DNA from: an uncultured Eubacteriales bacterium
GTDB lineage: Bacteria > Bacillota_I > Bacilli_A > Acholeplasmatales > Anaeroplasmataceae
DNA: 64,000 nucleotides
Reading direction: 5' to 3'
NCBI GenBank assembly: GCA_963605425.1
Contig: CAVCUQ010000005.1
Location: 3,460 to 67,459, forward strand
In this document: piece after piece, positions 1 to 64,000 of the stretch
Numbering within the stretch: position 1 is the stretch's first letter
Layout: every line of letters starts with the position of its first letter
Program-made: the position numbers and the translations under genes
Notes under the pieces: generated by a model
Seen by the model: the letters and a program-made list of their open reading frames with translations, nothing else
What the model was told of the DNA's origin: nothing
Databases searched by the model: none

Positions 1-2
1 TG

Positions 3-1574
3 GTTACTGGTACTGATTATACTGTGTCTTTAGACTGTGCGGCTTATATGGAAGATGAGAAAGTAGTAAAGACAGAAGAAACAACATTAACTTTAGAACA
101 TGATAAACTATATACTATTTCTTTGAATGGCAACTTTGATTTTGGTTATAACCCGGGAATTTATAATATATGTTTTAAATATCTAAAAGGTAATGTTATA
201 AATGCTTGTTTCGAGGTTACAACTAATTCTGATGTATCTGAAGAATCATTTATTTCAATAAGAGAAAAAATAGAAAATTTCATATCTGGTTTATCTCTTG
301 ATTTACATAAAAATGCTATAGCCCCTGACACAGACGCCGACCTTTCTAGCAAACAATATCTTTTTAAGGCTTTTTGTGATTATTCTGACAATTTTAATCT
401 AGCTTGTCATAATATTGAAAAGTATCTTGATACTAAGCTTGAAAATAAAATAGTAAAAACAGAAAATTCTGCTAAGCAAAATCAAGCTAGTATTAAGAAA
501 ACTATTTTAAAAGGTACAAACTACGGTGTTAAAAAACAAGAAAACATAAATAAGACAGCTGGAGTTTTAAAACAATATCTATTAAGAATTGATAAGAAAT
601 TAAAACTTATAAAAGAACCGTTTGAAGTTAATATTAATCATCTTTCAGAAGAAATAGAATCTCTAGAAGCTGAAGTTGTAAAAAAGACTAATGATTTAAA
701 GGATGAGAATCTTTCTCTAAATAAAATTAAAGGTATTAATAATAGAATTAAATGTTTAAATAGTTTTATTAAAGGTAAGAAAAATTCTTTAGATATTACA
801 AGAGAGCACTTTGAAGCTTATAAAATAATTAAAAACTCAATGACTAAATTGTTTAGCATGAAGTCTATGAAGAAGGCGGAAGCTAAAATTACTGGGGACA
901 CTAATCTATTTACTACAGATACAAATTTTAAATTTATTAAGGAATTTACTAACTTAATTGAAGGTAAAGAAAGTAAATTAAGAGATGGATTTGAATATTA
1001 TGAAAAGAAAAAGAGTAGTGAATTATTTGAAATTTATGGTTTAATATTGATAAGTCAAGCATTAAAAGAAATAGGATATGATAGCTCTGTTGATTTAAAT
1101 AGTCTTACTAATATACAAAGTAATGATAGTTTTATATTTACTAGAGATAATAAAACAATCAAGGTTATTTATGATAATTATGCTAAAAATTATAAAGAAG
1201 CAGATATTGATGATGTTGTTAGTATTAACTCAAGGCACAATAGACCAGATTACACTTTAGTTTATTATGAGGATGATGAATTTAAAGAGATAGTCATTGT
1301 TGAAATGAAGTATAGATCACTAGCTAAAATATTTCATTCTTTTAAACGCGATTGTGAACTAGATTTTACTATCAATGATTACTACCAGCTTGCATATAAA
1401 GAGACAAATGAAACTTATCCTATAAGAGGAGTTTCTAAGGTTCTTCTTTTATATCCATCTGAAAGAGAAGTAGAATTTGTAAGAGGTTTTGCTCATATTA
1501 TCTCTTTTACTCCTAGTATAGATGAACAAGAGAGCAAATCTTTTAAATTATTAACTCAATTATTAGATAATTAA
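3..1574 (+). CDS. PD-(D/E)XK nuclease-domain protein, 5' end outside the window (long helical K/E/N-rich region plus C-terminal nuclease; DUF2357/McrC-like architecture)
   Basis: The frame is open from base 3 to the window edge, so the GTG at 24 is probably internal. The C-terminal motif RPDYTLV-x17-VEMKYR (nt 1245-1310) is a classic PD...ExK core. Confidence 0.55.
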   Translation, partial: VTGTDYTVSLDCAAYMEDEKVVKTEETTLTLEHDKLYTISLNGNFDFGYNPGIYNICFKYLKGNVINACFEVTTNSDVSEESFISIREKIENFISGLSLDLHKNAIAPDTDADLSSKQYLFKAFCDYSDNFNLACHNIEKYLDTKLENKIVKTENSAKQNQASIKKTILKGTNYGVKKQENINKTAGVLKQYLLRIDKKLKLIKEPFEVNINHLSEEIESLEAEVVKKTNDLKDENLSLNKIKGINNRIKCLNSFIKGKKNSLDITREHFEAYKIIKNSMTKLFSMKSMKKAEAKITGDTNLFTTDTNFKFIKEFTNLIEGKESKLRDGFEYYEKKKSSELFEIYGLILISQALKEIGYDSSVDLNSLTNIQSNDSFIFTRDNKTIKVIYDNYAKNYKEADIDDVVSINSRHNRPDYTLVYYEDDEFKEIVIVEMKYRSLAKIFHSFKRDCELDFTINDYYQLAYKETNETYPIRGVSKVLLLYPSEREVEFVRGFAHIISFTPSIDEQESKSFKLLTQLLDN

Positions 1575-1627
1575 ATGAATTACTTGATTTTATAAATAAT
1601 TGTGCTAGAATATTCTAGCAATTTAAT

Positions 1628-1672
1628 AAGACAGTTCGTTTGTACCATCCTGTCTCTAAACAAAACCAGGGC
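1628..1672 (+). promoter_or_regulatory. preQ1-I riboswitch aptamer
   Basis: P1 stem GACAG/CUGUC encloses loop UUCGUUUGUACCAUC, followed by the A-rich tail UCUAAACAAAACCAGGG. The layout resembles known preQ1-I aptamers. It sits directly upstream of a queuosine biosynthesis operon. Confidence 0.65.
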
Positions 1673-1689
1673 TTATACTTGTATATGAT

Positions 1690-1727
1690 GGGACTTTATT
1701 ATTTTTTAATAAGGTCCCTTTTCTTTT
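1690..1727 (+). terminator. intrinsic terminator (riboswitch expression platform)
   Basis: 11-bp stem GGGACTTTATT/AATAAGGTCCC (one G-U pair) with a 7-nt loop, followed by TTTTCTTTT. It lies between the aptamer and the queD RBS. Confidence 0.75.
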
Positions 1728-1772
1728 AGTATGGCTCTTTGGGCCATATTTTTTATTTTCGGAGGATTTTAT

Positions 1773-2168
1773 ATGTATATTTTATCAAGTAAAGCAGAAT
1801 TTGACGCTGCTCACTTCTTATCTAACTATAATGGTAAATGCCATAACATTCATGGTCATAGATGGGCTGTTTATGTATCTATTAAAGGTGAACTAAACAA
1901 TGGAATGGTTGTGGATTTTACTGATTTAAAGCACGATATAAAAGAGATGTGCGATTATTTTGATCATAGCTTTATTGTTGAAAAGGATTCATTAGATCAA
2001 AATATCTTAACATTACTTCAAAAAGAATTCTTAATTAGAATAGTTGATTTTAGAACTACAGCTGAGAATTTTGCAAAATATTTTTATGATACTTTATCTA
2101 ATAAATATGAAGTTGAAAGTGTTAAAGTTTATGAAACACCTAATAATATGGCGGAGTATAGAAAATGA
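1773..2168 (+). CDS. queD: 6-carboxy-5,6,7,8-tetrahydropterin synthase
   Basis: Motifs AEFDAAHF and HNIHGHRW. GGAGG RBS at 1761-1765 precedes the ATG at 1773. The track start at 1731 lies inside the terminator T-run. Confidence 0.85.
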   Translation: MYILSSKAEFDAAHFLSNYNGKCHNIHGHRWAVYVSIKGELNNGMVVDFTDLKHDIKEMCDYFDHSFIVEKDSLDQNILTLLQKEFLIRIVDFRTTAENFAKYFYDTLSNKYEVESVKVYETPNNMAEYRK

Positions 2169-2815
2169 AAGTAATTGAAAAATTTATATCTATTAATGGA
2201 GAGGGAATGAAACAAGGAGAACTTGCAATCTTTATTCGTCTTGCAGGTTGTAATTTAAGATGCGCGTATTGTGATACTACTTATTCATTTGTTAATCCAA
2301 AATATAGTGAAGAATCAGCCCAAGAAATATTAGATTACTGCTTAGATAGCGGTATAACTAACGTTACTTTAACAGGAGGAGAGCCTTTAATTCATGATGG
2401 TGTTTATGATTTAATTAAGGCTTTATCTTTAAATAATTTTAATATCGAAATAGAAACAAATGGTTCTGTTTCAATTAAAGATTATTTAGATTTAGATAAT
2501 GTTTCTTTTACTTTAGACTATAAAACAGCTTGTTCTAAAATGAACACCTTTATGGATTTTGATAATTATAAATACTTAAGAAGAAAAGATTCAATTAAGT
2601 TTGTATGCGCAAGTATTTCTGATTTAGAAGAAAGTTTAAATATTATTAATAAATATAATTTAATTAACAAATGTAATTTAATCTTTTCACCAGTATGGGA
2701 TGCAATAAAGTTTGAAGATATTGTTAATTTTATGAAGGAACATAAATTAAATAATATGCGTATGCAATTACAAATTCATAAGATTATTTGGGATAAGGAT
2801 ACAAAAGGAGTATAG
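2165..2815 (+). CDS. queE: 7-carboxy-7-deazaguanine synthase (radical SAM)
   Basis: [10 protein letters not shown] radical-SAM cluster motif, FISINGEG N-terminus, ATGA overlap with queD. Confidence 0.85.
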
Positions 2816-2817
2816 AA

Positions 2818-3366
2818 ATGATTGATACAGAAAAATTAGAAGAAGCCTTTAGTATGATTTTAGAGGCTTTAGGTGATGACCCTAAAAGAGAAGGTTTAAT
2901 TGATACACCTAAGAGAGCATCTTTAATGTATAAAGAGATGTTTGATGGTATGAACTATACAAATAATGAACTTATTGATATGTTTAATAAGACATTTGAA
3001 GAAGATTATTTAACAGATAGTAAAAATATAGTTATTATGAAAGATATTCCTATATTCTCTTTTTGTGAACATCATTTAGCTTTAATGTATGATATGAGTG
3101 TTGATATAGCCTATATTCCAAATGGTAAGGTTATTGGTTTATCTAAACTAGCACGTATTGCAGACCTTGCAAGCAAGAGATTACAACTTCAAGAACGCAT
3201 TGGAAATGATATTTTATATATAACAAAAGGTATTACTAATTCAAATGATATTATTGTTAGAATTAGGGGAAAACATTCTTGTGTTACTGCTCGTGGTATA
3301 AAGAAAGATAGCACAACTACAACTATATCTAAAATAGGAAATTTAGGAGCGGAGGTATTTATTTAA
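2818..3366 (+). CDS. folE: GTP cyclohydrolase I
   Basis: Motifs [15 protein letters not shown] and RLQLQER; located within the que operon. Confidence 0.85.
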
Positions 3367-4052
3367 TGAAAACATTAGTATTAGTTTCAGGTGGACTTGA
3401 TTCATCTGTAGCACTTGCAAAAGCTGTAAGTGAAAGAGGTAGCGAAAATGTAGTAGCCTTATCTATTTCATATGGTCAAAAACATATAAAAGAGATAAAA
3501 GCTAGTAATGACATTTGTGCTTACTATCATGTAGAACATTTATATTTAGACTTAGGTGAAATATTTAAGTATTCTAACTGTTCACTATTAAGTTCATCAA
3601 GTGAAGAAGTTCCTCTTGCAAGTTATGAAGAACAATTAAAAAGTTTAAATGGAACACCTGTTTCTACATATGTGCCATTTAGAAATGGACTATTCTTATC
3701 ATCAGCTGCTAGCATAGCTATATCTAAGGGTTGTGATTTGATTTATTACGGTGCTCATAAGGATGACTCAGCTGGAAATGCATATCCTGATTGTTCAAAA
3801 GAATTTAATAAAGCTATTAATGATGCAATCTACATTGGTTCAGGAAATCAAGTTAGAGTAGAAGGTCCTTTTGTAAATATTTCTAAAAAGGATATTGTAA
3901 AACTAGGTACAAGTCTAAAGGTTCCATTTAATCTTACATGGTCATGTTATGAAGGACATGATAAAGCGTGTGGTAAATGTGGTACTTGTTTAGATAGAAT
4001 AGCAGCTTTTAAAGCTAATGGACTTGAAGATCCTATTGAATATGAGGAGTAA
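3366..4052 (+). CDS. queC: 7-cyano-7-deazaguanine synthase
   Basis: SGGLDSS PP-loop and C-terminal zinc motif CGKCGTC; TAATG overlap with folE. Confidence 0.9.
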
Positions 4053-4054
4053 TT

Positions 4055-4534
4055 ATGAGAGAAGATAAATTAAATAATTTAGGTAATAAAAATACTAAAT
4101 ATGATTTTAACTATACACCAGAAGTACTTGAAAAGTTCTTAAACAAACATCCTGATAATGATTATTTTGTAAAGTTTAACTGTCCTGAGTTTACATCATT
4201 ATGCCCTATTACTGGACAACCTGATTTTGGTACAGTTTATATTTCCTATATTCCAGGAAAATATATGGTTGAATCTAAATCTTTAAAATTATATTTATTT
4301 TCATTTAGAAATCATGGTGACTTCCATGAGGACTGTATGAATATAATTATGAAAGATTTAATTAAATTGATGGATCCTAAATATATTGAAGTTTGGGGTA
4401 AATTCTTACCTCGTGGTGGTATTTCTATTGATCCATATTGTAATTATGGTAAGAAAGGTACTAAGTTTGAGAAATTAGCTGAAACAAGATTATTTAATCA
4501 TGACTTATATCCTGAAAAGATAGATAATAGATAA
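4055..4534 (+). CDS. queF: NADPH-dependent 7-cyano-7-deazaguanine reductase
   Basis: [16 protein letters not shown] catalytic motif, about 160 aa (YkvM type). Confidence 0.9.
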
Positions 4535-4547
4535 TATTTAATGAATT

Positions 4548-4571
4548 GGCACTAGAATTAGTGTCTTTTTT
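4548..4571 (+). terminator. intrinsic terminator of the que operon
   Basis: 7-bp stem GGCACTA/TAGTGTC followed by TTTTTTATT. Confidence 0.6.
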
Positions 4572-4593
4572 ATTCAAAGGTTTTAGTAAAAAT

Positions 4594-4865
4594 TTATCTT
4601 TTTAGTTCCTTTAAAGCTTCTTCAATATCGGAATATCCTTTAGCGTTAGGATCTTTTGAAATTTCTTCAGCTTCTAAAAGAGCTAATAATGTTTCCTTAT
4701 TTGGTTCATCAAGTCTTACATCAAATGGAAAACCTCCAACAGAAAGAGATTTACTAAAAATATACTAATTGCTGTTTCTAAACTAATACCAAGTTCATTA
4801 TAAATAGCTTCTGACTGTTTCTTTAAATTTCTATCTAATTTAATATTTAAATTTGTTGATGACAT
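4594..4865 (-). pseudogene. frameshifted RelB/DinJ-family antitoxin remnant, no toxin partner
   Basis: The minus strand reads MSSTNLNIKLDRNLKKQSEAIYNELGISLETAISIFL, then needs a frame change to continue KSLSVGGFPFDVRLDEPNKETLLALLEAEEISKDPNAKGYSDIEEALKELKR*. Span is 272 nt, not a multiple of 3. Confidence 0.7.
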
Positions 4866-5052
4866 AAATGGTACCTCTTTTCTAAATTAATTATATGTGC
4901 AAATTTGAAAGAATGCTACTGAAATATTATTAAATATTACTTTATAGAACACTAGACTATTTTAAATATTTAGTCTAGTTTTTTACATGTGTAATAGACT
5001 TTTTGTTTTTAGTATAATAAAATAATACTATAACTTTAGGAGGTATATTGTT

Positions 5053-5997
5053 TTGAATAAGGAAAAGATAAAAAATATAATACTAGTTATTATAGGTAGT
5101 TTAATTGTAGCTCTTGCTAATTCATTATTTCTAGTACCATTTGATATTATTAAAGGTGGTATGACATCAGTTTCAATGATGATTAACTCCCTTTTATATC
5201 CAGTAATAGGGGTTAATTTAACAGATGTAATACTTTGGATTATAAATATTATATTATGGTTTGTAGCCTTACTTATTATTGGTAAGAAGTTTGCGATGTC
5301 TACCCTAGTTGGAACATTCTTTTATTCTGTATTTATAACTATATTTGTAAGATGTGATTTAGTTACAAAATTTGGATTAATGGATTATTACAATGAAGGT
5401 GATACTACAGCTAAATTAATATTATTTGGTTTAGCAGGTGGAGTAATTGATGGCTTTGGTGCTTCCCTTTGTTTTATCGGTAAAGGTTCAACAGGCGGAA
5501 GTGACGTTTTGAGTGTATCTTGTGTTAAATATTTAAATATTAAACAAGAAGTAGCTTCTCTTTTAATTAATATTATTACTATATTACTTGGTTTTATAGT
5601 ATTCCAAAGTTGGGGAAAGTTACTAGTAGGAATTCTTGCAGCTCTTGCTAGCTCACTAATGATTAAGAATGCTTATGGACGCTTTAACACTCATTACGTA
5701 GTTGAAATAATGACTGATAAAGTAGAAGAAATTCAAAAAATAATTGAAGAAGAACTAGATGAGACTTCTACTATATATTCAGTTCAAGGTGGATATTCAA
5801 AGAATGAGAAGAAACTTATTCGTACTGTTTTAATCTATAAGGAAGCTAAACTTTTAAAAGCACTAATTCCTCAAATAGATAAGAATGCCTTTGTTGTTGA
5901 ATATGAGACTACAAAAGGTTTTGGTGGATCCTTAAATGATGCTTATGTTAATAAGAGAGAGACAGAAGAGATACTTAATAAGATAGAACATAAATAA
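5053..5997 (+). CDS. YitT-family membrane protein with C-terminal DUF2179-like domain
   Basis: Polytopic N-terminus with IIKGGMTS and GGSDV motifs, soluble C-terminal domain ending FGG, TTG start behind an AGGAGG RBS. Confidence 0.75.
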   Translation: MNKEKIKNIILVIIGSLIVALANSLFLVPFDIIKGGMTSVSMMINSLLYPVIGVNLTDVILWIINIILWFVALLIIGKKFAMSTLVGTFFYSVFITIFVRCDLVTKFGLMDYYNEGDTTAKLILFGLAGGVIDGFGASLCFIGKGSTGGSDVLSVSCVKYLNIKQEVASLLINIITILLGFIVFQSWGKLLVGILAALASSLMIKNAYGRFNTHYVVEIMTDKVEEIQKIIEEELDETSTIYSVQGGYSKNEKKLIRTVLIYKEAKLLKALIPQIDKNAFVVEYETTKGFGGSLNDAYVNKRETEEILNKIEHK

Positions 5998-6067
5998 ATT
6001 TTATACTACTTTAAATTTTCTTTAAATTCATTATAATTTATTAAGAAGAGAGTAATAAAGGAGATTT

Positions 6068-6748
6068 ATGAGAAAGAGATTTTTATTTTGTTTAGCACCT
6101 ATTTTATTTTTAACAAGTTGTAAAATAAGTGGTAATTCTACAGTTTCTTATGCTTATGAAACATGTAGTGAGTCTAAAGACTGCAGTGTAGATATTACTT
6201 TAATAAAAGAAAAAGATAATAAGTCCTATACTTCAAATTATAGTTATCAAATTAAAGATGATAATATTCACCTTGCATCAAGTTCTAACTATTCAGATGG
6301 AACTAGTGAAGAAAAAGATATCTATAGAATTAATGGTAAACATTATAGCAAGACAAGTGATTCATATTCTGAAATTATAACATCAGAACTAGCAAATATT
6401 ACTACACTAAGTTCTGTTCTTTCTAAATATTTGGTTACTCTTACATCTATTCAATATGATATGACTTATAATGAGGAGATTGCGATGTATAAGTTAGATG
6501 CACCTCATGAATATTCAAATAATGCTTCAATAAAAGACATTATTGAAGATATGTATGTAAAAATCGATGTTAAAAGTACTAGTACAGAGTCTGAATCTAC
6601 AACTATAAATAACAATAATTTAAATAAAATTACTTATATTAAGTTATTTGTATCTAGATATAAAGAAGATCAACTTGACTCTAATTTAACATATATTTTT
6701 AATATTAATTACGGTATAGAATTAGAAATACCAAAGGAATTACAATAA
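6068..6748 (+). CDS. lipoprotein, unknown function
   Basis: Signal peptide with lipobox LFLTSC; S/T/N-rich mature part. Confidence 0.7.
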   Translation: MRKRFLFCLAPILFLTSCKISGNSTVSYAYETCSESKDCSVDITLIKEKDNKSYTSNYSYQIKDDNIHLASSSNYSDGTSEEKDIYRINGKHYSKTSDSYSEIITSELANITTLSSVLSKYLVTLTSIQYDMTYNEEIAMYKLDAPHEYSNNASIKDIIEDMYVKIDVKSTSTESESTTINNNNLNKITYIKLFVSRYKEDQLDSNLTYIFNINYGIELEIPKELQ

Positions 6749-6791
6749 TAAAAGACATAAGCTAAATTTGATAGTTTATGTCTTGATTTAT

Positions 6792-6881
6792 TTATTGTCT
6801 AAATATAAATATCACTACAACAAGTAATATAAGAAGAGGACCTGCTACCTCAATTATTCTTATAATGTCATCAGCGCTCAT
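6792..6881 (-). CDS. 29-aa hydrophobic small protein (MSADDIIRIIEVAGPLLILLVVVIFIFRQ)
   Basis: Strong AGGGAGG RBS 8 nt upstream of the ATG, one TM helix, followed by the shared hairpin at 6752-6786. Not in the ORF track because it is too short. Confidence 0.4.
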   Translation of the reverse strand: MSADDIIRIIEVAGPLLILLVVVIFIFRQ

Positions 6882-6910
6882 ATCTATAGCCTCCCTATAA
6901 CATTATTGTA

Positions 6911-6932
6911 ATATATATATATATATATATAT
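6911..6932. repeat. (AT)11 dinucleotide microsatellite
   Basis: Perfect atatat... run in the intergenic region upstream of the MATE gene. Confidence 0.95.
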
Positions 6933-7011
6933 CAAGCAAAAATTAATTTCTTAAGCAAACTATTTGTCTTATATTATTTAAAAGGTATAGAATTTTTAAA
7001 AGGGTGATTGT

Positions 7012-8376
7012 ATGAGTTTTAAATTAAAGAGATTAGCAAATAATATTGATATGACAGAAGGCAATTCCTTAAAAGCTATCATATTATTTACACTTCCATT
7101 ACTTTTAGGAAATATATTTCAACAACTATATAATATAGCAGACAGTTCAATAGTAGGTAAATTTGTAGGAGACGAGGCTATGGCAGCTGTTTCTTCATCA
7201 GGTTCCCTAATCAATCTACTTATAGGACTAGTTCAAGGTATATCAGTAGGTGCCGGAATTGTAGTAGCCCAGTATTTTGGTGCTCGTGATAAAGAAAGAC
7301 TTTCAAATACTATTCATACAACTGTATTATTTTCTTTTTGTTTAGGACTAGTACTTTCGGTAGTTGGTTTCTTTTTAGCTCCTGTACTATTAGAATTAAT
7401 GAAGACAGATAGTGAAATATTACCTAATAGTATAGCTTATTTCCATACCTACTTTATTGGTGTAATATTTACTGTCATGTATAATGCTTTTGCATCTATA
7501 CTTAGAGCAGTAGGAGATTCAAAAAGACCACTTTATTATTTGATAGTATCAAGTATAGCTAATATCTTACTTGATTTACTCTTTGTAGGTGCTTTTAAGT
7601 GGGGCGTTGTTGGAGCAGGGGTAGCCACTATAATAAGCCAAGGCATAAGTGCAGTATGTGCGCTTATTCAACTTACAGGTACTAAAGAAGAATATAAACT
7701 AGAATTTAAAAAGATAAGATTTCATAAAGATGAATTAATTAAAATTATTAAGTATGGTATTCCAACTGGACTTCAAAACTCAATAGTATCCTTTGCAAAT
7801 ACTTTTGTTCTGTCTAATGTAAATACCTTTGGTAAAGTAGCTACTTCAAGTTATGGCGCTTATAGTAAGATAGAAGGTTTTGCAACACTTGCATCAGGAA
7901 GCTTTTCTATGTCTTTATCTACTTATGTGGGTCAAAACATAGGTGCTGGTAAATATGATAGATGTAAAAAAGGTGCTTACCTAGGACTTTTAACTGATGT
8001 ATTATTTACTGAATTTTTAGCTATTTTAATGATTATTTTAGCTTATCCTTTAGCTAATATGTTTTCCGATACTGAAGAAGTAATTGAAGGATGTATAAAA
8101 CAAATTAAACTAATAGCCCCATTCTATTTCTTACTAGCTTATTCTCATGGTATAAGCGGTATACTAAGAGGAGCTGGTTTTTCTAAGACACCAATGATTA
8201 CCTTAATAGTATGCTGGGTTGGTGTTAGAATCTTTGGTATACCTATTGCTTTAAATTATATTAATAATGATATAACTACAATATTCTGGTTTTATCCATT
8301 TACTTGGAGTCTTTCAACTATTGTTCTTACTGTATTTGCATACTTTTCAAAATGGAATAAAAAAAGTAGAAGTTAG
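7012..8376 (+). CDS. MATE-family efflux transporter
   Basis: 12-TM protein with the N-terminal PLLLGNIFQQLYNIADSSIVGKFVG signature. Confidence 0.85.
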   Translation: MSFKLKRLANNIDMTEGNSLKAIILFTLPLLLGNIFQQLYNIADSSIVGKFVGDEAMAAVSSSGSLINLLIGLVQGISVGAGIVVAQYFGARDKERLSNTIHTTVLFSFCLGLVLSVVGFFLAPVLLELMKTDSEILPNSIAYFHTYFIGVIFTVMYNAFASILRAVGDSKRPLYYLIVSSIANILLDLLFVGAFKWGVVGAGVATIISQGISAVCALIQLTGTKEEYKLEFKKIRFHKDELIKIIKYGIPTGLQNSIVSFANTFVLSNVNTFGKVATSSYGAYSKIEGFATLASGSFSMSLSTYVGQNIGAGKYDRCKKGAYLGLLTDVLFTEFLAILMIILAYPLANMFSDTEEVIEGCIKQIKLIAPFYFLLAYSHGISGILRGAGFSKTPMITLIVCWVGVRIFGIPIALNYINNDITTIFWFYPFTWSLSTIVLTVFAYFSKWNKKSRS

Positions 8377-8391
8377 AGTTTCTCTAGCTTC
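8369..8391. terminator. hairpin between convergent genes (bidirectional terminator)
   Basis: 10-bp stem GAAGTTAGAG/CTCTAGCTTC with a 3-nt loop; TATTTT follows on the + strand. Confidence 0.55.
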
Positions 8392-8406
8392 TATTTTGAT
8401 ATGAAT

Positions 8407-8937
8407 TTAATATAAAATATCTTCCTTTAATTCATCTACTTTATCTTCACCATATAAATATTTAACTATTGCAAAAGCAAAATCTATAGCTGTACCGCAA
8501 CTTCTACTAGTTATGATATTACCTGATGTTTCAACTTTAGCATTTGTAAAATATCCATTAAAATCCTTATTCATAGGTGTAAATAAAGTATAGTTAATGC
8601 CATCTAGATATCCAAGTTTACCTAGGATAGTAGGAGTTGCACAAATAGAAGCTACAGCCTTGTTTTCCTTGAAATGTTTTATAGCATTTAAATATAATTT
8701 ATCATTTTGATTGTTTAAAAATTGTTTACCACCTGAAAGTACTAAAATATCATAGTTATCAAAACTGATATCCTCATAATTACAATCAGCTTTAACTATT
8801 AGACCATGACTACCTTTTACATATTCACTTCTAGATGAAAGAGTAACAGAAGCACCACATCTTTTAAGCAAATCGTATGGAGTGATTGTTTCAACCTCTT
8901 CAAATCCATCATTGATAATCATTAATACATTTTTCAT
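8407..8937 (-). CDS. DJ-1/PfpI-family protein
   Basis: About 176 aa with NDGFEEVE N-terminus and the nucleophile-elbow motif ASICATP. Confidence 0.85.
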   Translation of the reverse strand: MKNVLMIINDGFEEVETITPYDLLKRCGASVTLSSRSEYVKGSHGLIVKADCNYEDISFDNYDILVLSGGKQFLNNQNDKLYLNAIKHFKENKAVASICATPTILGKLGYLDGINYTLFTPMNKDFNGYFTNAKVETSGNIITSRSCGTAIDFAFAIVKYLYGEDKVDELKEDILY

Positions 8938-9000
8938 TTTTCTTCACCTCAATTTATTATATCAAATTTTTTCTTACTTATTTCAATATATTAATAATTT

Positions 9001-9009
9001 TGTTATAAT
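9001..9009 (+). promoter_or_regulatory. extended -10 promoter element (TGTTATAAT)
   Basis: TGnTATAAT lies 20 nt upstream of the ATG at 9029. Confidence 0.45.
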
Positions 9010-9028
9010 TTATTCGAGTGTGATTAAC

Positions 9029-9676
9029 ATGACTAAAAATGAAGTTTTAGATATTATTAATTCCAAATATAAAGTAATTAAGGATACAACAAGAGAAACT
9101 TTAGTTTTAATTAATGGTCACAAATTAAGATATATCAAAGATGCTCACAAATATATTGTTGATGGGTATGAAACTATATCTGTTACAGACTTAATTAAAA
9201 GAACTAATCCTAATCTTTATGATGGTGTTAATAAAAAATATTTAAATATTGGTTCACGACGTGGTAATAGTCTTCATGAGTCTATTAACTACTATGAGGC
9301 TACTGGTAACGAAGGATTTTCTGATGAATTCAAATCATATTTAAAATTAAAGGAAGAATATAAAATAGAATCTATTTTTAATGAACTTTATATTTTAATA
9401 GTAAATACTAAAGGAGAACCACTTTGTGCTGGAAGACTTGATATGCTGTTTCTAGCAGAAAATAGTCTTGGTATCTTAGAATTTAAAAGGACCTGCGAAC
9501 TTTATTTAGATAATGTTACATTGCAATTAAACTTATATAGATATGGATTTATTCAAACATACGGAATTAACATCGATAATCTATTATGCTTTAGACTTCG
9601 TGACAGTTTGAAGGAGTCTACAGTAATTAAAATTGATAATGTGTTAGCCGAAAGCGCACTTTATGCTTATTTATAG
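9029..9676 (+). CDS. PD-(D/E)XK nuclease-family protein (RecB/Cas4-like fold, no Cys cluster)
   Basis: Motifs GNSLHESINYYE and GRLDMLF-x9-LEFKRT (D...ExK). The track start at 8882 overlaps the DJ-1 gene, so the ATG at 9029 behind the promoter is preferred. Confidence 0.6.
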   Translation: MTKNEVLDIINSKYKVIKDTTRETLVLINGHKLRYIKDAHKYIVDGYETISVTDLIKRTNPNLYDGVNKKYLNIGSRRGNSLHESINYYEATGNEGFSDEFKSYLKLKEEYKIESIFNELYILIVNTKGEPLCAGRLDMLFLAENSLGILEFKRTCELYLDNVTLQLNLYRYGFIQTYGINIDNLLCFRLRDSLKESTVIKIDNVLAESALYAYL

Positions 9677-9686
9677 GAGAAATATT

Positions 9687-10619
9687 ATGAAATTAGAAGA
9701 ATTACTTAAAAATTATACTAAAGAAGAATGTCAAATGTCTTTATCATATATAGGACTTGGATTTGAAGAAGAGGATGAAGCTGATGCCTTAAAGGATCAA
9801 ATTAAAGAATATTCTTTAAATATTGATAATTTTAAGAAGATTATATCTATTTTACCTGATTATTCATACAATAAATTAGTAAATGAAAAGGTATTTGAAA
9901 CAACTATAGAATCAGATATTAAATATTATAATGATTTAAAAATCTATTCTCTAGGATTTGGCATGAGCACTGTTTATGTTTGTGATGAATTCCAAAGTTT
10001 CTTATCAAGTTTAGATATTAAGGAAATTAATAAATATAGAGTAAAACAAATGTGGGTTTATAAAACTGTTACCTTTGCAAATACATTCTATGCTGCTTAC
10101 CCTATGTCTATTTTAAAGGAAGTTGTATCAACAAATACTCAAATCAAAATTTCAAATACTGAACTTAAGAAGAGAGTTTTAGACTTACCTCTTTCTATTG
10201 GATGTATCTATTATGAGAAACAAGATACAATCGTAAATGAAGCTTATACTGATAGACTAGAAGAAATACTTAAAGCTCAAGAGACTAAACCATTCTATAT
10301 TCCTAAGTATAAAGAAGTAGAAGAATATTTTAATAATGGTTATATTAATAATATGCAATATGATTTACTTAGAACATATAATAAATATTTAAAAGATCAA
10401 TATAACTCTAATGCTCATATCTTAATTTTCAATACTATAGCTACTACCTATAGGGTTGATGAGAATGTTATTTCAGAATTCTATGATACAAAGAAGTTTG
10501 AAACAGCTGGTCAATATGATGAACTTGTATCAATCTTTAAGCGTGTAACTAATAATACAAGAAATGTTTACAATAGAGGTTACACTACATTCGAAATTCT
10601 TTCAAGAAAGGCAAAATAA
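9687..10619 (+). CDS. hypothetical protein (311 aa), probably co-transcribed with the nuclease gene
   Basis: Long ORF with a TAGGAG RBS before the ATG at 9687. No motif recognised. Confidence 0.55.
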   Translation: MKLEELLKNYTKEECQMSLSYIGLGFEEEDEADALKDQIKEYSLNIDNFKKIISILPDYSYNKLVNEKVFETTIESDIKYYNDLKIYSLGFGMSTVYVCDEFQSFLSSLDIKEINKYRVKQMWVYKTVTFANTFYAAYPMSILKEVVSTNTQIKISNTELKKRVLDLPLSIGCIYYEKQDTIVNEAYTDRLEEILKAQETKPFYIPKYKEVEEYFNNGYINNMQYDLLRTYNKYLKDQYNSNAHILIFNTIATTYRVDENVISEFYDTKKFETAGQYDELVSIFKRVTNNTRNVYNRGYTTFEILSRKAK

Positions 10620-12988
10620 TGTCGGAAATCAAAGGCCTTACTCAAGAAGAAGTAAGACAAAGAACATCAGAAGGGAAAGTTAATAAAGAAAATAAGTATG
10701 TATCAAAAACCTATAAGAAAATAGCTTTTGATAATATATTTACTTTCTTTAACCTAATATTTTTAATCATTGCAATACTATTAATTATTGCAAAAGATTA
10801 CAAATCATTAACATTTATTCCCCTTCTTTTAGTTAATTTATCTATTGGTATAGTTCAAGAAATTAAGAGTAAAAAGTTAATTGATAAACTAACACTTCTT
10901 AATGAATGTGAACTTGATACTATTAGAGACGGAAAGATAGAAAAGATTAAGTCTTCAACTCTAGTTAAAGATGATGTGGTTATCTATAAGGCGGGAAATC
11001 AAATTGTAGCTGATAGTGTTGTTTTAGATGGACATGCTTATGTAAATGAGTCTTTATTAACTGGTGAAGCTGTAGCTTTAGAGAAGAATAAGAATGACAA
11101 TTTACTGTCTGGTTCTTTTATCGTTTCAGGTACTGTTACAGCTAGACTTACTAATGTAGGAGAAGATTCTTATGTTTCTAAATTAACTAGTAAAGCTAAA
11201 AAAACAAAAGATCAAACTGTATCTGAGATTAAAAAATCTTTAAACAAATTATTATTAATTGTAAGTATAATTATTGTACCGCTTGCTTTATTTTTAATAT
11301 TTCAAGCATTAAATAGAGGAGAATCTTTTTCTAAAAGTATCTCATCTATGGCTGGTAGTATTCTAATGATGATACCTGAAGGTTTATTCTTACTTTCTAG
11401 TGTATCACTCGCACTTAGTGCTTATAGACTTGCTAAAGGCAATGTCTTAATTCAATCTATGGATTCTATTGAAACACTAGCTAGAGTAAATGTTCTTTGT
11501 TTAGATAAGACTGGTACTATTACAAATAATAAACTTAATGTAGCTAAAGATGTTCCTTATAATATTAGCGAGGATGAATTTAATACACTTGTCTCATCAT
11601 TTGCTTATTATCAAGAAAATGATAATAAAACAATGGAGGCTGTTAAAGCTTATTATACTAAGGATGTTACAAAAGAATTTGTTTCTAAGACAAGTTTTTC
11701 AAGTGACTTAAAATATTCTAGTGTAACCTTTAAAGATATAAGTGTAGTTTTAGGTGCCTTAGAGTTTCTTGCAAAAGATAGATTAGATGAATTTAAGAGC
11801 CTGTCTGATAAATATGCTAAAGATGGATATAGAGTGCTTTCGGTATTTAAGACCCTTAAAAAGATAGAAGAAAATAAAATTCCTGAGGGTCTTGAACTTA
11901 TTGGTTTTATTTTAATTGAAGATACAATTAGAGAAAACGCTAAAGAAGTATTTTCATATTTTGAATCTCAAGGTGTAGATATTAAGGTAATATCTGGAGA
12001 TAGTGCTTTAACTGTATCTAACATAGCTTTAAGAGCAGGAGTAAAGAACGCTGATAAATACATTGATTCTAATAATCTTGATTTAGACAATTTAGAAGAA
12101 GAAGCACAAAAATATACTGTATTTGGACGCGTTACCCCGGAAATTAAACAAAAACTAGTTGTAGCACTTAAAAATGGCGGAAAGAAAGTCGCAATGACAG
12201 GTGATGGTGTTAATGACATTCTTGCCTTAAAGGAAGCGGATTGTTCGATTGCCATGAGAGAAGGAGCAGACGCAGCTATAAAGGTAAGCCAAGTTGTACT
12301 TCTTGATTCTGACTTTTCTTCAATGCCTAAGATTGTTTTTGAAGGAAGAAAAGTTGTAAATAATTTAGAAAGAAGCGGATCCTTATTCATTACTAAAAAT
12401 ATCTTTTCAATTCTTTTAACAATCTTCTGTATTCTATTAAATACTACCTTCCCTATTAAGCCTACTCAAACAAGTTTAATTAATACATTTGTTATCGGCC
12501 TTCCTGCCTTCCTTTTAAGCCTGCAATCTTCTAATAAATTAATTGAAGGTTCCTTTGTATCAAATATCTTAAAATGCGCTCTGCCATCAGGTCTTGTCGA
12601 AGCTCTAATGATCATGACATTTATTAAGGTAGGACCAGTTTACGGATTAACTGAGGCTGAAGTTTCAAGTGTATCGACTATGCTTATGGGCTTTATTGGT
12701 ATGGTTGTTATATTTAATATTGCGCGTCCCTATTCAAGGTATAAGATTATAGTTTGTGTAGGTTGCGTTATAGGTTTAGTTTTAAATATTTTACTTGCAA
12801 TAATGGTACCATTCTTTACTAATTATTATGTTTTTACAGATCTTTCAAGCAAAGCTTATTCAATGTTTTTAATCTTTATGCCGATATCAGTTGCATCTTA
12901 TATATTACTATACATAATATTTATGAAAACTAATATAAAAAAACAAACTTTTAAGCTGATTAATAAATTCAAATCTAAGAATAATTGA
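10619..12988 (+). CDS. cation-transporting P-type ATPase (HAD-IC family)
   Basis: Motifs LTGEA, CLDKTGTIT (phosphorylation site) and MTGDGVNDILALKEAD; about 10 TM segments. Confidence 0.9.
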   Translation: MSEIKGLTQEEVRQRTSEGKVNKENKYVSKTYKKIAFDNIFTFFNLIFLIIAILLIIAKDYKSLTFIPLLLVNLSIGIVQEIKSKKLIDKLTLLNECELDTIRDGKIEKIKSSTLVKDDVVIYKAGNQIVADSVVLDGHAYVNESLLTGEAVALEKNKNDNLLSGSFIVSGTVTARLTNVGEDSYVSKLTSKAKKTKDQTVSEIKKSLNKLLLIVSIIIVPLALFLIFQALNRGESFSKSISSMAGSILMMIPEGLFLLSSVSLALSAYRLAKGNVLIQSMDSIETLARVNVLCLDKTGTITNNKLNVAKDVPYNISEDEFNTLVSSFAYYQENDNKTMEAVKAYYTKDVTKEFVSKTSFSSDLKYSSVTFKDISVVLGALEFLAKDRLDEFKSLSDKYAKDGYRVLSVFKTLKKIEENKIPEGLELIGFILIEDTIRENAKEVFSYFESQGVDIKVISGDSALTVSNIALRAGVKNADKYIDSNNLDLDNLEEEAQKYTVFGRVTPEIKQKLVVALKNGGKKVAMTGDGVNDILALKEADCSIAMREGADAAIKVSQVVLLDSDFSSMPKIVFEGRKVVNNLERSGSLFITKNIFSILLTIFCILLNTTFPIKPTQTSLINTFVIGLPAFLLSLQSSNKLIEGSFVSNILKCALPSGLVEALMIMTFIKVGPVYGLTEAEVSSVSTMLMGFIGMVVIFNIARPYSRYKIIVCVGCVIGLVLNILLAIMVPFFTNYYVFTDLSSKAYSMFLIFMPISVASYILLYIIFMKTNIKKQTFKLINKFKSKNN

Positions 12989-13010
12989 GGATTTTAAAAT
13001 CCTCTTTTAT
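12987..13010 (+). terminator. intrinsic terminator
   Basis: GAGGATTTTAAAATCCTC hairpin followed by TTTTATT. Confidence 0.7.
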
Positions 13011-13105
13011 TATGCAAAAAAATATTTTTGTAAGTGCTTACACTTCTTGAATTGTTTTTAATAATTGTAGTAAAATAAACTCGAAAATAAAATGGATGTG
13101 ATAGT

Positions 13106-15814
13106 ATGTTAGTTTTAAAAGATATAAAGAAAGTATATAAAGTTGGAGACCAAAAAGTAGAAGCTTTAAAGGGTATAAATTTAGCTTTTAGAAAGAGTGA
13201 ATTTGTATCTATTTTAGGTCCTTCAGGATGTGGTAAGACTACAACATTAAATATTATTGGTGGACTTGATAAATATACTAGTGGTGATTTATTTATCAAT
13301 GGAAGATCAACAAAAGAATTTAAGGACAAGGATTGGGATATCTATAGAAATCATAGAATCGGATTTATATTCCAGGCTTATAATTTGATTCCTCATCAAA
13401 CAATTCTTGAAAATGTTGAACTTGCTTTAACTATTGCTGGTATAAACCAAAAAGAAAGGGTTCAGAGAGCAAAGAAAGCTCTTGACCAAGTAGGTCTTAA
13501 AGATCAATATCAAAAAAAGCCTAATCAATTATCAGGTGGACAATGCCAAAGAGTAGCTATCGCCCGTGCACTTGTTAATGAACCTGAAATATTGCTAGCT
13601 GATGAACCTACTGGTGCTCTTGATACACAAACAAGTGTTCAAATTATGGATTTAATTAAGGAAATCTCTAAAGAGAAACTTGTTATTATGGTTACTCATA
13701 ACCCTGAACTAGCCGAAAAATATTCAACTCGTATTATTAGGCTTCTTGATGGTGAGGTTCAAAGTGATAGTAATCCTTATAACATAGAAGAAGAAAAAGC
13801 AGAATCATTCAGCGAAATTAAGAATGAAAAAGCTAAGATGAGCTGGCTTACTAGTTTTAAATTATCATTTAGAAATCTATTATCTAAAAAAGGACGTAGT
13901 ATTTTAATATCTTTAGCTGGTTCTATCGGTATTATCGGTGTTTCATCAGTTATCAGTGTCTCTACTGGTGTAAATGAATATATAGCTGATATGCAAGATG
14001 ATATGCTTTCAGGTAACCCTATTCAAGTAGCTGAATCAAGTTATGATTTAAATAGCTTAACAAGTTTAATGACTAAGAGCCAAAAGGCTACTATAGCTAA
14101 AGAAATAGCTAAAGGAAATGTTAATGTAGATTTCTTACTAGATCAAATACTAGATATGGTAAACGCTGGTGGTAGTGTATCAGTTAAAAACGAAATAACT
14201 GATGATTATATTAATTATGTTCTTTCAATGCCTAAAGATTACTATAGAGATATTAATTTAAAATATGGATATGATTTAGCAGATAATATCTATACTTCTT
14301 TTACAAGTAAAGATAAAACTGAATCAGGTGAAGTGACTGAAAAAACAAGAATTCAATCATTAAATTATATTATTGAAAACTATAATAGTGTTTTATCTAA
14401 GGTTGAAGGTTTTGATAAGACAAGTAGTTATATTACATCCTTAGTTAAACCTATTAGTCAGCTTAAGGCTTCAAATACCTATATTGAAACTCAATATGAT
14501 ATTTTAACAGGACGCCTGCCAGAAGGAGAAAACGAATTACTATTAGTACTTGATTCAGATGAAAAAGCAAGTGATGTAATTCTAGCTGAACTAGGATATT
14601 ATACTCAAGATGAATTTATTAAACTTGCAAAAAACTCTATGAGTATAGCAAATAAAGAAGATGGTGCTAGCCATGATTCTGATAAGAGTGTATTTGATTA
14701 TGATACTATCTTAAATCATGAATTCTATTACGCTCCTACTAGTAATATTTATACTTGGAATAATTATGGTTTTGACTATAAGTATGATATTACAGATGAA
14801 AAGACAAATTATACTAAATTAAATATCTCAGGTATTGTTAAATTAAAGAGTGGTAGAAACTATGGTTGTCTTTCAACTGGTCTTTATTATACTAGTGAAT
14901 TAGCACTTAAAATGAATAAAGATGTAAGAGCAGACTTTGCAAAAACTACAACTGATAACCCAACCTTCTCAGGTTATGTATACGCTCTAGCAAGCAAGTC
15001 TTCAAGTGGTGTAGTATATAACGGATCTAGTACTCAATTAAATCCTTTCTCAGTAAAATATACCTATAATTTCTATAATTATACTGATGAAAAAGTAGAA
15101 GAAAACCAAACGGGTTATGTAGGTACAACTGATTCTACATCTACATTTATTTCAACATTTATGGGCTCTACATCTGGAAGTGCAGCTAAGTATTTATCTC
15201 TTCGTTCTATAGGATTTGAAGACAAGCCTACCGCTATTAATATTTATCCTAATAGTTTTGATGAGAAGAATAAGGTTACAGATTACTTAGATGCTTGGAA
15301 TGATTTAGATCAAAGTATCACAGTTAACGAAAAAGATATAACTGATAGATCTAAAGTAACATATACAGATAGTGTTGGTACAATTATATCTATGGTTAAA
15401 ACATTAATTAATGTTGTAACATATGCTTTAATTGCATTTACCGCCTTATCACTTGTAGTTTCTTGTTTCATGATCGCAATCATAACTTATGTATCAGTTA
15501 TGGAACGTGTAAAAGAAATTGGTGTTATTAGAAGCTTAGGTGGAAGAAAGAGTGATGTATCTCATTTATTTAATGCGGAAACATTCATCTTAGGTCTATC
15601 TAGTGGTTTAATTGGTATTATAATTACTTATTTAATAACATTAATATTAAATCTATCATTACATGATATGGTAGGTGCTAATATAGCTTGTTTCTGGCCA
15701 TACCAAGCTTTAATCATGGTATTACTATCTATTGTATTAACCCTAGTTTCTGGTGCTGTACCTTCTAGAAGTGCAGCTAAACAAGATCCTGTTAATGCCT
15801 TAAGAAGTGAATAA
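13106..15814 (+). CDS. ABC transporter, fused ATP-binding and FtsX/MacB-type permease domains
   Basis: Walker A GPSGCGKTT, signature LSGGQCQR, Walker B LLADEPT. TM1 is followed by a ~480-aa extracytoplasmic region and a C-terminal FtsX-like TM bundle. Confidence 0.85.
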   Translation: MLVLKDIKKVYKVGDQKVEALKGINLAFRKSEFVSILGPSGCGKTTTLNIIGGLDKYTSGDLFINGRSTKEFKDKDWDIYRNHRIGFIFQAYNLIPHQTILENVELALTIAGINQKERVQRAKKALDQVGLKDQYQKKPNQLSGGQCQRVAIARALVNEPEILLADEPTGALDTQTSVQIMDLIKEISKEKLVIMVTHNPELAEKYSTRIIRLLDGEVQSDSNPYNIEEEKAESFSEIKNEKAKMSWLTSFKLSFRNLLSKKGRSILISLAGSIGIIGVSSVISVSTGVNEYIADMQDDMLSGNPIQVAESSYDLNSLTSLMTKSQKATIAKEIAKGNVNVDFLLDQILDMVNAGGSVSVKNEITDDYINYVLSMPKDYYRDINLKYGYDLADNIYTSFTSKDKTESGEVTEKTRIQSLNYIIENYNSVLSKVEGFDKTSSYITSLVKPISQLKASNTYIETQYDILTGRLPEGENELLLVLDSDEKASDVILAELGYYTQDEFIKLAKNSMSIANKEDGASHDSDKSVFDYDTILNHEFYYAPTSNIYTWNNYGFDYKYDITDEKTNYTKLNISGIVKLKSGRNYGCLSTGLYYTSELALKMNKDVRADFAKTTTDNPTFSGYVYALASKSSSGVVYNGSSTQLNPFSVKYTYNFYNYTDEKVEENQTGYVGTTDSTSTFISTFMGSTSGSAAKYLSLRSIGFEDKPTAINIYPNSFDEKNKVTDYLDAWNDLDQSITVNEKDITDRSKVTYTDSVGTIISMVKTLINVVTYALIAFTALSLVVSCFMIAIITYVSVMERVKEIGVIRSLGGRKSDVSHLFNAETFILGLSSGLIGIIITYLITLILNLSLHDMVGANIACFWPYQALIMVLLSIVLTLVSGAVPSRSAAKQDPVNALRSE

Positions 15815-15824
15815 TTAAAATAAG

Positions 15825-15875
15825 ATTACCTAAGTCATAAATTTCAAATTACTATTGACTTAGGTAATTATTTTA
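15825..15875 (+). terminator. long-stem hairpin terminator
   Basis: 13-bp stem ATTACCTAAGTCA/TGACTTAGGTAAT followed by TATTTT. Confidence 0.5.
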
Positions 15876-15884
15876 TTATATAAT
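15855..15884 (+). promoter_or_regulatory. sigma-70-type promoter for tRNA-Cys
   Basis: TTGACT-N18-TATAAT ending 17 nt before the tRNA 5' end. Confidence 0.55.
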
Positions 15885-15901
15885 ATTTAAGCAAGTTATA
15901 T

Positions 15902-15975
15902 GGCCCTTTAGCCAAGTGGTAAGGCACGGCACTGCAACTGCCCGATCATTGGTTCGAATCCGATAGGGGCCTCCA
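15902..15975 (+). tRNA. tRNA-Cys (GCA), CCA encoded
   Basis: Cloverleaf with acceptor GGCCCTT/AGGGGCC, anticodon loop CUGCAAC, T-arm GGTTCGAATCC and a 3' CCA. A hairpin terminator lies at 15989-16016. Confidence 0.9.
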
Positions 15976-16053
15976 TACTTGAATATATAAGTCAACGAAA
16001 GTTGACTTTTTATTTTTATATTTTAAAATAAGTATATATTTAAAGAGGTTTAT

Positions 16054-17529
16054 ATGAAAAAATATATATTAACAATAGATCAGGGTACAACATCAACTAG
16101 AGCTATTTTATTTAATAAGTTTGGTATGCAAGTTTATAAGTACCAAATGGAATTTACTCAAATTAGAATTAAGAGTGGTTTTGTTGAACATAACGCTTTA
16201 GAAATTTATGAAACAGTTCTTGAATGTATAAAGAATGTAATGAATGGTGTTAATGCTAAAGCAGAAGAGATAGATAGCATTGCGATTACTAATCAAAGAG
16301 AAACTACAGTGTTATTTGATAAGAAAGGTAATCCACTAGCTAATGCGATTGTGTGGCAATCTAAACAAAGTGAATATATTGCAAAAGAATATATCGACAA
16401 AGGTTATTTAGATTTTATCTTTAAAAAGACAGGGCTTAGAATTAATTCTTACTTTAGCGCTACTAAAATAAAGTATTTACTTGAAAATAATGAAAATGTA
16501 AAAAGACATTATGAAGATTGTGACTGTTTGTTTGGTACAATAGATACTTATCTATTATATAGATTAACAAATGGGAAATCTTTCTATACGGACCCAACTA
16601 ATGCATCAAGAACACTTTTATATAATATTAATACATTAGAGTGGGACAGTGAATTATTAGAATTATTTAATATAAAAAGAGAAATACTTCCTGAGGTACT
16701 ATCTAATAATTCATGTTTTGGTTATATGAATTTAAATGGTGTTGATATTCCTATTTGTTCACTTATAGGAGATCAACAAGCATCCCTTTTCGGACATACT
16801 GCTTTTAATGTCGGTGATATTAAAAACACCTATGGTACTGGATGTTTTATGCTTATGAATATAGGAGACAAACCTATTTATTCAAAAAATGGTCTTCTTA
16901 CAACTATTGCTTATATGATAGATGGTAAACCAACTTATGCACTTGAGGGTTCAGTCTTTGTTGCAGGAGCTGCAGTAACTTGGCTTCGTGATTCACTTCA
17001 TATTATAAATTCAAGTAAAGAAACATATGAAAGAGCTAGTATGGTTCAAGGTCATGATTTAATAATCGTTCCGGCTTTCCAAGGACTTGGTACACCTTAT
17101 TGGGATTCAGATTGTCAGGGCGCTATGTTTGGTATTACCTTTAATACCACTCAAGAAGCTATAATTAAAGCCACACTTGAGGCCATATGTTATCAAGCTA
17201 AGGATTTAATGGAAGAAATGATTAAAGAAACTAAACAAAACGGTATTACATTATCTGTTGATGGCGGTGCTAGTGAAAATGATTATTTACTTCAATTTGA
17301 ATCTGATATAATGCAAGTGGTAATTAAAAGACCACGTCAAATTGAAACTACGGCTCTAGGAGCTTCCTATATTGCAGGACTATATACTGGTTTCTTTGAA
17401 TCTAAAGATTATTTGAAAAAAATAAATGAGATAGATAAATATTTCTATCCTATTATAGATTCTAAAGAAGCAGATAGATTATATTCTCGCTGGCAAAAAG
17501 CGATAGAAGCTACAAGATTATTTAAATAA
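16054..17529 (+). CDS. glpK: glycerol kinase
   Basis: FGGY kinase with ILTIDQGTTSTRAILF N-terminus and the motifs NQRETTV, GDQQASLFG and VDGGAS. Confidence 0.9.
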   Translation: MKKYILTIDQGTTSTRAILFNKFGMQVYKYQMEFTQIRIKSGFVEHNALEIYETVLECIKNVMNGVNAKAEEIDSIAITNQRETTVLFDKKGNPLANAIVWQSKQSEYIAKEYIDKGYLDFIFKKTGLRINSYFSATKIKYLLENNENVKRHYEDCDCLFGTIDTYLLYRLTNGKSFYTDPTNASRTLLYNINTLEWDSELLELFNIKREILPEVLSNNSCFGYMNLNGVDIPICSLIGDQQASLFGHTAFNVGDIKNTYGTGCFMLMNIGDKPIYSKNGLLTTIAYMIDGKPTYALEGSVFVAGAAVTWLRDSLHIINSSKETYERASMVQGHDLIIVPAFQGLGTPYWDSDCQGAMFGITFNTTQEAIIKATLEAICYQAKDLMEEMIKETKQNGITLSVDGGASENDYLLQFESDIMQVVIKRPRQIETTALGASYIAGLYTGFFESKDYLKKINEIDKYFYPIIDSKEADRLYSRWQKAIEATRLFK

Positions 17530-17615
17530 TAACATTAAAATTTTAGTAAATATAAATTGATAAGTTTAATTACAAGTACACATAATTCTTAAAATTTAAA
17601 AGTCAATTTAAAAAT

Positions 17616-17641
17616 CCCACTTAGTAAATAAACTAAGTGGG
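17616..17641 (-). terminator. terminator of the Abi gene (hairpin shared with convergent glpK)
   Basis: 10-bp stem CCCACTTAGT/ACTAAGTGGG, with a T-run on the minus strand (AAAAAT on plus). Confidence 0.65.
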
Positions 17642-17648
17642 TAATTAT

Positions 17649-18545
17649 TTATACTTTCAATAATTCTATCCAATTTTGTGGAAATCCTATGTGTTTTAAT
17701 GAAATGTCAGGAAGATAATTATTAATTAGAGTTTCTAAATCATTTAATATAATATTATTCCATTTATTTTTGTCTGGGAAAAGATATTTTAGCATAAGGA
17801 TTTGGGAAAATAATTTTCTGTCAAAAATATAGTTTGAATTTGGAGTGTTTTTGGGAATTGAAGAAAAAATCCAATAATATAATCTTGAATAATGAGCACA
17901 TCGATTACGTAAATCGGTAAGACAACGTAACCAACTCTCAAGGCAATCTACGTTTGTATTAAAAGAAGTAGAAGCTATTATTTTTTTATCTTTTGTTAAT
18001 AAGTCTGCATAAAAGTAAGAAAGCATGCCAATTGGGAAAAATTCGATGATAACCCATATTGGAAATTGACCGCCATATTTTTTGTTGTGATGCTTAACTA
18101 CTAATGTTCTATCATTATCTAAAATACATTTACCAATTTTATCTTTAAATGCTGAATCATTGTGATGTGAATTAAAAATGGATGGATCCATATATCCTAA
18201 TGCACCATATTTAAATGAAATATGATAAGCAATTTGTGTTCTTATATAAAATTCAATTTGCTCAATAATTCTAGAAAGCCAACTTCTAAGATGACTGTCA
18301 AAGTCATATATTCGTTGAATCCGCTTAAAATATATTCCAGTTAAATAGTTACCATCTTTTTTCTTGAATGGCAGATAGTAGGCTAACAATCTATAATAAT
18401 TAGCATGCTTTAAAAATTCTTTACATGCCTCAAAATCATCTATAATAAATCCTTTTTCTTTAATTCTTTCTACTTGTTCATCATAAGTAATAGGATTCTT
18501 TGTAAACAACACTTCGTTAGATATATCATTATGTATATCACTCAT
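17649..18545 (-). CDS. Abi_2 (AbiD/AbiF-like) abortive-infection family protein
   Basis: Motifs YYRLLAYYLPF, FPIWVIIEF and LTDLRNRCAHYSRLY are typical of the Abi_2 family; about 300 aa. Confidence 0.75.
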   Translation of the reverse strand: MSDIHNDISNEVLFTKNPITYDEQVERIKEKGFIIDDFEACKEFLKHANYYRLLAYYLPFKKKDGNYLTGIYFKRIQRIYDFDSHLRSWLSRIIEQIEFYIRTQIAYHISFKYGALGYMDPSIFNSHHNDSAFKDKIGKCILDNDRTLVVKHHNKKYGGQFPIWVIIEFFPIGMLSYFYADLLTKDKKIIASTSFNTNVDCLESWLRCLTDLRNRCAHYSRLYYWIFSSIPKNTPNSNYIFDRKLFSQILMLKYLFPDKNKWNNIILNDLETLINNYLPDISLKHIGFPQNWIELLKV

Positions 18546-18621
18546 AGAGTATCCCCTTATAAAAAAAATGTCTCCCCATGGGACACATCACTTTCGTGAG
18601 AGGTGCAGGGAGTCCTGTCAA
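18546..18621 (-). promoter_or_regulatory. GC-rich structured 5' leader of the Abi gene with a terminator-like hairpin and U8
   Basis: The minus strand reads TTGACAGGACTCCCTGCACCTCTCACGAAAGTGATGTGTCCCATGGGGAGACATTTTTTTT, then AAGGGGA RBS and ATG. It contains a GAAA-tetraloop hairpin and a stem followed by 8 U. Confidence 0.5.
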
Positions 18622-18624
18622 TTT

Positions 18625-18653
18625 ATTGTATAAGAATTTATAAATTAATGCAA
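18625..18653 (-). promoter_or_regulatory. sigma-70-type promoter of the Abi transcript
   Basis: Minus strand TTGCAT-N17-TACAAT, just upstream of the structured leader. Confidence 0.5.
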
Positions 18654-18789
18654 TATGTTTTAAAAAAATTAATATCTAATATTTATGAAAAAGAAAGTTC
18701 ACAATGTTTTATATTTATAAATATTAAATAACTAGAGTAATAATTCTATTCGTGATAAAATAAAAATAGGTGTTAGAAATGTTTTTTAT

Positions 18790-19339
18790 GAAGACCAGCA
18801 TACAAAATTTAAAAAAATGCTAAAAGTTCTACTATAGTAAATGAAATAGTAGGATTTCTTAATACTTGTGATGGTGTTATTTATATTGGTGTTAAAGTTG
18901 ATGGTGAAGTTAGGTTGATTTGTCACAGATTGTGAGAAAAAAACATATGTTTGATGAAGACACCTTTAGAAAGGCTTTAATCAATGCTGCTGTTCATAAT
19001 GAATGGATAAGCGGAATTCCTCCTGCAATCTATTGAATTGATGATAGATTAGAAATTGTTTCTAACGGCACAATTCCAAATGGAATGACTAAGGATGATT
19101 TTCTTTCAAGAAAGACACACCCGGTTAATGAAGAACTTATGAAAATATTTTTGCAATGTCATATTGTAGAACAAACAGGTCATGACGTTCCTAAAGTTGT
19201 GAGTAAATATGAAGGTAGTGCATATAAATTTTTAACTTCTACAATTACAGTAACAATACCATTTGATAAATCTGGTTTTGATGATGAACCCCAAAATGAA
19301 CCCCAAAAACAATCACATTTGATTTCAAATATTAATTAA
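18790..19339 (+). pseudogene. decayed AlbA_2 / HATPase_c_4-type (RecG-like putative regulator) gene
   Basis: Fragments EDQHTKFKK, SSTIVNEIVGFLNTCDGVIYIGVKVDGEV and FRKALINAAVHNEWISGIPPAIY*IDDRLEIVSNGTIPNGMTKDDF...VEQTGHDVPKV lie in different frames, with stops including TGA at 19034. Most of the central part of the gene is missing. Confidence 0.55.
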
Positions 19340-19384
19340 AAAGTAGTATAATATATATAAATATAAAAAGGAGATATAAAAAAT

Positions 19385-19810
19385 ATGTTATTTGACGATT
19401 TAAAGAAAGCTAAAATGCAAGCTTTAAAAGAAAAAGATTTAAACAAGCGTAGTGTACTAGAAGCTGTTATTTCACGTTCTATGTTACAAGCAGTAGAACT
19501 TAAGGCTCAAGGTAAGGAATTAACTGATTCTGATACATTAACTAATATTTCTAAAGTTGTTAAGGAATTAGAAGAAGAAAAGTCTAGTTTTGCAAGTGCA
19601 GGAAGAGAAGATAAGGTATCCGATTTAAAAACACAAATCGAATATATTTCACAATTCTTACCAAAGCAATTAACAGAAGAAGAAATAAAAAAGATTATCT
19701 TATCATTACCAGATAAGTCAATCAAAGAAGTAATGAAGCACTTTAAGACTAATTACCAAGGTAAGTGTGACATGGGTTTAGTAAGTAAGGTTTCAAAGAG
19801 TTTACAATAA
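19385..19810 (+). CDS. yqeY: GatB/YqeY-domain protein
   Basis: About 141 aa with LKKAKMQALKEKD...RSVLEAVIS N-terminus and FLPKQLTEEEI, typical of YqeY. Confidence 0.75.
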   Translation: MLFDDLKKAKMQALKEKDLNKRSVLEAVISRSMLQAVELKAQGKELTDSDTLTNISKVVKELEEEKSSFASAGREDKVSDLKTQIEYISQFLPKQLTEEEIKKIILSLPDKSIKEVMKHFKTNYQGKCDMGLVSKVSKSLQ

Positions 19811-20664
19811 TGATATTTGATAGTATTTTAGTACTTCAAGGAGGCGCCATGAGATCCGTTTTCACAGACGGTGTCCTTGACGCCTTTCTTCAAAATAATA
19901 TTATGTTTAAAACTATCTATGGTGTATCTGCTTCATCTAAAGATATGTTTCATTATGCTTCAGGCCAGGAAGGTATTGCCTATAAAGCTAACTTAGAATG
20001 TGCTAAGGATCCTAATACGTTTAACATGTCTAATGCCCTACTTGGTAAACCTGTTATTGATAGTGCTTATTATTTTAATGAGATTAGAGATAAAAAATAT
20101 CCATATCATATAGAGAAGATAATGGAAAATAATATTGATTTATATATAACTTGTTGTGATATAGATGAAATGAAGGCTGTTTATTTTAAAGCCCCATGTG
20201 ATAATTTAGATAAGAAAATAGAAGCCTCATGCTCACTTCCTGTTATTCAACCTATCGTTGAAATAGATTCTAAACATTATTTAGACGGAGGAATAGTAGA
20301 AAATATTCCTTTAAACAAAGCACTTCTAGATAATAAAAAGATTATAGTTGTAACTACTAGAGAAGATGATTATAAGGCCGATGAAAATAAAACTGGCGGC
20401 CTTGAGAATACTTTTATTAATTTAAAGTATCAAGATAGACCAGAACTAGTTCAAAAGTTATTGAATAGAAATAGTGATTATAATAAAGAAATGGAAAACT
20501 TAAAGAATCTTGAAAAAGAAGGAAGAGTATTTGTTATAAGACCTACTTCAACTAAAGGCTTTGATAGACTTGAAAGAGATGAAAATAAATTAAAAGCTTT
20601 ATATCTAGATGGATATAATACATCCTTAAAACAAATAGAAGCTTTATTTGAATATTTAAAATAA
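19810..20664 (+). CDS. patatin-like phospholipase family protein
   Basis: Oxyanion motif LQGGAMRS, nucleophile motif GVSAS, catalytic Asp motif YLDGGIVENIP. Confidence 0.8.
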   Translation: MIFDSILVLQGGAMRSVFTDGVLDAFLQNNIMFKTIYGVSASSKDMFHYASGQEGIAYKANLECAKDPNTFNMSNALLGKPVIDSAYYFNEIRDKKYPYHIEKIMENNIDLYITCCDIDEMKAVYFKAPCDNLDKKIEASCSLPVIQPIVEIDSKHYLDGGIVENIPLNKALLDNKKIIVVTTREDDYKADENKTGGLENTFINLKYQDRPELVQKLLNRNSDYNKEMENLKNLEKEGRVFVIRPTSTKGFDRLERDENKLKALYLDGYNTSLKQIEALFEYLK

Positions 20665-20674
20665 GGAGATTTGT

Positions 20675-22180
20675 ATGGACTTAAAAAAAGAATATGATAA
20701 ATACAAAGAAGATTTAAGTTTAGTTAGAAAATATAACTATGCTTTATATATAATAAGTTTTGATGAACAAACTGATTGTCCTAAAAATGGTAAGGAATAT
20801 TCTCTAGATATTCAAAACTTTTTTTATGAGAAAATCTTAGAAATTATTACATCTAAGGATTTTACCGATAACTTAAAATATCTTTATGAAAATAGAGAAT
20901 CTTTAGATGAATTAAAGAGACTCGAAATTGAAGAAGACTATAAAGACACATTAAAGTTATCTAAGATTCCTTACGATGAACTTATTAAACATAATCAAAA
21001 TCTTTCTAGATCATCTGTTGAATGGGAAAAGGCTCGAACTACTTTAGATTACAGTAAGTTTTTAAAAGAATTAGAAGAATTAGTGGAATATAATTTTAAA
21101 TATGCTGACTACATGAAGGTTCCTTATAAGCATAAACTTGATGTCGCTTTAGATGAGATGGAAGACTCATTTAATGTTTCAAAGTACGATGAATTCTTTG
21201 ATTTGATTGAAAAAGAAATTGTACCACTAGCACAAAAGATTATTAAGATGCCTAAGAAATATAATTCTAAATTAGATACCTTAAAGTTTGATAAATATAA
21301 ACAAATGAAAATTACAAAAGAAATTTGTGATATGATGGGTTATACAAATGATAAAGGTTGTGTAAGAGAAACTATTCATCCTTTTACATCTGGATTTAAT
21401 AAGAATGATGTAAGAATTACTACATCTTATGATGAATCATTATTACTTTCTAATGTATATTCAGTAATGCATGAGACAGGGCATGCTTTATATGAACTTG
21501 GTATAGCTGAAGAATTAAATGAAACATCTCTTCAAGGTGGTACAAGTGCTGGTATGCACGAAAGCCAATCTCGTTTTATGGAAAACTATTTAGGTAGATC
21601 ATATGCATTTACCTTAAAATTATATGATATCCTTAAAAAAGAATTCCCAAGCGAATTTGAAGGTATTACAGTAGATGATCTTTATTATTATGCCAATTCA
21701 GTATCTAATCAATTTAAGAGAACTGAAGCTGATGAATTAACATATCCTATTCATATTTTAATTCGCTATGAAGTTGAAAAAGCATTATTTGCAGGAGAAA
21801 TCACAGTATCTCAAATAGGTGATAAATTCAATGAATTATTCACTAATTATTTGTGCGCTACACCATCTAATTTACTTGAAGGTGCTTTCCAAGATGTTCA
21901 CTGGTCTAGTGGTTTTGGATATTTTCCTACTTATGCGCTAGGTAATGCTTATGCTGCACAATTTTATCATTATATGAAGAAAGAGTTAGATATTGATGCT
22001 TTAATGAGAGAAGGTAACTTTAAACCTATTAATGCATGGCTAGATGATAAGGTTCATAAATATGGTAAGAGTAAGAAGAATCTATGGATAGTAGAACACG
22101 CCACTGGTGAGAAATTTAACCCTAAGTATTATATAGATTATCTAAAAGAAAAATTTAAAACAATCTATAATTTGGACTAA
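20675..22180 (+). CDS. carboxypeptidase M32 (Taq-type metallocarboxypeptidase)
   Basis: Motifs HETGHALYE (HExxH), HESQSRFMEN, IRYEVEK and HWSSGFGYFPTYALGN. Confidence 0.85.
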   Translation: MDLKKEYDKYKEDLSLVRKYNYALYIISFDEQTDCPKNGKEYSLDIQNFFYEKILEIITSKDFTDNLKYLYENRESLDELKRLEIEEDYKDTLKLSKIPYDELIKHNQNLSRSSVEWEKARTTLDYSKFLKELEELVEYNFKYADYMKVPYKHKLDVALDEMEDSFNVSKYDEFFDLIEKEIVPLAQKIIKMPKKYNSKLDTLKFDKYKQMKITKEICDMMGYTNDKGCVRETIHPFTSGFNKNDVRITTSYDESLLLSNVYSVMHETGHALYELGIAEELNETSLQGGTSAGMHESQSRFMENYLGRSYAFTLKLYDILKKEFPSEFEGITVDDLYYYANSVSNQFKRTEADELTYPIHILIRYEVEKALFAGEITVSQIGDKFNELFTNYLCATPSNLLEGAFQDVHWSSGFGYFPTYALGNAYAAQFYHYMKKELDIDALMREGNFKPINAWLDDKVHKYGKSKKNLWIVEHATGEKFNPKYYIDYLKEKFKTIYNLD

Positions 22181-22183
22181 TAT

Positions 22184-22735
22184 ATGACAAGTGTTTACAT
22201 TATTTTATACATTATAATCGCTATAGTTGTTCTTGCAATTATCTACTATATTTATAGACAGGTGCTTTGGTCTAAGATTAATAATAAATATGCTTTTTCT
22301 AAATTTAAAGAAGCTATTGAAGAAATAGATAGACTTTATAAATATGCAACTCCACTAATGAGAAAGAAGATGCTCATCTATAAAACTAGTTCAGCATTTT
22401 TAATTAATGATGATAAACTTTTTTTAGAGTGCGTAAATAAAATTAATAAGAATTCTCTAACTTATGGACAATATTATTATTACTATATGCTTGCATATTA
22501 TATTAAAGCAGATGACTTTGAGAAGGCTGAACTTACTTATGGTATCTTAACTGATAAATTTAAAATATCTAAAGAATTAGACTTAGTTACTCCTCTTGCA
22601 ATCCTTATGGCAAATAAAGGGGACGAGAAGGCTTTTAGAAAATTAAAAGAGTTAAAAAGAAATAAGCATATTGATACAACATTTATTTATGTTGCAAATG
22701 ACTATATAAGAAAAAATAAGAAAGATAAAAATTAA
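22184..22735 (+). CDS. membrane-anchored hypothetical protein (helical/TPR-like)
   Basis: N-terminal TM helix followed by a helical repeat-like region. No catalytic motif. Confidence 0.5.
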   Translation: MTSVYIILYIIIAIVVLAIIYYIYRQVLWSKINNKYAFSKFKEAIEEIDRLYKYATPLMRKKMLIYKTSSAFLINDDKLFLECVNKINKNSLTYGQYYYYYMLAYYIKADDFEKAELTYGILTDKFKISKELDLVTPLAILMANKGDEKAFRKLKELKRNKHIDTTFIYVANDYIRKNKKDKN

Positions 22736-22740
22736 GACTT

Positions 22741-23976
22741 ATGATTTATAAAACTGATGAAGAATATTATTTAGCTTTAAATACTTATTTAGATAAAGGC
22801 TATAAGATTAAAACTAGTGACTTTCCTTGCTTAGAACTTGAAAAAAATCAAGACAAAGTAATAATAGATTTAGATAAAGATAAGAAGACTTTAAATGAAA
22901 TAGTATTACCAGATTATGATAATTCATTAATTAATATAATTAACTCTATTAAACAAAATTATGGTGATACTAATAAAGCTATAGCAGATACTAATATCTT
23001 TGATAAGAAGTATAAGAATACTATTATCTTAATTTTAGATGGTATGGGTAAAAATATCTTAGATGAATTTGAAAGAAGATTTCCTTCTAATTTTTTATCT
23101 AAAAACTATTATAAGAATTTAACTGCAATCTACCCTTCAACTACAGCTTGTGCTACAACAAGTATAAAATCAGGGCTTGTACCTTATGAAACTAGTTGGA
23201 CAGGATGGAGTAATTATTTTAGAGAAGTAGATAAAGATTTAGTGCTATTTATGGGATGTGATTATTATACAGAAGAAAAGTATAATATTACTGCTTACGA
23301 TATCCTTCCTTATAAAATGTATTATGAAGGACTCGATGTAAAAGGTGCTTCAGTTGAACCGATATTTCCGGTTAAGGAATGTGAATTTGATTCAACTTTA
23401 TCAAGGGCCTTAGATAAATTGAATCAAGGTTATCAAACATTATATGTTTATGATACTGAACCAGATGGCCTTATGCATAAATATGGTACTAAGAGTGATA
23501 AGGTATATAGTACATTAAATAAATATTCTAAAAAAATAGAAAAGTTTTATAATAAACTACCTAAAGATACTCTTCTTTTGATATCAGCTGACCATGGTCA
23601 TATTGATAATATTAATATTAAATTCTATCTAGATAAATATTTGTATTCTTTACTTGAAAGAAAGCCTACTAATGATCAAAGATGTTTAACTTTTAAGGTT
23701 AAAGAAGAAAAACATAAAGAATTTAAAGAATATTTTAATTCAGTATATTCAAGTATTTATGATTTATATTCTAAAGATGAGTTTATAGGTAAAGGCTTTG
23801 TAGGACATTCTAATATTAAAGGAGTCCGTCTTGATGAGTTCCTTGGTGACTATATTGCCATAGCTAAAACTAATTACACTTTATGTTTAAAAGAAAAGTC
23901 AACAATGATGATGTCAAACCACGCTGGATATACTAAAGAAGAAATGGTTATTCCTTTAATAGTTTTAAAAAAATAA
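22741..23976 (+). CDS. alkaline-phosphatase-superfamily protein (phosphodiesterase/pyrophosphatase-like)
   Basis: Metal and nucleophile motifs ILILDGMG, YPSTTACATTSIKSG and ISADHGH. Confidence 0.65.
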   Translation: MIYKTDEEYYLALNTYLDKGYKIKTSDFPCLELEKNQDKVIIDLDKDKKTLNEIVLPDYDNSLINIINSIKQNYGDTNKAIADTNIFDKKYKNTIILILDGMGKNILDEFERRFPSNFLSKNYYKNLTAIYPSTTACATTSIKSGLVPYETSWTGWSNYFREVDKDLVLFMGCDYYTEEKYNITAYDILPYKMYYEGLDVKGASVEPIFPVKECEFDSTLSRALDKLNQGYQTLYVYDTEPDGLMHKYGTKSDKVYSTLNKYSKKIEKFYNKLPKDTLLLISADHGHIDNINIKFYLDKYLYSLLERKPTNDQRCLTFKVKEEKHKEFKEYFNSVYSSIYDLYSKDEFIGKGFVGHSNIKGVRLDEFLGDYIAIAKTNYTLCLKEKSTMMMSNHAGYTKEEMVIPLIVLKK

Positions 23977-24000
23977 TTATTTAATTAAAATAATTTCTAT

Positions 24001-24008
24001 TGTATAAT
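24001..24008 (+). promoter_or_regulatory. extended -10 element (TGTATAAT) ahead of ybeY
   Basis: TGnTATAAT lies 24 nt upstream of the ybeY ATG. Confidence 0.4.
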
Positions 24009-24031
24009 TAATTTACTAGAGGTTACAGAAA

Positions 24032-24499
24032 ATGAAGGTTAATTTTGTAAATAATATTAATATTATTGAAAATGGTAAGAAACATAAACTAGATGTTAAG
24101 AAATATAGAGATATTATTAAAAGTGTCTTTAAAACTGTAGATGATAATCATATTATGACAGTTATCTTTGTTGATAAAGATACTATTCATCAAATCAATA
24201 GAGATTATAGAGGTGTAGATAGAGTAACTGATGTTATTTCTTTTGCTTTACATGATAATGATTATTGTGAAGATTTAGAAGAATGCGAAGAAGAACTAGG
24301 TGATATCTTTATCTGCATTGATAGAGCTATTGAACAAGCTAGTGAATATGGACATTCTGTTGAAAGAGAAGTAGGATTCTTATCTGTTCACGGATATCTT
24401 CATCTTTTAGGATATGATCATATGAAAGAAGAAGATGAAAAGGTTATGTTTGCAAAACAAGATGAAATATTAAATAAAGCTAATTTAAAGAGATTTTAG
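24032..24499 (+). CDS. ybeY: rRNA maturation endoribonuclease YbeY
   Basis: HGYLHLLGYDH zinc motif, about 155 aa. Confidence 0.9.
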   Translation: MKVNFVNNINIIENGKKHKLDVKKYRDIIKSVFKTVDDNHIMTVIFVDKDTIHQINRDYRGVDRVTDVISFALHDNDYCEDLEECEEELGDIFICIDRAIEQASEYGHSVEREVGFLSVHGYLHLLGYDHMKEEDEKVMFAKQDEILNKANLKRF

Positions 24500-24507
24500 G
24501 AGGCATT

Positions 24508-24906
24508 ATGACAACACTTGAGTTAGTAAATAAAGCAATTGAAGGAAGAAAGAGAAGTTATTCTCCATATTCTAAATATGCAGTAGGAGCTGCATTATTA
24601 TTTAAAGATGGTACTGTTATTACCGGTGCTAACATTGAAAACGCAGCTTACGGAGTATGTATTTGTGCTGAGAGAGTAGCCATGTTCCAAGCTCACAATA
24701 TGGGTTATGATTTAAAGAATGATTGTGTTGCAATCGCAATTACATCAGACTCTAACATTCCATGTGCTCCATGCGGTAGCTGTAGACAAGTTATGAATGA
24801 ATTACTTAAGAAAGATACTAAGGTAATTATGTCTAACCTTGAAGGCTTAGTTAAGGAAGAAACAGTTAAGACAATCCTTCCTTATGGGTTCGATAATCTT
24901 GACTAA
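24508..24906 (+). CDS. cdd: cytidine deaminase
   Basis: Zinc motifs CAERVA and PCGSCRQ, 132 aa. Confidence 0.9.
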   Translation: MTTLELVNKAIEGRKRSYSPYSKYAVGAALLFKDGTVITGANIENAAYGVCICAERVAMFQAHNMGYDLKNDCVAIAITSDSNIPCAPCGSCRQVMNELLKKDTKVIMSNLEGLVKEETVKTILPYGFDNLD

Positions 24907-25804
24907 TAATTATAAATCAGGTTTTGTAACTATTTTAGGTCGTCCTAATGTTGGTAAGTCAACATTTTTAAATAAGGCTATCGGTTGTAAGGTAGCTATT
25001 ATGTCTGATAAGCCTCAAACTACAAGAAACACTATTCTAGGTGTTTTAACAACTGATGAAGCTCAAATTATCTTTACTGATACACCAGGAATTCATAAAC
25101 CTCAAAGTGCTTTAGGTAGACTTTTAAATGAAGATGCTTATAACGCAGCTAGAGGTTGTGAAGCTATTATATTTATGGTATCAGCTGTAGACCCTATTGG
25201 TAAAGGTGATTTAATGATTATCGATCATCTTAAACAATTAAATAGTGATGTATACCTTGTCATCAATAAAATTGATGCTTTAGAAAAGAGAACTGATATT
25301 CCTGATATTATTATCTCCTATATGCAACAATATGAATTTAAGGAAGTCTTCCCTATCTCAGCTAAAACTGGTGAAGGTGTAGATGAATTAATTAAATGTT
25401 TAACTAATATCTTACCAGAAGGACCTAAATATTATCCTGATGATATGATTACTGATCATCCTGAAAGATTTATTATAGCTGAACTTATTAGAGAAAAATG
25501 TTTCTATCTAACAAATGATGAGGTTCCTCATTCTATTGCGGTTTTAGTTGATTCAATTAAAACACTAGAAGATGAAACTGTAGAGATATATGCAACTATA
25601 TACGTAGAACGTGATAGTCAAAAAGGTATAATTTTAGGAAAAGGTGGTTCACTAATTAAGAAGGTTAAGGAATTATCTAAAAAAGATATTAAAAAACTTT
25701 TAGGATCTAATGTTGATTTAAACCTATGGGTTAAGGTTAAGAAGGACTGGACTAGTCGTCCTGATTCAATGAAAGCACTAGGTTACGAGAAAGATACTTA
25801 TTAA
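24884..25804 (+). CDS. era: GTPase Era
   Basis: Motifs G1 GRPNVGKST, G3 DTPG and G4 NKID, with a C-terminal KH domain. The start is uncertain (ATG 24884 or TTG 24899); either overlaps the end of cdd. Confidence 0.9.
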   Translation: MGSIILTNNYKSGFVTILGRPNVGKSTFLNKAIGCKVAIMSDKPQTTRNTILGVLTTDEAQIIFTDTPGIHKPQSALGRLLNEDAYNAARGCEAIIFMVSAVDPIGKGDLMIIDHLKQLNSDVYLVINKIDALEKRTDIPDIIISYMQQYEFKEVFPISAKTGEGVDELIKCLTNILPEGPKYYPDDMITDHPERFIIAELIREKCFYLTNDEVPHSIAVLVDSIKTLEDETVEIYATIYVERDSQKGIILGKGGSLIKKVKELSKKDIKKLLGSNVDLNLWVKVKKDWTSRPDSMKALGYEKDTY

Positions 25805-25852
25805 TTTTAAGGCGGCTTTAAAGGCTGCCTATTTTAAAAGGTGGGGAAAATT

Positions 25853-26557
25853 ATGCAAAATGTAAAGACAGAAGGATTTGTAGTTAGTACTGTGCATTAT
25901 AATGAAACTAGTGAAATTGTCCATCTTTTAACAAAAAGTGGTCTTTATTCAATTATGTGTGTTGGAGCTAGAAGGTATAAATCAGGTAAACTTTCTTTTT
26001 GCATTCCTTTAACTAAGGTATCATGTATTGTACGAGATTCTTCGGTGCCTCGCCTTGTCGATTACACTGTTATTAATAATTATGAATATATCAAAAATAA
26101 TTTAAAGAAAAATTTATGGTTTAGTTTTTTATTTGAATTTTTAAATAATATTCCTCCTAATTCATATTATAAGAATATTTATAGACTAACAGATAAGATA
26201 TTAGAGTATGCAACACGCTATAATCATATTTTACTAGTATCTATATTTTTAATTAAAATGCTTAAAGTGTATGGAGTAGAACCTAGTTTTAATACTTGTG
26301 TTGTATGTAATAGTAAAGATGTCGCCTTCTTTTCTAATTCTTTAGGAGGAGCTTCTTGTAAATACCATACTGCAATCGATAGTAAACCTTTTAGTGAATA
26401 CGATATTATTAAAGAATTATATTATTTAGATATTTATAATAATAATTTAGATAAGTATGAAACACTAGATTATAAAGCCTTATTTGAAAAGGTTAAATCT
26501 TATTATGAATATCATGTGGATATTAATTTGAAAATGGTTAATACACTGCTTTTTTAA
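25853..26557 (+). CDS. recO: DNA repair protein RecO
   Basis: N-terminal OB-fold pattern (EGFVVSTVHYNETSEIV) and zinc motif CVVCNS...CKYH. The ATG at 25853 follows an AAGGTGGGG RBS; the track start is a GTG at 25841. Confidence 0.75.
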   Translation: MQNVKTEGFVVSTVHYNETSEIVHLLTKSGLYSIMCVGARRYKSGKLSFCIPLTKVSCIVRDSSVPRLVDYTVINNYEYIKNNLKKNLWFSFLFEFLNNIPPNSYYKNIYRLTDKILEYATRYNHILLVSIFLIKMLKVYGVEPSFNTCVVCNSKDVAFFSNSLGGASCKYHTAIDSKPFSEYDIIKELYYLDIYNNNLDKYETLDYKALFEKVKSYYEYHVDINLKMVNTLLF

Positions 26558-26568
26558 GGGGGATTTTT

Positions 26569-27843
26569 ATGGACAAATATCAAGAATTTGCGAGATTAAA
26601 AACAAAAGATATAAATAATGCCTTAAATAGACTAGATTTATCACTTATTAAGGATACAACTGAAGTTAAGCTTGAATATATATTCAATGAATATAAATCA
26701 AAAGAAATTTATGGTTATTTACTTTATGATTATGAATTAGAATTCTTAAGAAAACATATTAATGATAATAATATAGAGCCTAATTTTATAACCTATCAAC
26801 TTAAGAAAATACTTATTCTTGTAGGGGATGAATCATTAAAAGTAAATCCATATATTAAGCCATCTCTAATTAAGGGAATAGATTACTACTTTAAACATAA
26901 GAAAGAAATAGATGATACTAAATATATTGTTTATTTTGTCTTAGGAATATTAAGATTAAGAGCTATTGTATCTCTTAATACAATTCATGATTATATTAGA
27001 AAGTGTTTTAATAAAGTTGAAGATGTTTCAAAGATAAGTAATTTAATATTTATTCATCCTTTGTTTAATCGTTTTGCACGAAGAATAATCAAAGATAGAA
27101 AGGCATATTGTGCTTTAATTGAAGTAGAAGGCACAGATAGAGAGATTATGTCATTTCTTGATCCTATAGATCCTGATTTTAGTGCTACATCGCTTATAAA
27201 TATTGGTAAATATTATTTTGATATAGATTCTAGCGAATTTAAAAATGCTATTTCTAATTTAGGTTCAGCTATGTATTTTAACAAGGTTGATAGAGCAGAA
27301 CTTATCTACAATATCGGTTATTCTAATTATTTAGAATTTATATCAAATAAAATTTGTGATAGAAATACATTAGAAATTATAGATAGTGATCCTTTAGTTT
27401 ATAATACAGTCTTTGATTATATGATTAATCTTCCTTCTTTTTATCCATGTAACAAAAATAGTATTTTTATTAAACCTTTTAATCATGATATTGCAAGCGC
27501 TATTGTTACAGGGGACGAAATAAACGTGTATGAATTACCTGATTATGATATGGAACTTGTACTTAAAATGGATGTATCTAAACTTAAGAAATATTATGTT
27601 TATGGTTTTAAGGATGACAAAGTAGTACTTCTTGATATAGATAAAGAAGAATTAGTTTATATAAAATCTAATAGGTATTCTGGTATTTTAAATTCTAAAT
27701 CTTTAAATAAAGTTATTAATACTCGTATAATTGAATATAATGGTTTTTTAACTACTGTATTAGACGAGAAAGTAAAGATAAAGGATAAAGAATTTCTTTT
27801 AAAATATAAGTCTATTTGTGAAAAACTTATGAAAAATGAATAA
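26569..27843 (+). CDS. hypothetical protein (424 aa)
   Basis: Long ORF behind a GGGGGA RBS. No motif recognised. Confidence 0.5.
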   Translation: MDKYQEFARLKTKDINNALNRLDLSLIKDTTEVKLEYIFNEYKSKEIYGYLLYDYELEFLRKHINDNNIEPNFITYQLKKILILVGDESLKVNPYIKPSLIKGIDYYFKHKKEIDDTKYIVYFVLGILRLRAIVSLNTIHDYIRKCFNKVEDVSKISNLIFIHPLFNRFARRIIKDRKAYCALIEVEGTDREIMSFLDPIDPDFSATSLINIGKYYFDIDSSEFKNAISNLGSAMYFNKVDRAELIYNIGYSNYLEFISNKICDRNTLEIIDSDPLVYNTVFDYMINLPSFYPCNKNSIFIKPFNHDIASAIVTGDEINVYELPDYDMELVLKMDVSKLKKYYVYGFKDDKVVLLDIDKEELVYIKSNRYSGILNSKSLNKVINTRIIEYNGFLTTVLDEKVKIKDKEFLLKYKSICEKLMKNE

Positions 27844-27911
27844 ATTAATTTGTTTATTTTATGTTTAGGAACTAGAATATATGTACAAATTTTAAAAAGG
27901 AAGTGTTTAAT

Positions 27912-28952
27912 ATGCCTAAAACAAATTGGGAAAAATTAGGATTTGATAAATGTACTGATGCGTATGGTAATTTATCATATGAAAAACTAGGTAAGGCTTA
28001 TTTAGATTTATTTGCAAAGGAATTAAAAGCTTCTGCCCAAAACGGTGAACAATTAGTCCAGAGGATTGGTTACACTCAAAGATACGATGATAATTTAACA
28101 TGTGGTGAGGAAAATATTTTAAAGACTATTGTTAATAGAATTAATGAAAAATATAAATTTAATGACTTACTTCATGAACATGGTATTCATTTTGTAAAGC
28201 CATATGATTTAATGAGTTATAATTCTAATCAAGATATTGAAAAAGCAATATATTCAAATATGAATCAAAAAGATAGTTGCACAATTGCATTAAATAGATT
28301 ATCTTTTGTTAGTAAAAATAAATCTATATTTGAGGGAAGAAACGTTGATGAGACAACTGAAGAGATGAATAAACAAAATAAAAATACATTCTTAGTTGGT
28401 TCTATGAAAGAATTAGATAAATCATTTAAGAGTATATCTTTCTTTCAAAAACTTATGCATCCTATTAAATATTACAGAGAAAAACAAGAATATAATAAGG
28501 TAAGGGATTCTTATACTCGTGCTTTATTAAATATGAGAAAAGATGAACCTTTAACTAAATTGCTTAGAGATTATGCAAATGATTACTCTGATGCTATCTT
28601 AGATGATTACTCAAGAGTTACTCATGAATTTGAAGGAGCTCATTTAAATTATCGTAGTTTCTTCCCTTTAAAGACATTTGCAGAGGAATACAAACCTGCT
28701 CATCTTGAAACGGATGCGGAAAGAGAAGAACGCCTAGCCCCTAGCAATGACTTCCCAATCGATATGGCTAAAGCTAAAATCGTTTTAGATAAACTTATTT
28801 TTAAAGAAAATGCTCCTGCAAAAGAAGAAAATAAAGAAGTTTATAGAAAGCCTATAGAAGCTTTAGAAGTTAAAAATGATGTTCCTGAAGTAGACAAGAG
28901 CACTATCGATTTAACTCCTCATAAAGAGATAAGCAAAGATATTAATAAATAA
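27912..28952 (+). CDS. hypothetical protein (346 aa)
   Basis: Long ORF. The ATG at 27912 follows an AAGGAAG RBS; the track start is a GTG at 27903. No motif recognised. Confidence 0.5.
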   Translation: MPKTNWEKLGFDKCTDAYGNLSYEKLGKAYLDLFAKELKASAQNGEQLVQRIGYTQRYDDNLTCGEENILKTIVNRINEKYKFNDLLHEHGIHFVKPYDLMSYNSNQDIEKAIYSNMNQKDSCTIALNRLSFVSKNKSIFEGRNVDETTEEMNKQNKNTFLVGSMKELDKSFKSISFFQKLMHPIKYYREKQEYNKVRDSYTRALLNMRKDEPLTKLLRDYANDYSDAILDDYSRVTHEFEGAHLNYRSFFPLKTFAEEYKPAHLETDAEREERLAPSNDFPIDMAKAKIVLDKLIFKENAPAKEENKEVYRKPIEALEVKNDVPEVDKSTIDLTPHKEISKDINK

Positions 28953-28967
28953 TTTAAAAATTAGTTC

Positions 28968-28996
28968 TTGAAAATAACTTTAATATTCTATATAAT
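28968..28996 (+). promoter_or_regulatory. strong sigma-70-type promoter for tRNA-Glu
   Basis: TTGAAA-N17-TATAAT ending 10 nt before the tRNA 5' end. Confidence 0.6.
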
Positions 28997-29006
28997 ATTA
29001 AAGCAT

Positions 29007-29078
29007 GGTTGAGTGGTCAAGCGGCTAAGACGGTTCCCTCTCAAGGAACAATCACGGGTTCGACTCCCGTCTCGACTA
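29007..29078 (+). tRNA. tRNA-Glu (CUC), no encoded CCA
   Basis: Aligns arm by arm with Bacillus-type tRNA-Glu: D-arm GGTCAAGCGGCTAAGAC, anticodon stem GTTCC/GGAAC with loop CUCUCAA, T-arm ACGGGTTCGACTCCCGT. The acceptor stem has G1-U72 and U4-G69 wobble pairs. Confidence 0.75.
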
Positions 29079-29095
29079 AATAATTTAAAACTAAC

Positions 29096-29126
29096 ACTTG
29101 AGATTTAATAGTCTCAAGTTTTTTTA
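29096..29126 (+). terminator. intrinsic terminator after tRNA-Glu
   Basis: 9-bp stem ACTTGAGAT/GTCTCAAGT followed by TTTTTTT. Confidence 0.75.
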
Positions 29127-29195
29127 TTACACAATTTTTTCACACTTTTTATTTATTATATAGTATAATTTAGTTAGATATGGAAGGTGAGTATT

Positions 29196-30785
29196 ATGGA
29201 AGAAAATATTTACTATAAACAAGATAAGGAAAATGAATTAAAAGCTGTACTTGAAGAGGAATCTAAGAAAGAACAAAAGATTAGAAAAGATAAAGATTAT
29301 ATTAGATTTTCTCGTGCTCTTGAAAAACTATGTATAGATACTCATTCTACAAGTGTATTGTCTAGTGCTCAGAATGGTCAATTATTCACCTATGATGGTA
29401 AACTTTTACTTAAAGGTTTAGATAATATTGATGAAAATTCAGTTTCTGGTCCGGGTAAAGAGACTATCAAAGATAAGAAGCTTGATTATGAAAAATTATA
29501 TAAGTTAATGAAAGATAAGAAACTTATTTATATTGATAAGAATAAATTACCTCGTGCTTTAATTTATAATAAAAAGACTGGTGAATTTGAACCATATGAA
29601 GTAGATAAGAAGAAACAAGAAGACTATATACAAGACAGAGAACCTCTAAAGTGGTATAAGATAGTATTTGCACTTGTTTACGGAGTATATGCCCTAATTA
29701 AAGGTCTTATTGATAAAATCACTCTTCCAAAGAAAATAGCTGCTCATCAAAAAGCACTTGAAAAAGCTACAAGTGAATATGCTTTTGCAAATATGATGAA
29801 TAGACAAGAAGAAGTTAAGATGAATAAGGCAAAAGATTTAAATCTTAATAAAGAAGTTGATAAGGATTTAAATATTGATAATAGTCTTAATATTGATAAT
29901 TCATTAAATATCGATAATAAGGATTTAATTAATAATCAAATTGATAACACTTTAAATAACATTGATAATCATATAGATAATGAAGAAAAAGAAGAATCAA
30001 TGCTTAAAAATGATGTCTCAGGATTAGATGAAGAAATTAATAAATTAATGAATGAAGATAAAAAAGAAGAACTTCATAATTCTATTAATCTATCAGCTTT
30101 AGAAAATTCTGAAAATGATATCAATAATCTAGATATAAATCAAAGTGTTAATCTAGAAGAAGAAATCAATAAAGAATTTAATCATGATTCAATAAATATG
30201 TCTAAATTAGATGATTCAAGTAATAATATTAATAATCTGGATATAAACCAAAGTGTTGAATTAGATAATGATAAGAGCAAAGATAATCTTCATAATTCTA
30301 TTAATATGTCTAGTCTAAATGATTCTAGTCATAATATTAATAATATGAATTTAGATGAAAGTGTTAATTTTAATAATACTCTGAAAGATAATCAAAAAGA
30401 GAATTTGAATAGAACTAGTAATGATATTAATATTGCTAAAGAAATTAATAATGATAATTTAAATAGAACTACTATTAATGTTAATAAAGCTTTATTTGAT
30501 AATAATATTAATAATTCTAATCAATCTAAAGATGATATTGAATTCAATCCTAATGAATTTAAAGGATTTGAACTTAAGGAAGTCTTTGAAAATGATCCTA
30601 ATGCTAAAGACTTGATTACTGATAAGAGTTTAGCTGAAATTGATAATAATTTCTTTGAAGGTATGAATTTTGATTTATTCCAAGATGAAATTAAGGCTTT
30701 AGATAACAATTTAGATAATAATTTAGATAATTTTAATCAAATAGATAATCAAAATGAGAAAGATGAAGATTATATAACTATTTAA
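29196..30785 (+). CDS. single-pass membrane protein with Asn/Asp-rich repetitive C-terminal region
   Basis: TM helix WYKIVFALVYGVYALIKGLI, then (NIDNSL)x3 and three 36-aa repeats (HNSINxSxLxxSxxxINNLDINQSV). The ATG at 29196 follows a GGAAGGTGA RBS. Confidence 0.6.
   Translation: MEENIYYKQDKENELKAVLEEESKKEQKIRKDKDYIRFSRALEKLCIDTHSTSVLSSAQNGQLFTYDGKLLLKGLDNIDENSVSGPGKETIKDKKLDYEKLYKLMKDKKLIYIDKNKLPRALIYNKKTGEFEPYEVDKKKQEDYIQDREPLKWYKIVFALVYGVYALIKGLIDKITLPKKIAAHQKALEKATSEYAFANMMNRQEEVKMNKAKDLNLNKEVDKDLNIDNSLNIDNSLNIDNKDLINNQIDNTLNNIDNHIDNEEKEESMLKNDVSGLDEEINKLMNEDKKEELHNSINLSALENSENDINNLDINQSVNLEEEINKEFNHDSINMSKLDDSSNNINNLDINQSVELDNDKSKDNLHNSINMSSLNDSSHNINNMNLDESVNFNNTLKDNQKENLNRTSNDINIAKEINNDNLNRTTINVNKALFDNNINNSNQSKDDIEFNPNEFKGFELKEVFENDPNAKDLITDKSLAEIDNNFFEGMNFDLFQDEIKALDNNLDNNLDNFNQIDNQNEKDEDYITI
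29871..29924 (+). repeat. 3 x 18-nt in-frame tandem repeat (NIDNSL)
   Basis: aatattgataatagtctt / aatattgataattcatta / aatatcgataataaggat. Confidence 0.85.
30072..30395 (+). repeat. 3 x 108-nt in-frame tandem repeat
   Basis: Copies start at 30072, 30180 and 30288 (cttcataattctattaat...aataatctNgatataaaYcaaagtgtt). Confidence 0.8.
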
Positions 30786-30802
30786 TATAAAGGAGACTTT
30801 TT

Positions 30803-32752
30803 ATGGCAAATGCTTTATCTATTGTAGATGAAAAAATAGCTAATGTTAAAAATAATTTAATACTTAAAGATTATGATTTGTTTAAAGAGTCTCTTTCTTC
30901 TTTAAATTTAAATAATATAATCTATGATTTAATTGATTTAGATAATGAAGATATTAATCTAGGTATCAATCATTTATATAATAATGTTCCACTCTTTAGT
31001 GAGGCAGATAAGTTATCTTTTTATGTACACCAAAGATTTTCAAATGATTCATTTTCTAATAAATTAAAACCCGAAGAATTAGAATTCTTAATTGAGATGT
31101 TACTTACAAATGAAGATATAGATATATCTGAATATGAAGATATCTTAAAACTTAATTATTCTTATAAATATAAAGCTAAGATTGATAAACTATTAGAAAG
31201 AAAGAATAAATCTAAGATAAAAGTAAATCATAAAAAAAATAACTTAGAATTTATTTATAAATTATTACTTTCTATAATGAATAATAATGTAAAGAATTAT
31301 TATAGTTTTGATTCTAAATTATATTTTACAAATCTTGCAAGACAGGATAAGGTAATTGAATTCTTATCTAGTATTGGCTATAAAGATAAAACGGATTTAT
31401 TAAAAGATGCTTATAAAAATAATGATTATAAAGAATTATATAATTTAAGTAGTACTTTTAATTTGAAAAATAAAGATTTAAATGAACTTATAAATTGTGC
31501 TTTAAGTGAAGAAGAAGTTACAAGAGATATAAATAAGATTAACTTTATTAAAGAAGGTAATACTAGTTTTAAAGAATTTGTATCTAGTAATGAAATATCA
31601 TCTGATTTACTTAAGAAAGCTTTCACCCTTGTAGATAGTTATCTAGGGGAAGATATAGCAAGAAATAATTTAAACTTTGTAAGTGTACTAGATAACACAA
31701 GAAATCTAGAATTATTACTATTACAATTATCTGATTTATTTAAAGGTTATGGCTTTAATATTGATATTAATTATATTAAAGGAGATATTAAAGATTTAGA
31801 TTTCATTAAAGAAATATTTATTCTTAAGACTTTATATTATCTTCGTTTATTAATGAATGAAAAGAATATTGATATAAAGGCTTTAGATTCTAAAGAAGAC
31901 TTATTTAAACTTCTAGAGGGCGCTTTTAAAGAAGATGATTTAGCCTCAAGTTTACTTCCTAATAGCGTTACTAAACTTGATTTCTATAATATATTATTAT
32001 TCTTAAGTGGTTCTAAAGAATTAAAAGATATTCCTTATAAAGAAATATTTGATAAAGAACTTGAAAACATTGACCTTCCAAAGAATTATACATTTAAAGA
32101 AAGATTTGAAAAACTATCTGAAGATCCTACTTTAGATGAAAAGGTTAACAAGTTTAGTAAATATTTTGATTCAGTTAAACAATTAAAATATTTAACTAAT
32201 CAAGAAATAGAAGTTGAAATATCAAGACAATTATACAATATGTATATGATCTTTATTTTATCTCAATATGAAGTTGAAAGTGATTTAAATTCAGTTATTG
32301 ATATGATTAAGAGCTTAAAGGATACTTTAAAGGAAGAAACAATCAATACTCTTGAACATATTACTAAAGAACATATGGGAAAAGAGAGCGAAACTGAAAA
32401 GAATATAGAAGTAACAAATAAAGCTATTGAGATTATTAAAGAATATCAAGAAAAAAGCGAATATATCAATGATTCTATTGAAAAACTTCTTAAGACTAAA
32501 GCTGAATATGATGAATATAAGGATTATATCTTTGGTTCTGATGTAATTGAAAAAAATATCCAAGATAGTATTGATAAATTATATTTGGAAAATATGAAGA
32601 TACAAGAAGAACAACAAAAACTAATTGAACAAGAAGAGAGAAAAGGTATAAAGATTGATTTAGATGAATTCTCTAGTAAAAAACTTGTTAAAGATGATGA
32701 TTTTGATGATTTCTTAGTATTTAATCATTTAGAGAAAGAAGTAGAGAAGTGA
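30803..32752 (+). CDS. hypothetical protein (649 aa), helical, K/E/N/D-rich, no TM
   Basis: Long ORF 17 nt after the preceding gene, behind an AAGGAGA RBS. No catalytic motif recognised. Confidence 0.55.
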   Translation: MANALSIVDEKIANVKNNLILKDYDLFKESLSSLNLNNIIYDLIDLDNEDINLGINHLYNNVPLFSEADKLSFYVHQRFSNDSFSNKLKPEELEFLIEMLLTNEDIDISEYEDILKLNYSYKYKAKIDKLLERKNKSKIKVNHKKNNLEFIYKLLLSIMNNNVKNYYSFDSKLYFTNLARQDKVIEFLSSIGYKDKTDLLKDAYKNNDYKELYNLSSTFNLKNKDLNELINCALSEEEVTRDINKINFIKEGNTSFKEFVSSNEISSDLLKKAFTLVDSYLGEDIARNNLNFVSVLDNTRNLELLLLQLSDLFKGYGFNIDINYIKGDIKDLDFIKEIFILKTLYYLRLLMNEKNIDIKALDSKEDLFKLLEGAFKEDDLASSLLPNSVTKLDFYNILLFLSGSKELKDIPYKEIFDKELENIDLPKNYTFKERFEKLSEDPTLDEKVNKFSKYFDSVKQLKYLTNQEIEVEISRQLYNMYMIFILSQYEVESDLNSVIDMIKSLKDTLKEETINTLEHITKEHMGKESETEKNIEVTNKAIEIIKEYQEKSEYINDSIEKLLKTKAEYDEYKDYIFGSDVIEKNIQDSIDKLYLENMKIQEEQQKLIEQEERKGIKIDLDEFSSKKLVKDDDFDDFLVFNHLEKEVEK

Positions 32753-32777
32753 GATTTATAAATTAAGTCTCATTTTT
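32750..32777 (+). terminator. intrinsic terminator separating the two island transcription units
   Basis: 9-bp stem TGAGATTTA/TAAGTCTCA followed by TTTTT. Confidence 0.65.
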
Positions 32778-32914
32778 CATTATTTTTTCACAATTAATTG
32801 AGAGTATTTTAATATAATAAAGATAGATTTTTTCTTAAATTTAACTTACAAATATATAAATTTACTTTTATAAATGATATAATAAAATGAATTATTTTAA
32901 AATGAGGTGGTAAA

Positions 32915-35900
32915 ATGAAAAAATTAAAGATATTTAAACCTTTAATCTTATTTATTTCACTATTTACTTTTCTTTTAGTTGCAGGTTCTAAAGCTAACAG
33001 TAATATTCTTAACTTAGATAATGTATCTAATATGAGCAATGATACTAAGAGCGAGGAAAATATTACAATTAATAACAAATATTTAGATGTAACTTTAGGA
33101 AGTACTTTAAAACTTGATTATACTACTAAAGGAAATCTAACTATAGATAACTTTTTTGTTTATAATCCTAGTGTATTAACAGTTAGTAAGGATGGGGTAA
33201 TTACAGGTAGAAGTAAAGGTACATCACTTGTTAGAATAACTTTAAGTAACGAGTCTATTAAAGATATTTATGTTAATGTTACAGATAATCCTACAAGTGT
33301 ATCTTTAACAAGTAATTTATCTGTTTTAGGTGTAGGTGATACTGCAAAAGTTAGACCTACTTTATCTCCACTAGCATCAAATAGAAATGTAACATACTTT
33401 TCAAGCGATACTAGTAAAGCTACGGTAGATGAAGATGGAGTGGTAACTGCAGTATCTACAGGTGAGGTTAAAATTACAGTTAAGACTATCAACGGACTTA
33501 CAGCTGATTATACATTTACTGTAATTGAAAAAGATACTATGCCTTTCACTACAGATACTTATGAAGTTGATAAGGATTATTCCAATAAGATTTTAGCATT
33601 TACTACAAGTGATGATATTAATTACAAACATATTACGCTTTATGCTAAAAGTAGTGCTACAAATTTTGATGAAGCACCAACATATATCGTTGAATTTGAT
33701 AATATTAGTATAGAAAATACTGGTATAGAGAGTACCGGATCATATGTTCCTGTTTCTATATGGACTGAAGGTTATGTTAATTTTATTTTTAGAATAAAAG
33801 GTGATTTAAAACTTATAGGATTTTCATATCCAGGGATAAGTTGTGAAAGTGTTATTAGCAGCACTAATGTTAATGTAAAATTTGAACTTTTAGATACCAC
33901 ATCAACTATAACTATTGGTCTTGCTGAAAAACTTAATGATAAAGATTCTGATGATGATAGCAATGGAAAAGTTTCATATTCTTTAGGTAATTATGTAAAG
34001 GCTGCAAGTAATTATGATATTTCTAGTTTAACAACTGATATTGAAAACTTAAAAAATGCTGGAGACAAGGTATCATTTACTTTAAATAATTATTTTAATG
34101 ATGAAATTAATATTAATTTTGATTATAAGACTTCAACTGCTTTATTATCTTCTACAACTTCACCTATAATAACTTATTCTAAGACATTTATTGATCTTAC
34201 TCAAAATTACGAAGATACTGTAAATGGTGTTGGTTGTATTACTGATAATCTTTCTATATGTACTGGAGAAGCAGATGATAGAAATAAACAAGTAGTAATA
34301 AGGCTATATGGCTCTGGTACTTGTTCAGTTGTACTTCAAGATAAGAGTAATAATTTTGTCTACGATTATTTTTATTTAAGTGTATTTGCCAATGAAAATA
34401 CTGATTATATTGATATTACACATTTTGTGGTTGAACCATATGGACTCAATACCATATTTAGAGGCCTAGAAGAAAGTATACAAGTTGCATGTTTTTCAGA
34501 ATATACCTTAGTCTCAAGCAATGAAAGCATCTTTACTGTAGATGGTAATAATGTTAAAGGTGTAAGTGAAGGAACAGCTTATTTAATTGCCTATATAACA
34601 AATTATCCTGTTAAACAAGATTCTATCGAACTTACTGTTATAGTAAAAGATGAAGGTGTCACAGTAGATGAAAGTTTAATTACTAATATATCTGTTAATG
34701 ATAAAGTTGATTTAACTAATTGTTTAAGTGTTAGCCCAAGTGATGCAAAATATAAAGATTTAAAAGTCGAAGTTGAAGACAATGGTGTATTATCATTAGA
34801 TGAGTCAACTATGACACTTACTGCTTCAAAGAATGGCTCAGCTAAAGTTACTGTTACTACATATGGTGGAAGCACAAAAGACATAACATTCACTGTATCA
34901 GATCATGTATCTGAAATTAAGAGCGATCTAGAAGAAAGCACTATAATTGAAAATGGAACAACTTTTGATTTAAGTACTCATTTAACAGTATTACCTGCAA
35001 ATGCCTTAAATAAATCTTTAAAGTTTGAATCAAGTGATACTGAAATAGCTACTGTAGATGAAAATGGTTTAATTACTACTTTAAGTAAGGGTATATTTAA
35101 TATTACAGTAACCTCTCTTGATAATGAGAGTGTAAAAAAAGTATTAAAGTTTGAAAGTTATATTAAAGTTACTGAAATTGAAATCGCTAATTTAGATAAT
35201 TACGTTATCTACGATAGAATGACTCTTGATTTAGCTCAGTGTATTAAAGTGTTACCTGAAGAAGCTTCAGATAAGAGGGTTACATATACATCAAGTGATG
35301 AAAAGATTCTTACTGTAACAAGTGATGGTAAAGTAACTGGTGTTACAAGTGGTAAGGCTACAATTACAATTACATCAGTAGATGGTGTAACAAAAGAAAT
35401 AGAGTTTGAAAGCTATATTTATGTAGAAAATATTATTGTAGAAAATCTAGATTCTTATGTGATTAAAGATAAAGCTTCTTTTAATTTAGCTGATAAGGTA
35501 AGTGTTTTACCTGCAGACGCCTCAAACAAGACTTTAACATATACTTCAAGCGATGAAAGTATACTTACTGTAACAACTGATGGCGTAGTAACTGGTGTTA
35601 CTAGTGGTAAAGCTAAAATTATAATAAGTTCAGTAGATAAAAAGAGTGCTGAAGTTGAATTTGAAAGTTATATAAGTGTTACTGATATTACAACTGATTT
35701 AGAGTCATTTGTAATAAAAGATAAAGCAAGTATTGATTTGAATGAAAAATTTAAAGTTTCACCTTTAGATTCTACAAATAAAACTCTAAGTTTCTCATCA
35801 AGTGATACAAGTATATTTAAGATATCAGATGATGGTGTATTAACTGGAGTTACAAGCGGTAAAGCTATTATTACAGTTACTGCAAGCGATAACGTTTCAA

Positions 35901-37594
35901 AAACATTTGAATTTGAAAGTTATATTAGCGCTACAAGCATTGATGTTTCTTTAGAAAAGTATACTTATGAATTAGGTGATACCATTGAACTTGCTAAATA
36001 CTTAACGGTTATGCCAAGCGATTCAACTAACAAGACATTAACTTACAGTATAGATAACACTGAAATTGCAAGTGTATCTGAAACAGGTTTAATTACTACA
36101 TTAAAAACAGGTTCATTTAAAGTAACTATTACTCAAGGAGATATTAATAAAGAATTAGAATTTAAGGTTATTGTTAGTGTAACTGGTATTGAAAAAACTA
36201 ATTTAGATAATTTAAATACAGTAATTGAAAAAGGTAATAACTTAAATATTAGTTCATACTTTAATGTTTTACCAAGTAATTCAACAAATAAGAATGTTAC
36301 ATATTCTGTTTCTGATGAGACTGTTTCTAGTGTAACTGAAGCTGGACTTGTAACTGGATTAAGCAAAGGAACATTCACTTTAACTGTTACAACAGTTGAT
36401 GGAGAGTTCAAAACATCATTTGATTTAGAGGTTTATGTAACTGTTACAGATGTCTATGTAGAAGTTCCTGAAAATACTACATTTAAGGTAAATGATACTT
36501 ATCAAATTAAGGCTCATGTATTACCAGAAGATGCGAATGTGCAAACTCTTTCTTACTATATACCTACAACAAAAGCTAGTGTAAACCAAAGCGGTCTTGT
36601 TACATTTAAACAAACTGGATCTGATAATGGAGAAGTTAAAATCACTATTAGAAGTAGAGAAGGTAATATTGAAAAGACTTTAATTTTATATGTTGTAGAA
36701 CCTGTAACTTCAATTAGTATAACAGGTGAAGAATCTAAGGTTTTACCTATTGGCGAAACATATAAGATGACTTACGAAATTTTACCAAGTAATGCATCTA
36801 ATAAAAATGTTAAATTTACATCAAGTAATTCATCTATTGCAAGTGTATCTGAAAATGGTACTGTTACTAGTAAATCAACTGGTACAGCTACTATAACAGT
36901 TACTACTGTTGATGGCTCTAAGACTGCAAGCATTACTATCTATGCCGGACCTCATGTTGATAGCATCTCAATTAATAATACTGATAGTGAGCTTCATGTT
37001 GGTGATAAAGTTCAAATTAAGGTTACTATTAGTCCAAGTGACGCGTCCCTTCAAACATTTACTTATTCAACAAGTAATTCTGAAATTGCAAGCATTACAG
37101 AAGCTGGTGTAGTTACAGCTTTAAAAACAGGACAAGTTAGAATTACAGTTACAACTTTAGATGAAGGAAAATCTGCTAGTGTTACATTCAATATAAAGAA
37201 TGTTCAAGATAAACCGGAAGAATTAAAGGTAACAAGTGTTGAAGTATATAATGATTCAATTGTAATTTTAAATCCTTTAAGCACTGTAGAATATAGACTT
37301 GTTGATAGTAACAATAATGTTATTGTTGATTGGAATAATGCTATCATTAATAATAAGATAACATTTAGTAATTTAAGTGATAATACAACTTATGTGATTG
37401 AATATAGAACTCCAGGGACTCCATATAAGGACGCTTCTGATTCATTAACACTATCTGTTAAGACATTAAAGAATGAATATGTAAAACTTCCTACAGTCGC
37501 TATCGTATTCATTATCATCGGAGGAGTAGCCGTTTTAGGTGCAGGAGCATTCTTCATTATTAAAGGTATAAAGAAGAAAAAGAAAAATATTTAA
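32915..37594 (+). CDS. giant surface protein with ~13 Big_2 (bacterial Ig-like group 2) domains, signal peptide and C-terminal TM anchor
   Basis: N-terminal signal sequence. The unit V(L/S)P-x-(D/N)A(S/T)NK-x-(L/V)-x-(Y/F)-x-SS(D/N)-x-x-IA(S/T)V-x-x-x-G-x-VT-x-x-x-x-G-x-x-x-ITVT(S/T) recurs. The C-terminus is VAIVFIIIGGVAVLGAGAFFII-KGIKKKKKNI. Confidence 0.85.
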   Translation: MKKLKIFKPLILFISLFTFLLVAGSKANSNILNLDNVSNMSNDTKSEENITINNKYLDVTLGSTLKLDYTTKGNLTIDNFFVYNPSVLTVSKDGVITGRSKGTSLVRITLSNESIKDIYVNVTDNPTSVSLTSNLSVLGVGDTAKVRPTLSPLASNRNVTYFSSDTSKATVDEDGVVTAVSTGEVKITVKTINGLTADYTFTVIEKDTMPFTTDTYEVDKDYSNKILAFTTSDDINYKHITLYAKSSATNFDEAPTYIVEFDNISIENTGIESTGSYVPVSIWTEGYVNFIFRIKGDLKLIGFSYPGISCESVISSTNVNVKFELLDTTSTITIGLAEKLNDKDSDDDSNGKVSYSLGNYVKAASNYDISSLTTDIENLKNAGDKVSFTLNNYFNDEININFDYKTSTALLSSTTSPIITYSKTFIDLTQNYEDTVNGVGCITDNLSICTGEADDRNKQVVIRLYGSGTCSVVLQDKSNNFVYDYFYLSVFANENTDYIDITHFVVEPYGLNTIFRGLEESIQVACFSEYTLVSSNESIFTVDGNNVKGVSEGTAYLIAYITNYPVKQDSIELTVIVKDEGVTVDESLITNISVNDKVDLTNCLSVSPSDAKYKDLKVEVEDNGVLSLDESTMTLTASKNGSAKVTVTTYGGSTKDITFTVSDHVSEIKSDLEESTIIENGTTFDLSTHLTVLPANALNKSLKFESSDTEIATVDENGLITTLSKGIFNITVTSLDNESVKKVLKFESYIKVTEIEIANLDNYVIYDRMTLDLAQCIKVLPEEASDKRVTYTSSDEKILTVTSDGKVTGVTSGKATITITSVDGVTKEIEFESYIYVENIIVENLDSYVIKDKASFNLADKVSVLPADASNKTLTYTSSDESILTVTTDGVVTGVTSGKAKIIISSVDKKSAEVEFESYISVTDITTDLESFVIKDKASIDLNEKFKVSPLDSTNKTLSFSSSDTSIFKISDDGVLTGVTSGKAIITVTASDNVSKTFEFESYISATSIDVSLEKYTYELGDTIELAKYLTVMPSDSTNKTLTYSIDNTEIASVSETGLITTLKTGSFKVTITQGDINKELEFKVIVSVTGIEKTNLDNLNTVIEKGNNLNISSYFNVLPSNSTNKNVTYSVSDETVSSVTEAGLVTGLSKGTFTLTVTTVDGEFKTSFDLEVYVTVTDVYVEVPENTTFKVNDTYQIKAHVLPEDANVQTLSYYIPTTKASVNQSGLVTFKQTGSDNGEVKITIRSREGNIEKTLILYVVEPVTSISITGEESKVLPIGETYKMTYEILPSNASNKNVKFTSSNSSIASVSENGTVTSKSTGTATITVTTVDGSKTASITIYAGPHVDSISINNTDSELHVGDKVQIKVTISPSDASLQTFTYSTSNSEIASITEAGVVTALKTGQVRITVTTLDEGKSASVTFNIKNVQDKPEELKVTSVEVYNDSIVILNPLSTVEYRLVDSNNNVIVDWNNAIINNKITFSNLSDNTTYVIEYRTPGTPYKDASDSLTLSVKTLKNEYVKLPTVAIVFIIIGGVAVLGAGAFFIIKGIKKKKKNI
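34900..37180 (+). repeat. tandem domain-encoding repeats, period 252-255 nt
   Basis: The linker motif TTTGAAAG(T/C)TAT recurs at 35150, 35405, 35660 and 35912; neighbouring units are closely similar. Confidence 0.8.
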
Positions 37595-37613
37595 GAAAGG
37601 TAAGGTTTTAAAT

Positions 37614-38138
37614 ATGAAAAAACATAAAATTTTAATATTAATATTTACATTCTTAAGTATTCTTTCTTTATCAGCTTGTAAGATTGAAAAAAATAGTGAT
37701 TTTACTGTTGTAGTACCTGAAAAAGTACTTATGGGTGATAATTCATTAGAAGGTTTTAAGATTGTTAAAGATGATAAGGAAATAGCTCTTGAAAAAGATA
37801 TGCTTACATCTGATTCCCTTCTAGCGTTCTACAAAGAAGGAAAAGAAGAGATTACAGTTACTTACCAAAATATTACTAAAAAAGTTGAGATTAATGTTGT
37901 AAGAAGAATTTTTGATTCATCTGTAAACTTAAGTGATAAAACGTATGAATATACAGGTGAGCCTATTATAGTTACTGTAGATGGTATTTTGCCTGCAGAT
38001 GTAACTATATACTATCCTTTAGGTAATAGTTTTACAAATGTTGGTGAATATAATATCACAGCTATTGTTTCAGCTCCTTATTACACTACATTAACATTTA
38101 ACGCGACTGTAAAAATTGTTGAAAGTGAGGCGGAATAA
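37614..38138 (+). CDS. lipoprotein (174 aa), T4SS-operon associated
   Basis: Signal peptide with lipobox LSLSAC; 19 nt after the preceding gene; TAATG overlap with the next gene. Confidence 0.7.
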   Translation: MKKHKILILIFTFLSILSLSACKIEKNSDFTVVVPEKVLMGDNSLEGFKIVKDDKEIALEKDMLTSDSLLAFYKEGKEEITVTYQNITKKVEINVVRRIFDSSVNLSDKTYEYTGEPIIVTVDGILPADVTIYYPLGNSFTNVGEYNITAIVSAPYYTTLTFNATVKIVESEAE

Positions 38139-40591
38139 TGAAAAAAGTTAAATTTATCGGCCTTGTTCAAGCTATTATATTAATTATTACCGCTATTAGT
38201 GTTACTTTATTCTTAAACTTTAATCTGATGCTTAATGGATCTAATTGGATTAAGTGGTTTATATTCTGGTGGGTACTTGCTTCATTACTATCTAATGTAT
38301 TATTATCAAATAAATTTGCATCAGGTGTAGCTCAGGAGTGGGTATTCTATATATCAATTGGTGTTTTAATATCATCAATTATAGCTTATATTCTATTCTC
38401 ATTTATATTCTCTAATTTTAATTATAACAATATGGACTGGGTTGGATCTTTACAAGCTATTATTGTTGTTGATTTTAGATACTACGGAATCTTACTTGGT
38501 GTATTTATCGGATTTAGTGCTCTTTATTTCTCATTCTTTGATAGACAAATGCTTAAAGGCTTCAAAGGCGGATCAGGACTTGGTGGTAAGGGTAAATTAA
38601 ACAGAGTAGATGCTAACCTTGAAAATTCTCGTTGGATGACTAATGAAGAACGTTTAAAGATTTTTAAGAACTATAAATATGAAGAATTAAAAACTGTTAA
38701 AAAAGATGGTGTTCCTGTTATGGCAAAGATGGACGCTAAAGAAAAAGGTATGCAAGTAGCTTTCTCATCTCCATCTCATGGTCTAATTATCGGTTCTACA
38801 GGTTCAGGTAAAACTACAACATTCGTAAACCCAATGATTCAACTTTTAGCTACAACTGAAGCTGGTTCATCAATGATTATGACTGACCCTAAGGGTGAAC
38901 TATTCTCTCTTCATTCTAAATATTTAGTTGAAAGAGGATATGATGTTAAGGTTATTGATTTAAGAGATACTTATCAATCTTATAGATGGAACCCTCTAGA
39001 TTCTATTTATGATATGTATGAAGAATATCGTAATGTTTATAAACAAGCATTTGAAAGAACTGATTCCTTTGAAAGTTCTGGTCTTGAAAAGGCTAATCCT
39101 AAAGATGATTTTACAAATGTAACTAAATGGTACGAATTCCAAAATAAAGCATATGTATCTTATGAATCATTAGTTCTTGGTATGAAGATTTATAAGAAAC
39201 AATTATTTGATGAAGTTTATGAAAATCTAAATGACTTAACAAGCGTACTTATTCCTATTGAGAATGAAAAAGACCCAATGTGGGAAAAAGGTGCTCGTGC
39301 TATAACTCTTGCCGTATTACTTGCGATGCTAGAAGATAGTGAAATTGAAGAAATGCATATGACAAAAGACAAGTTTACATTCTTCAACTTAACTAAGATT
39401 TTACAAAACTCTAATAAAGATTATCTAGAACTTAGAAAATATTTCCAAGGTAGAAGTCCATTAAGTAAAGCTTTATCACTATCTAAACAAGTGTGTGACG
39501 CAGCTGAATCTACAAGAGCTTCATATATGTCAGTTGTTTATGAAAAGTTAACTTTATTTAATGACTCAGGTATTTGTGGTCTTACAAGTTCATCAGATTT
39601 TACTCCTAAGAGTTTAACTGAAAAACCAACAGCTTTATTCTTAAAGATTCCTGATGAAAAGACTACTCGTCATAATCTAGCTGCTATCTTTATTCTAGAT
39701 TTATATAAATCACTAATTAAAGTAGCTTCAGCTAATGAAGATTTATCATTACCTAGAAATGTATACTTCATTCTAGACGAATTCGGTAACATGCCTAAGA
39801 TTGAAAACTTTGACAAGATGATTACCGTAGGTCGTTCACGTAAGATTTGGTTCAATATGATTGTTCAATCTTATCAACAATTAAACAATGTTTATGGTGA
39901 TAAGGCTGCAGATATCATTAAAGGTAACTGTGGTATTAAGATGTTTATCGGTTCTAACGACATCGGTACTTGTAAAGAATTCTCAGAACTTTGTGGTAAT
40001 ATCACAGTTGTAACAAAGTCAACTTCATCATCAGATAGAAATGACGGAACTTCTACAAGTAATCAAACTCAAGTAAGACCTTTGATTTATCCTAGTGAAC
40101 TTCAAAGATTAAATAAACAAGGTGATATCGGTAATGCAATTATCGTAACCTTTGGTAACTACCCTTTAAAAACATTCTTTACACCAAGTTTTAAGGTACC
40201 TTTCTATAAGATGGGTACAATGGATACATCAGAATTAAACATGAATTATTTTGATGAACAAGCTGCTTTCTACGACATATCAAAGAGAAATGCTAAAATA
40301 TTTGAAGAAGCAGAAAAGAGAAATGTTGTAAAGAGAGGAAGACCTACAAAGGCTGAAAGCGAAGCTCGTAAAGCAGAGGCTCTAAAGAATGGTACTCCTA
40401 TTAAGAAGCCTAAGCCAAAGAAAGAAAAGAAGCCTAGCGACTTAACTGAAGTAGATAAAATAATGCTTAATAGAAATATTGATTTCTTTGTAAACCAATT
40501 AAAGCTTTATAAAGATGTTTCGAATATTTCTGATACTGAATTAATGAAATTAATTAAAGAAAAAATGAAAGAAGGTGATGATAATGAATAG
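38138..40591 (+). CDS. type IV coupling protein (VirD4/TraG family) with 4 N-terminal TM helices and a basic C-terminal tail
   Basis: Walker A GSTGSGKTT, then MTDPKGELF, YRWNPLD, Walker B YFILDEFGNMP and GRSRKIWFNMIVQSYQQL. Confidence 0.85.
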   Translation: MKKVKFIGLVQAIILIITAISVTLFLNFNLMLNGSNWIKWFIFWWVLASLLSNVLLSNKFASGVAQEWVFYISIGVLISSIIAYILFSFIFSNFNYNNMDWVGSLQAIIVVDFRYYGILLGVFIGFSALYFSFFDRQMLKGFKGGSGLGGKGKLNRVDANLENSRWMTNEERLKIFKNYKYEELKTVKKDGVPVMAKMDAKEKGMQVAFSSPSHGLIIGSTGSGKTTTFVNPMIQLLATTEAGSSMIMTDPKGELFSLHSKYLVERGYDVKVIDLRDTYQSYRWNPLDSIYDMYEEYRNVYKQAFERTDSFESSGLEKANPKDDFTNVTKWYEFQNKAYVSYESLVLGMKIYKKQLFDEVYENLNDLTSVLIPIENEKDPMWEKGARAITLAVLLAMLEDSEIEEMHMTKDKFTFFNLTKILQNSNKDYLELRKYFQGRSPLSKALSLSKQVCDAAESTRASYMSVVYEKLTLFNDSGICGLTSSSDFTPKSLTEKPTALFLKIPDEKTTRHNLAAIFILDLYKSLIKVASANEDLSLPRNVYFILDEFGNMPKIENFDKMITVGRSRKIWFNMIVQSYQQLNNVYGDKAADIIKGNCGIKMFIGSNDIGTCKEFSELCGNITVVTKSTSSSDRNDGTSTSNQTQVRPLIYPSELQRLNKQGDIGNAIIVTFGNYPLKTFFTPSFKVPFYKMGTMDTSELNMNYFDEQAAFYDISKRNAKIFEEAEKRNVVKRGRPTKAESEARKAEALKNGTPIKKPKPKKEKKPSDLTEVDKIMLNRNIDFFVNQLKLYKDVSNISDTELMKLIKEKMKEGDDNE

Positions 40592-43500
40592 AGTTTATAG
40601 AAATGTAATGAGAATATTTACAATTTTATCAATCTTTATCTTATCATTTACCACTTTAAAGAAAGCAATTGTTTTAGCTGAAGGAACAGGTGAACCAACT
40701 AAGGTTGAATTTTTAGATAATAGAGAAAATCAAATTACTGATTCAACTGTTACAATCAAGTCTGATTCAACTAAGGCTTACTTCTATGTAAAGATTTACG
40801 CTGAAAGCGGTAAATTTAATGTTTATCTTGAAACAAGTGATGGTACATTACTTTCAAGTCAAAATGAATATACAGAGATTTCATCTAGTAGCATTTATGC
40901 AACTGGTGAAGTAGATACTGATAAAGGTTATGCACTTGTAAGTATTACTGTAGAAGTAGCTAAGAAAGTTAAAGATTATGTCCAAGTTGAAGACTGTCCT
41001 AACTACTTTTATGTAAGCTTAGTAAAAATTAATAATACTTCCTATAATAGAACACTTACTGTCAATTGTGAAAGTACATATATCTATGAAACTAAACAAA
41101 ATGAAGTTGATAAAGGATATGTACTTAAGTTATATGAATCTATTACAAGTCAAACTCTTATCAATGATTCAAAGAGAGTTGATAATGGTAGAAATAGTGT
41201 TACAAAATTAGATATTAATTTATCTAGTAGTTATAATGCAAAAAGCCAAGCTTTAATTGCAAATAAGTTTGCAAACTATTATGTTTCAACTGAAGGTAAA
41301 CAAGCATGGGATAATAGCTTTAAGTATACATTAGGACTTGTTGAATACAACATGTATAGCGCTAATATTGCTAACCCTATTTATACAACAGCTTATATCA
41401 CAAACACATGGTCAGGTTGGGATTCAGTAAAGCCAGGTAGAAATGCGGCATACGGAGACTCTTCTGATAATTGGAAATTAGATAATAATATTCTAACAAA
41501 GAATATCTTTGAAAAGAGTAACGGAACTCAAAACTGGCATGATCATACCTTTGTAACTAAAGATGGATCAGGTTCTATATATTATTTTGCAGAAAGCTCA
41601 CTTGGTAATACATATTATCAAATAGATAATTCTACTTTAAATAATCCATATTTAACTATCACAAACTATAGTGGTGCTTACAATTATGCAAACTATATAG
41701 CTACTTGTGGAAACTATGAATATACTGACACTGACTGGAAGGGAATATCATACAAGGCAAGTATTGATACTAACCGTAAACTTGATATGAAATCATGGTC
41801 AGCTAAGTCATTTATAGCAGATACTACAGCCCCAACTGTTAGTGGAGCTTATCTTGTCAATTCAAACAAGAAGAAAAACTTTGCAAAAGGCGATAAGGTT
41901 CAAATTGCAGTTAGATTTAGTGAACCAGTTCAAGTACTTGATACTAAGAACTTAAAGATTCAATTAACTACTAATAGTTATAATGCAAATATTAATCCGG
42001 TTCGTTTTGATTATAAATCAGGAAGCGGAACTTATACTTTAATATTTGAAGCCGAATCTAGCAGTTACTCAAGTAAAGAAGTTAATATTACTTCAATCAG
42101 TTCTATTGATTTTATCAATGCAAATGGTGGAAGGGCTGATTCCCTTATTAGAGACTATTCATCTAGTCTTTATACAGGATTAAATAGTAAGAATAAGAAT
42201 AGTCAAAATAATGCTTATTTAAAGAATGGTTATTATAGTGGTTATTCATATTCTACAAGTATTGAATATAATGTTGATACTAGAAGCCCTAAGGTTACAA
42301 TTACTCCAAATACTAAGATTTTAAGTAAAGAAAAGGATATTAGTATTCAATTTGGTAACGTAGGAACTAATGCAACTTTCTATTATAAGTTAATTAAAGA
42401 AGCAGATCTTGCAGGTTATACAGATGAAGATTATGAAAAAGATTTATCTGAACTAGATACAACAAGTGATCATATTATAAGTGATGGAAACAAAACTGGT
42501 AAGTATTATTTCTATTATAAGATTGTAACTTATTACGGAGTTGAAGTTTCTAATAAAGATGATCTTACAAACACTAATAAAAAAGAAGATTATGCTCTTT
42601 TATATGATAATTCTGCACCAGTTTTAACTGATGAAAATGGAAATGTTAAAGATATATTCTATCATCAAAATAGTAAAGATGATAATAATAATATAAAGAA
42701 TGATTCTTATGATTTTACTGTTTATCTTAAAGATTTAGAAGAATCATATGTTGGCGGAAGTGGTAACTTTTGCCGTATTAAGAATATCTCATTTATATAT
42801 TCAGAAAATGATTTTTCTTATAACTCTAATATTGGTTCGATAAATTTATATAGTGATTCTAGTACTTCATATGCAAAGATTAAATGTGATAGCACTAATA
42901 AATACAAATATACATTTACTATTTCATATGATATGATATCTGACACATTAGTCGATAAATCTAGACTATATTCTACTTTATATGTAGGTATTGAAGTTGA
43001 AGATACTTCAGGTAATATTTATACTTATACAAATCAAAATTTTGCAAAAGCTACTCTAAAATTTGATTCACGTACTAAATTAGCAGGTATATTCTCTTAT
43101 CCTGATGAAGAAAACAAAATTTATGGACTTGATGTTTATAAAAAAGGTTCAAGCGTTTCTTTTACTGCAGATAGCAGTGTAGATGTTACAGGTGGCACTT
43201 TTACTGCCTTGGTTTATAAAATCAGCTATTTATCTGATTCTAAGAAAACTCAAAGAGAACTTGTAAGTGATGATTCTAATGTTTACACATTTAGTTCTAG
43301 TGATAAAACAGCTACAATTAAATTTAATCAAAGTGGTTATTATGAATATCAATTTGTATTAAATGATAAAGTATATTCTGAAGCAAATGAGATTTATATT
43401 GGATCAAGTATTGATAACAATGAAACTAGTGATAAAACATATAATACTACTAATAGTGAAGTTGTGATTAATAATGTTTGGTCAACTAATTCACTAATGT

Positions 43501-46500
43501 ATTATTACTATAATGATTCAAGAGTAATTACAGAACGTTATAATGGTGTTGTTAACCCTCAAATGTTCTCATCTAAATCTTACTTACAACAATATATTAA
43601 ATATTATGAATATCAAGATTTATCTTATGTTATTACTACAAGTCAAATAGCTACAAGCTTAAATGGTTCAGCTAGTAGTACTTATCAAAAGGCTACCGGT
43701 GAGACACGTACAGCTTCAACAAATGAAATCTGGATTCGTTATAAAAAAGCAAGTTGGAATTATTCAAATTCCACTACTGAGTGGGTTTATTACTACTATG
43801 GTGAATATAATGGATCTAATGATTATATTAATGTTTTAAATTTATCTCAAAATTTAAAGAATGCGATTAACTCTGTTGTTTCAACTATTGTATCTAAATG
43901 TTCTAATGTTAATCTTGTAACTGAAGAATATTTAAATAATGGTGTACCAACACTTGCGAAGAACCAAGTTCACCCTGATAAAGAAGAAGCTAAGACTAGT
44001 AAATCTGGTATTACTTTACAAAACGTAAACTTTGTTGGAGATGCTGGAATTTATTCCTCTTACAAGACTATTAAAGATAATAATTTCTATTATTTTTCTA
44101 ATTATAAGTTTGTATATACTCCATATACTAAATTCTATTATGCAAATGTAGTAGAAGGTAATAATTTCGTATTTACAAAAGATGACTTACAATCTCTTGA
44201 TGTTACTGGTGATAAAACTTTAAATCATATTCTTGAAAGTGGTACATATGTACTCATTGAAGTTGATGAAAATGGTATTTCAAAAACTTTCATGTATATT
44301 GTTAACTATAAAGACGCACCAGGCTTAAATATTTCTTATTCATCTAAAACAACAACTGATGAGGAATTAACATTAAGTTATGCAAATAACGGTGAAAGAT
44401 TTAACGCAACTAGTTTTGCAATAAAATCATTAGGTGATTCAGTTGATGATTATGCTTATGTAAGAGTTTCTACAAGAAATAGTGTTACAACTTATTATTC
44501 AACTGATTTTAAAGATGGTGAAATAGAAAAAGATCCTGTCTTACTTAAAGATGGTACTTATACAATCTTTGTATCAGATAGATTTGGTAATTCATATTCA
44601 TTCACTGTCTCAGTTAATAGTAGTGACATTAAATATACATTCAATACGTATGATTCTGAATATGTAAGATTTACATGTGAATTAGAAGAAGATGATGTAT
44701 TTAGCTTTAGTATTTCTTTAAATGGTGAAGTAATTACTAATCAATATCAAAAATCTATTAAATTAACTAAATCAGGAACATATATCCTTGCCTTAAATGA
44801 TATCTATGGTAACTCAGTTAATGAAACTGTAGTACTTGAAAGAAAGAATCCAGAGGTTTCATGGTGGTATGTTTCAGGAAACTCTTATGAGAAATTTGAT
44901 GAGACTAGTACAACAGGAGCTATCATTGATAAGATTTCTACATCAAGTTATGAAATCTATACATCTAGCCGTGTTCAATTCCAATATACTGGTGACTATT
45001 CATATCAATTCTCTGATGGTGTAAATTACACACAATCTAGTTATTGGGGAAGCCAAAGAGTAACTATCACTAGTGAAGAATATTTTACAGTAAAGATTTA
45101 TTATACTGATTATGAGGAAGCTCAAGTCACTTATACAGTTATCTTTGATAAAGAAGCAGCTGATATTAAAGCTAGTGTTAATACAAACGAATATACTTAT
45201 AAAGACTTAGAGAAGATATCAATAGGAGATTATAAGATTGATGATATCGGTTTTGATATTAAATCAACTGATTCATTTGGTATCTTAAATAATGGTCAAA
45301 TTTTTTCTAAGAATATTAATTTAAATGTTACTGATGATTCTGGTATTAAAGCTTTAACTATTACTTTAAATGGTAATGCTTTAACTTTAAGCGAAGAAAT
45401 TCAAACTAAGATCTTAAATAAAGATAAGAGTATTAGTTTAATTCTAACTGAAATTGGTAAATATCAAATAACTGCGGTTGATAGACTTGGTAATGAATCT
45501 ACATTTGCATTTGAAAATGTAGAACCTAACTATTTTGGTCTTCATCTTGATGATAATAAAGTAACATTAAATACTAACCCTGAAGAAGCTTTAGAAAAGT
45601 CTAGTTATGGTCATGCATCAATTGTTTATTCATTTAATGAAATTGAACAAATAGTATATCTAATTGATGGAACATATTTTACTATTATTGTTAGAGACAA
45701 TGCATTATATGTGCAATATCTAGGTAATGATGAACATGAAAACTATGGATTAATTGAAAAAACATTAATTAATGATATTACTACAAGTAGTGAATACACT
45801 GAACTTGATGTAGTTTCAATAGATGGAATTAAGTTATCATATAGAAAACTTGATGGTTCATTCTACTTTATGATTACCGCGTTAAACAGTAATGTTCATA
45901 ATGTAGTTTCAAGAACAATCTCTGACTATTCATATGTACCTTTCTACAATAAGGTTGAATTATGTGGAAAATTATCTAGTCTTGACTTTGTTAATAGTGA
46001 TAATAAAGCTGTTAATGTAAATGCTCTAAATGGTTATACTAATTTAGAATTTACAATTAGAAAATCAACTCTTGATTCTGACATCACAAAGATTGAATAT
46101 GCCGAAAATTCAACTAACAACTTTGATAATATTACTTTAAAAGAATTAGATTTAACTAGTGAATTTACATATTACGGTACTGATGATGGTTACTTTAAGT
46201 TTAAAGCAACTAATAAATATGGTATGGTTACATCTTATATTATTAGAGTATTTAGACAATTACTTATCGAAGTGGATGCTAAATATAGTGATAATACTAA
46301 AATATCTTATATTCATGATGGAAGTAGTAGTTATTTCTCAAACAATAAGGTAGTAATTAGATCATTTGATTCTGATAGTAAGTTTACTATTGAAAAAGAA
46401 TCAGAAGAAGTTAAATTTGATGTTACAAGAACTGATGATTATGCAGAAGTTACTATTTCAGGTAATGGCGTATATTTAGTTACAATCGTTGATAATGCAA

Positions 46501-48152
46501 ATAACACAAGAATATTTAACGTAACAATATCAGATGATAGCTTTAACGTTACAAATGATATTTTCAAAGGATTAAGCAAAGATGCGCTTAAGGAATTATA
46601 TTCTAAAGATTTAGTTTCTATTGATAAGTCTTTATTTGATACATATCAAATATATAGAGTAGAAATGGCTTATAAAGATGATGATTACTTAGTATATTAT
46701 GATAATATCTCTCAAGAAAAGATTACTAATATTTCTCTTACAGATTTAGTTGGTTCTCTTGGAGATGGTGTATATAAGATTCGCTTTAGAAATATATGTG
46801 GTACTGAATGCTTAAAAGAAATTCATTATTCAGGAACATCTACTTTAAATGTAGAAAGAATGACTAGAAGTGATTTTGAATATAGTGCTTTAGATATTAA
46901 TAAAATAGATGAAGGTGCTTATTCAAATAACTTAGTTCGCTTTAAGTCAACAGCTAAAACATATGATTTTAAGATCGATGGTAATAAGGTTGATTGTCCT
47001 TATGAATTATCATTCCCTAAGACTACTGCAAGTGGTACTTATACTTATTCAGCTTCTTATGTTGATGAATATGGATTTAAGTATGAATTTACTGTTTACT
47101 TAATTAGACAAAATGTAAATTATACATTATCTAAGGAACCTACTTCAATTAATGGAGTAAATACTGTAAATAGTAATTTCTATATTACATTTGATAGTGA
47201 TTCTTATTCAGGTGATTATATCTTAGATAATTCAGCTATTTATACTTATAATAATAAAGACTTATTAACTAAAGATGGTACTTATTCATTTAATATAAGC
47301 GATAAAGCTGGTAATGTTACATCATTTACTATTAAGAAGGATACAATTGTAGAGTTTACTGCATATGAATCCCAAACAAATAACACTGTGTATAATGGTT
47401 CTGTTTCAAATAACGGAAATGTTGTTATAAGCGGTGCTCAAGGTGAATATGTAAAAGTTGTGAAAGCATGGCTTAATTCGGTTGAAAGAGATGTTTCATC
47501 AAGCTATAATGATAATGGAAAGTGGGAACTATTAATTGAGGACTTAGTAGGTAATCAAACTTACTTTATGTTCTATATTTATACTCACACTATCTCAAGA
47601 TTAGCTTACTCTACACCTTACAATTATAAGTTTAAGACTATTCTTTACACAGATTTATCTGGTAATGCATCTAACTATATTGATAAGGTTATAGATAACA
47701 CATATTATGATTCAATAACATTTGAAGAAAATGGTGAATATTATGTTGAAATGTTATCTAGTGCAACTAATCAAATTATCACATTTGAAATTAGTATTTC
47801 TAATTTAACTCCTGATGTTAAACTTGTTGGTGTTGAAAACGATGGTTCTACGAACAAAGACGTTACACTAACTGGTTATAAATTAGGTGATATCATTAGA
47901 ATTTATAAAGACGGTACATTAACAAACACTATAACTGTTATTTCAGCAACTCAAGCTAGCCCTGTCATCAGTGAAAAGGGTGAGTACACTGTTGAAATTA
48001 CTAATGAGGAAGGTAATGTAACTACACTACATTTTAGAAGACAATATACTGCGAATGCAGCTAGCTCAACTGTTATAGTTGTTGTGCTTTCAGTTATTGC
48101 CGTTGTATTATTTATTGGTCTATTCTCTAGAAAAAGAGAAAAGATAGATTAG
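40575..48152 (+). CDS. giant (about 2520 aa) surface protein with signal peptide, many Ig-like beta-sandwich modules and a C-terminal TM anchor
   Basis: Signal sequence ...KKAIVLAEG. At least 10 modules end in D-x-x-G-N-x-(S/T)-x-(F/Y)-x-(F/V). The C-terminus is STVIVVVLSVIAVVLFIGLF-SRKREKID. The start is probably the ATG at 40578 or 40584, overlapping the T4CP stop. Confidence 0.8.
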   Translation: MMIMNRVYRNVMRIFTILSIFILSFTTLKKAIVLAEGTGEPTKVEFLDNRENQITDSTVTIKSDSTKAYFYVKIYAESGKFNVYLETSDGTLLSSQNEYTEISSSSIYATGEVDTDKGYALVSITVEVAKKVKDYVQVEDCPNYFYVSLVKINNTSYNRTLTVNCESTYIYETKQNEVDKGYVLKLYESITSQTLINDSKRVDNGRNSVTKLDINLSSSYNAKSQALIANKFANYYVSTEGKQAWDNSFKYTLGLVEYNMYSANIANPIYTTAYITNTWSGWDSVKPGRNAAYGDSSDNWKLDNNILTKNIFEKSNGTQNWHDHTFVTKDGSGSIYYFAESSLGNTYYQIDNSTLNNPYLTITNYSGAYNYANYIATCGNYEYTDTDWKGISYKASIDTNRKLDMKSWSAKSFIADTTAPTVSGAYLVNSNKKKNFAKGDKVQIAVRFSEPVQVLDTKNLKIQLTTNSYNANINPVRFDYKSGSGTYTLIFEAESSSYSSKEVNITSISSIDFINANGGRADSLIRDYSSSLYTGLNSKNKNSQNNAYLKNGYYSGYSYSTSIEYNVDTRSPKVTITPNTKILSKEKDISIQFGNVGTNATFYYKLIKEADLAGYTDEDYEKDLSELDTTSDHIISDGNKTGKYYFYYKIVTYYGVEVSNKDDLTNTNKKEDYALLYDNSAPVLTDENGNVKDIFYHQNSKDDNNNIKNDSYDFTVYLKDLEESYVGGSGNFCRIKNISFIYSENDFSYNSNIGSINLYSDSSTSYAKIKCDSTNKYKYTFTISYDMISDTLVDKSRLYSTLYVGIEVEDTSGNIYTYTNQNFAKATLKFDSRTKLAGIFSYPDEENKIYGLDVYKKGSSVSFTADSSVDVTGGTFTALVYKISYLSDSKKTQRELVSDDSNVYTFSSSDKTATIKFNQSGYYEYQFVLNDKVYSEANEIYIGSSIDNNETSDKTYNTTNSEVVINNVWSTNSLMYYYYNDSRVITERYNGVVNPQMFSSKSYLQQYIKYYEYQDLSYVITTSQIATSLNGSASSTYQKATGETRTASTNEIWIRYKKASWNYSNSTTEWVYYYYGEYNGSNDYINVLNLSQNLKNAINSVVSTIVSKCSNVNLVTEEYLNNGVPTLAKNQVHPDKEEAKTSKSGITLQNVNFVGDAGIYSSYKTIKDNNFYYFSNYKFVYTPYTKFYYANVVEGNNFVFTKDDLQSLDVTGDKTLNHILESGTYVLIEVDENGISKTFMYIVNYKDAPGLNISYSSKTTTDEELTLSYANNGERFNATSFAIKSLGDSVDDYAYVRVSTRNSVTTYYSTDFKDGEIEKDPVLLKDGTYTIFVSDRFGNSYSFTVSVNSSDIKYTFNTYDSEYVRFTCELEEDDVFSFSISLNGEVITNQYQKSIKLTKSGTYILALNDIYGNSVNETVVLERKNPEVSWWYVSGNSYEKFDETSTTGAIIDKISTSSYEIYTSSRVQFQYTGDYSYQFSDGVNYTQSSYWGSQRVTITSEEYFTVKIYYTDYEEAQVTYTVIFDKEAADIKASVNTNEYTYKDLEKISIGDYKIDDIGFDIKSTDSFGILNNGQIFSKNINLNVTDDSGIKALTITLNGNALTLSEEIQTKILNKDKSISLILTEIGKYQITAVDRLGNESTFAFENVEPNYFGLHLDDNKVTLNTNPEEALEKSSYGHASIVYSFNEIEQIVYLIDGTYFTIIVRDNALYVQYLGNDEHENYGLIEKTLINDITTSSEYTELDVVSIDGIKLSYRKLDGSFYFMITALNSNVHNVVSRTISDYSYVPFYNKVELCGKLSSLDFVNSDNKAVNVNALNGYTNLEFTIRKSTLDSDITKIEYAENSTNNFDNITLKELDLTSEFTYYGTDDGYFKFKATNKYGMVTSYIIRVFRQLLIEVDAKYSDNTKISYIHDGSSSYFSNNKVVIRSFDSDSKFTIEKESEEVKFDVTRTDDYAEVTISGNGVYLVTIVDNANNTRIFNVTISDDSFNVTNDIFKGLSKDALKELYSKDLVSIDKSLFDTYQIYRVEMAYKDDDYLVYYDNISQEKITNISLTDLVGSLGDGVYKIRFRNICGTECLKEIHYSGTSTLNVERMTRSDFEYSALDINKIDEGAYSNNLVRFKSTAKTYDFKIDGNKVDCPYELSFPKTTASGTYTYSASYVDEYGFKYEFTVYLIRQNVNYTLSKEPTSINGVNTVNSNFYITFDSDSYSGDYILDNSAIYTYNNKDLLTKDGTYSFNISDKAGNVTSFTIKKDTIVEFTAYESQTNNTVYNGSVSNNGNVVISGAQGEYVKVVKAWLNSVERDVSSSYNDNGKWELLIEDLVGNQTYFMFYIYTHTISRLAYSTPYNYKFKTILYTDLSGNASNYIDKVIDNTYYDSITFEENGEYYVEMLSSATNQIITFEISISNLTPDVKLVGVENDGSTNKDVTLTGYKLGDIIRIYKDGTLTNTITVISATQASPVISEKGEYTVEITNEEGNVTTLHFRRQYTANAASSTVIVVVLSVIAVVLFIGLFSRKREKID

Positions 48153-48176
48153 ATATGGTGAGGGAGGAATTTAAAA

Positions 48177-48485
48177 ATGTTAAACACTATATTAGCTACA
48201 TCAATCAGTCAAAATGATTTAGACAGAGTCGTTGAACCAATTTTATCATTCTGTAAGGTATTAATTCCAACTATGCTTACAGTTGTTGGTACTGTTGGTG
48301 CAATTTGGGTAATCTTACTATGCGTTAAGTTCTCAAGAGCAGATGATCCACAAGAACATGATAAAGCTAAAAAGGCTTTAAAAAATGCAATTGTTGGTTT
48401 CGTATTAATTTTCATTCTATTAATCATGTTAAATGTTGGTGTTGAAGTTTTCACAGCTTGGTGGAAATCTTACCAAACAGCTTAG
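48177..48485 (+). CDS. small two-TM membrane protein, VirB2/TrbC pilin-like topology
   Basis: 102 aa: a leader-like N-terminus, then two hydrophobic helices separated by the charged loop KFSRADDPQEHDKAKKALKN; GGGAGG RBS. Confidence 0.5.
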   Translation: MLNTILATSISQNDLDRVVEPILSFCKVLIPTMLTVVGTVGAIWVILLCVKFSRADDPQEHDKAKKALKNAIVGFVLIFILLIMLNVGVEVFTAWWKSYQTA

Positions 48486-48493
48486 GATTATAA

Positions 48494-49150
48494 ATGTTTA
48501 AAAATTATATAAGAATAGTATTAGGCCTTGCCTTAAGTCTTTTCTTATTTTGCTTATGTTCTTGCTTCGATCTTGGTTCATATAATGAAGGTTATACAAC
48601 TCAAGACGGAACTAAACAGTGGAAAACTGATTACTACGACTATTTTCCAAATGTAATTATTTATAAAGATTTTAAAGCAACTTCATATAATATGAATTTA
48701 TTCTATAACGAGGCTTCTTATAGTTCTAATCCTATCAGTGAAAATTGTCCGATAGAAGAAGATGCTTACGAAGCTATCGTTATACCAGTTGCAAAAGATC
48801 TAGTTATTGGTGAATTTAGATTCTTTATTGAATCTAGCAAAAGTTGTGTATTAAACACTAGTTTCTATGTTTCTGACAGTGATATTACTATCTCATCTCA
48901 GGGTGATGATAGTAGTACTACTTCAGAAAACACTAAAAAACAATATATTGTTAATGGAAATCCTAGTAAATACACCATTACTTCTAGCAATAAATTTTCA
49001 GATACTAATGTTAAATTTTTATCTCAAGCAGATAAAACTGTAACTAAGGGTAAATATTTGATTTTCTTATTTGAAAATAATATTAGCGAGAACGATGAAA
49101 AATGTAATTTTAGATTTACTAATGTTCTAATTAGTAATGTATCTAAGTAA
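48494..49150 (+). CDS. lipoprotein (218 aa), T4SS-operon associated
   Basis: Signal peptide with lipobox-like LFCLCSC. No other motif. Confidence 0.65.
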   Translation: MFKNYIRIVLGLALSLFLFCLCSCFDLGSYNEGYTTQDGTKQWKTDYYDYFPNVIIYKDFKATSYNMNLFYNEASYSSNPISENCPIEEDAYEAIVIPVAKDLVIGEFRFFIESSKSCVLNTSFYVSDSDITISSQGDDSSTTSENTKKQYIVNGNPSKYTITSSNKFSDTNVKFLSQADKTVTKGKYLIFLFENNISENDEKCNFRFTNVLISNVSK

Positions 49151-49162
49151 AGGAGTGATAAT

Positions 49163-50548
49163 ATGTTCGATTGGTTTTGGAACTTCTTATATTCTATTTC
49201 AAAGAATATCTATAGAATTATAGATGGTCTGATGAATGTTGCAAACATGATGTGCGGTATTGATCCTATCACTATAAATCAAGAAGAAACTGATTTAATT
49301 TCATATTTATTCAATTCAAATAACGTGCAGTTTGCATTTAAAGCAACAGCTATAATTGGTTTTATTCTTGTAATATTACTATCGGTTATTGCAATTATTA
49401 GAACTGCAGTTAAAGAGAAGGTTGAAGATACTCCTGGTCAAATTTGTATCAAAGCATTTAAGGCAATTATTACTTTTATGTTTGTACCATTTTTGATGAT
49501 TGTTATTGTAAATTTATGTAATGTATTCATGATTGCCTTATATAAAGCCACTCTTGCAGGAAATACAACATTAGGTGACTTTATGTTTGTATCATTTGCC
49601 CAAGATTCTGATTATGAGGCCGCAAACAATCTAGTTAAAGCATTCCCTAATACACAAGTATGGCTTAATACTGATACTGTAAGATCATATATAGATATAA
49701 CTGAGTACAATTATTTCTTTTCATGGCTTGCAGGTGTTGCAATTTTAGTTAATATTGCATGGAGCTTATTACTATTTGTAGATAGAGCTATTTCCCTTGT
49801 TATTCTTTATATCTTATCTCCTTTATCTATAGCTTCAACAGTTGTAGATGGTGGGGCTAGATTTAAGATGTGGAGAGACCAAACTTTGACTAAGTTTGCA
49901 GTAGGTTATGGTACTATTATTGGACTTAATGTTTATTTACTTGTAATTAATGCGATTATCGGAGTTACATTCTTTGAAAATCAATGGCTTAATATGCTTG
50001 TAAAGATCCTATTTATTGTTGGCGGAGCTCTTTCAATGAAGAAGGCTATGGCTCTAGTTGGAAACCTTGTAACTCAAGGTGGTGGTTCTCAAGAATTAAG
50101 AGAGCAAGCTATGGGACGTGGTGCTTTAATGAAGAGTTTAGGTGGATTTGGTTCTGGAGTTTTATCTGCCGGATTTGGCGGAATGAAGGCTGCCTTACAC
50201 CCAGCAGCTACAGCTAGAAATGTAGGTAGTGCTATTGCAAATAAATTCGGATTTGGCTCTTCAGGTGGTCAAAGCGAAGGAAACAAACAACTTGAGGCTC
50301 AAAATAAAACTAATGAATTATTATCTAGCCTATTAAATGGTAACCATAATAATGCATCAGGTATTGGCGGAGGTTCAAACGCTGTTAAGAATGCTATCCA
50401 AAATAGCTCATCTAATGGCGGAGGAAGCGCTAATAATAACATTGTTAATTCAAACAATGATTTAAATGAAAAGACAAGCCAAGCTATAACTAATTCAAAA
50501 CTTGATTCTAATGATAAAGCAAATCAATCAAACCAAAATAAGAAGTAA
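49163..50548 (+). CDS. polytopic membrane protein, VirB6/TrbL-like, with a G/S/N-rich disordered C-terminal tail
   Basis: 5-6 TM helices, then ~160 aa of low complexity (GGGSQ...GFGSSGGQ...SSNGGGSANNN). Its position between the pilin-like gene and VirB4 matches T4SS synteny. Confidence 0.55.
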   Translation: MFDWFWNFLYSISKNIYRIIDGLMNVANMMCGIDPITINQEETDLISYLFNSNNVQFAFKATAIIGFILVILLSVIAIIRTAVKEKVEDTPGQICIKAFKAIITFMFVPFLMIVIVNLCNVFMIALYKATLAGNTTLGDFMFVSFAQDSDYEAANNLVKAFPNTQVWLNTDTVRSYIDITEYNYFFSWLAGVAILVNIAWSLLLFVDRAISLVILYILSPLSIASTVVDGGARFKMWRDQTLTKFAVGYGTIIGLNVYLLVINAIIGVTFFENQWLNMLVKILFIVGGALSMKKAMALVGNLVTQGGGSQELREQAMGRGALMKSLGGFGSGVLSAGFGGMKAALHPAATARNVGSAIANKFGFGSSGGQSEGNKQLEAQNKTNELLSSLLNGNHNNASGIGGGSNAVKNAIQNSSSNGGGSANNNIVNSNNDLNEKTSQAITNSKLDSNDKANQSNQNKK

Positions 50549-50559
50549 GGAGATAAAAT

Positions 50560-53202
50560 ATGAGAATTATACCAAAAACTGCCAAAGTTAAAATTCAATT
50601 CTTTAGAAATATCTCTATAGTAGATGTTTTAATCGGCATATTTGCCTTACTTCTAATGGTTTTATTATTCCTTACAAATATAGGAATTGCTAAATATTTC
50701 ATAATGGTCGGAATCTTTGCAATAGCTGTATGCTTATTCTTACCATTTGATGGACAAAGATTCTACATGGTATTTGCAAACTATGCTAAATATCTATTCA
50801 CTATTAAGAAATATAATCTGCAAATTAAAGACGCATCTAGTAATGTCTTAAATATCTTACCTTATCGTGATATTAAAGATGGTTATATTGTTTATGAATC
50901 ATATTTTGCAGGAGTAATTGAAATTGACCCACGTGAATTTAGATTACTTTCCGGTTATAAACAAGATGAAATTATTGAACAATATTTTGGTAAGATTATT
51001 AGATCTGTATCAGGTAAGAGTAAAGCATCCCTTGTTAAGATTGATAGACAATTACGTCTTAATAAATATATTAAGCAAGAAGAAGATAAAATTGATAAAC
51101 TAAAAATTTTATTTGACGCTGGCGAAATGAATGAAAAAGAATTATTTGAAAGAACTAGAATCATTCAAGATAGAATTGAAATTTATAAGAATCTAGATGA
51201 AAATCAAGTAATTAAAAAACCTTACTATTATTTTGTAATATATGATAGTGAAAAGAATGTTATTGATGAAGTCTTAAATGAAGCTGTTTCAACATTTTTA
51301 GATGCTGGAATGACTTCTCATAGATTATCAAATAAAGAACTTGCAGTATTCTTAAAGCATAACTATCAAGAAGACTTCAATGAAGATGATGTAGACTTAC
51401 TTTCAGAAGATGAACTATTAAATTGGGTTATTCCTCATGATGTAAGTTTTACAACTAATAATACTTATGTAGATGGAGTTAAAACTTATAACTTTACAGT
51501 AAAAGGTTATCCTCTATATGTATTAAATGCTTGGGGATATAAAATGTTCAACTTAGATCATACTAAGGTTGTAATGAACATTGAACCATATGAGAAGAAT
51601 AAAGCGGTTAAGATGATAGATAGATCTATTCAAGAACTTGTATCTCAAAGTGAACAATCATATCGTGCTTCATCTTTAATTAGTAAACAAACTCACATTG
51701 ATACACTTGTAGATTTAATGCGTAGACTTCAAAATGATAATGAAACTTTATTTAAGGTAACTATTCATATTTGTTTATATGAACAACCTAATACTAATGG
51801 TAAAGCCTTAAAGAAGAATTTAAAGAGTAGCCTTTCAGAAGATGGATTTGAACTTGTTGAAAATTATGCTAGACAAAATAAAGCATTCGTTTCATCTAAT
51901 CTATCCAAATATGATGCATTTGAAGAGTATTCAAGATCTATTCATTCAACAAGTGTAGCAGCTGTATTCCCATTCGTCTTATCAACTGTAATGGATGATA
52001 AGGGAGATATAATCGGTGTAAATAAGGGTTACCCTGTAATTATTGATTTCTTTGCTAGAAATAGTGAACGTGTTAACTCAAATATGGTTATTATTGGTAA
52101 ATCAGGTTCAGGTAAATCTTATGCAACAAAGACTATTTTGTCACAACTTGCTAGTGAGAACTCTAAAATATTTATTCTAGACCCTGAAGATGAATACAAA
52201 TATTTATCTGATTCACTAGGTGGTAAAACAATTGATGTTGGTACAGCTACAAGTGGTAGATTAAATCCATTCCATATCATTACAACTCTAGAAGCTGATG
52301 AAGGAAATGGAGCTGTAAACAACTTTGGTATTCACCTTCAATTCCTAGAAGAATTCTTTAAGGTAATCCTTGAAGGAATCTCTAGTGAACCTCTTGAATA
52401 TTTAAATAATTTAATTATTGAATTATATCATTCTAAAAATATTGATTCACACACAGACCTTTCAACTTTAAATGCCGAAGATTATCCTATCTTTGATGAT
52501 TTATATGATTTAGTAGAAGAAAGACTTGAAGAAGCTGATAGTGAATATGATATTAAGAATTTAAGAATCATCTTAAATTATGTTGCAAAATTCTCAAAAG
52601 AAGGAAGAAATGCACTTCTTTGGAATGGTCCATCTAGTCTTTCTGTAGATGAAAACTTTGCGGTATTCAACTTTAGAAGTTTACTTGCAAATAAGAATGG
52701 TACTATTGCAAATGCGCAAATGTTACTTATCTTAAAGTGGCTTGATAATGAAATTATTAAGAATAGAGACTTTAATTTAAAATATAAGACCGATAGAAAA
52801 ATTATTGTTGTAATTGATGAGGCCCATGTCTTCATTGATGAAAAATATCCTATTGCCTTAGACTTTATGTATAATCTTGCAAAACGTATCAGAAAATATA
52901 ATGGTATGCAAATTGTTATCACTCAAAATATTAAAGATTTCGTTGGTAGCCAAGAACTTGCAAGAAAATCTACAGCCATTATTAATGCTTGTCAATATTC
53001 ATTTATTTTCTCACTAGCTCCAAATGATATGGATGACTTATGTACTCTATATGATAAAGCTGGTAAGATTAATGAAATTGAACAAGATCAAATTATTAAT
53101 AACCCTCGTGGTCACGCCTTTATTATTACGGGACCTAGTTCAAGAAATAATATTGAGATAGTAGCTAGCGAGCGTGTTAGAAAATTATTCGAAGAAAAAT
53201 AA
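50560..53202 (+). CDS. VirB4-family T4SS ATPase with an N-terminal VirB3-like two-TM module
   Basis: Walker A GKSGSGKSY, then FILDPEDEY, GRLNPFHI, Walker B IVVIDEAHVF and RKYNGMQIVITQNIKDF. The N-terminal hydrophobic hairpin spans aa 20-62. Confidence 0.85.
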   Translation: MRIIPKTAKVKIQFFRNISIVDVLIGIFALLLMVLLFLTNIGIAKYFIMVGIFAIAVCLFLPFDGQRFYMVFANYAKYLFTIKKYNLQIKDASSNVLNILPYRDIKDGYIVYESYFAGVIEIDPREFRLLSGYKQDEIIEQYFGKIIRSVSGKSKASLVKIDRQLRLNKYIKQEEDKIDKLKILFDAGEMNEKELFERTRIIQDRIEIYKNLDENQVIKKPYYYFVIYDSEKNVIDEVLNEAVSTFLDAGMTSHRLSNKELAVFLKHNYQEDFNEDDVDLLSEDELLNWVIPHDVSFTTNNTYVDGVKTYNFTVKGYPLYVLNAWGYKMFNLDHTKVVMNIEPYEKNKAVKMIDRSIQELVSQSEQSYRASSLISKQTHIDTLVDLMRRLQNDNETLFKVTIHICLYEQPNTNGKALKKNLKSSLSEDGFELVENYARQNKAFVSSNLSKYDAFEEYSRSIHSTSVAAVFPFVLSTVMDDKGDIIGVNKGYPVIIDFFARNSERVNSNMVIIGKSGSGKSYATKTILSQLASENSKIFILDPEDEYKYLSDSLGGKTIDVGTATSGRLNPFHIITTLEADEGNGAVNNFGIHLQFLEEFFKVILEGISSEPLEYLNNLIIELYHSKNIDSHTDLSTLNAEDYPIFDDLYDLVEERLEEADSEYDIKNLRIILNYVAKFSKEGRNALLWNGPSSLSVDENFAVFNFRSLLANKNGTIANAQMLLILKWLDNEIIKNRDFNLKYKTDRKIIVVIDEAHVFIDEKYPIALDFMYNLAKRIRKYNGMQIVITQNIKDFVGSQELARKSTAIINACQYSFIFSLAPNDMDDLCTLYDKAGKINEIEQDQIINNPRGHAFIITGPSSRNNIEIVASERVRKLFEEK

Positions 53203-53278
53203 TATTATTTGCTATACTAATCCCATAATTCTCACATTATTTAGTTCTATAATGTAGGCATAAATGAAGGTGAAAGTC

Positions 53279-53500
53279 ATGAATAAAAGATTAGTATTAA
53301 TTCCAGTAAGTTTGCTTGGCATTATGCTTACCTATAAAATGCCACATATAGATCAGATAGAATATAAGAGTGAAAACAACCTTGAAGAGGTAAGTGCTTC
53401 TTGGGATAACAGTATTCAACTTAATTATTTAGAGAATTATAATAAAGCAAGCCAAATTGAAAGCACAAATTTATTAATTGAAAATAAGGAGAACGACTAA
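53279..53500 (+). CDS. small secreted or membrane-anchored protein (73 aa)
   Basis: TATAAT at 53248-53253, AAGGTGA RBS, N-terminal hydrophobic segment LVLIPVSLLGIMLTY, terminator immediately after. Confidence 0.45.
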   Translation: MNKRLVLIPVSLLGIMLTYKMPHIDQIEYKSENNLEEVSASWDNSIQLNYLENYNKASQIESTNLLIENKEND

Positions 53501-53518
53501 ACGTTCTCTTTGTTTTTA
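53489..53518 (+). terminator. intrinsic terminator at the end of the island
   Basis: GAGAACG/CGTTCTC stem followed by TTTGTTTTT. Confidence 0.6.
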
Positions 53519-53564
53519 ATTTGTGATTATTTTTTATTATAGTTATAAAGATTTATTTAAATTT

Positions 53565-53598
53565 AAAAAAGAGGTTTAGCCATTTAGGGCTAGACCTC
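53565..53598 (-). terminator. intrinsic terminator of clpB
   Basis: 11-bp stem GAGGTCTAGCC/GGCTAAACCTC on the minus strand followed by TTTTTT. Confidence 0.75.
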
Positions 53599-53606
53599 AG
53601 TTATTA

Positions 53607-55724
53607 TTATTTTTCGAATATCTTAAATTCATCTCTTTGAACATCAAGAGCATATTCTACATTTGGCTTGATATTACCAGCTACAATCTCACGGGCAATA
53701 TAAGTTTCAATATTCTTTTGAATATATCTTCTAATAGGTCTTGCACCATAAGTTATATCAAAGGCTTGAGATAATATATATTCCTTTACTTGATCAGTGA
53801 AGAAGATATGTACATTCTCGGCTACAAGTCTTGCATTTAATTCTTGTAACATCTTAGATACAATCTTGTATTGAACATCTTTACCTAATGTATTGAACAC
53901 AATGATTTCATCGATTCTGTTTAAGAATTCAGGTTTGAAGTAACCACTAGATTTAACCATATTAATTACATCATCTTTAGATTTACCTTCAAGAAGAAGT
54001 TCTGAACCTAAGTTAGATGTCATAATAATGATTGTATTCTTAAAGTCTACAACTTTACCTTGACCATCAGTTAAACGACCATCATCAAGTAATTGAAGAA
54101 GAACATTGAATACATCTCTATGTGCTTTTTCGATTTCATCAAATAGAATGATACAATAAGGATTACGTCTTACAGCTTCAGTTAATTGACCACCTTCATC
54201 GTATCCTACATATCCAGGAGGAGCTCCAATTAATTTAGCGACTGAATGTGGCTCCATATATTCACTCATATCTATACGCACAATATGCTTTTCTGAGTCA
54301 AATAATTGTTCAGCTAAAGCTTTTGCAAGTTCTGTTTTACCTACACCAGTAGGTCCTAAGAACATGAATGAACCAATAGGTCTATTTGCATCATTAATAC
54401 CAGCTCTTTGTCTGATAATTGCATCACTAACTTCTTTAATAGCCTCATCTTGACCGATTACTCTGTAAGATAAGTTTTCTGCTAGGTTAAGAACTTTCTC
54501 TCTTTCACCTTGAACTAGTTTAGCTACAGGAATGTTAGTCCACTTAGATACGATTTGAGCTACATCGTTTTCGGTTACAGTTTCAGTTAACATATTTCCT
54601 TCTTTAGAAGAATTCTCAAAGTCTGTGATTTCTTTTTCAAGAGCAGGAATAGTTTGATATTGTAATTCACTAGCTTTCTTATAGTTTCCTTCAGAATAAG
54701 CCATTTCAAGTTCATGCTTTAAACTAGTAAGTTTATTTTTCTTTAATTTAAAGTTTTCAAGATCTGTCTTTTCTTTAGTCCACTCATCTTTTAATTCCTT
54801 TTCTTTTGCAAGAAGAGTATTAAGCTCAGTATCTAGGTCCTCTAAACGTTTCTTAGAAACTGGATCAGTTTCATTCTTTAAAGAGATTTGTTCAATCTTA
54901 ATTTGAGTAATACGTCTTTCTGTGTTATCAAGTTCAACTGGCATTGAATCAAGGTCTAGACGAACAGAAGCACAAGCTTCATCAATTAAGTCTATTGCTT
55001 TATCCGGTAAGAATCTATCTGTAATATATCTATTTGAAAGAAGTGCTGCTTGAACAATTGCATTGTCCTTAATATGAACACCATGATGAATTTCAAATGA
55101 TTCCTTTATACCACGAAGTATTGAAATTGTATCTTCAACAGATGGCTCAGCTACAAGAACCTTTTGGAATCTTCTTTCTAGAGCTGCATCTTTTTCGATA
55201 TATTTCTTATATTCGTTTAATGTAGTAGCACCAATACAGTGTAATTCACCACGAGCTAGCATTGGTTTTAAGATGTTTCCAGCATCCATAGCACCATCAG
55301 TCTTACCAGCTCCTACAATTAAATGTATTTCATCAATGAAAAGTATAATCTTTCCATCAGATTCAGTAATCTTCTTAAGTACGGCTTTTAATCTTTGTTC
55401 AAATTCACCTCTATACATTGCACCTGCGACAAGGCTAGCCATATCAAGTTCAAAGATTTCCTTTCCTTTTAATGAATCAGGTACATCACCTGAAACAATA
55501 CGACGTGCAAGTCCTTCAACTACGGCTGTTTTACCTACACCAGGTTCACCAATTAATACTGGATTATTTTTTGTTTTTCTTGTTAATATTTTAACTATAC
55601 GTCTGATTTCTTCGTCTCTACCAATAACAGGGTCAATTTTACCTTGCTTTGCTAGTTCAACTAGATTTCTTCCGTATTTTTCTAAGATGTTTTCATCTTG
55701 TTCATAATTTGGTTGTTGCATCAT
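53607..55724 (-). CDS. clpB: ATP-dependent chaperone ClpB, short form lacking the N-terminal domain
   Basis: Two AAA+ modules (GEPGVGKTA and GPTGVGKTE Walker A; ILFIDEIH and [11 protein letters not shown]alker B) flank a ~125-aa coiled-coil M-domain. The ATG at 55724 is the likely start; the track start is a GTG at 55733. Confidence 0.9.
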
Positions 55725-55764
55725 ATAGATCACCCACTTTCCAATTAATATTATAGTCTTATTT

Positions 55765-55791
55765 TTGGCACTGTCAAGTATTGAGTGCCAA
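55765..55791. promoter_or_regulatory. CIRCE-like inverted repeat (HrcA operator variant)
   Basis: TTGGCACTG-N9-GAGTGCCAA compared with the consensus TTAGCACTC-N9-GAGTGCTAA. It lies just upstream of a minus-strand TATAAT (55750-55755) for clpB. Confidence 0.7.
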
Positions 55792-55814
55792 AAGATTTTA
55801 AAATTATTTTTTAA

Positions 55815-55844
55815 TTGACTTTATATGCCCTTATTTGATATAAT
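55815..55844 (+). promoter_or_regulatory. sigma-70-type promoter with extended -10
   Basis: TTGACT-N18-TATAAT, with TG two nt upstream of the -10 (TGATATAAT). Confidence 0.6.
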
Positions 55845-55859
55845 TGCAAATGATTTGCA
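55845..55859. promoter_or_regulatory. 7-1-7 palindromic operator (Fur-family type, Zur-like candidate)
   Basis: TGCAAAT-G-ATTTGCA directly abuts the -10, upstream of a ZnuA/TroA-like metal-binding lipoprotein gene. Confidence 0.5.
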
Positions 55860-55873
55860 TTTAGAGGTGAATT

Positions 55874-56716
55874 ATGAAGAAATTATTTATTAGCTTATTA
55901 AGCATTATATTTATATTATTATCTTGTGCGTCTTGTACTAAAAGTGAAAGTTCAGATATAGTAGTATCTTTTTATGCCTTAAGGGAACTAACTGAAAATC
56001 TTGTTAAGGATACTGATTTAAAAGTTGATACATTAATTAGCGGCACAAGTGAACCACATGATTTTGAGATTAGTGCTAGAGGAGTTCAAAAACTATATGA
56101 TAGTAAACTAATTATATTTAATGGTTATAATCTAGAAGAATTTGAAAGTTCTTTAGATGGTGAGCTTAAGTCTAAGGTATTACATGCGTCAAAAGATGTT
56201 GAAGCTGTTTATGTAAATAAGACAGAAGACCCTCATACTTTTGCTAGTCCTAAATCTTTAAAGATTATGCTTAATACCATTAAAGAATCTTTAATAGAAA
56301 CTTTTAGTGATAAGAAAGATACAATCATCCTAAATTATAATACTTATTATAATCTTTTAGATGAAGTAGATACTCTTTATACCAATTTCTTTGAAACAAC
56401 AAATAAAAAGATAATTACAGGTCATGAAGCATTTAATTATGTTTCAAGAGACTATAATTATGAATTTAAAGCAGTAAATGGTATTAATGAAGAAGAACCT
56501 ACAGCTAAAAAGATTGAAGAAATACAAAATTATATTAAAGATAATAATATAAACACTATATATGGTGAAGAATTTGAAGAAAATGAAACAATCGAAAATA
56601 TTGCAAGAGAGTGTAATATAAAGACAGAAAATCTATATACTCTAGAAATGATGTCTGAAAATGGACTATCTCTAATAGAAGCACTTAAAAATAATATTAA
56701 TATACTAAAAAAGTAA
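55874..56716 (+). CDS. metal (Zn/Mn) ABC transporter substrate-binding lipoprotein, ZnuA/TroA family
   Basis: Lipobox LLSCASC with motifs SEPHDFE, EDPHTF and GHEAFNYVSRDY. No permease or ATPase gene is adjacent. Confidence 0.75.
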   Translation: MKKLFISLLSIIFILLSCASCTKSESSDIVVSFYALRELTENLVKDTDLKVDTLISGTSEPHDFEISARGVQKLYDSKLIIFNGYNLEEFESSLDGELKSKVLHASKDVEAVYVNKTEDPHTFASPKSLKIMLNTIKESLIETFSDKKDTIILNYNTYYNLLDEVDTLYTNFFETTNKKIITGHEAFNYVSRDYNYEFKAVNGINEEEPTAKKIEEIQNYIKDNNINTIYGEEFEENETIENIARECNIKTENLYTLEMMSENGLSLIEALKNNINILKK

Positions 56717-56770
56717 TTATATGATATTTAAATTTGTGGTATACTAATAGAGAATATAGGAGTTATTTAT

Positions 56771-58258
56771 ATGATATATATAGTTGGAGATTCTACTGTT
56801 GCACAATTTAATGAAGTTTATTACTATCATCGCTACGGTTGGGGTACAATGCTTTATAATTATTTTAAAGATGGTACTGAGTTTTTAAATTTAGCTCTTT
56901 CTGGTCGTAGTTCTTTAAGTTTTACTAGAGAAAATAATTATAATAAGTTTAAAGATGGTATTAAAGAAGGAGACTTTGTATTTATAGGATTTGGTCATAA
57001 CGATGAAAAAGACGATGACCCAAAAAGATATACAAATCCTACTGGTTCTATTAATGATGAAGGTTCATTTAAATATGTTTTATATAACTATTATATAAAG
57101 GTTGCAAAATTAAAAGGTGCTACACCTATTTTATGTACACCTATTGCACGTTTAGATGATAGAAATATCTATGACGGTAAGTTTGCTCATATAACAGATA
57201 ATGGTGATTACCGCAAATGTATAATTTCTCTTGCAAAAGAAGAAAATATTGATTATGTAGACTTAACTAGTTTTAGTGTGGAGCTAAATAAAGAAGAAGG
57301 ATATTGCCTTTCTTGTTTAAGACATGCAATTACTAAAGGTAAGATGCAAGACGGCAAACTTGTTCCTGATTTGGGTACAGTTGATTCAACTCACATTAAT
57401 ATATATGGAGCTAAAGTTTATGCTTATTACATAGCTAAAACCTTAAAAGAATCTAATTCAAGTATTAAAAATTTAATTAAAGATGATTTAGTAAAACCTA
57501 CTTTAGAAAAAGATTTAGTTAAAGATAGTGATTATGTATATGTACCTTATATATCACCTGACTTTTCAAATTATAAAGCACCAGCTTGGTTTAAAGGTGA
57601 CAGCGAGTTTGTAGGTACTGCCTTTGGTGACACTGGAAGAGGAACATTTGATGATTCTAATGGATATTTTGCCTATAAAGAAAATAATAAATTCTATGTA
57701 GGACAAATTCTTAAAAATGATGGTAAGTATACACCACTTGGAAAGATTAGTCTAAATTCTGAAGGATGTGCTCAAATAGCTAAAAAGATAGATATTAACC
57801 GTAATTTCTATGCTAAAGTAAAAGCTAAAATTATTGATATGTCACAAGAATTTGAACAAGGATTTGGTTTAGCCTTAAGAGATGATTATTATTTAGGATT
57901 AAAGATTACAGATAAGACAATTAAGTCTAATTATGTAGCTTCAAGCCTTCTTGTAACTCAATCTCATCTTGTTTCTAATCATTCTCGAGAAAATGGTATT
58001 TTAAAGCCATCAGATAATAGTGTAGATGGTTTCTATAATACTCTTGATACGGCTGAGTTTTCTATCTATCGTTTAGGACAAGTTGTAGAGGTTAAGACTG
58101 TATTTAAAGGCATCGTATACGAAACAACATATACTGATTTTGATTTCCAAAAGATTGATAAGGATTATTTTTATTTAACAATGTTTTCAGCTAAGTCAAT
58201 TAAAATTGAATTTAGCGATTTTGAATTTGAAGATCGTGGTTTAGCCCAAGGAGCTTAA
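56771..58258 (+). CDS. SGNH/GDSL hydrolase (rhamnogalacturonan-acetylesterase-like) fused to a ~250-aa C-terminal beta-rich domain
   Basis: Blocks IYIVGDSTV, LSGRSS, GFGHND and DSTHIN. No signal peptide. Confidence 0.7.
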   Translation: MIYIVGDSTVAQFNEVYYYHRYGWGTMLYNYFKDGTEFLNLALSGRSSLSFTRENNYNKFKDGIKEGDFVFIGFGHNDEKDDDPKRYTNPTGSINDEGSFKYVLYNYYIKVAKLKGATPILCTPIARLDDRNIYDGKFAHITDNGDYRKCIISLAKEENIDYVDLTSFSVELNKEEGYCLSCLRHAITKGKMQDGKLVPDLGTVDSTHINIYGAKVYAYYIAKTLKESNSSIKNLIKDDLVKPTLEKDLVKDSDYVYVPYISPDFSNYKAPAWFKGDSEFVGTAFGDTGRGTFDDSNGYFAYKENNKFYVGQILKNDGKYTPLGKISLNSEGCAQIAKKIDINRNFYAKVKAKIIDMSQEFEQGFGLALRDDYYLGLKITDKTIKSNYVASSLLVTQSHLVSNHSRENGILKPSDNSVDGFYNTLDTAEFSIYRLGQVVEVKTVFKGIVYETTYTDFDFQKIDKDYFYLTMFSAKSIKIEFSDFEFEDRGLAQGA

Positions 58259-58259
58259 T

Positions 58260-64000: not shown

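Follow-up and report, generated by a model that had tools for sequence, protein, structure and literature searches.

The T4SS-like operon described here is read, with a probability of roughly 45%, as a domesticated, chromosomally fixed, minimal monoderm T4SS of the Mollicutes-ICE mating-pore lineage, which is neither mobile nor a remnant and would deliver protein cargo. In many gut Firmicutes, its seven genes are intact, evolve under purifying selection and are inherited together with the chromosome.

Organization of the operon and its products

In the window, i.e. the whole 64-kb stretch of DNA that was analysed, eight co-directional and tightly packed ORFs on the + strand (32915-53202) constitute the operon, with the same ORF map as in the initial annotation. 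The features are as follows.

26569..32752, + strand: four orphan genes (424, 349, 532 and 649 aa) in a block of low GC (0.24), surrounding tRNA-Glu(CTC)
32744..32914, + strand: upstream operon boundary (hairpin, promoter-like region, RBS)
32915..37594, + strand: 1559-aa Big_2 surface protein, the first gene of the operon (Pfam, TM scan, synteny)
37614..38138, + strand: 174-aa surface lipoprotein, core gene 1 (lipobox LSAC; homologues in L085-L090)
38138..40591, + strand: 817-aa type IV coupling protein (T4CP), VirD4/TraG-like (Pfam, NCBIfam, TM scan)
40575..48152, + strand: 2525-aa giant surface fibre (synteny, AF2, Foldseek)
48177..48485, + strand: 102-aa VirB2-like pilin, a two-TM hairpin (Pfam, NCBIfam, TM scan)
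48494..49150, + strand: 218-aa lipoprotein (alignment, AF2 with pLDDT 74, Foldseek)
49163..50548, + strand: 461-aa polytopic VirB6-like channel protein (NCBIfam, TM scan)
50560..53202, + strand: 880-aa VirB4 ATPase (Pfam, NCBIfam, PDB match)
53279..53521, + strand: 73-aa ORF with a hydrophobic N-terminus (53279-53500), then a terminator-like hairpin (53476-53521)

A terminator-like hairpin (32744-32778) ends the preceding unit, and a promoter-like region with an extended -10, TGaTATAAT (around 32874-32883), and the RBS GAGGTG precede the ATG at 32915, so that the operon start is placed there. The intergenic gaps are 19, 24, 8, 12 and 11 nt. The T4CP start overlaps the stop codon of the 174-aa lipoprotein gene in TAATG (38136-38140), and the fibre ORF has three possible starts (GTG 40575, ATG 40578 and ATG 40584), all 5' of the T4CP stop codon (40589-40591), resulting in an overlap of 8-17 nt. 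ORF coordinates and start codons thus agree with the eight packed genes, the TAATG at 38138 and the 8-17 nt overlap at 40575-40591 noted initially, and the share of about 60% assigned to the two giant genes is reproduced by calculation ((4680 + 7578)/20288 = 60%). The 73-aa ORF may be a ninth gene that closes the operon; in L081/L082, an ORF of 75 aa is called at the corresponding position.

The T4CP matches Pfam T4SS-DNA_transf (4.8e-56) and TraG-D_C (1.9e-34) as well as TrwB_AAD_bind, and NCBIfam conju_CD1115 with 304 bits (cutoff 250); it has about 4-5 N-terminal TM segments in a TM scan, and its C-terminal tail is charged and variable. VirB4, which has an N-terminal hydrophobic membrane segment (a fused VirB3-like region), matches Pfam P-loop_TraG (1.5e-21), the VirB4 domain of PDB 4AG5 (7e-50) and, over its full length, NCBIfam VirB4_plasma with 578.5 bits, below the cutoff of 590. 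It is 64-90% identical to proteins of many MAGs. The pilin matches Pfam T4SS_pilin (PF18895, 1.3e-9) and NCBIfam Mbov_0395 pilin-like (44.9 bits, cutoff 40), and is 92% identical to its counterpart in L085, the closest relative. The 461-aa protein, with at least five TM segments in the TM scan, passes the cutoffs of both MMCAP2_0566 (NF045848, 133 bits, cutoff 90) and Mbov_0396 (NF045889, 116 bits, cutoff 70). The coupling protein, VirB4, VirB6/TrbL-like protein and pilin-like hairpin proposed initially have therefore been validated by these searches.

The 1559-aa protein has a signal peptide, 11 Big_2 Ig-like domains (Pfam 8.8e-107, 11 stretches) and a C-terminal TM anchor. By synteny, its gene is a lineage-specific accessory, shared only with L085 and absent in L086-L090. 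Although the eight packed ORFs stand for the present genome, the conserved core thus comprises seven genes (37614-53202), encoding a lipoprotein, the T4CP, an Ig-domain fibre of about 2,500 aa, the pilin, another lipoprotein, the VirB6-like protein and VirB4. The two ATPases, the channel protein and the pilin never occur apart from both lipoproteins and the fibre. The 2525-aa fibre has a signal peptide and a C-terminal TM anchor and gives no sequence match in Pfam, NCBIfam or PDB. The AF2 model of residues 1826-2525 (pLDDT 89.3) is matched by multi-Ig fibres in Foldseek, and the whole protein is predicted to be a long chain of Ig-like β-sandwich domains. Its gene always lies between those of the T4CP and the pilin and its length is kept at about 2,400-2,700 aa in a small family; a fibre of this size is a hallmark of the present type of T4SS. 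Both lipoproteins, as initially annotated, have a signal peptide and a lipobox Cys. The homologue of the 174-aa lipoprotein is always directly upstream of the T4CP gene; in other lineages it is 510-984 aa long, and a 536-aa version (L089) weakly matches MBG_3. The 218-aa lipoprotein is predicted to be a β-sandwich, weakly CBM-like, the best Foldseek matches being CBM11 and CBM35 (E≥3.7e-3). A VirB8/TcpC-like NTF2 fold had been considered for the lipoproteins; for the 218-aa one, the AF2 β-sandwich and Foldseek rule out both a VirB8/NTF2 fold and a hydrolase identity.

These surface parts would also fit an apparatus for adhesion or pilus biogenesis only, in which a VirB2-type pilus and giant fibres attach the cell to mucosa or other cells and nothing is translocated. 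The VirB2-like pilin is conserved beside VirB6 and VirB4, the Ig-domain fibres fill the 60% of the operon calculated above, and the lipoprotein folds resemble binding modules. To our knowledge, however, pilus biogenesis in known systems needs no T4CP, yet here the T4CP occurs without exception, begins within the preceding gene's stop codon and is strongly constrained by purifying selection, so that adhesion alone is improbable.

Chromosomal residence and selection

At least 35 gut-MAG loci, counted by giant-protein architecture among the best 80 loci, keep the seven-gene unit intact, and relatives of VirB4 are found in at least 506 species-level genomes; Lachnospiraceae and Oscillospiraceae have a rearranged variant of the unit. 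Its neighbours differ among loci: clpB/znuA; ABC/MatE transporters; arg genes, rpsP and a two-component system; fatty-acid synthesis genes; or two-component systems. An identical VirB4 and a shared context are found in 22 assemblies. One carrier is assigned to RFN20/CAG-826, a family predicted to be peptidoglycan-deficient, and other carriers are assigned to Clostridia orders or families not described as wall-less.

The GC content of virB4 follows that of the neighbouring DNA from 0.26 to 0.59 (r=0.965, n=67). The dS of T4SS genes is 0.7-1.2, as compared with 0.84-0.99 for the flanking clpB, znuA and GDSL gene, except for the 102-codon pilin gene (0.37). The dN/dS is 0.086 for VirB4, 0.105 for the T4CP, which is as conserved as VirB4, and 0.066 for clpB, and it rises to 0.29-0.44 in the surface parts (0.44 and 0.32 for the 174-aa and 218-aa lipoproteins). 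GC tracking, dS equal to the flanks and an ATPase dN/dS of about 0.09-0.1 point away from an ICE or a remnant and towards a system that is long resident and selected; they support the initial view of a domesticated or minimal T4SS. Absence of mobility genes in all searches would also be expected of a decaying, functionless remnant of a conjugative element. This is extremely improbable and effectively refuted by the intactness of all eight ORFs, a VirB4 that in dozens of genomes can be aligned from residue 1 to 880, an ATPase dN/dS near that of clpB, and a gene order kept across genomes of 26-59% GC.

Mobility genes and the flanking orphan block

As initially claimed, the ORFs from recO to clpB match no family of relaxases, recombinases, transposases or peptidoglycan hydrolases (Pfam, NCBIfam, PHROGs). 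The same result was obtained for the remaining ORFs of the window that are 100 aa or longer, most of which were scanned (Pfam/NCBIfam). Neither relaxase nor recombinase Pfam families occur in the flanks of eight related contexts, nor is a relaxase or recombinase among the 25 listed of the 32 families matched by 100 ORFs of nine variant loci. The 17 related loci that were annotated likewise lack relaxases, recombinases, transposases and wall hydrolases around the operon. A block bounded by repeats with a recombinase had been considered initially; in the other genomes, neither repeats nor a recombinase ever bound the block, and its housekeeping neighbours vary. These searches cover the 64-kb window and 22-kb loci, and a relaxase could lie elsewhere in the genome, which would speak against the main reading. 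Likewise, VirB4 is 61% identical in Enteromonas (RFN20, Bacilli) and 66% in Coproplasma (Christensenellales, Clostridia), and such similar values across differently labelled classes hint at old horizontal spread, the MAG labels being unreliable.

The four orphan proteins between recO and the operon have no match in Pfam, NCBIfam, PHROG or PDB, and three of them have neither a signal peptide nor a TM segment in the TM scan. They are only 40-53% identical to those of the closest relative, as compared with 91% for the T4CP. The tRNA-Glu(CTC) gene (29006-29079) lies within this block, 3.8 kb upstream of the operon. The tRNA gene, the lower-GC orphan ORFs, the absence of a recognisable relaxase from mycoplasma ICEs as well (PMC6030558) and the cross-class VirB4 identities are compatible with an ICE or genomic island that is still mobile and would have inserted near tRNA-Glu, its relaxase and recombinase being unrecognisable, among the orphans or distant. 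This is quite unlikely. The 3' end of the tRNA is not repeated, and no att-like repeat of it is present near 53.2-53.6 kb; the orphan genes, shared with the closest relative alone, are missing in other genera with the complete seven-gene core and evolve far faster than the ATPases; no sampled flank contains a recombinase or transposase family; the GC content is fully ameliorated with dS equal to the flanks; and a small toxin-antitoxin insertion beside the operon varies between two assemblies with the same VirB4 sequence while the order of T4SS genes is constant. The orphan block lies outside the conserved system.

Relatives and cargo of the system

The pilin, the VirB6-like protein and VirB4 fall within or next to the NCBIfam Mollicutes-ICE families (Mbov_0395, Mbov_0396/MMCAP2_0566 and Mbov_0397-type, respectively), so that the parallel initially drawn with these ICEs has gained homology for three proteins. 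Spiroplasma plasmids with the same module are the closest plasmid relatives. Every experimentally characterised relative of these families moves DNA (Mycoplasma ICEs; CD1115-type T4CPs, conjugal-transfer proteins by their NCBIfam name; PMC6030558), which counts against protein cargo. The initial annotation implied that the system lacks precedent, but Patescibacteria are described as having a monoderm T4SS on the chromosome that lacks a relaxase and has VirB2-like pilins (PMC12102498, PMC10633639), the nearest published analogue of the present one. In Southlakia (Saccharibacteria), the T4SS cluster contains no recognisable coupling protein, and an unlinked t4cp homologue is dispensable for epibiotic growth (PMC10633639, PMC12102498), whereas the present operon retains a tightly coupled T4CP.

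The same domesticated machine might carry DNA instead, for species-wide chromosomal exchange that is either relaxase-independent or dependent on a trans-acting nickase, comparable to mycoplasma chromosomal transfer via the ICE pore and to the archaeal Ced system; the fast-evolving surface proteins would be mate-recognition determinants. This possibility, doubtful as it is, agrees with the relationship to a Mollicutes-ICE pore that transfers both ICE and chromosomal DNA (PMC6030558; PMC12857230), with the Spiroplasma plasmids, and with the conjugal-transfer family of the T4CP, which, unlike in Southlakia, is kept, tightly coupled and conserved like VirB4. The system also looks core to the species, judging from the 22 assemblies. 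On the other hand, no relaxase, nickase, SSB, primase, ParA or other DNA-processing gene is present in the conserved core, the 17 neighbourhoods or the window, and relaxase-less T4SSs are conventionally read as protein translocators.

Contact-dependent protein delivery is slightly favoured over relaxase-independent DNA exchange. In protein delivery, the fast-evolving fibre and lipoproteins, together with the Big_2 fibre in the present lineage, would recognise and hold a partner cell. A VirB6/pilin conduit would be assembled with the power of VirB4, and a cytoplasmic substrate recruited by the T4CP would be fed through it into the contacted cell. In the weakest step, this substrate would be a protein, either an effector or some other cargo, and not DNA of the element itself, because the core and sampled neighbourhoods contain no DNA-processing gene and orphan proteins without export signals adjoin the operon in three lineages. 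The orphans are not conserved between lineages, sharing only a 41-residue motif (h349 and L087_286). They are candidate accessory or substrate proteins and could equally be regulators or unrelated genes. Collectively, a compact machine is fixed in a low-GC gut bacterium, and the same machine is present in hundreds of other gut Firmicutes species.

The operon and its components

The window has a GC content of about 28% and gives clean reading frames under translation table 11. Eight co-directional ORFs extend from 32915 to 53202, separated by spacers of 19, 24, 8, 12 and 11 nt and otherwise overlapping, with a TAATG common to the first lipoprotein gene and the coupling protein (T4CP) gene at 38136-38140. 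The ORF of the giant protein has three possible starts (GTG 40575, ATG 40578 and ATG 40584), all of them upstream of the T4CP stop codon (40589-40591). The closely packed operon described in the initial annotation, including this overlap, is thus confirmed. The operon start at 32915 is preceded by a hairpin resembling a terminator (32744-32778), an element similar to TGnTATAAT and a ribosome binding site, GAGGTG, and a 73-aa ORF beyond virB4 is followed by hairpins at 53476-53521 and 53571-53598.

Genes of the operon and family matches of their products
32915-37594, +, 1559-aa protein: 11 Big_2 domains
37614-38138, +, lip174, lipoprotein: no family match; one longer homologue has a weak Ig-like MBG_3 match
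38138-40591, +, T4CP: Pfam T4SS-DNA_transf (4.8e-56), TraG-D_C (1.9e-34) and TrwB_AAD_bind; NCBIfam conju_CD1115 (304 bits, cutoff 250)
40575-48152, +, giant protein of 2525 aa
48177-48485, +, 102-aa pilin: Pfam T4SS_pilin (PF18895); NCBIfam Mbov_0395 pilin-like (44.9 bits, above the curated cutoff)
48494-49150, +, lip218, lipoprotein
49163-50548, +, 461-aa VirB6-like protein: NCBIfam MMCAP2_0566 (133 bits) and Mbov_0396 (116 bits), both above the curated cutoffs
50560-53202, +, VirB4: Pfam P-loop_TraG (1.5e-21); NCBIfam VirB4_plasma (578.5 bits, 1.9e-173, full length); PDB 4AG5 (7e-50)

With a VirB4-family ATPase (Pfam, NCBIfam and PDB) and a VirD4/TraG coupling protein (Pfam and NCBIfam), the system belongs to the T4SS superfamily, and both ATPase assignments pass validation with HMMs. 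The pilin-like hairpin and the polytopic VirB6-like protein, both first proposed from the sequence alone, match Pfam or NCBIfam families above cutoff. Hydropathy agrees with the assigned roles, giving a hairpin of two transmembrane (TM) segments for the pilin and at least five TM segments for the VirB6-like protein; it also indicates a hydrophobic segment at the N-terminus of VirB4, and a signal peptide and a C-terminal anchor in both giant proteins.

A search with the C-terminal 1,200 aa of the 2525-aa giant retrieved only 241 of 1.84 billion representatives, with E<=1e-30 for 120 of them. Most members are collinear and 2,400-2,700 aa long, and this tight clustering suggests a constraint on length; the few representatives, their collinearity and their similar lengths indicate a small, system-specific and length-conserved family. 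Four members (P0289, P0292, P0295 and P0296) are 3,500-5,400 aa long and have the homologous region at their C-terminal end. An AF2 model of residues 1826-2525, built on a 42-sequence alignment (pLDDT 89.3), consists of a chain of about eight beta-sandwich domains of the Ig-like type and, after them, a TM helix, and its Foldseek matches are multi-Ig fibres such as the GhpA grappling-hook protein, DSCAM and S-layer proteins. The most plausible reading of the giant is that of a contact fibre anchored in the membrane.

The C-terminal tail of the T4CP (40300-40591, residues ~726-760) contains an AT-hook-like sequence, VVKRGRPTKA, followed by a Lys/Pro-rich stretch. The KRGRPTK motif was rejected as evidence of DNA binding and is not a family feature, since it occurs in only 4 of 120 T4CP homologues, the four closest ones. 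Most of the others have a conserved small helical motif at the C-terminus instead, W..FK..NPxGTLxEFY.

Mobility genes and flanking DNA

The absence of a relaxase, a recombinase and a cell-wall hydrolase between recO and clpB, noted from the sequence alone, has been borne out. In the ORFs of this interval, Pfam, NCBIfam and PHROGs searches found no relaxase family of any MOB class or of the Rep_trans type, and no recombinase, transposase or peptidoglycan hydrolase family. VirB1-like hydrolase domains (SLT, CHAP, lysozyme and M23) are absent from the operon proteins, both giants included, in Pfam and NCBIfam searches. Sequence searches of PDB with the giant and two proteins encoded upstream of the operon, h424 and h649, gave no match. 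The possibility that one of the four orphan ORFs, the lipoproteins or the giants conceals a relaxase, recombinase or hydrolase was therefore rejected on the negative Pfam, NCBIfam, PHROGs and PDB searches. Elsewhere in the 64 kb, most ORFs of 100 aa or more were scanned, and neither relaxase, recombinase nor transposase was found among them. They encode RecO, ClpB, ZnuA, a GDSL lipase, tRNA methyltransferases, RNase J, GlpK, queuosine synthesis enzymes, a MATE transporter, a P-type ATPase, an ABC transporter, Abi_2, an M32 peptidase and a patatin-like protein. The queuosine precursor genes form a compact operon at 1731-4534 (PTPS/QueD, radical-SAM QueE-like protein, GTP cyclohydrolase I, QueC and QueF), and the abortive-infection-like Abi_2 gene (17649-18545, -) is alone on the minus strand amid housekeeping genes. 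The precomputed Pfam annotation of eight related contexts likewise includes no relaxase, recombinase or other mobility gene, and neither of the first two is among the 25 Pfam families listed for 100 ORFs of nine variant loci.

A VirB8/TcpC-like NTF2 fold, for which the initial annotation proposed checking the lipoproteins, was sought in lip218. The AF2 model of this protein, built on a six-sequence alignment (pLDDT 74), is an all-beta beta-sandwich, and its best Foldseek matches are CBM-like and weak (E>=3.7e-3). Since the model is of this kind, lip218 appears to be neither a VirB8/NTF2 protein nor a hydrolase, and its candidacy as a VirB8 was rejected.

Four orphan genes, named h424, h349, h532 and h649 after the lengths of their products in amino acids, lie between recO and the operon (26569-32752) in DNA with a GC content of 0.24, compared with 0.28-0.29. 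The h532 protein contains NIDN/NINN repeats rich in Asn and a single TM segment in its centre, and the other three have neither signal peptide nor TM segment. These genes and the Big_2 gene are found only in the closest relative, where the orphan genes are 40-53% identical against 91% for the T4CP, a divergence far above that of the T4SS ATPases. Comparable proteins without export signals are encoded upstream of the operon at two related loci, L087 (286 and 504 aa) and L090 (315, 603 and 462 aa). A comparison of these cytoplasmic proteins across lineages gave a single shared element, a 41-residue motif (SxSFFxKxMHPI) common to h349 and the 286-aa protein of L087, and their homology is doubtful. 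Amid the orphan block is a tRNA-Glu(CTC) gene (29006-29079) with its own terminator-like hairpin (29096-29119), a potential integration site which the initial annotation had overlooked. A search for att-like repeats found neither a direct repeat of the tRNA 3' end nor long repeats bounding the block, and on this ground the integration site was rejected.

Relatives, chromosomal residence and selection

VirB4 homologues with 64-90% identity occur in many gut metagenome assemblies. A scan with one genome per species gave at least 506 genomes with a VirB4 relative, and the best 80 were taken for analysis of the loci, where tblastn with all window proteins distinguished two architectures. The giant type, at 35 of these 80 loci (VirB4 identity 55-90%), has the order lipoprotein, T4CP, giant (2,400-2,600 aa), pilin, lipoprotein, VirB6-like protein and VirB4, and the gene directly upstream of the T4CP gene is always a homologue of lip174, at times encoding 510-984 aa. 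In Pfam-annotated contexts from ten places, the same core has differing housekeeping surroundings, which vary between genera: clpB and znuA in the closest relatives, and elsewhere ABC or MatE transporters, arginine biosynthesis genes with rpsP, fatty-acid synthesis genes or two-component systems. None of these contexts contains a mobility gene.

The rearranged variant, found among loci L039-L080, has VirB4 and T4CP identities of 46-52% and 51-62%, and several 500-900-aa proteins of no known family in place of the single giant fibre. Its hosts are MAGs labelled Lachnospiraceae or Oscillospiraceae and a non-MAG assembly, Lachnospiraceae bacterium 45-P1. The order in 45-P1 (L061, 1298-21989) is Rce1-like CAAX protease, T4CP, x, VirB6-like protein, x, VirB4, SBP_bac_3-like protein (directly downstream of virB4), x and pilin, followed by unknowns (x, unidentified gene). 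Across nine variant loci, eight ORFs match the Rce1-like CAAX/CPBP protease and seven the SBP_bac_3-like protein.

Two-component systems are directly upstream of the core in four of seven distinct contexts (L086 6995-9182, L087 2652-4266, L090 5018-7671 and L089 6319-8014). The pairs in L086, L087 and L090, a LytS-type kinase (PF06580) and a response regulator of ~260 aa, are orthologous (38-43% identity); the window has no such pair, and a LytS-type two-component system was rejected as a component of the system. SpoIIE-type phosphatase genes are close to the system in L061 and L087. MAG CAMVBZ01 has two diverged whole operons on contigs 1 and 5 (L026 and L034; GC 0.33 in both), whose VirB4 segments are 55-73% identical, resulting either from an old duplication or from a mixed bin.

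Many MAG labels are plainly unreliable. The closest labelled relatives are 'Anaeroplasmataceae' and the named ones belong to RFN20 (Enteromonas) and Christensenellales (Coproplasma), and an early placement of the organism in RF39 was dropped. VirB4 identities to relatives labelled as different classes are close to one another (Enteromonas, 61%; Coproplasma, 66%), so that an ancient horizontal spread of the system is likely. One carrier is assigned to a family predicted to be peptidoglycan-deficient (RFN20/CAG-826), and others are assigned to Clostridia lineages not described as wall-less. A plasmid origin was rejected: PLSDB has no plasmid with a VirB4 of at least 60% identity, the best matches being Spiroplasma plasmids (27-31%).

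Several lines of evidence indicate long residence in the chromosome. The GC content of virB4 follows that of the downstream DNA over a range of 0.26 to 0.59 among the loci (r=0.965, n=67), with a mean difference of 1.6 points. The dS values against the closest relatives, approximate because they are near saturation, are 0.7-1.2 for the T4SS genes (0.37 for the 102-codon pilin gene) and 0.84-0.99 for the flanking clpB, znuA and GDSL lipase genes. VirB4, the T4CP and the pilin have dN/dS ratios of 0.086, 0.105 and 0.14, respectively, compared with 0.066 for clpB; those of the giant, both lipoproteins, h349 and h649 are 0.29-0.44. Two related loci, L081 and L082, have an identical VirB4 protein sequence and the same T4SS gene order, beside the insertion in L081 (12812-13622) of a nucleotidyltransferase/HepT toxin-antitoxin pair just downstream of virB4, which is a local strain polymorphism next to an otherwise stable T4SS locus. 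The GC tracking, the parity of dS, the dN/dS ratios and the stability of L081/L082 argue against a recent island and also against a decaying remnant, which is extremely improbable. The proposal of a domesticated or minimal T4SS is supported by the list of parts, the conserved core, the residence seen in GC and dS, and the purifying dN/dS; the system is real and conserved.

Known systems and possible role

The closest parallel is, as first suggested, the family of Mollicutes integrative conjugative elements (MICE), such as ICEA of M. agalactiae and ICEB of M. bovis, together with Spiroplasma plasmid modules. The pilin-like protein (Mbov_0395) and the polytopic channel protein (CDS16 type; Mbov_0396/MMCAP2_0566) are homologous and pass the family cutoffs, whereas VirB4 matches the Mbov_0397-type model of MICE (NF045975, CDS17/TraE) over its full length at 578.5 bits, just short of the cutoff of 590; the relative order of the three is matching, and both sides have a T4CP. 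VirB4 is 27-31% identical to the Spiroplasma proteins and reaches just 152 bits against the CD1110 model, for which the cutoff is 325. Both MICE and the operon have surface lipoproteins in the apparatus, although the operon lipoproteins have no detectable homology to CDS14 of MICE, and both are without a recognisable relaxase, VirB1 or VirB8 (for MICE: PMC6030558, PMC12857230). On the other hand, MICE have a Mutator-like DDE recombinase (CDS22) and flanking repeats, neither of which is present here; no transposase family occurs in the scanned window ORFs or the sampled related loci. MICE also have many backbone genes without matches in the operon as judged by NCBIfam families. The operon and upstream ORFs match neither the ParA-like partitioning family CDSG nor any NCBIfam ICE family beyond the three, a partial test of the backbone (CDS1, A, C, 19, 30, G and CDS14) because the models cover only some MICE genes. 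Unlike MICE, the operon occurs once per sampled contig, in a position that is constant for each lineage (two diverged loci in one MAG), its T4CP is of the clostridial CD1115 family, and an Ig fibre of ~2,500 aa is obligatory. A cryptic ICE, which would share the pore but retain mobility, is quite improbable. The system is classed here as a minimal monoderm T4SS, domesticated and of the Mollicutes-ICE lineage, with a VirB2-like pilin and an integrated T4CP.

The MPF-FATA systems of Firmicutes (pCF10, pIP501, ICEBs1, Tn916 and the C. difficile CTn with CD1110/CD1115) have the same inner-membrane core of VirB4, T4CP and VirB6-like protein without outer-membrane components, and the T4CP of the operon passes the NCBIfam CD1115 cutoff. 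The large surface adhesin within the operon is an analogue of PrgB. The operon differs from them in lacking a relaxase, oriT, integrase, VirB1-type hydrolase and VirB8-like protein, and in having a VirB2-like pilin, which is absent from Firmicutes conjugative T4SSs (PMC12857230). The T4SS of Patescibacteria (e.g. Southlakia epibionticum SEML1_0006-0019) is chromosomal, monoderm, of MPF-FATA descent, lineage-wide and relaxase-free, with PF18895 VirB2-like pilins adjoining virB4/virB6, and its co-option for a non-conjugative role has been proposed (PMC12102498, PMC10633639, PMC12857230). The operon has the same features of chromosomal location, absence of a linked relaxase and a PF18895 pilin adjoining virB4/virB6 (definition in PMC12102498). 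The Southlakia cluster is without a recognisable coupling protein, and an unlinked homologue is non-essential (PMC10633639, PMC12102498); the T4CP, mostly unlinked in Patescibacteria, is always within the operon here and highly conserved. The pilin is a single gene here and an array in Patescibacteria, no peptidase or lysozyme gene adjoins the operon, and the hosts are Firmicutes, not CPR.

Relaxase-less systems derived from T4SSs include the bacteria-killing T4SS of Xanthomonadales, the type-IVC system of Streptococcus suis 89K and archaeal Ced. These are chromosomal and rely on VirB4, with or without T4CP, for the transfer of protein or DNA from cell to cell, a functional analogy only (PMC12857230) with no sequence relationship past the ATPase superfamily (CedD model match, E=3e-6). 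Nothing recognisable as an XVIPCD-type effector, an immunity gene or a Ced component was found. The literature search found no paper tying RF39, the only lineage name tried, to a T4SS, and the system is undescribed there in gut Firmicutes.

In the proposed mechanism, the surface fibres and lipoproteins would hold a partner cell, VirB4 would assemble a conduit of VirB6-like protein and pilin, and the T4CP would feed a cytoplasmic substrate into it. A role in adhesion or as a pilus only, confined to such fibres and pilin, is improbable. Protein is the leading candidate for the cargo, at a probability of about 0.45, because no DNA-processing gene is found in the core or in 17 neighbourhoods and because orphan proteins without export signals adjoin the operon in three lineages. 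Every characterised relative moves DNA and the T4CP is kept, both in favour of relaxase-independent DNA exchange, which is possible but somewhat unlikely. A broader proposal would make the core an ancient, vertically kept 'cell-to-cell bridge' of gut Firmicutes for species-wide, relaxase-independent swapping of chromosomal DNA (or cytoplasmic macromolecules) on contact, with the fast-diverging 2,500-aa fibre and the lipoproteins serving partner recognition, and at the same time a non-mobile relative, either sister or ancestor, of both the Mycoplasma ICE pore and the pilin-bearing Patescibacteria T4SS needed for epibiotic growth; as one joint claim it is unlikely.

What is new here is a relaxase-free, pilin-bearing monoderm T4SS beyond Patescibacteria, tied to the mycoplasma ICE pore. 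If this is true, relaxase-free chromosomal T4SSs with VirB2-like pilins would not be confined to Patescibacteria but would be widespread and conserved in gut Firmicutes, with at least 506 species-level genomes sampled from the guts of humans, ruminants, poultry, rabbits and apparently termites. Reviews hold that pilins are missing from Gram-positive T4SSs in every group but Patescibacteria, a statement that would then have to be broadened. The Mycoplasma ICE pore would gain many non-mobile relatives, giving a concrete route for pore capture or domestication. Many carrier lineages have yet to be cultured, and reduced genomes have been described for some of them; the variant form in the cultured Lachnospiraceae isolate 45-P1 makes the role of a relaxase-free monoderm T4SS open to experiment. 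Whether DNA or protein, the cargo would bear on how abundant gut organisms interact with their neighbours or host.

Follow-up and report, generated by a model that had tools for sequence, protein, structure and literature searches.

A giant membrane-anchored protein with Ig-like domains, encoded between coupling-protein and pilin-like genes, as a candidate cell-contact fibre of a Mollicutes-type type IV secretion system

Type IV secretion systems (T4SSs) of Gram-positive bacteria are generally described as pilus-less, relying on LPXTG wall-anchored adhesins such as PrgB, the aggregation substance of pCF10, which forms mating pairs instead of a retractile pilus (PMC12857230). Mycoplasma ICEs (ICEA/ICEB) encode CDS14, a surface-exposed lipoprotein needed to start T4SS transfer (PMC6030558), and the ScARP adhesins of Spiroplasma, which combine a signal peptide, repeats, a conserved central region and a C-terminal transmembrane (TM) anchor (PMC2386487), act in insect-cell adhesion and invasion (PMC2386487, PMC3485318). 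Patescibacteria (CPR) such as Southlakia epibionticum, which are genome-reduced monoderms, carry an MPF_FATA-related chromosomal T4SS with PF18895/VirB2-like pilins, usually without a relaxase, and no adhesins were found in the surveyed CPR T4SS clusters (10.1101/2025.01.22.634366; PMC12857230).

The window described here, by which we mean the whole 64,000-nucleotide stretch of DNA that was analysed, contains a T4SS cluster with a giant gene lodged between its coupling-protein and pilin-like genes (all features below lie on the + strand). The only long frame in this region is an ORF running from GTG 40575 to 48152, with further in-frame starts at ATG 40578 and ATG 40584. Translation probably begins at the last of these, given that a GGTGA lies with its end 5 nt before it and that homologues begin MNKVYRN..., which places the gene at 40584..48152 and gives a protein of 2,522 aa; the long ORF of the first-pass annotation thus stands, with a likely length slightly below the 2525 aa given there. 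The gene is real, and it does begin within the end of the gene for the VirD4-type coupling protein (T4CP), as had been proposed: the T4CP stop, TAG 40589-40591, lies inside the giant gene, downstream of all three possible starts, and the overlap is 8 nt if ATG 40584 is used. The distance from the T4CP stop to the ATG of the giant gene is between -23 and +16 nt in 32 of 33 loci, a conserved tight junction that supports co-expression.

The genes on either side define the setting. The T4CP (38138..40591; 817 aa) has N-terminal TM segments and a Lys-rich C-terminal tail and matches PF02534 (4.8e-56), PF12696 (1.9e-34) and PF10412 (1.8e-27); its counterparts in related loci are 58-91% identical to it. 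Immediately 5' of its gene lies that of a 174-aa lipoprotein with the lipobox LSLSAC (37614..38138), whose homologue in distant loci is the N-terminal domain of larger proteins bearing MBG_3. Before it comes the gene of a second tail-anchored surface protein (32915..37594; 1,559 aa) that carries 10 or more Big_2 domains (PF02368, 8.8e-107), begins with a signal peptide and has a TM helix near its C-terminus (TM-like segments at aa 3 and 1521). Downstream of the giant gene come a VirB2-like, or pilin-like, two-TM hairpin protein (48177..48485; 102 aa), a fast-evolving putative lipoprotein (48494..49150; 218 aa) that has an N-terminal hydrophobic segment with Cys residues and is 24-59% identical or undetectable in relatives, a VirB6-like polytopic membrane protein with six TM-like segments and a G/S/N-rich tail (49163..50548; 461 aa; NCBIfam MMCAP2_0566, 1.4e-38, and Mbov_0396, 2.2e-33), and a VirB4-type ATPase carrying a pair of TM-like helices near the N-terminus, at aa 12 and aa 31 (50560..53202; 880 aa; PF19044, 1.5e-21), whose nearest plasmid relatives are Spiroplasma Mbov_0397-family ATPases. 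PHROGs, searched with the neighbouring ORFs only, named nothing useful. The description of the next gene downstream as pilin-like held up (PF18895, E 1.3e-9; NCBIfam Mbov_0395 family, E 6.7e-12), and the pilin-like gene comes next after the giant gene wherever a related locus continues beyond it. The earlier suggestion that the giant protein replaces a pilus therefore fits badly, because a VirB2-like pilin gene is always next door.

The order T4CP, giant, pilin-like, (variable gene), VirB6-like, VirB4 is kept in 23 of the 23 loci that reach far enough on both sides (7 of 8 from an identity look-up and 16 of 32 from species genomes, with GC of 0.27-0.56), and none of the shorter related loci breaks it; in every relative examined, the giant gene is syntenic with VirD4 and VirB4 genes. 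In the host's order the giant gene is present in 16 of 301 genomes, all 16 of which encode a close VirB4 (at least 61% identical), on the same contig as the giant gene in 11, and a single VirB4-positive genome lacks a detected giant gene. The gene is single-copy and patchy within the genus, and the degree of VirB4 identity does not follow genus. These patterns bear on one alternative, that the protein is a general adhesin of the ScARP kind, used in colonisation to bind the mucus or epithelium of the host or food particles, and that it merely rides in a T4SS operon, taking part in neither transfer nor secretion. Spiroplasma plasmids do carry 'adhesin' genes in the equivalent slot, and ScARPs serve in insect-cell adhesion and invasion (PMC2386487, PMC3485318); moreover, the operon also encodes the Big_2 surface protein, which varies in length, and the N-terminus of the giant protein evolves fast. 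Cargo adhesins come and go, however, as the Big_2 protein does (its relatives measure 431-1,358 aa in close relatives and are absent from distant loci), whereas no locus is without the giant gene, which adjoins or overlaps the T4CP gene and whose occurrence matches that of the VirB4 gene almost one to one; its length and the order of its domains are preserved in hosts with GC of 27-56%. We therefore regard a cargo adhesin as improbable.

Does the protein belong to any family already described? None in Pfam, NCBIfam or the PDB fits it. BiPBP_C (PF06832) scores 20 bits at aa 1360-1412, below its gathering threshold of 26.8 bits, and matches 6 of 10 homologues at E<=0.01 (best 1.6e-7), which indicates a distant relationship only; across the giant protein and 9 homologues, Pfam gave nothing beyond weak matches to BiPBP_C, Calx-beta and Receptor_2B4, and no polymer adhesin domain of the GbpC or antigen I/II type. 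When both halves and the central domain were compared as profiles with PDB sequences, nothing was returned even at E 10; tblastn against 72,556 plasmids gave no match, and no binding domain was identified in the protein. The N-terminal ~1200 aa, in which no motif had been recognised at first reading, likewise matched no characterised adhesin or enzyme family. The protein does, nevertheless, have a family of its own, unnamed, with 141 representatives at E<1e-30 and a length that stays near 2,500 aa down to 25% identity. Homologues are colinear, about 2,500 aa long and 24-99% identical, and 21 complete stop-to-stop ORFs at 24-65% identity measure 2,524 +/- 41 aa; other relatives are ~1,600 aa long (in MobL elements) or, in some cases, 3,243-5,403 aa. 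Identity to the window across loci is 58-90% for the T4CP and 63-90% for VirB4 but 26-65% for the giant protein, and faster divergence of this kind is typical of an exposed surface part. The divergence is graded along the protein: variation peaks in the N-terminal 400 aa and is lowest in the central domain and at the C-terminus.

The topology predicted from hydropathy is that of an exported, tail-anchored protein. A signal peptide occupies aa 1-~33 (40584..40682; MNRVYRNVMR, a hydrophobic core and a putative cleavage site at ...AIVLA/EG), and its charged-then-hydrophobic character recurs in 33 loci; it lacks Cys (the first Cys of the protein is aa 138), so the protein is no lipoprotein. The sole other hydrophobic helix is a C-terminal TM helix at aa 2494-2514 (hydropathy 2.0-3.15), followed by a cytoplasmic basic tail, SRKREKID (48063..48149), and both helix and tail are kept among homologues and in P0012, a distant relative from a MobL-relaxase element. 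No LPXTG-like motif ([LN]PX[TSA][GANS]) occurs anywhere in the protein. The signal peptide, C-terminal helix, basic tail and lack of LPXTG noted in the first-pass annotation are thus borne out by hydropathy and motif search, and a TM anchor instead of LPXTG is to be expected, because the host genome encodes no PBP transpeptidase.

Between signal peptide and anchor, the protein is probably built largely of beta domains. The most variable part, aa ~34-400 (40683..41783), is beta-rich (AF2 is partly confident of beta structure at aa ~36-185), has the lowest conservation against distant homologues (0.12-0.19), and is a candidate for the distal, ligand-binding end. It is followed by an Ig-like domain at aa ~400-495 (41781..42068) with the signature FIADTTAP...VRFSEPVQV, recognised from profile matches and from AF2 beta strands at pLDDT 70-80; the corresponding profile positions (~365-475) recur as 10-25 tandem matches in giant proteins that are unrelated. 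For the N half (aa 36-1235) AF2 gave a poor model, at a pLDDT of 51.6, whose Foldseek matches, generic MG/FN3/Ig arrays with TM-scores of ~0.1, are given little weight. This half had been called Y/N/S/T-rich, and it is richer in N/S/T/Y than the C half, though slightly (41.7% vs 36.7%). In the C half, roughly 12 Ig-like beta-sandwich domains, delineated by AF2, Foldseek and motifs, follow one another (aa ~1200-2487; 44181..48044). All seven DxxGN strands quoted in the first-pass annotation were found, at aa 1332, 1406, 1633, 1970, 2240, 2320 and 2474, together with an eighth at aa 807, and 5 copies satisfy the strict motif, where shuffling predicts 0.08 and 2,000 shuffles gave no more than 3. 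A module HMM, which is circular for its own training modules and counts as new evidence only at aa 2096-2172, finds one extra variant module there (E 3e-4). The claim of at least 10 modules, each ending in the motif, was overstated, since ~9 recognisable modules of 75-88 aa share it, at irregular spacing; the Ig-like fold claimed for them is what modelling predicts.

The AF2 model of aa 1290-2489 is all-beta at a pLDDT of 74.9, and Foldseek matches the C half to tandem Ig arrays with E down to 1.4e-17 and TM-scores of ~0.1, the top matches including GhpA, contactin, the S-layer proteins SbsB, SbsC, Sap and EA1, and a2-macroglobulin. S-layer proteins built as Ig-like arrays bring to mind a role in shielding or surface exclusion, or an S-layer-like coat, which would block redundant mating or protect the wall-less cell, and surface-exclusion proteins are encoded in Gram-positive transfer operons. 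Yet these matches are to generic beta-sandwich arrays at low TM-scores, a single-copy gene with a patchy distribution is ill-suited to a cell coat, and nothing ties the protein to exclusion, so that we consider a coat or exclusion function very improbable.

A structural role within the machine itself deserves more weight than a coat. The best-conserved part of the protein is a central alpha/beta domain at aa ~950-1165 (43431..44078; FSS..YL..YIKYYEYQDL ... WIRYKK ... W.YYYYG), with conservation of 0.34-0.48 against distant homologues and 38 invariant columns; AF2 models it at low confidence, with helices, and it has no Pfam or PDB match. The protein could be imagined, instead of an adhesin, as an extracellular scaffold, as a sheath or ruler for the VirB2-like filament, or as a conduit-forming oligomer, with the central domain mediating assembly. 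The strikingly constant length of about 2,500 aa would suit such a part, as would domains that are non-repetitive and orthologous one by one, a conservation peak in an internal domain instead of the tip, and the conserved C-terminal helix and tail. Relatives of ~1,600 aa and 3,243-5,403 aa imply, however, that no single length is required, and the protein shows no sign of oligomerisation and diverges much faster than the channel proteins; we judge a structural element of this kind unlikely. The gene contains no tandem DNA repeats, which, with the colinear alignments, points to a defined architecture and not to an expandable repeat adhesin.

The machine may transfer DNA, whether by conjugation or by chromosomal transfer of the mycoplasma kind, or serve another purpose. 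The cluster contains VirB4, VirD4 (T4CP) and VirB6-like genes, is chromosomal, and has a PF18895/VirB2-like pilin gene beside VirB4. Relaxases of the MobL, PF03432, PF01076 and PF02486 families are absent from the locus and from the 99%-complete host genome, and MobL, PF03432 and Rep_trans are absent from 17 of 20 related genomes. An ORF at 26569-27843, considered as a MobL relaxase, shows no similarity to one. Four ORFs upstream of the cluster lack annotation, and Pfam finds no recombinase between 26.5 and 53.6 kb. A tRNA-Glu was considered as an att site, and no direct repeat of at least 11 nt was found between the tRNA-Glu region and the right edge; cluster-free genomes have unrelated genes at the same site. 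Recent insertion of the cluster is unsupported by base composition, as GC is uniform in the window, and the GC of related loci (0.27-0.56) suggests long residence in hosts of differing composition, if each cluster matches its host. The mating adhesin or extended stalk originally envisaged thus gains from T4SS synteny and an Ig-like fold, while the 'mating' part is unproven: it is left without a DNA-processing partner, because the genome contains no relaxase of the four families. Neither of the two outcomes named beforehand as refuting that proposal was observed. One could speculate, although we think it rather doubtful, that this T4SS has been domesticated, is non-conjugative and uses the fibre as its contact arm, and that wall-less gut and rumen bacteria with reduced genomes (Acholeplasmatales-like and neighbouring lineages) employ it for contact-dependent exchange with other cells, whether importing DNA or nucleotides or exporting proteins. 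If true, the machine would parallel the Patescibacteria T4SS within Bacillota and have a giant Ig-like tether, anchored in the membrane, that is unreported in CPR.

Taking the evidence together, we think it reasonably probable that the giant protein is a dedicated cell-contact fibre and a core component of a Mollicutes-type (MPF_FATA-like) T4SS; its surface display, extension, adhesive role and association with the channel are all features that we infer, and that it acts as an adhesin is probably right, judging from position, topology and analogy. The giant gene would be co-transcribed with the T4CP gene and probably translationally coupled to it, fixing stoichiometry and timing. After Sec export, the protein would be held in the cell membrane by its C-terminal helix, adjoining the channel proteins (VirB6-like, pilin-like and VirB4) whose genes lie just downstream of its own. 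Its ectodomain of ~2,450 residues, comprising about two dozen mostly Ig-like beta-sandwich domains and the one conserved alpha/beta domain, could project tens of nanometres from the wall-less cell, where the fast-evolving N-terminal end would bind the partner cell; the conserved membrane-proximal part and TM helix would tie the fibre to the machine, such that contact and substrate transfer take place at one site.

In wall-less Mollicutes, CDS14, a small lipoprotein, is to our knowledge the only known starter of mating. Beside it and the wall-anchored adhesins, the locus would represent a third solution: a large, widespread, unnamed family of ~2,500-residue membrane-anchored Ig-like fibres, whose gene is firmly tied to that of the coupling protein and neighbours one for a VirB2-like pilin, in clusters mostly without a recognisable relaxase. 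The hosts, gut and rumen bacteria with small genomes, are abundant and uncultured. The family is new among T4SS-associated adhesins, themselves a known kind. Defining it provides a marker for this type of T4SS, a variable N-terminus as a candidate determinant of partner specificity, and a handle for asking whether such machines move DNA or act otherwise.

The closest counterparts in layout are the Spiroplasma ScARP/SARP1 adhesins, which resemble the giant protein in gene slot upstream of a pilin-like gene, in topology and in having a wall-less host. On Spiroplasma plasmids the adhesin gene lies directly upstream of the Mbov_0395 pilin-like gene, followed by VirB6-like and VirB4 genes, and the T4SS proteins of these plasmids and of the window fall into the same NCBIfam families (Mbov_0395/0396/0397). 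The giant protein has no detectable BLASTP similarity to the Spiroplasma plasmid adhesin (best E 1.4), however, and ScARPs are 683-861 aa long with 39-42-aa sarpin repeats, whereas it is 2,522 aa of Ig-like domains; the T4CP gene follows VirB4 in Spiroplasma but precedes the giant gene here, and ScARPs are known for adhesion to insect cells and not for mating. CDS14 is comparable as a surface protein of a wall-less bacterium; it is encoded by the Mycoplasma ICE itself, in the module of CDS15, CDS16 and CDS17, families that match the pilin-like, VirB6-like and VirB4 genes of the window. By contrast, CDS14 is a small lipoprotein and the giant protein is TM-anchored without a lipobox Cys; no NCBIfam ICE family matches it, and MICEs carry a DDE transposase, none of which was seen in the window's cluster. 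PrgB is sortase-anchored via LPXTG and binds lipoteichoic acid through a polymer adhesin domain, whereas the giant protein has neither an LPXTG nor a Pfam adhesin domain, and its host has no cell wall. The Patescibacteria T4SS is matched in pilin family and in the lack of a detected relaxase, but the hosts here are Acholeplasmatales-like gut bacteria with genomes of 0.9-2.1 Mb, the distribution is patchy within the genus, and there is no sign of an essential cluster or of epibiotic hosts.

True distant homologues are found among proteins of gut Clostridiales and Bacilli MAGs typified by P0012, a 1,623-aa relative encoded between the T4CP and pilin-like genes of an element that carries a MobL relaxase together with anti-restriction-type and methylase genes. 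Proteins of this type are ~900 aa shorter than the giant protein, and its central domain does not align significantly with P0012 by hhalign (E 0.63), although two motifs coincide. Every member carries the annotation 'hypothetical', and they have in common with the giant protein its DxxGN modules, last domain and TM anchor (E 4e-16).

The giant surface protein lies in a single long open reading frame on the forward strand (40575-48152), and the first-pass annotation was right to start it inside the last codons of the VirD4-type coupling protein gene (T4CP; 38138-40591, forward strand; PF02534, 4.8e-56, with PF12696 and PF10412), whose TAG stop at 40589-40591 falls within that frame. The frame could begin at GTG 40575, ATG 40578 or ATG 40584; we prefer the last, because GGTGA ends 5 bases before it and the homologues begin MNKVYRN.... 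From this start the protein would have 2,522 aa, and its gene would overlap that of the T4CP by 8 nt. The reported topology also stands: a charged and then hydrophobic N-terminus resembling a signal peptide, one further hydrophobic helix (aa 2494-2514) and a basic tail (SRKREKID), with no LPXTG-like motif in a search of the protein. Why a membrane helix? In a wall-less cell surface proteins are necessarily lipid- or TM-anchored, which would explain this anchor; PBP transpeptidase is absent in the host and in six of nine related hosts tested.

The C-terminal half had been described as an Ig-like beta-sandwich array of at least ten modules, each ending in a DxxGN strand. The fold is well supported: an AF2 model of aa 1290-2489 (8-sequence alignment, pLDDT 74.9) is nearly all beta, and Foldseek against the PDB retrieves tandem Ig-like arrays, with the grappling-hook protein GhpA best (1.4e-17), followed by contactins, S-layer proteins and alpha-2-macroglobulins, matches whose low TM-scores mean that they show a fold type and no particular relative. 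All seven quoted strands are present, and the strict motif occurs five times against 0.08 expected in shuffles, but the module number was overstated, only about nine being recognisably related, at irregular spacing. The claimed Y/N/S/T richness of the N-terminal half is real but slight (41.7% versus 36.7% in the C-terminal half). No known motif had been recognised there, and none emerged: Pfam gives only a sub-threshold BiPBP_C match on the whole protein (common to 6 of 10 homologues), NCBIfam and PDB profile searches matched nothing, and the poor AF2 model of aa 36-1235 (pLDDT 51.6), beta-rich with helices within the central domain, has generic Foldseek matches.

A word-indexed search returned 10 relatives (2,493-3,243 aa, 26-99% identity), and searching 1.84 billion representatives with a profile built on aa 36-1195 gave 1,081 matches at E<1e-3, of which 141 reached E<1e-30; most are 2,390-2,760 aa long and colinear with the query. 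We read the protein as a T4SS-associated adhesin or fibre whose family is widespread and uncharacterised. Complete stop-to-stop ORFs in species genomes (n=21) measure 2,524 +/- 41 aa. The gene contains no tandem DNA repeats; each domain thus has its own orthologues and did not arise by recent duplication. The first 400 aa are the least conserved part of the protein, whereas an alpha/beta domain in its interior (aa ~950-1165; WIRYK and EYQD invariant) and the final ~500 aa, TM helix included, are the best conserved. Identity to the window across loci is 58-90% for the T4CP and 63-90% for VirB4, 26-65% for the giant protein and 24-59% for a 218-aa neighbour.

The cluster runs from a tail-anchored Big_2 protein (32915-37594, 1,559 aa) through a 174-aa lipoprotein (37614-38138), the T4CP and the giant to a directly adjoining 102-aa pilin-like hairpin (PF18895; NCBIfam Mbov_0395 family), a putative 218-aa lipoprotein, a VirB6-like protein (MMCAP2_0566 / Mbov_0396 families) and VirB4, the three named NCBIfam families being those of Mycoplasma ICEs and Spiroplasma plasmids. 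One check proposed in the first-pass annotation was to look for orthologues beside VirD4 and VirB4 genes, and relatives do have them: the order T4CP, giant, pilin-like, (variable gene), VirB6-like, VirB4 holds in all 23 loci reaching far enough on both sides (7 of 8 fetched by identity look-up, 16 of 32 species-genome loci found through the central domain), and shorter loci carry partial forms, none breaking it. The related loci span GC 0.27-0.56 in small genomes (0.9-2.1 Mb), and 32 of 33 loci have the giant's ATG within -23 to +16 nt of the T4CP stop. Of 301 genomes from the host's order, 16 have the giant, and these represent three genera within a single family; a VirB4 of 61% identity or more is present in 17, including all 16, and the two genes share a contig in 11 of the 16, the others being split by draft assembly. 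Alongside this linkage, a general colonisation adhesin merely carried along in the operon seems to us a doubtful explanation. All hosts are uncultured MAGs with unreliable submitter taxon labels; related contigs L015, L017 and L018 (low GC, Mollicutes-type cluster), labelled Elusimicrobiaceae, Parabacteroides distasonis and Treponema, probably come from mis-binned or mislabelled MAGs.

The Big_2 protein shares the giant's topology (signal peptide, C-terminal TM), is absent in distant loci and, unlike the giant, ranges from 431 to 1,559 aa among close relatives; its gene shows no tandem DNA repeat in TRF at score >=50, and its units are therefore not close copies of one another in DNA sequence. 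The 174-aa lipoprotein corresponds by homology to the first ~180 aa of much larger same-position proteins in distant loci (882 aa with MBG_3 domains, L001 4790-7438; 2,017 aa, L004 1419-7472), and on this homology represents a conserved domain, free-standing or fused. Four ORFs between recO and the Big_2 gene (26569-32752; 424, 349, 532 and 649 aa) lack any significant match in Pfam, NCBIfam or PHROGs; homologues in related loci are limited to those of the 649-aa protein (37-46% identity, L003 and L005). After VirB4, a ~76-aa ORF (~53279-53509) with an N-terminal hydrophobic segment has counterparts in related loci L007 (76 aa, same place) and L005 (75 aa, ~1 kb past VirB4). Distant loci carry there an extra conserved ~860-aa gene (L001 22884-25466, L006 22253-24826; 40% mutual identity; no Pfam match for the L001 copy), missing from the window's cluster and weakly matched elsewhere in the same genome (contig C66, E 6e-6).

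Is the cluster mobile? It sits between ybeY-cdd-era-recO and clpB/znuA, the latter side being common to close relatives, while two cluster-less genomes hold unrelated genes at the site; VirB4 is 78-79% identical in another genus and 64% identical in two members of the host's genus. Site occupancy, flank and an identity that does not track genus together indicate past horizontal movement. Recent or active mobility is another matter, and other evidence points away from it: GC is uniform over the window, Pfam finds no recombinase between 26.5 and 53.6 kb, and there is no att-like repeat beside tRNA-Glu (29006-29079) and no matching direct repeat at the right edge (53.2-53.6 kb). With an unannotated ORF on either side, that tRNA-Glu(CTC) closely precedes the surface-protein/T4SS block and may mark a former integration site. 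The four relaxase families searched for (MobL, PF03432, Mob_Pre and Rep_trans) are absent from the host's 99%-complete genome, and MobL, PF03432 and Rep_trans from the whole of 17 of 20 related genomes. The T4CP has a Lys-rich C-terminal tail (40238-40591) with an AT-hook-like KRGRPTK, compatible with DNA binding, though no relaxase of these four families was found. Elsewhere in the host genome, a 287-aa protein at a contig edge (C6:205-1068) with an HExxH motif (HETGHA) matches the product of a 329-aa gene in the MobL element of L009 (31% identity, E 3e-30); it could be what is left of an anti-restriction (ArdC-like) gene from a different mobile element. A 1,623-aa distant homologue of the giant, with the same modules, last domain and anchor (E 4e-16), is encoded between a T4CP gene and a pilin-like gene in an element with a MobL relaxase and belongs to a large, entirely unannotated family of ~1,600-aa proteins. 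By this homology the protein type derives from conjugative elements, with the ~2,500-aa branch in largely relaxase-less clusters. The boldest reading, in which the giant is the tether of a domesticated machine that serves contact and not conjugation in gut Bacillota with reduced genomes, is conceivable but unlikely.

We favour, as reasonably probable, a dedicated contact fibre of this T4SS: the giant would be anchored beside the channel, bind the partner cell through its variable distal end and be produced together with the coupling ATPase. We consider a structural scaffold or ruler unlikely, and a surface-exclusion or coat protein highly improbable. Known systems offer parallels. The window's cluster is similar to the chromosomal T4SS of Patescibacteria, which bears a PF18895 pilin and no relaxase and in whose clusters a survey found no adhesins (10.1101/2025.01.22.634366; PMC12857230). 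Two precedents come from wall-less relatives: Mycoplasma ICE transfer needs the surface lipoprotein CDS14 (PMC6030558), and in Spiroplasma plasmids the gene directly upstream of the one for the Mbov_0395 pilin-like protein encodes an adhesin. ScARPs share the giant's signal peptide and C-terminal TM (PMC2386487). The giant is not a PrgB-type adhesin, having neither LPXTG nor polymer adhesin domain; nor is it a ScARP, to which it has no sequence similarity, or a CDS14 lipoprotein. As far as position and topology tell, it would nonetheless work like the PrgB, ScARP and CDS14 proteins.
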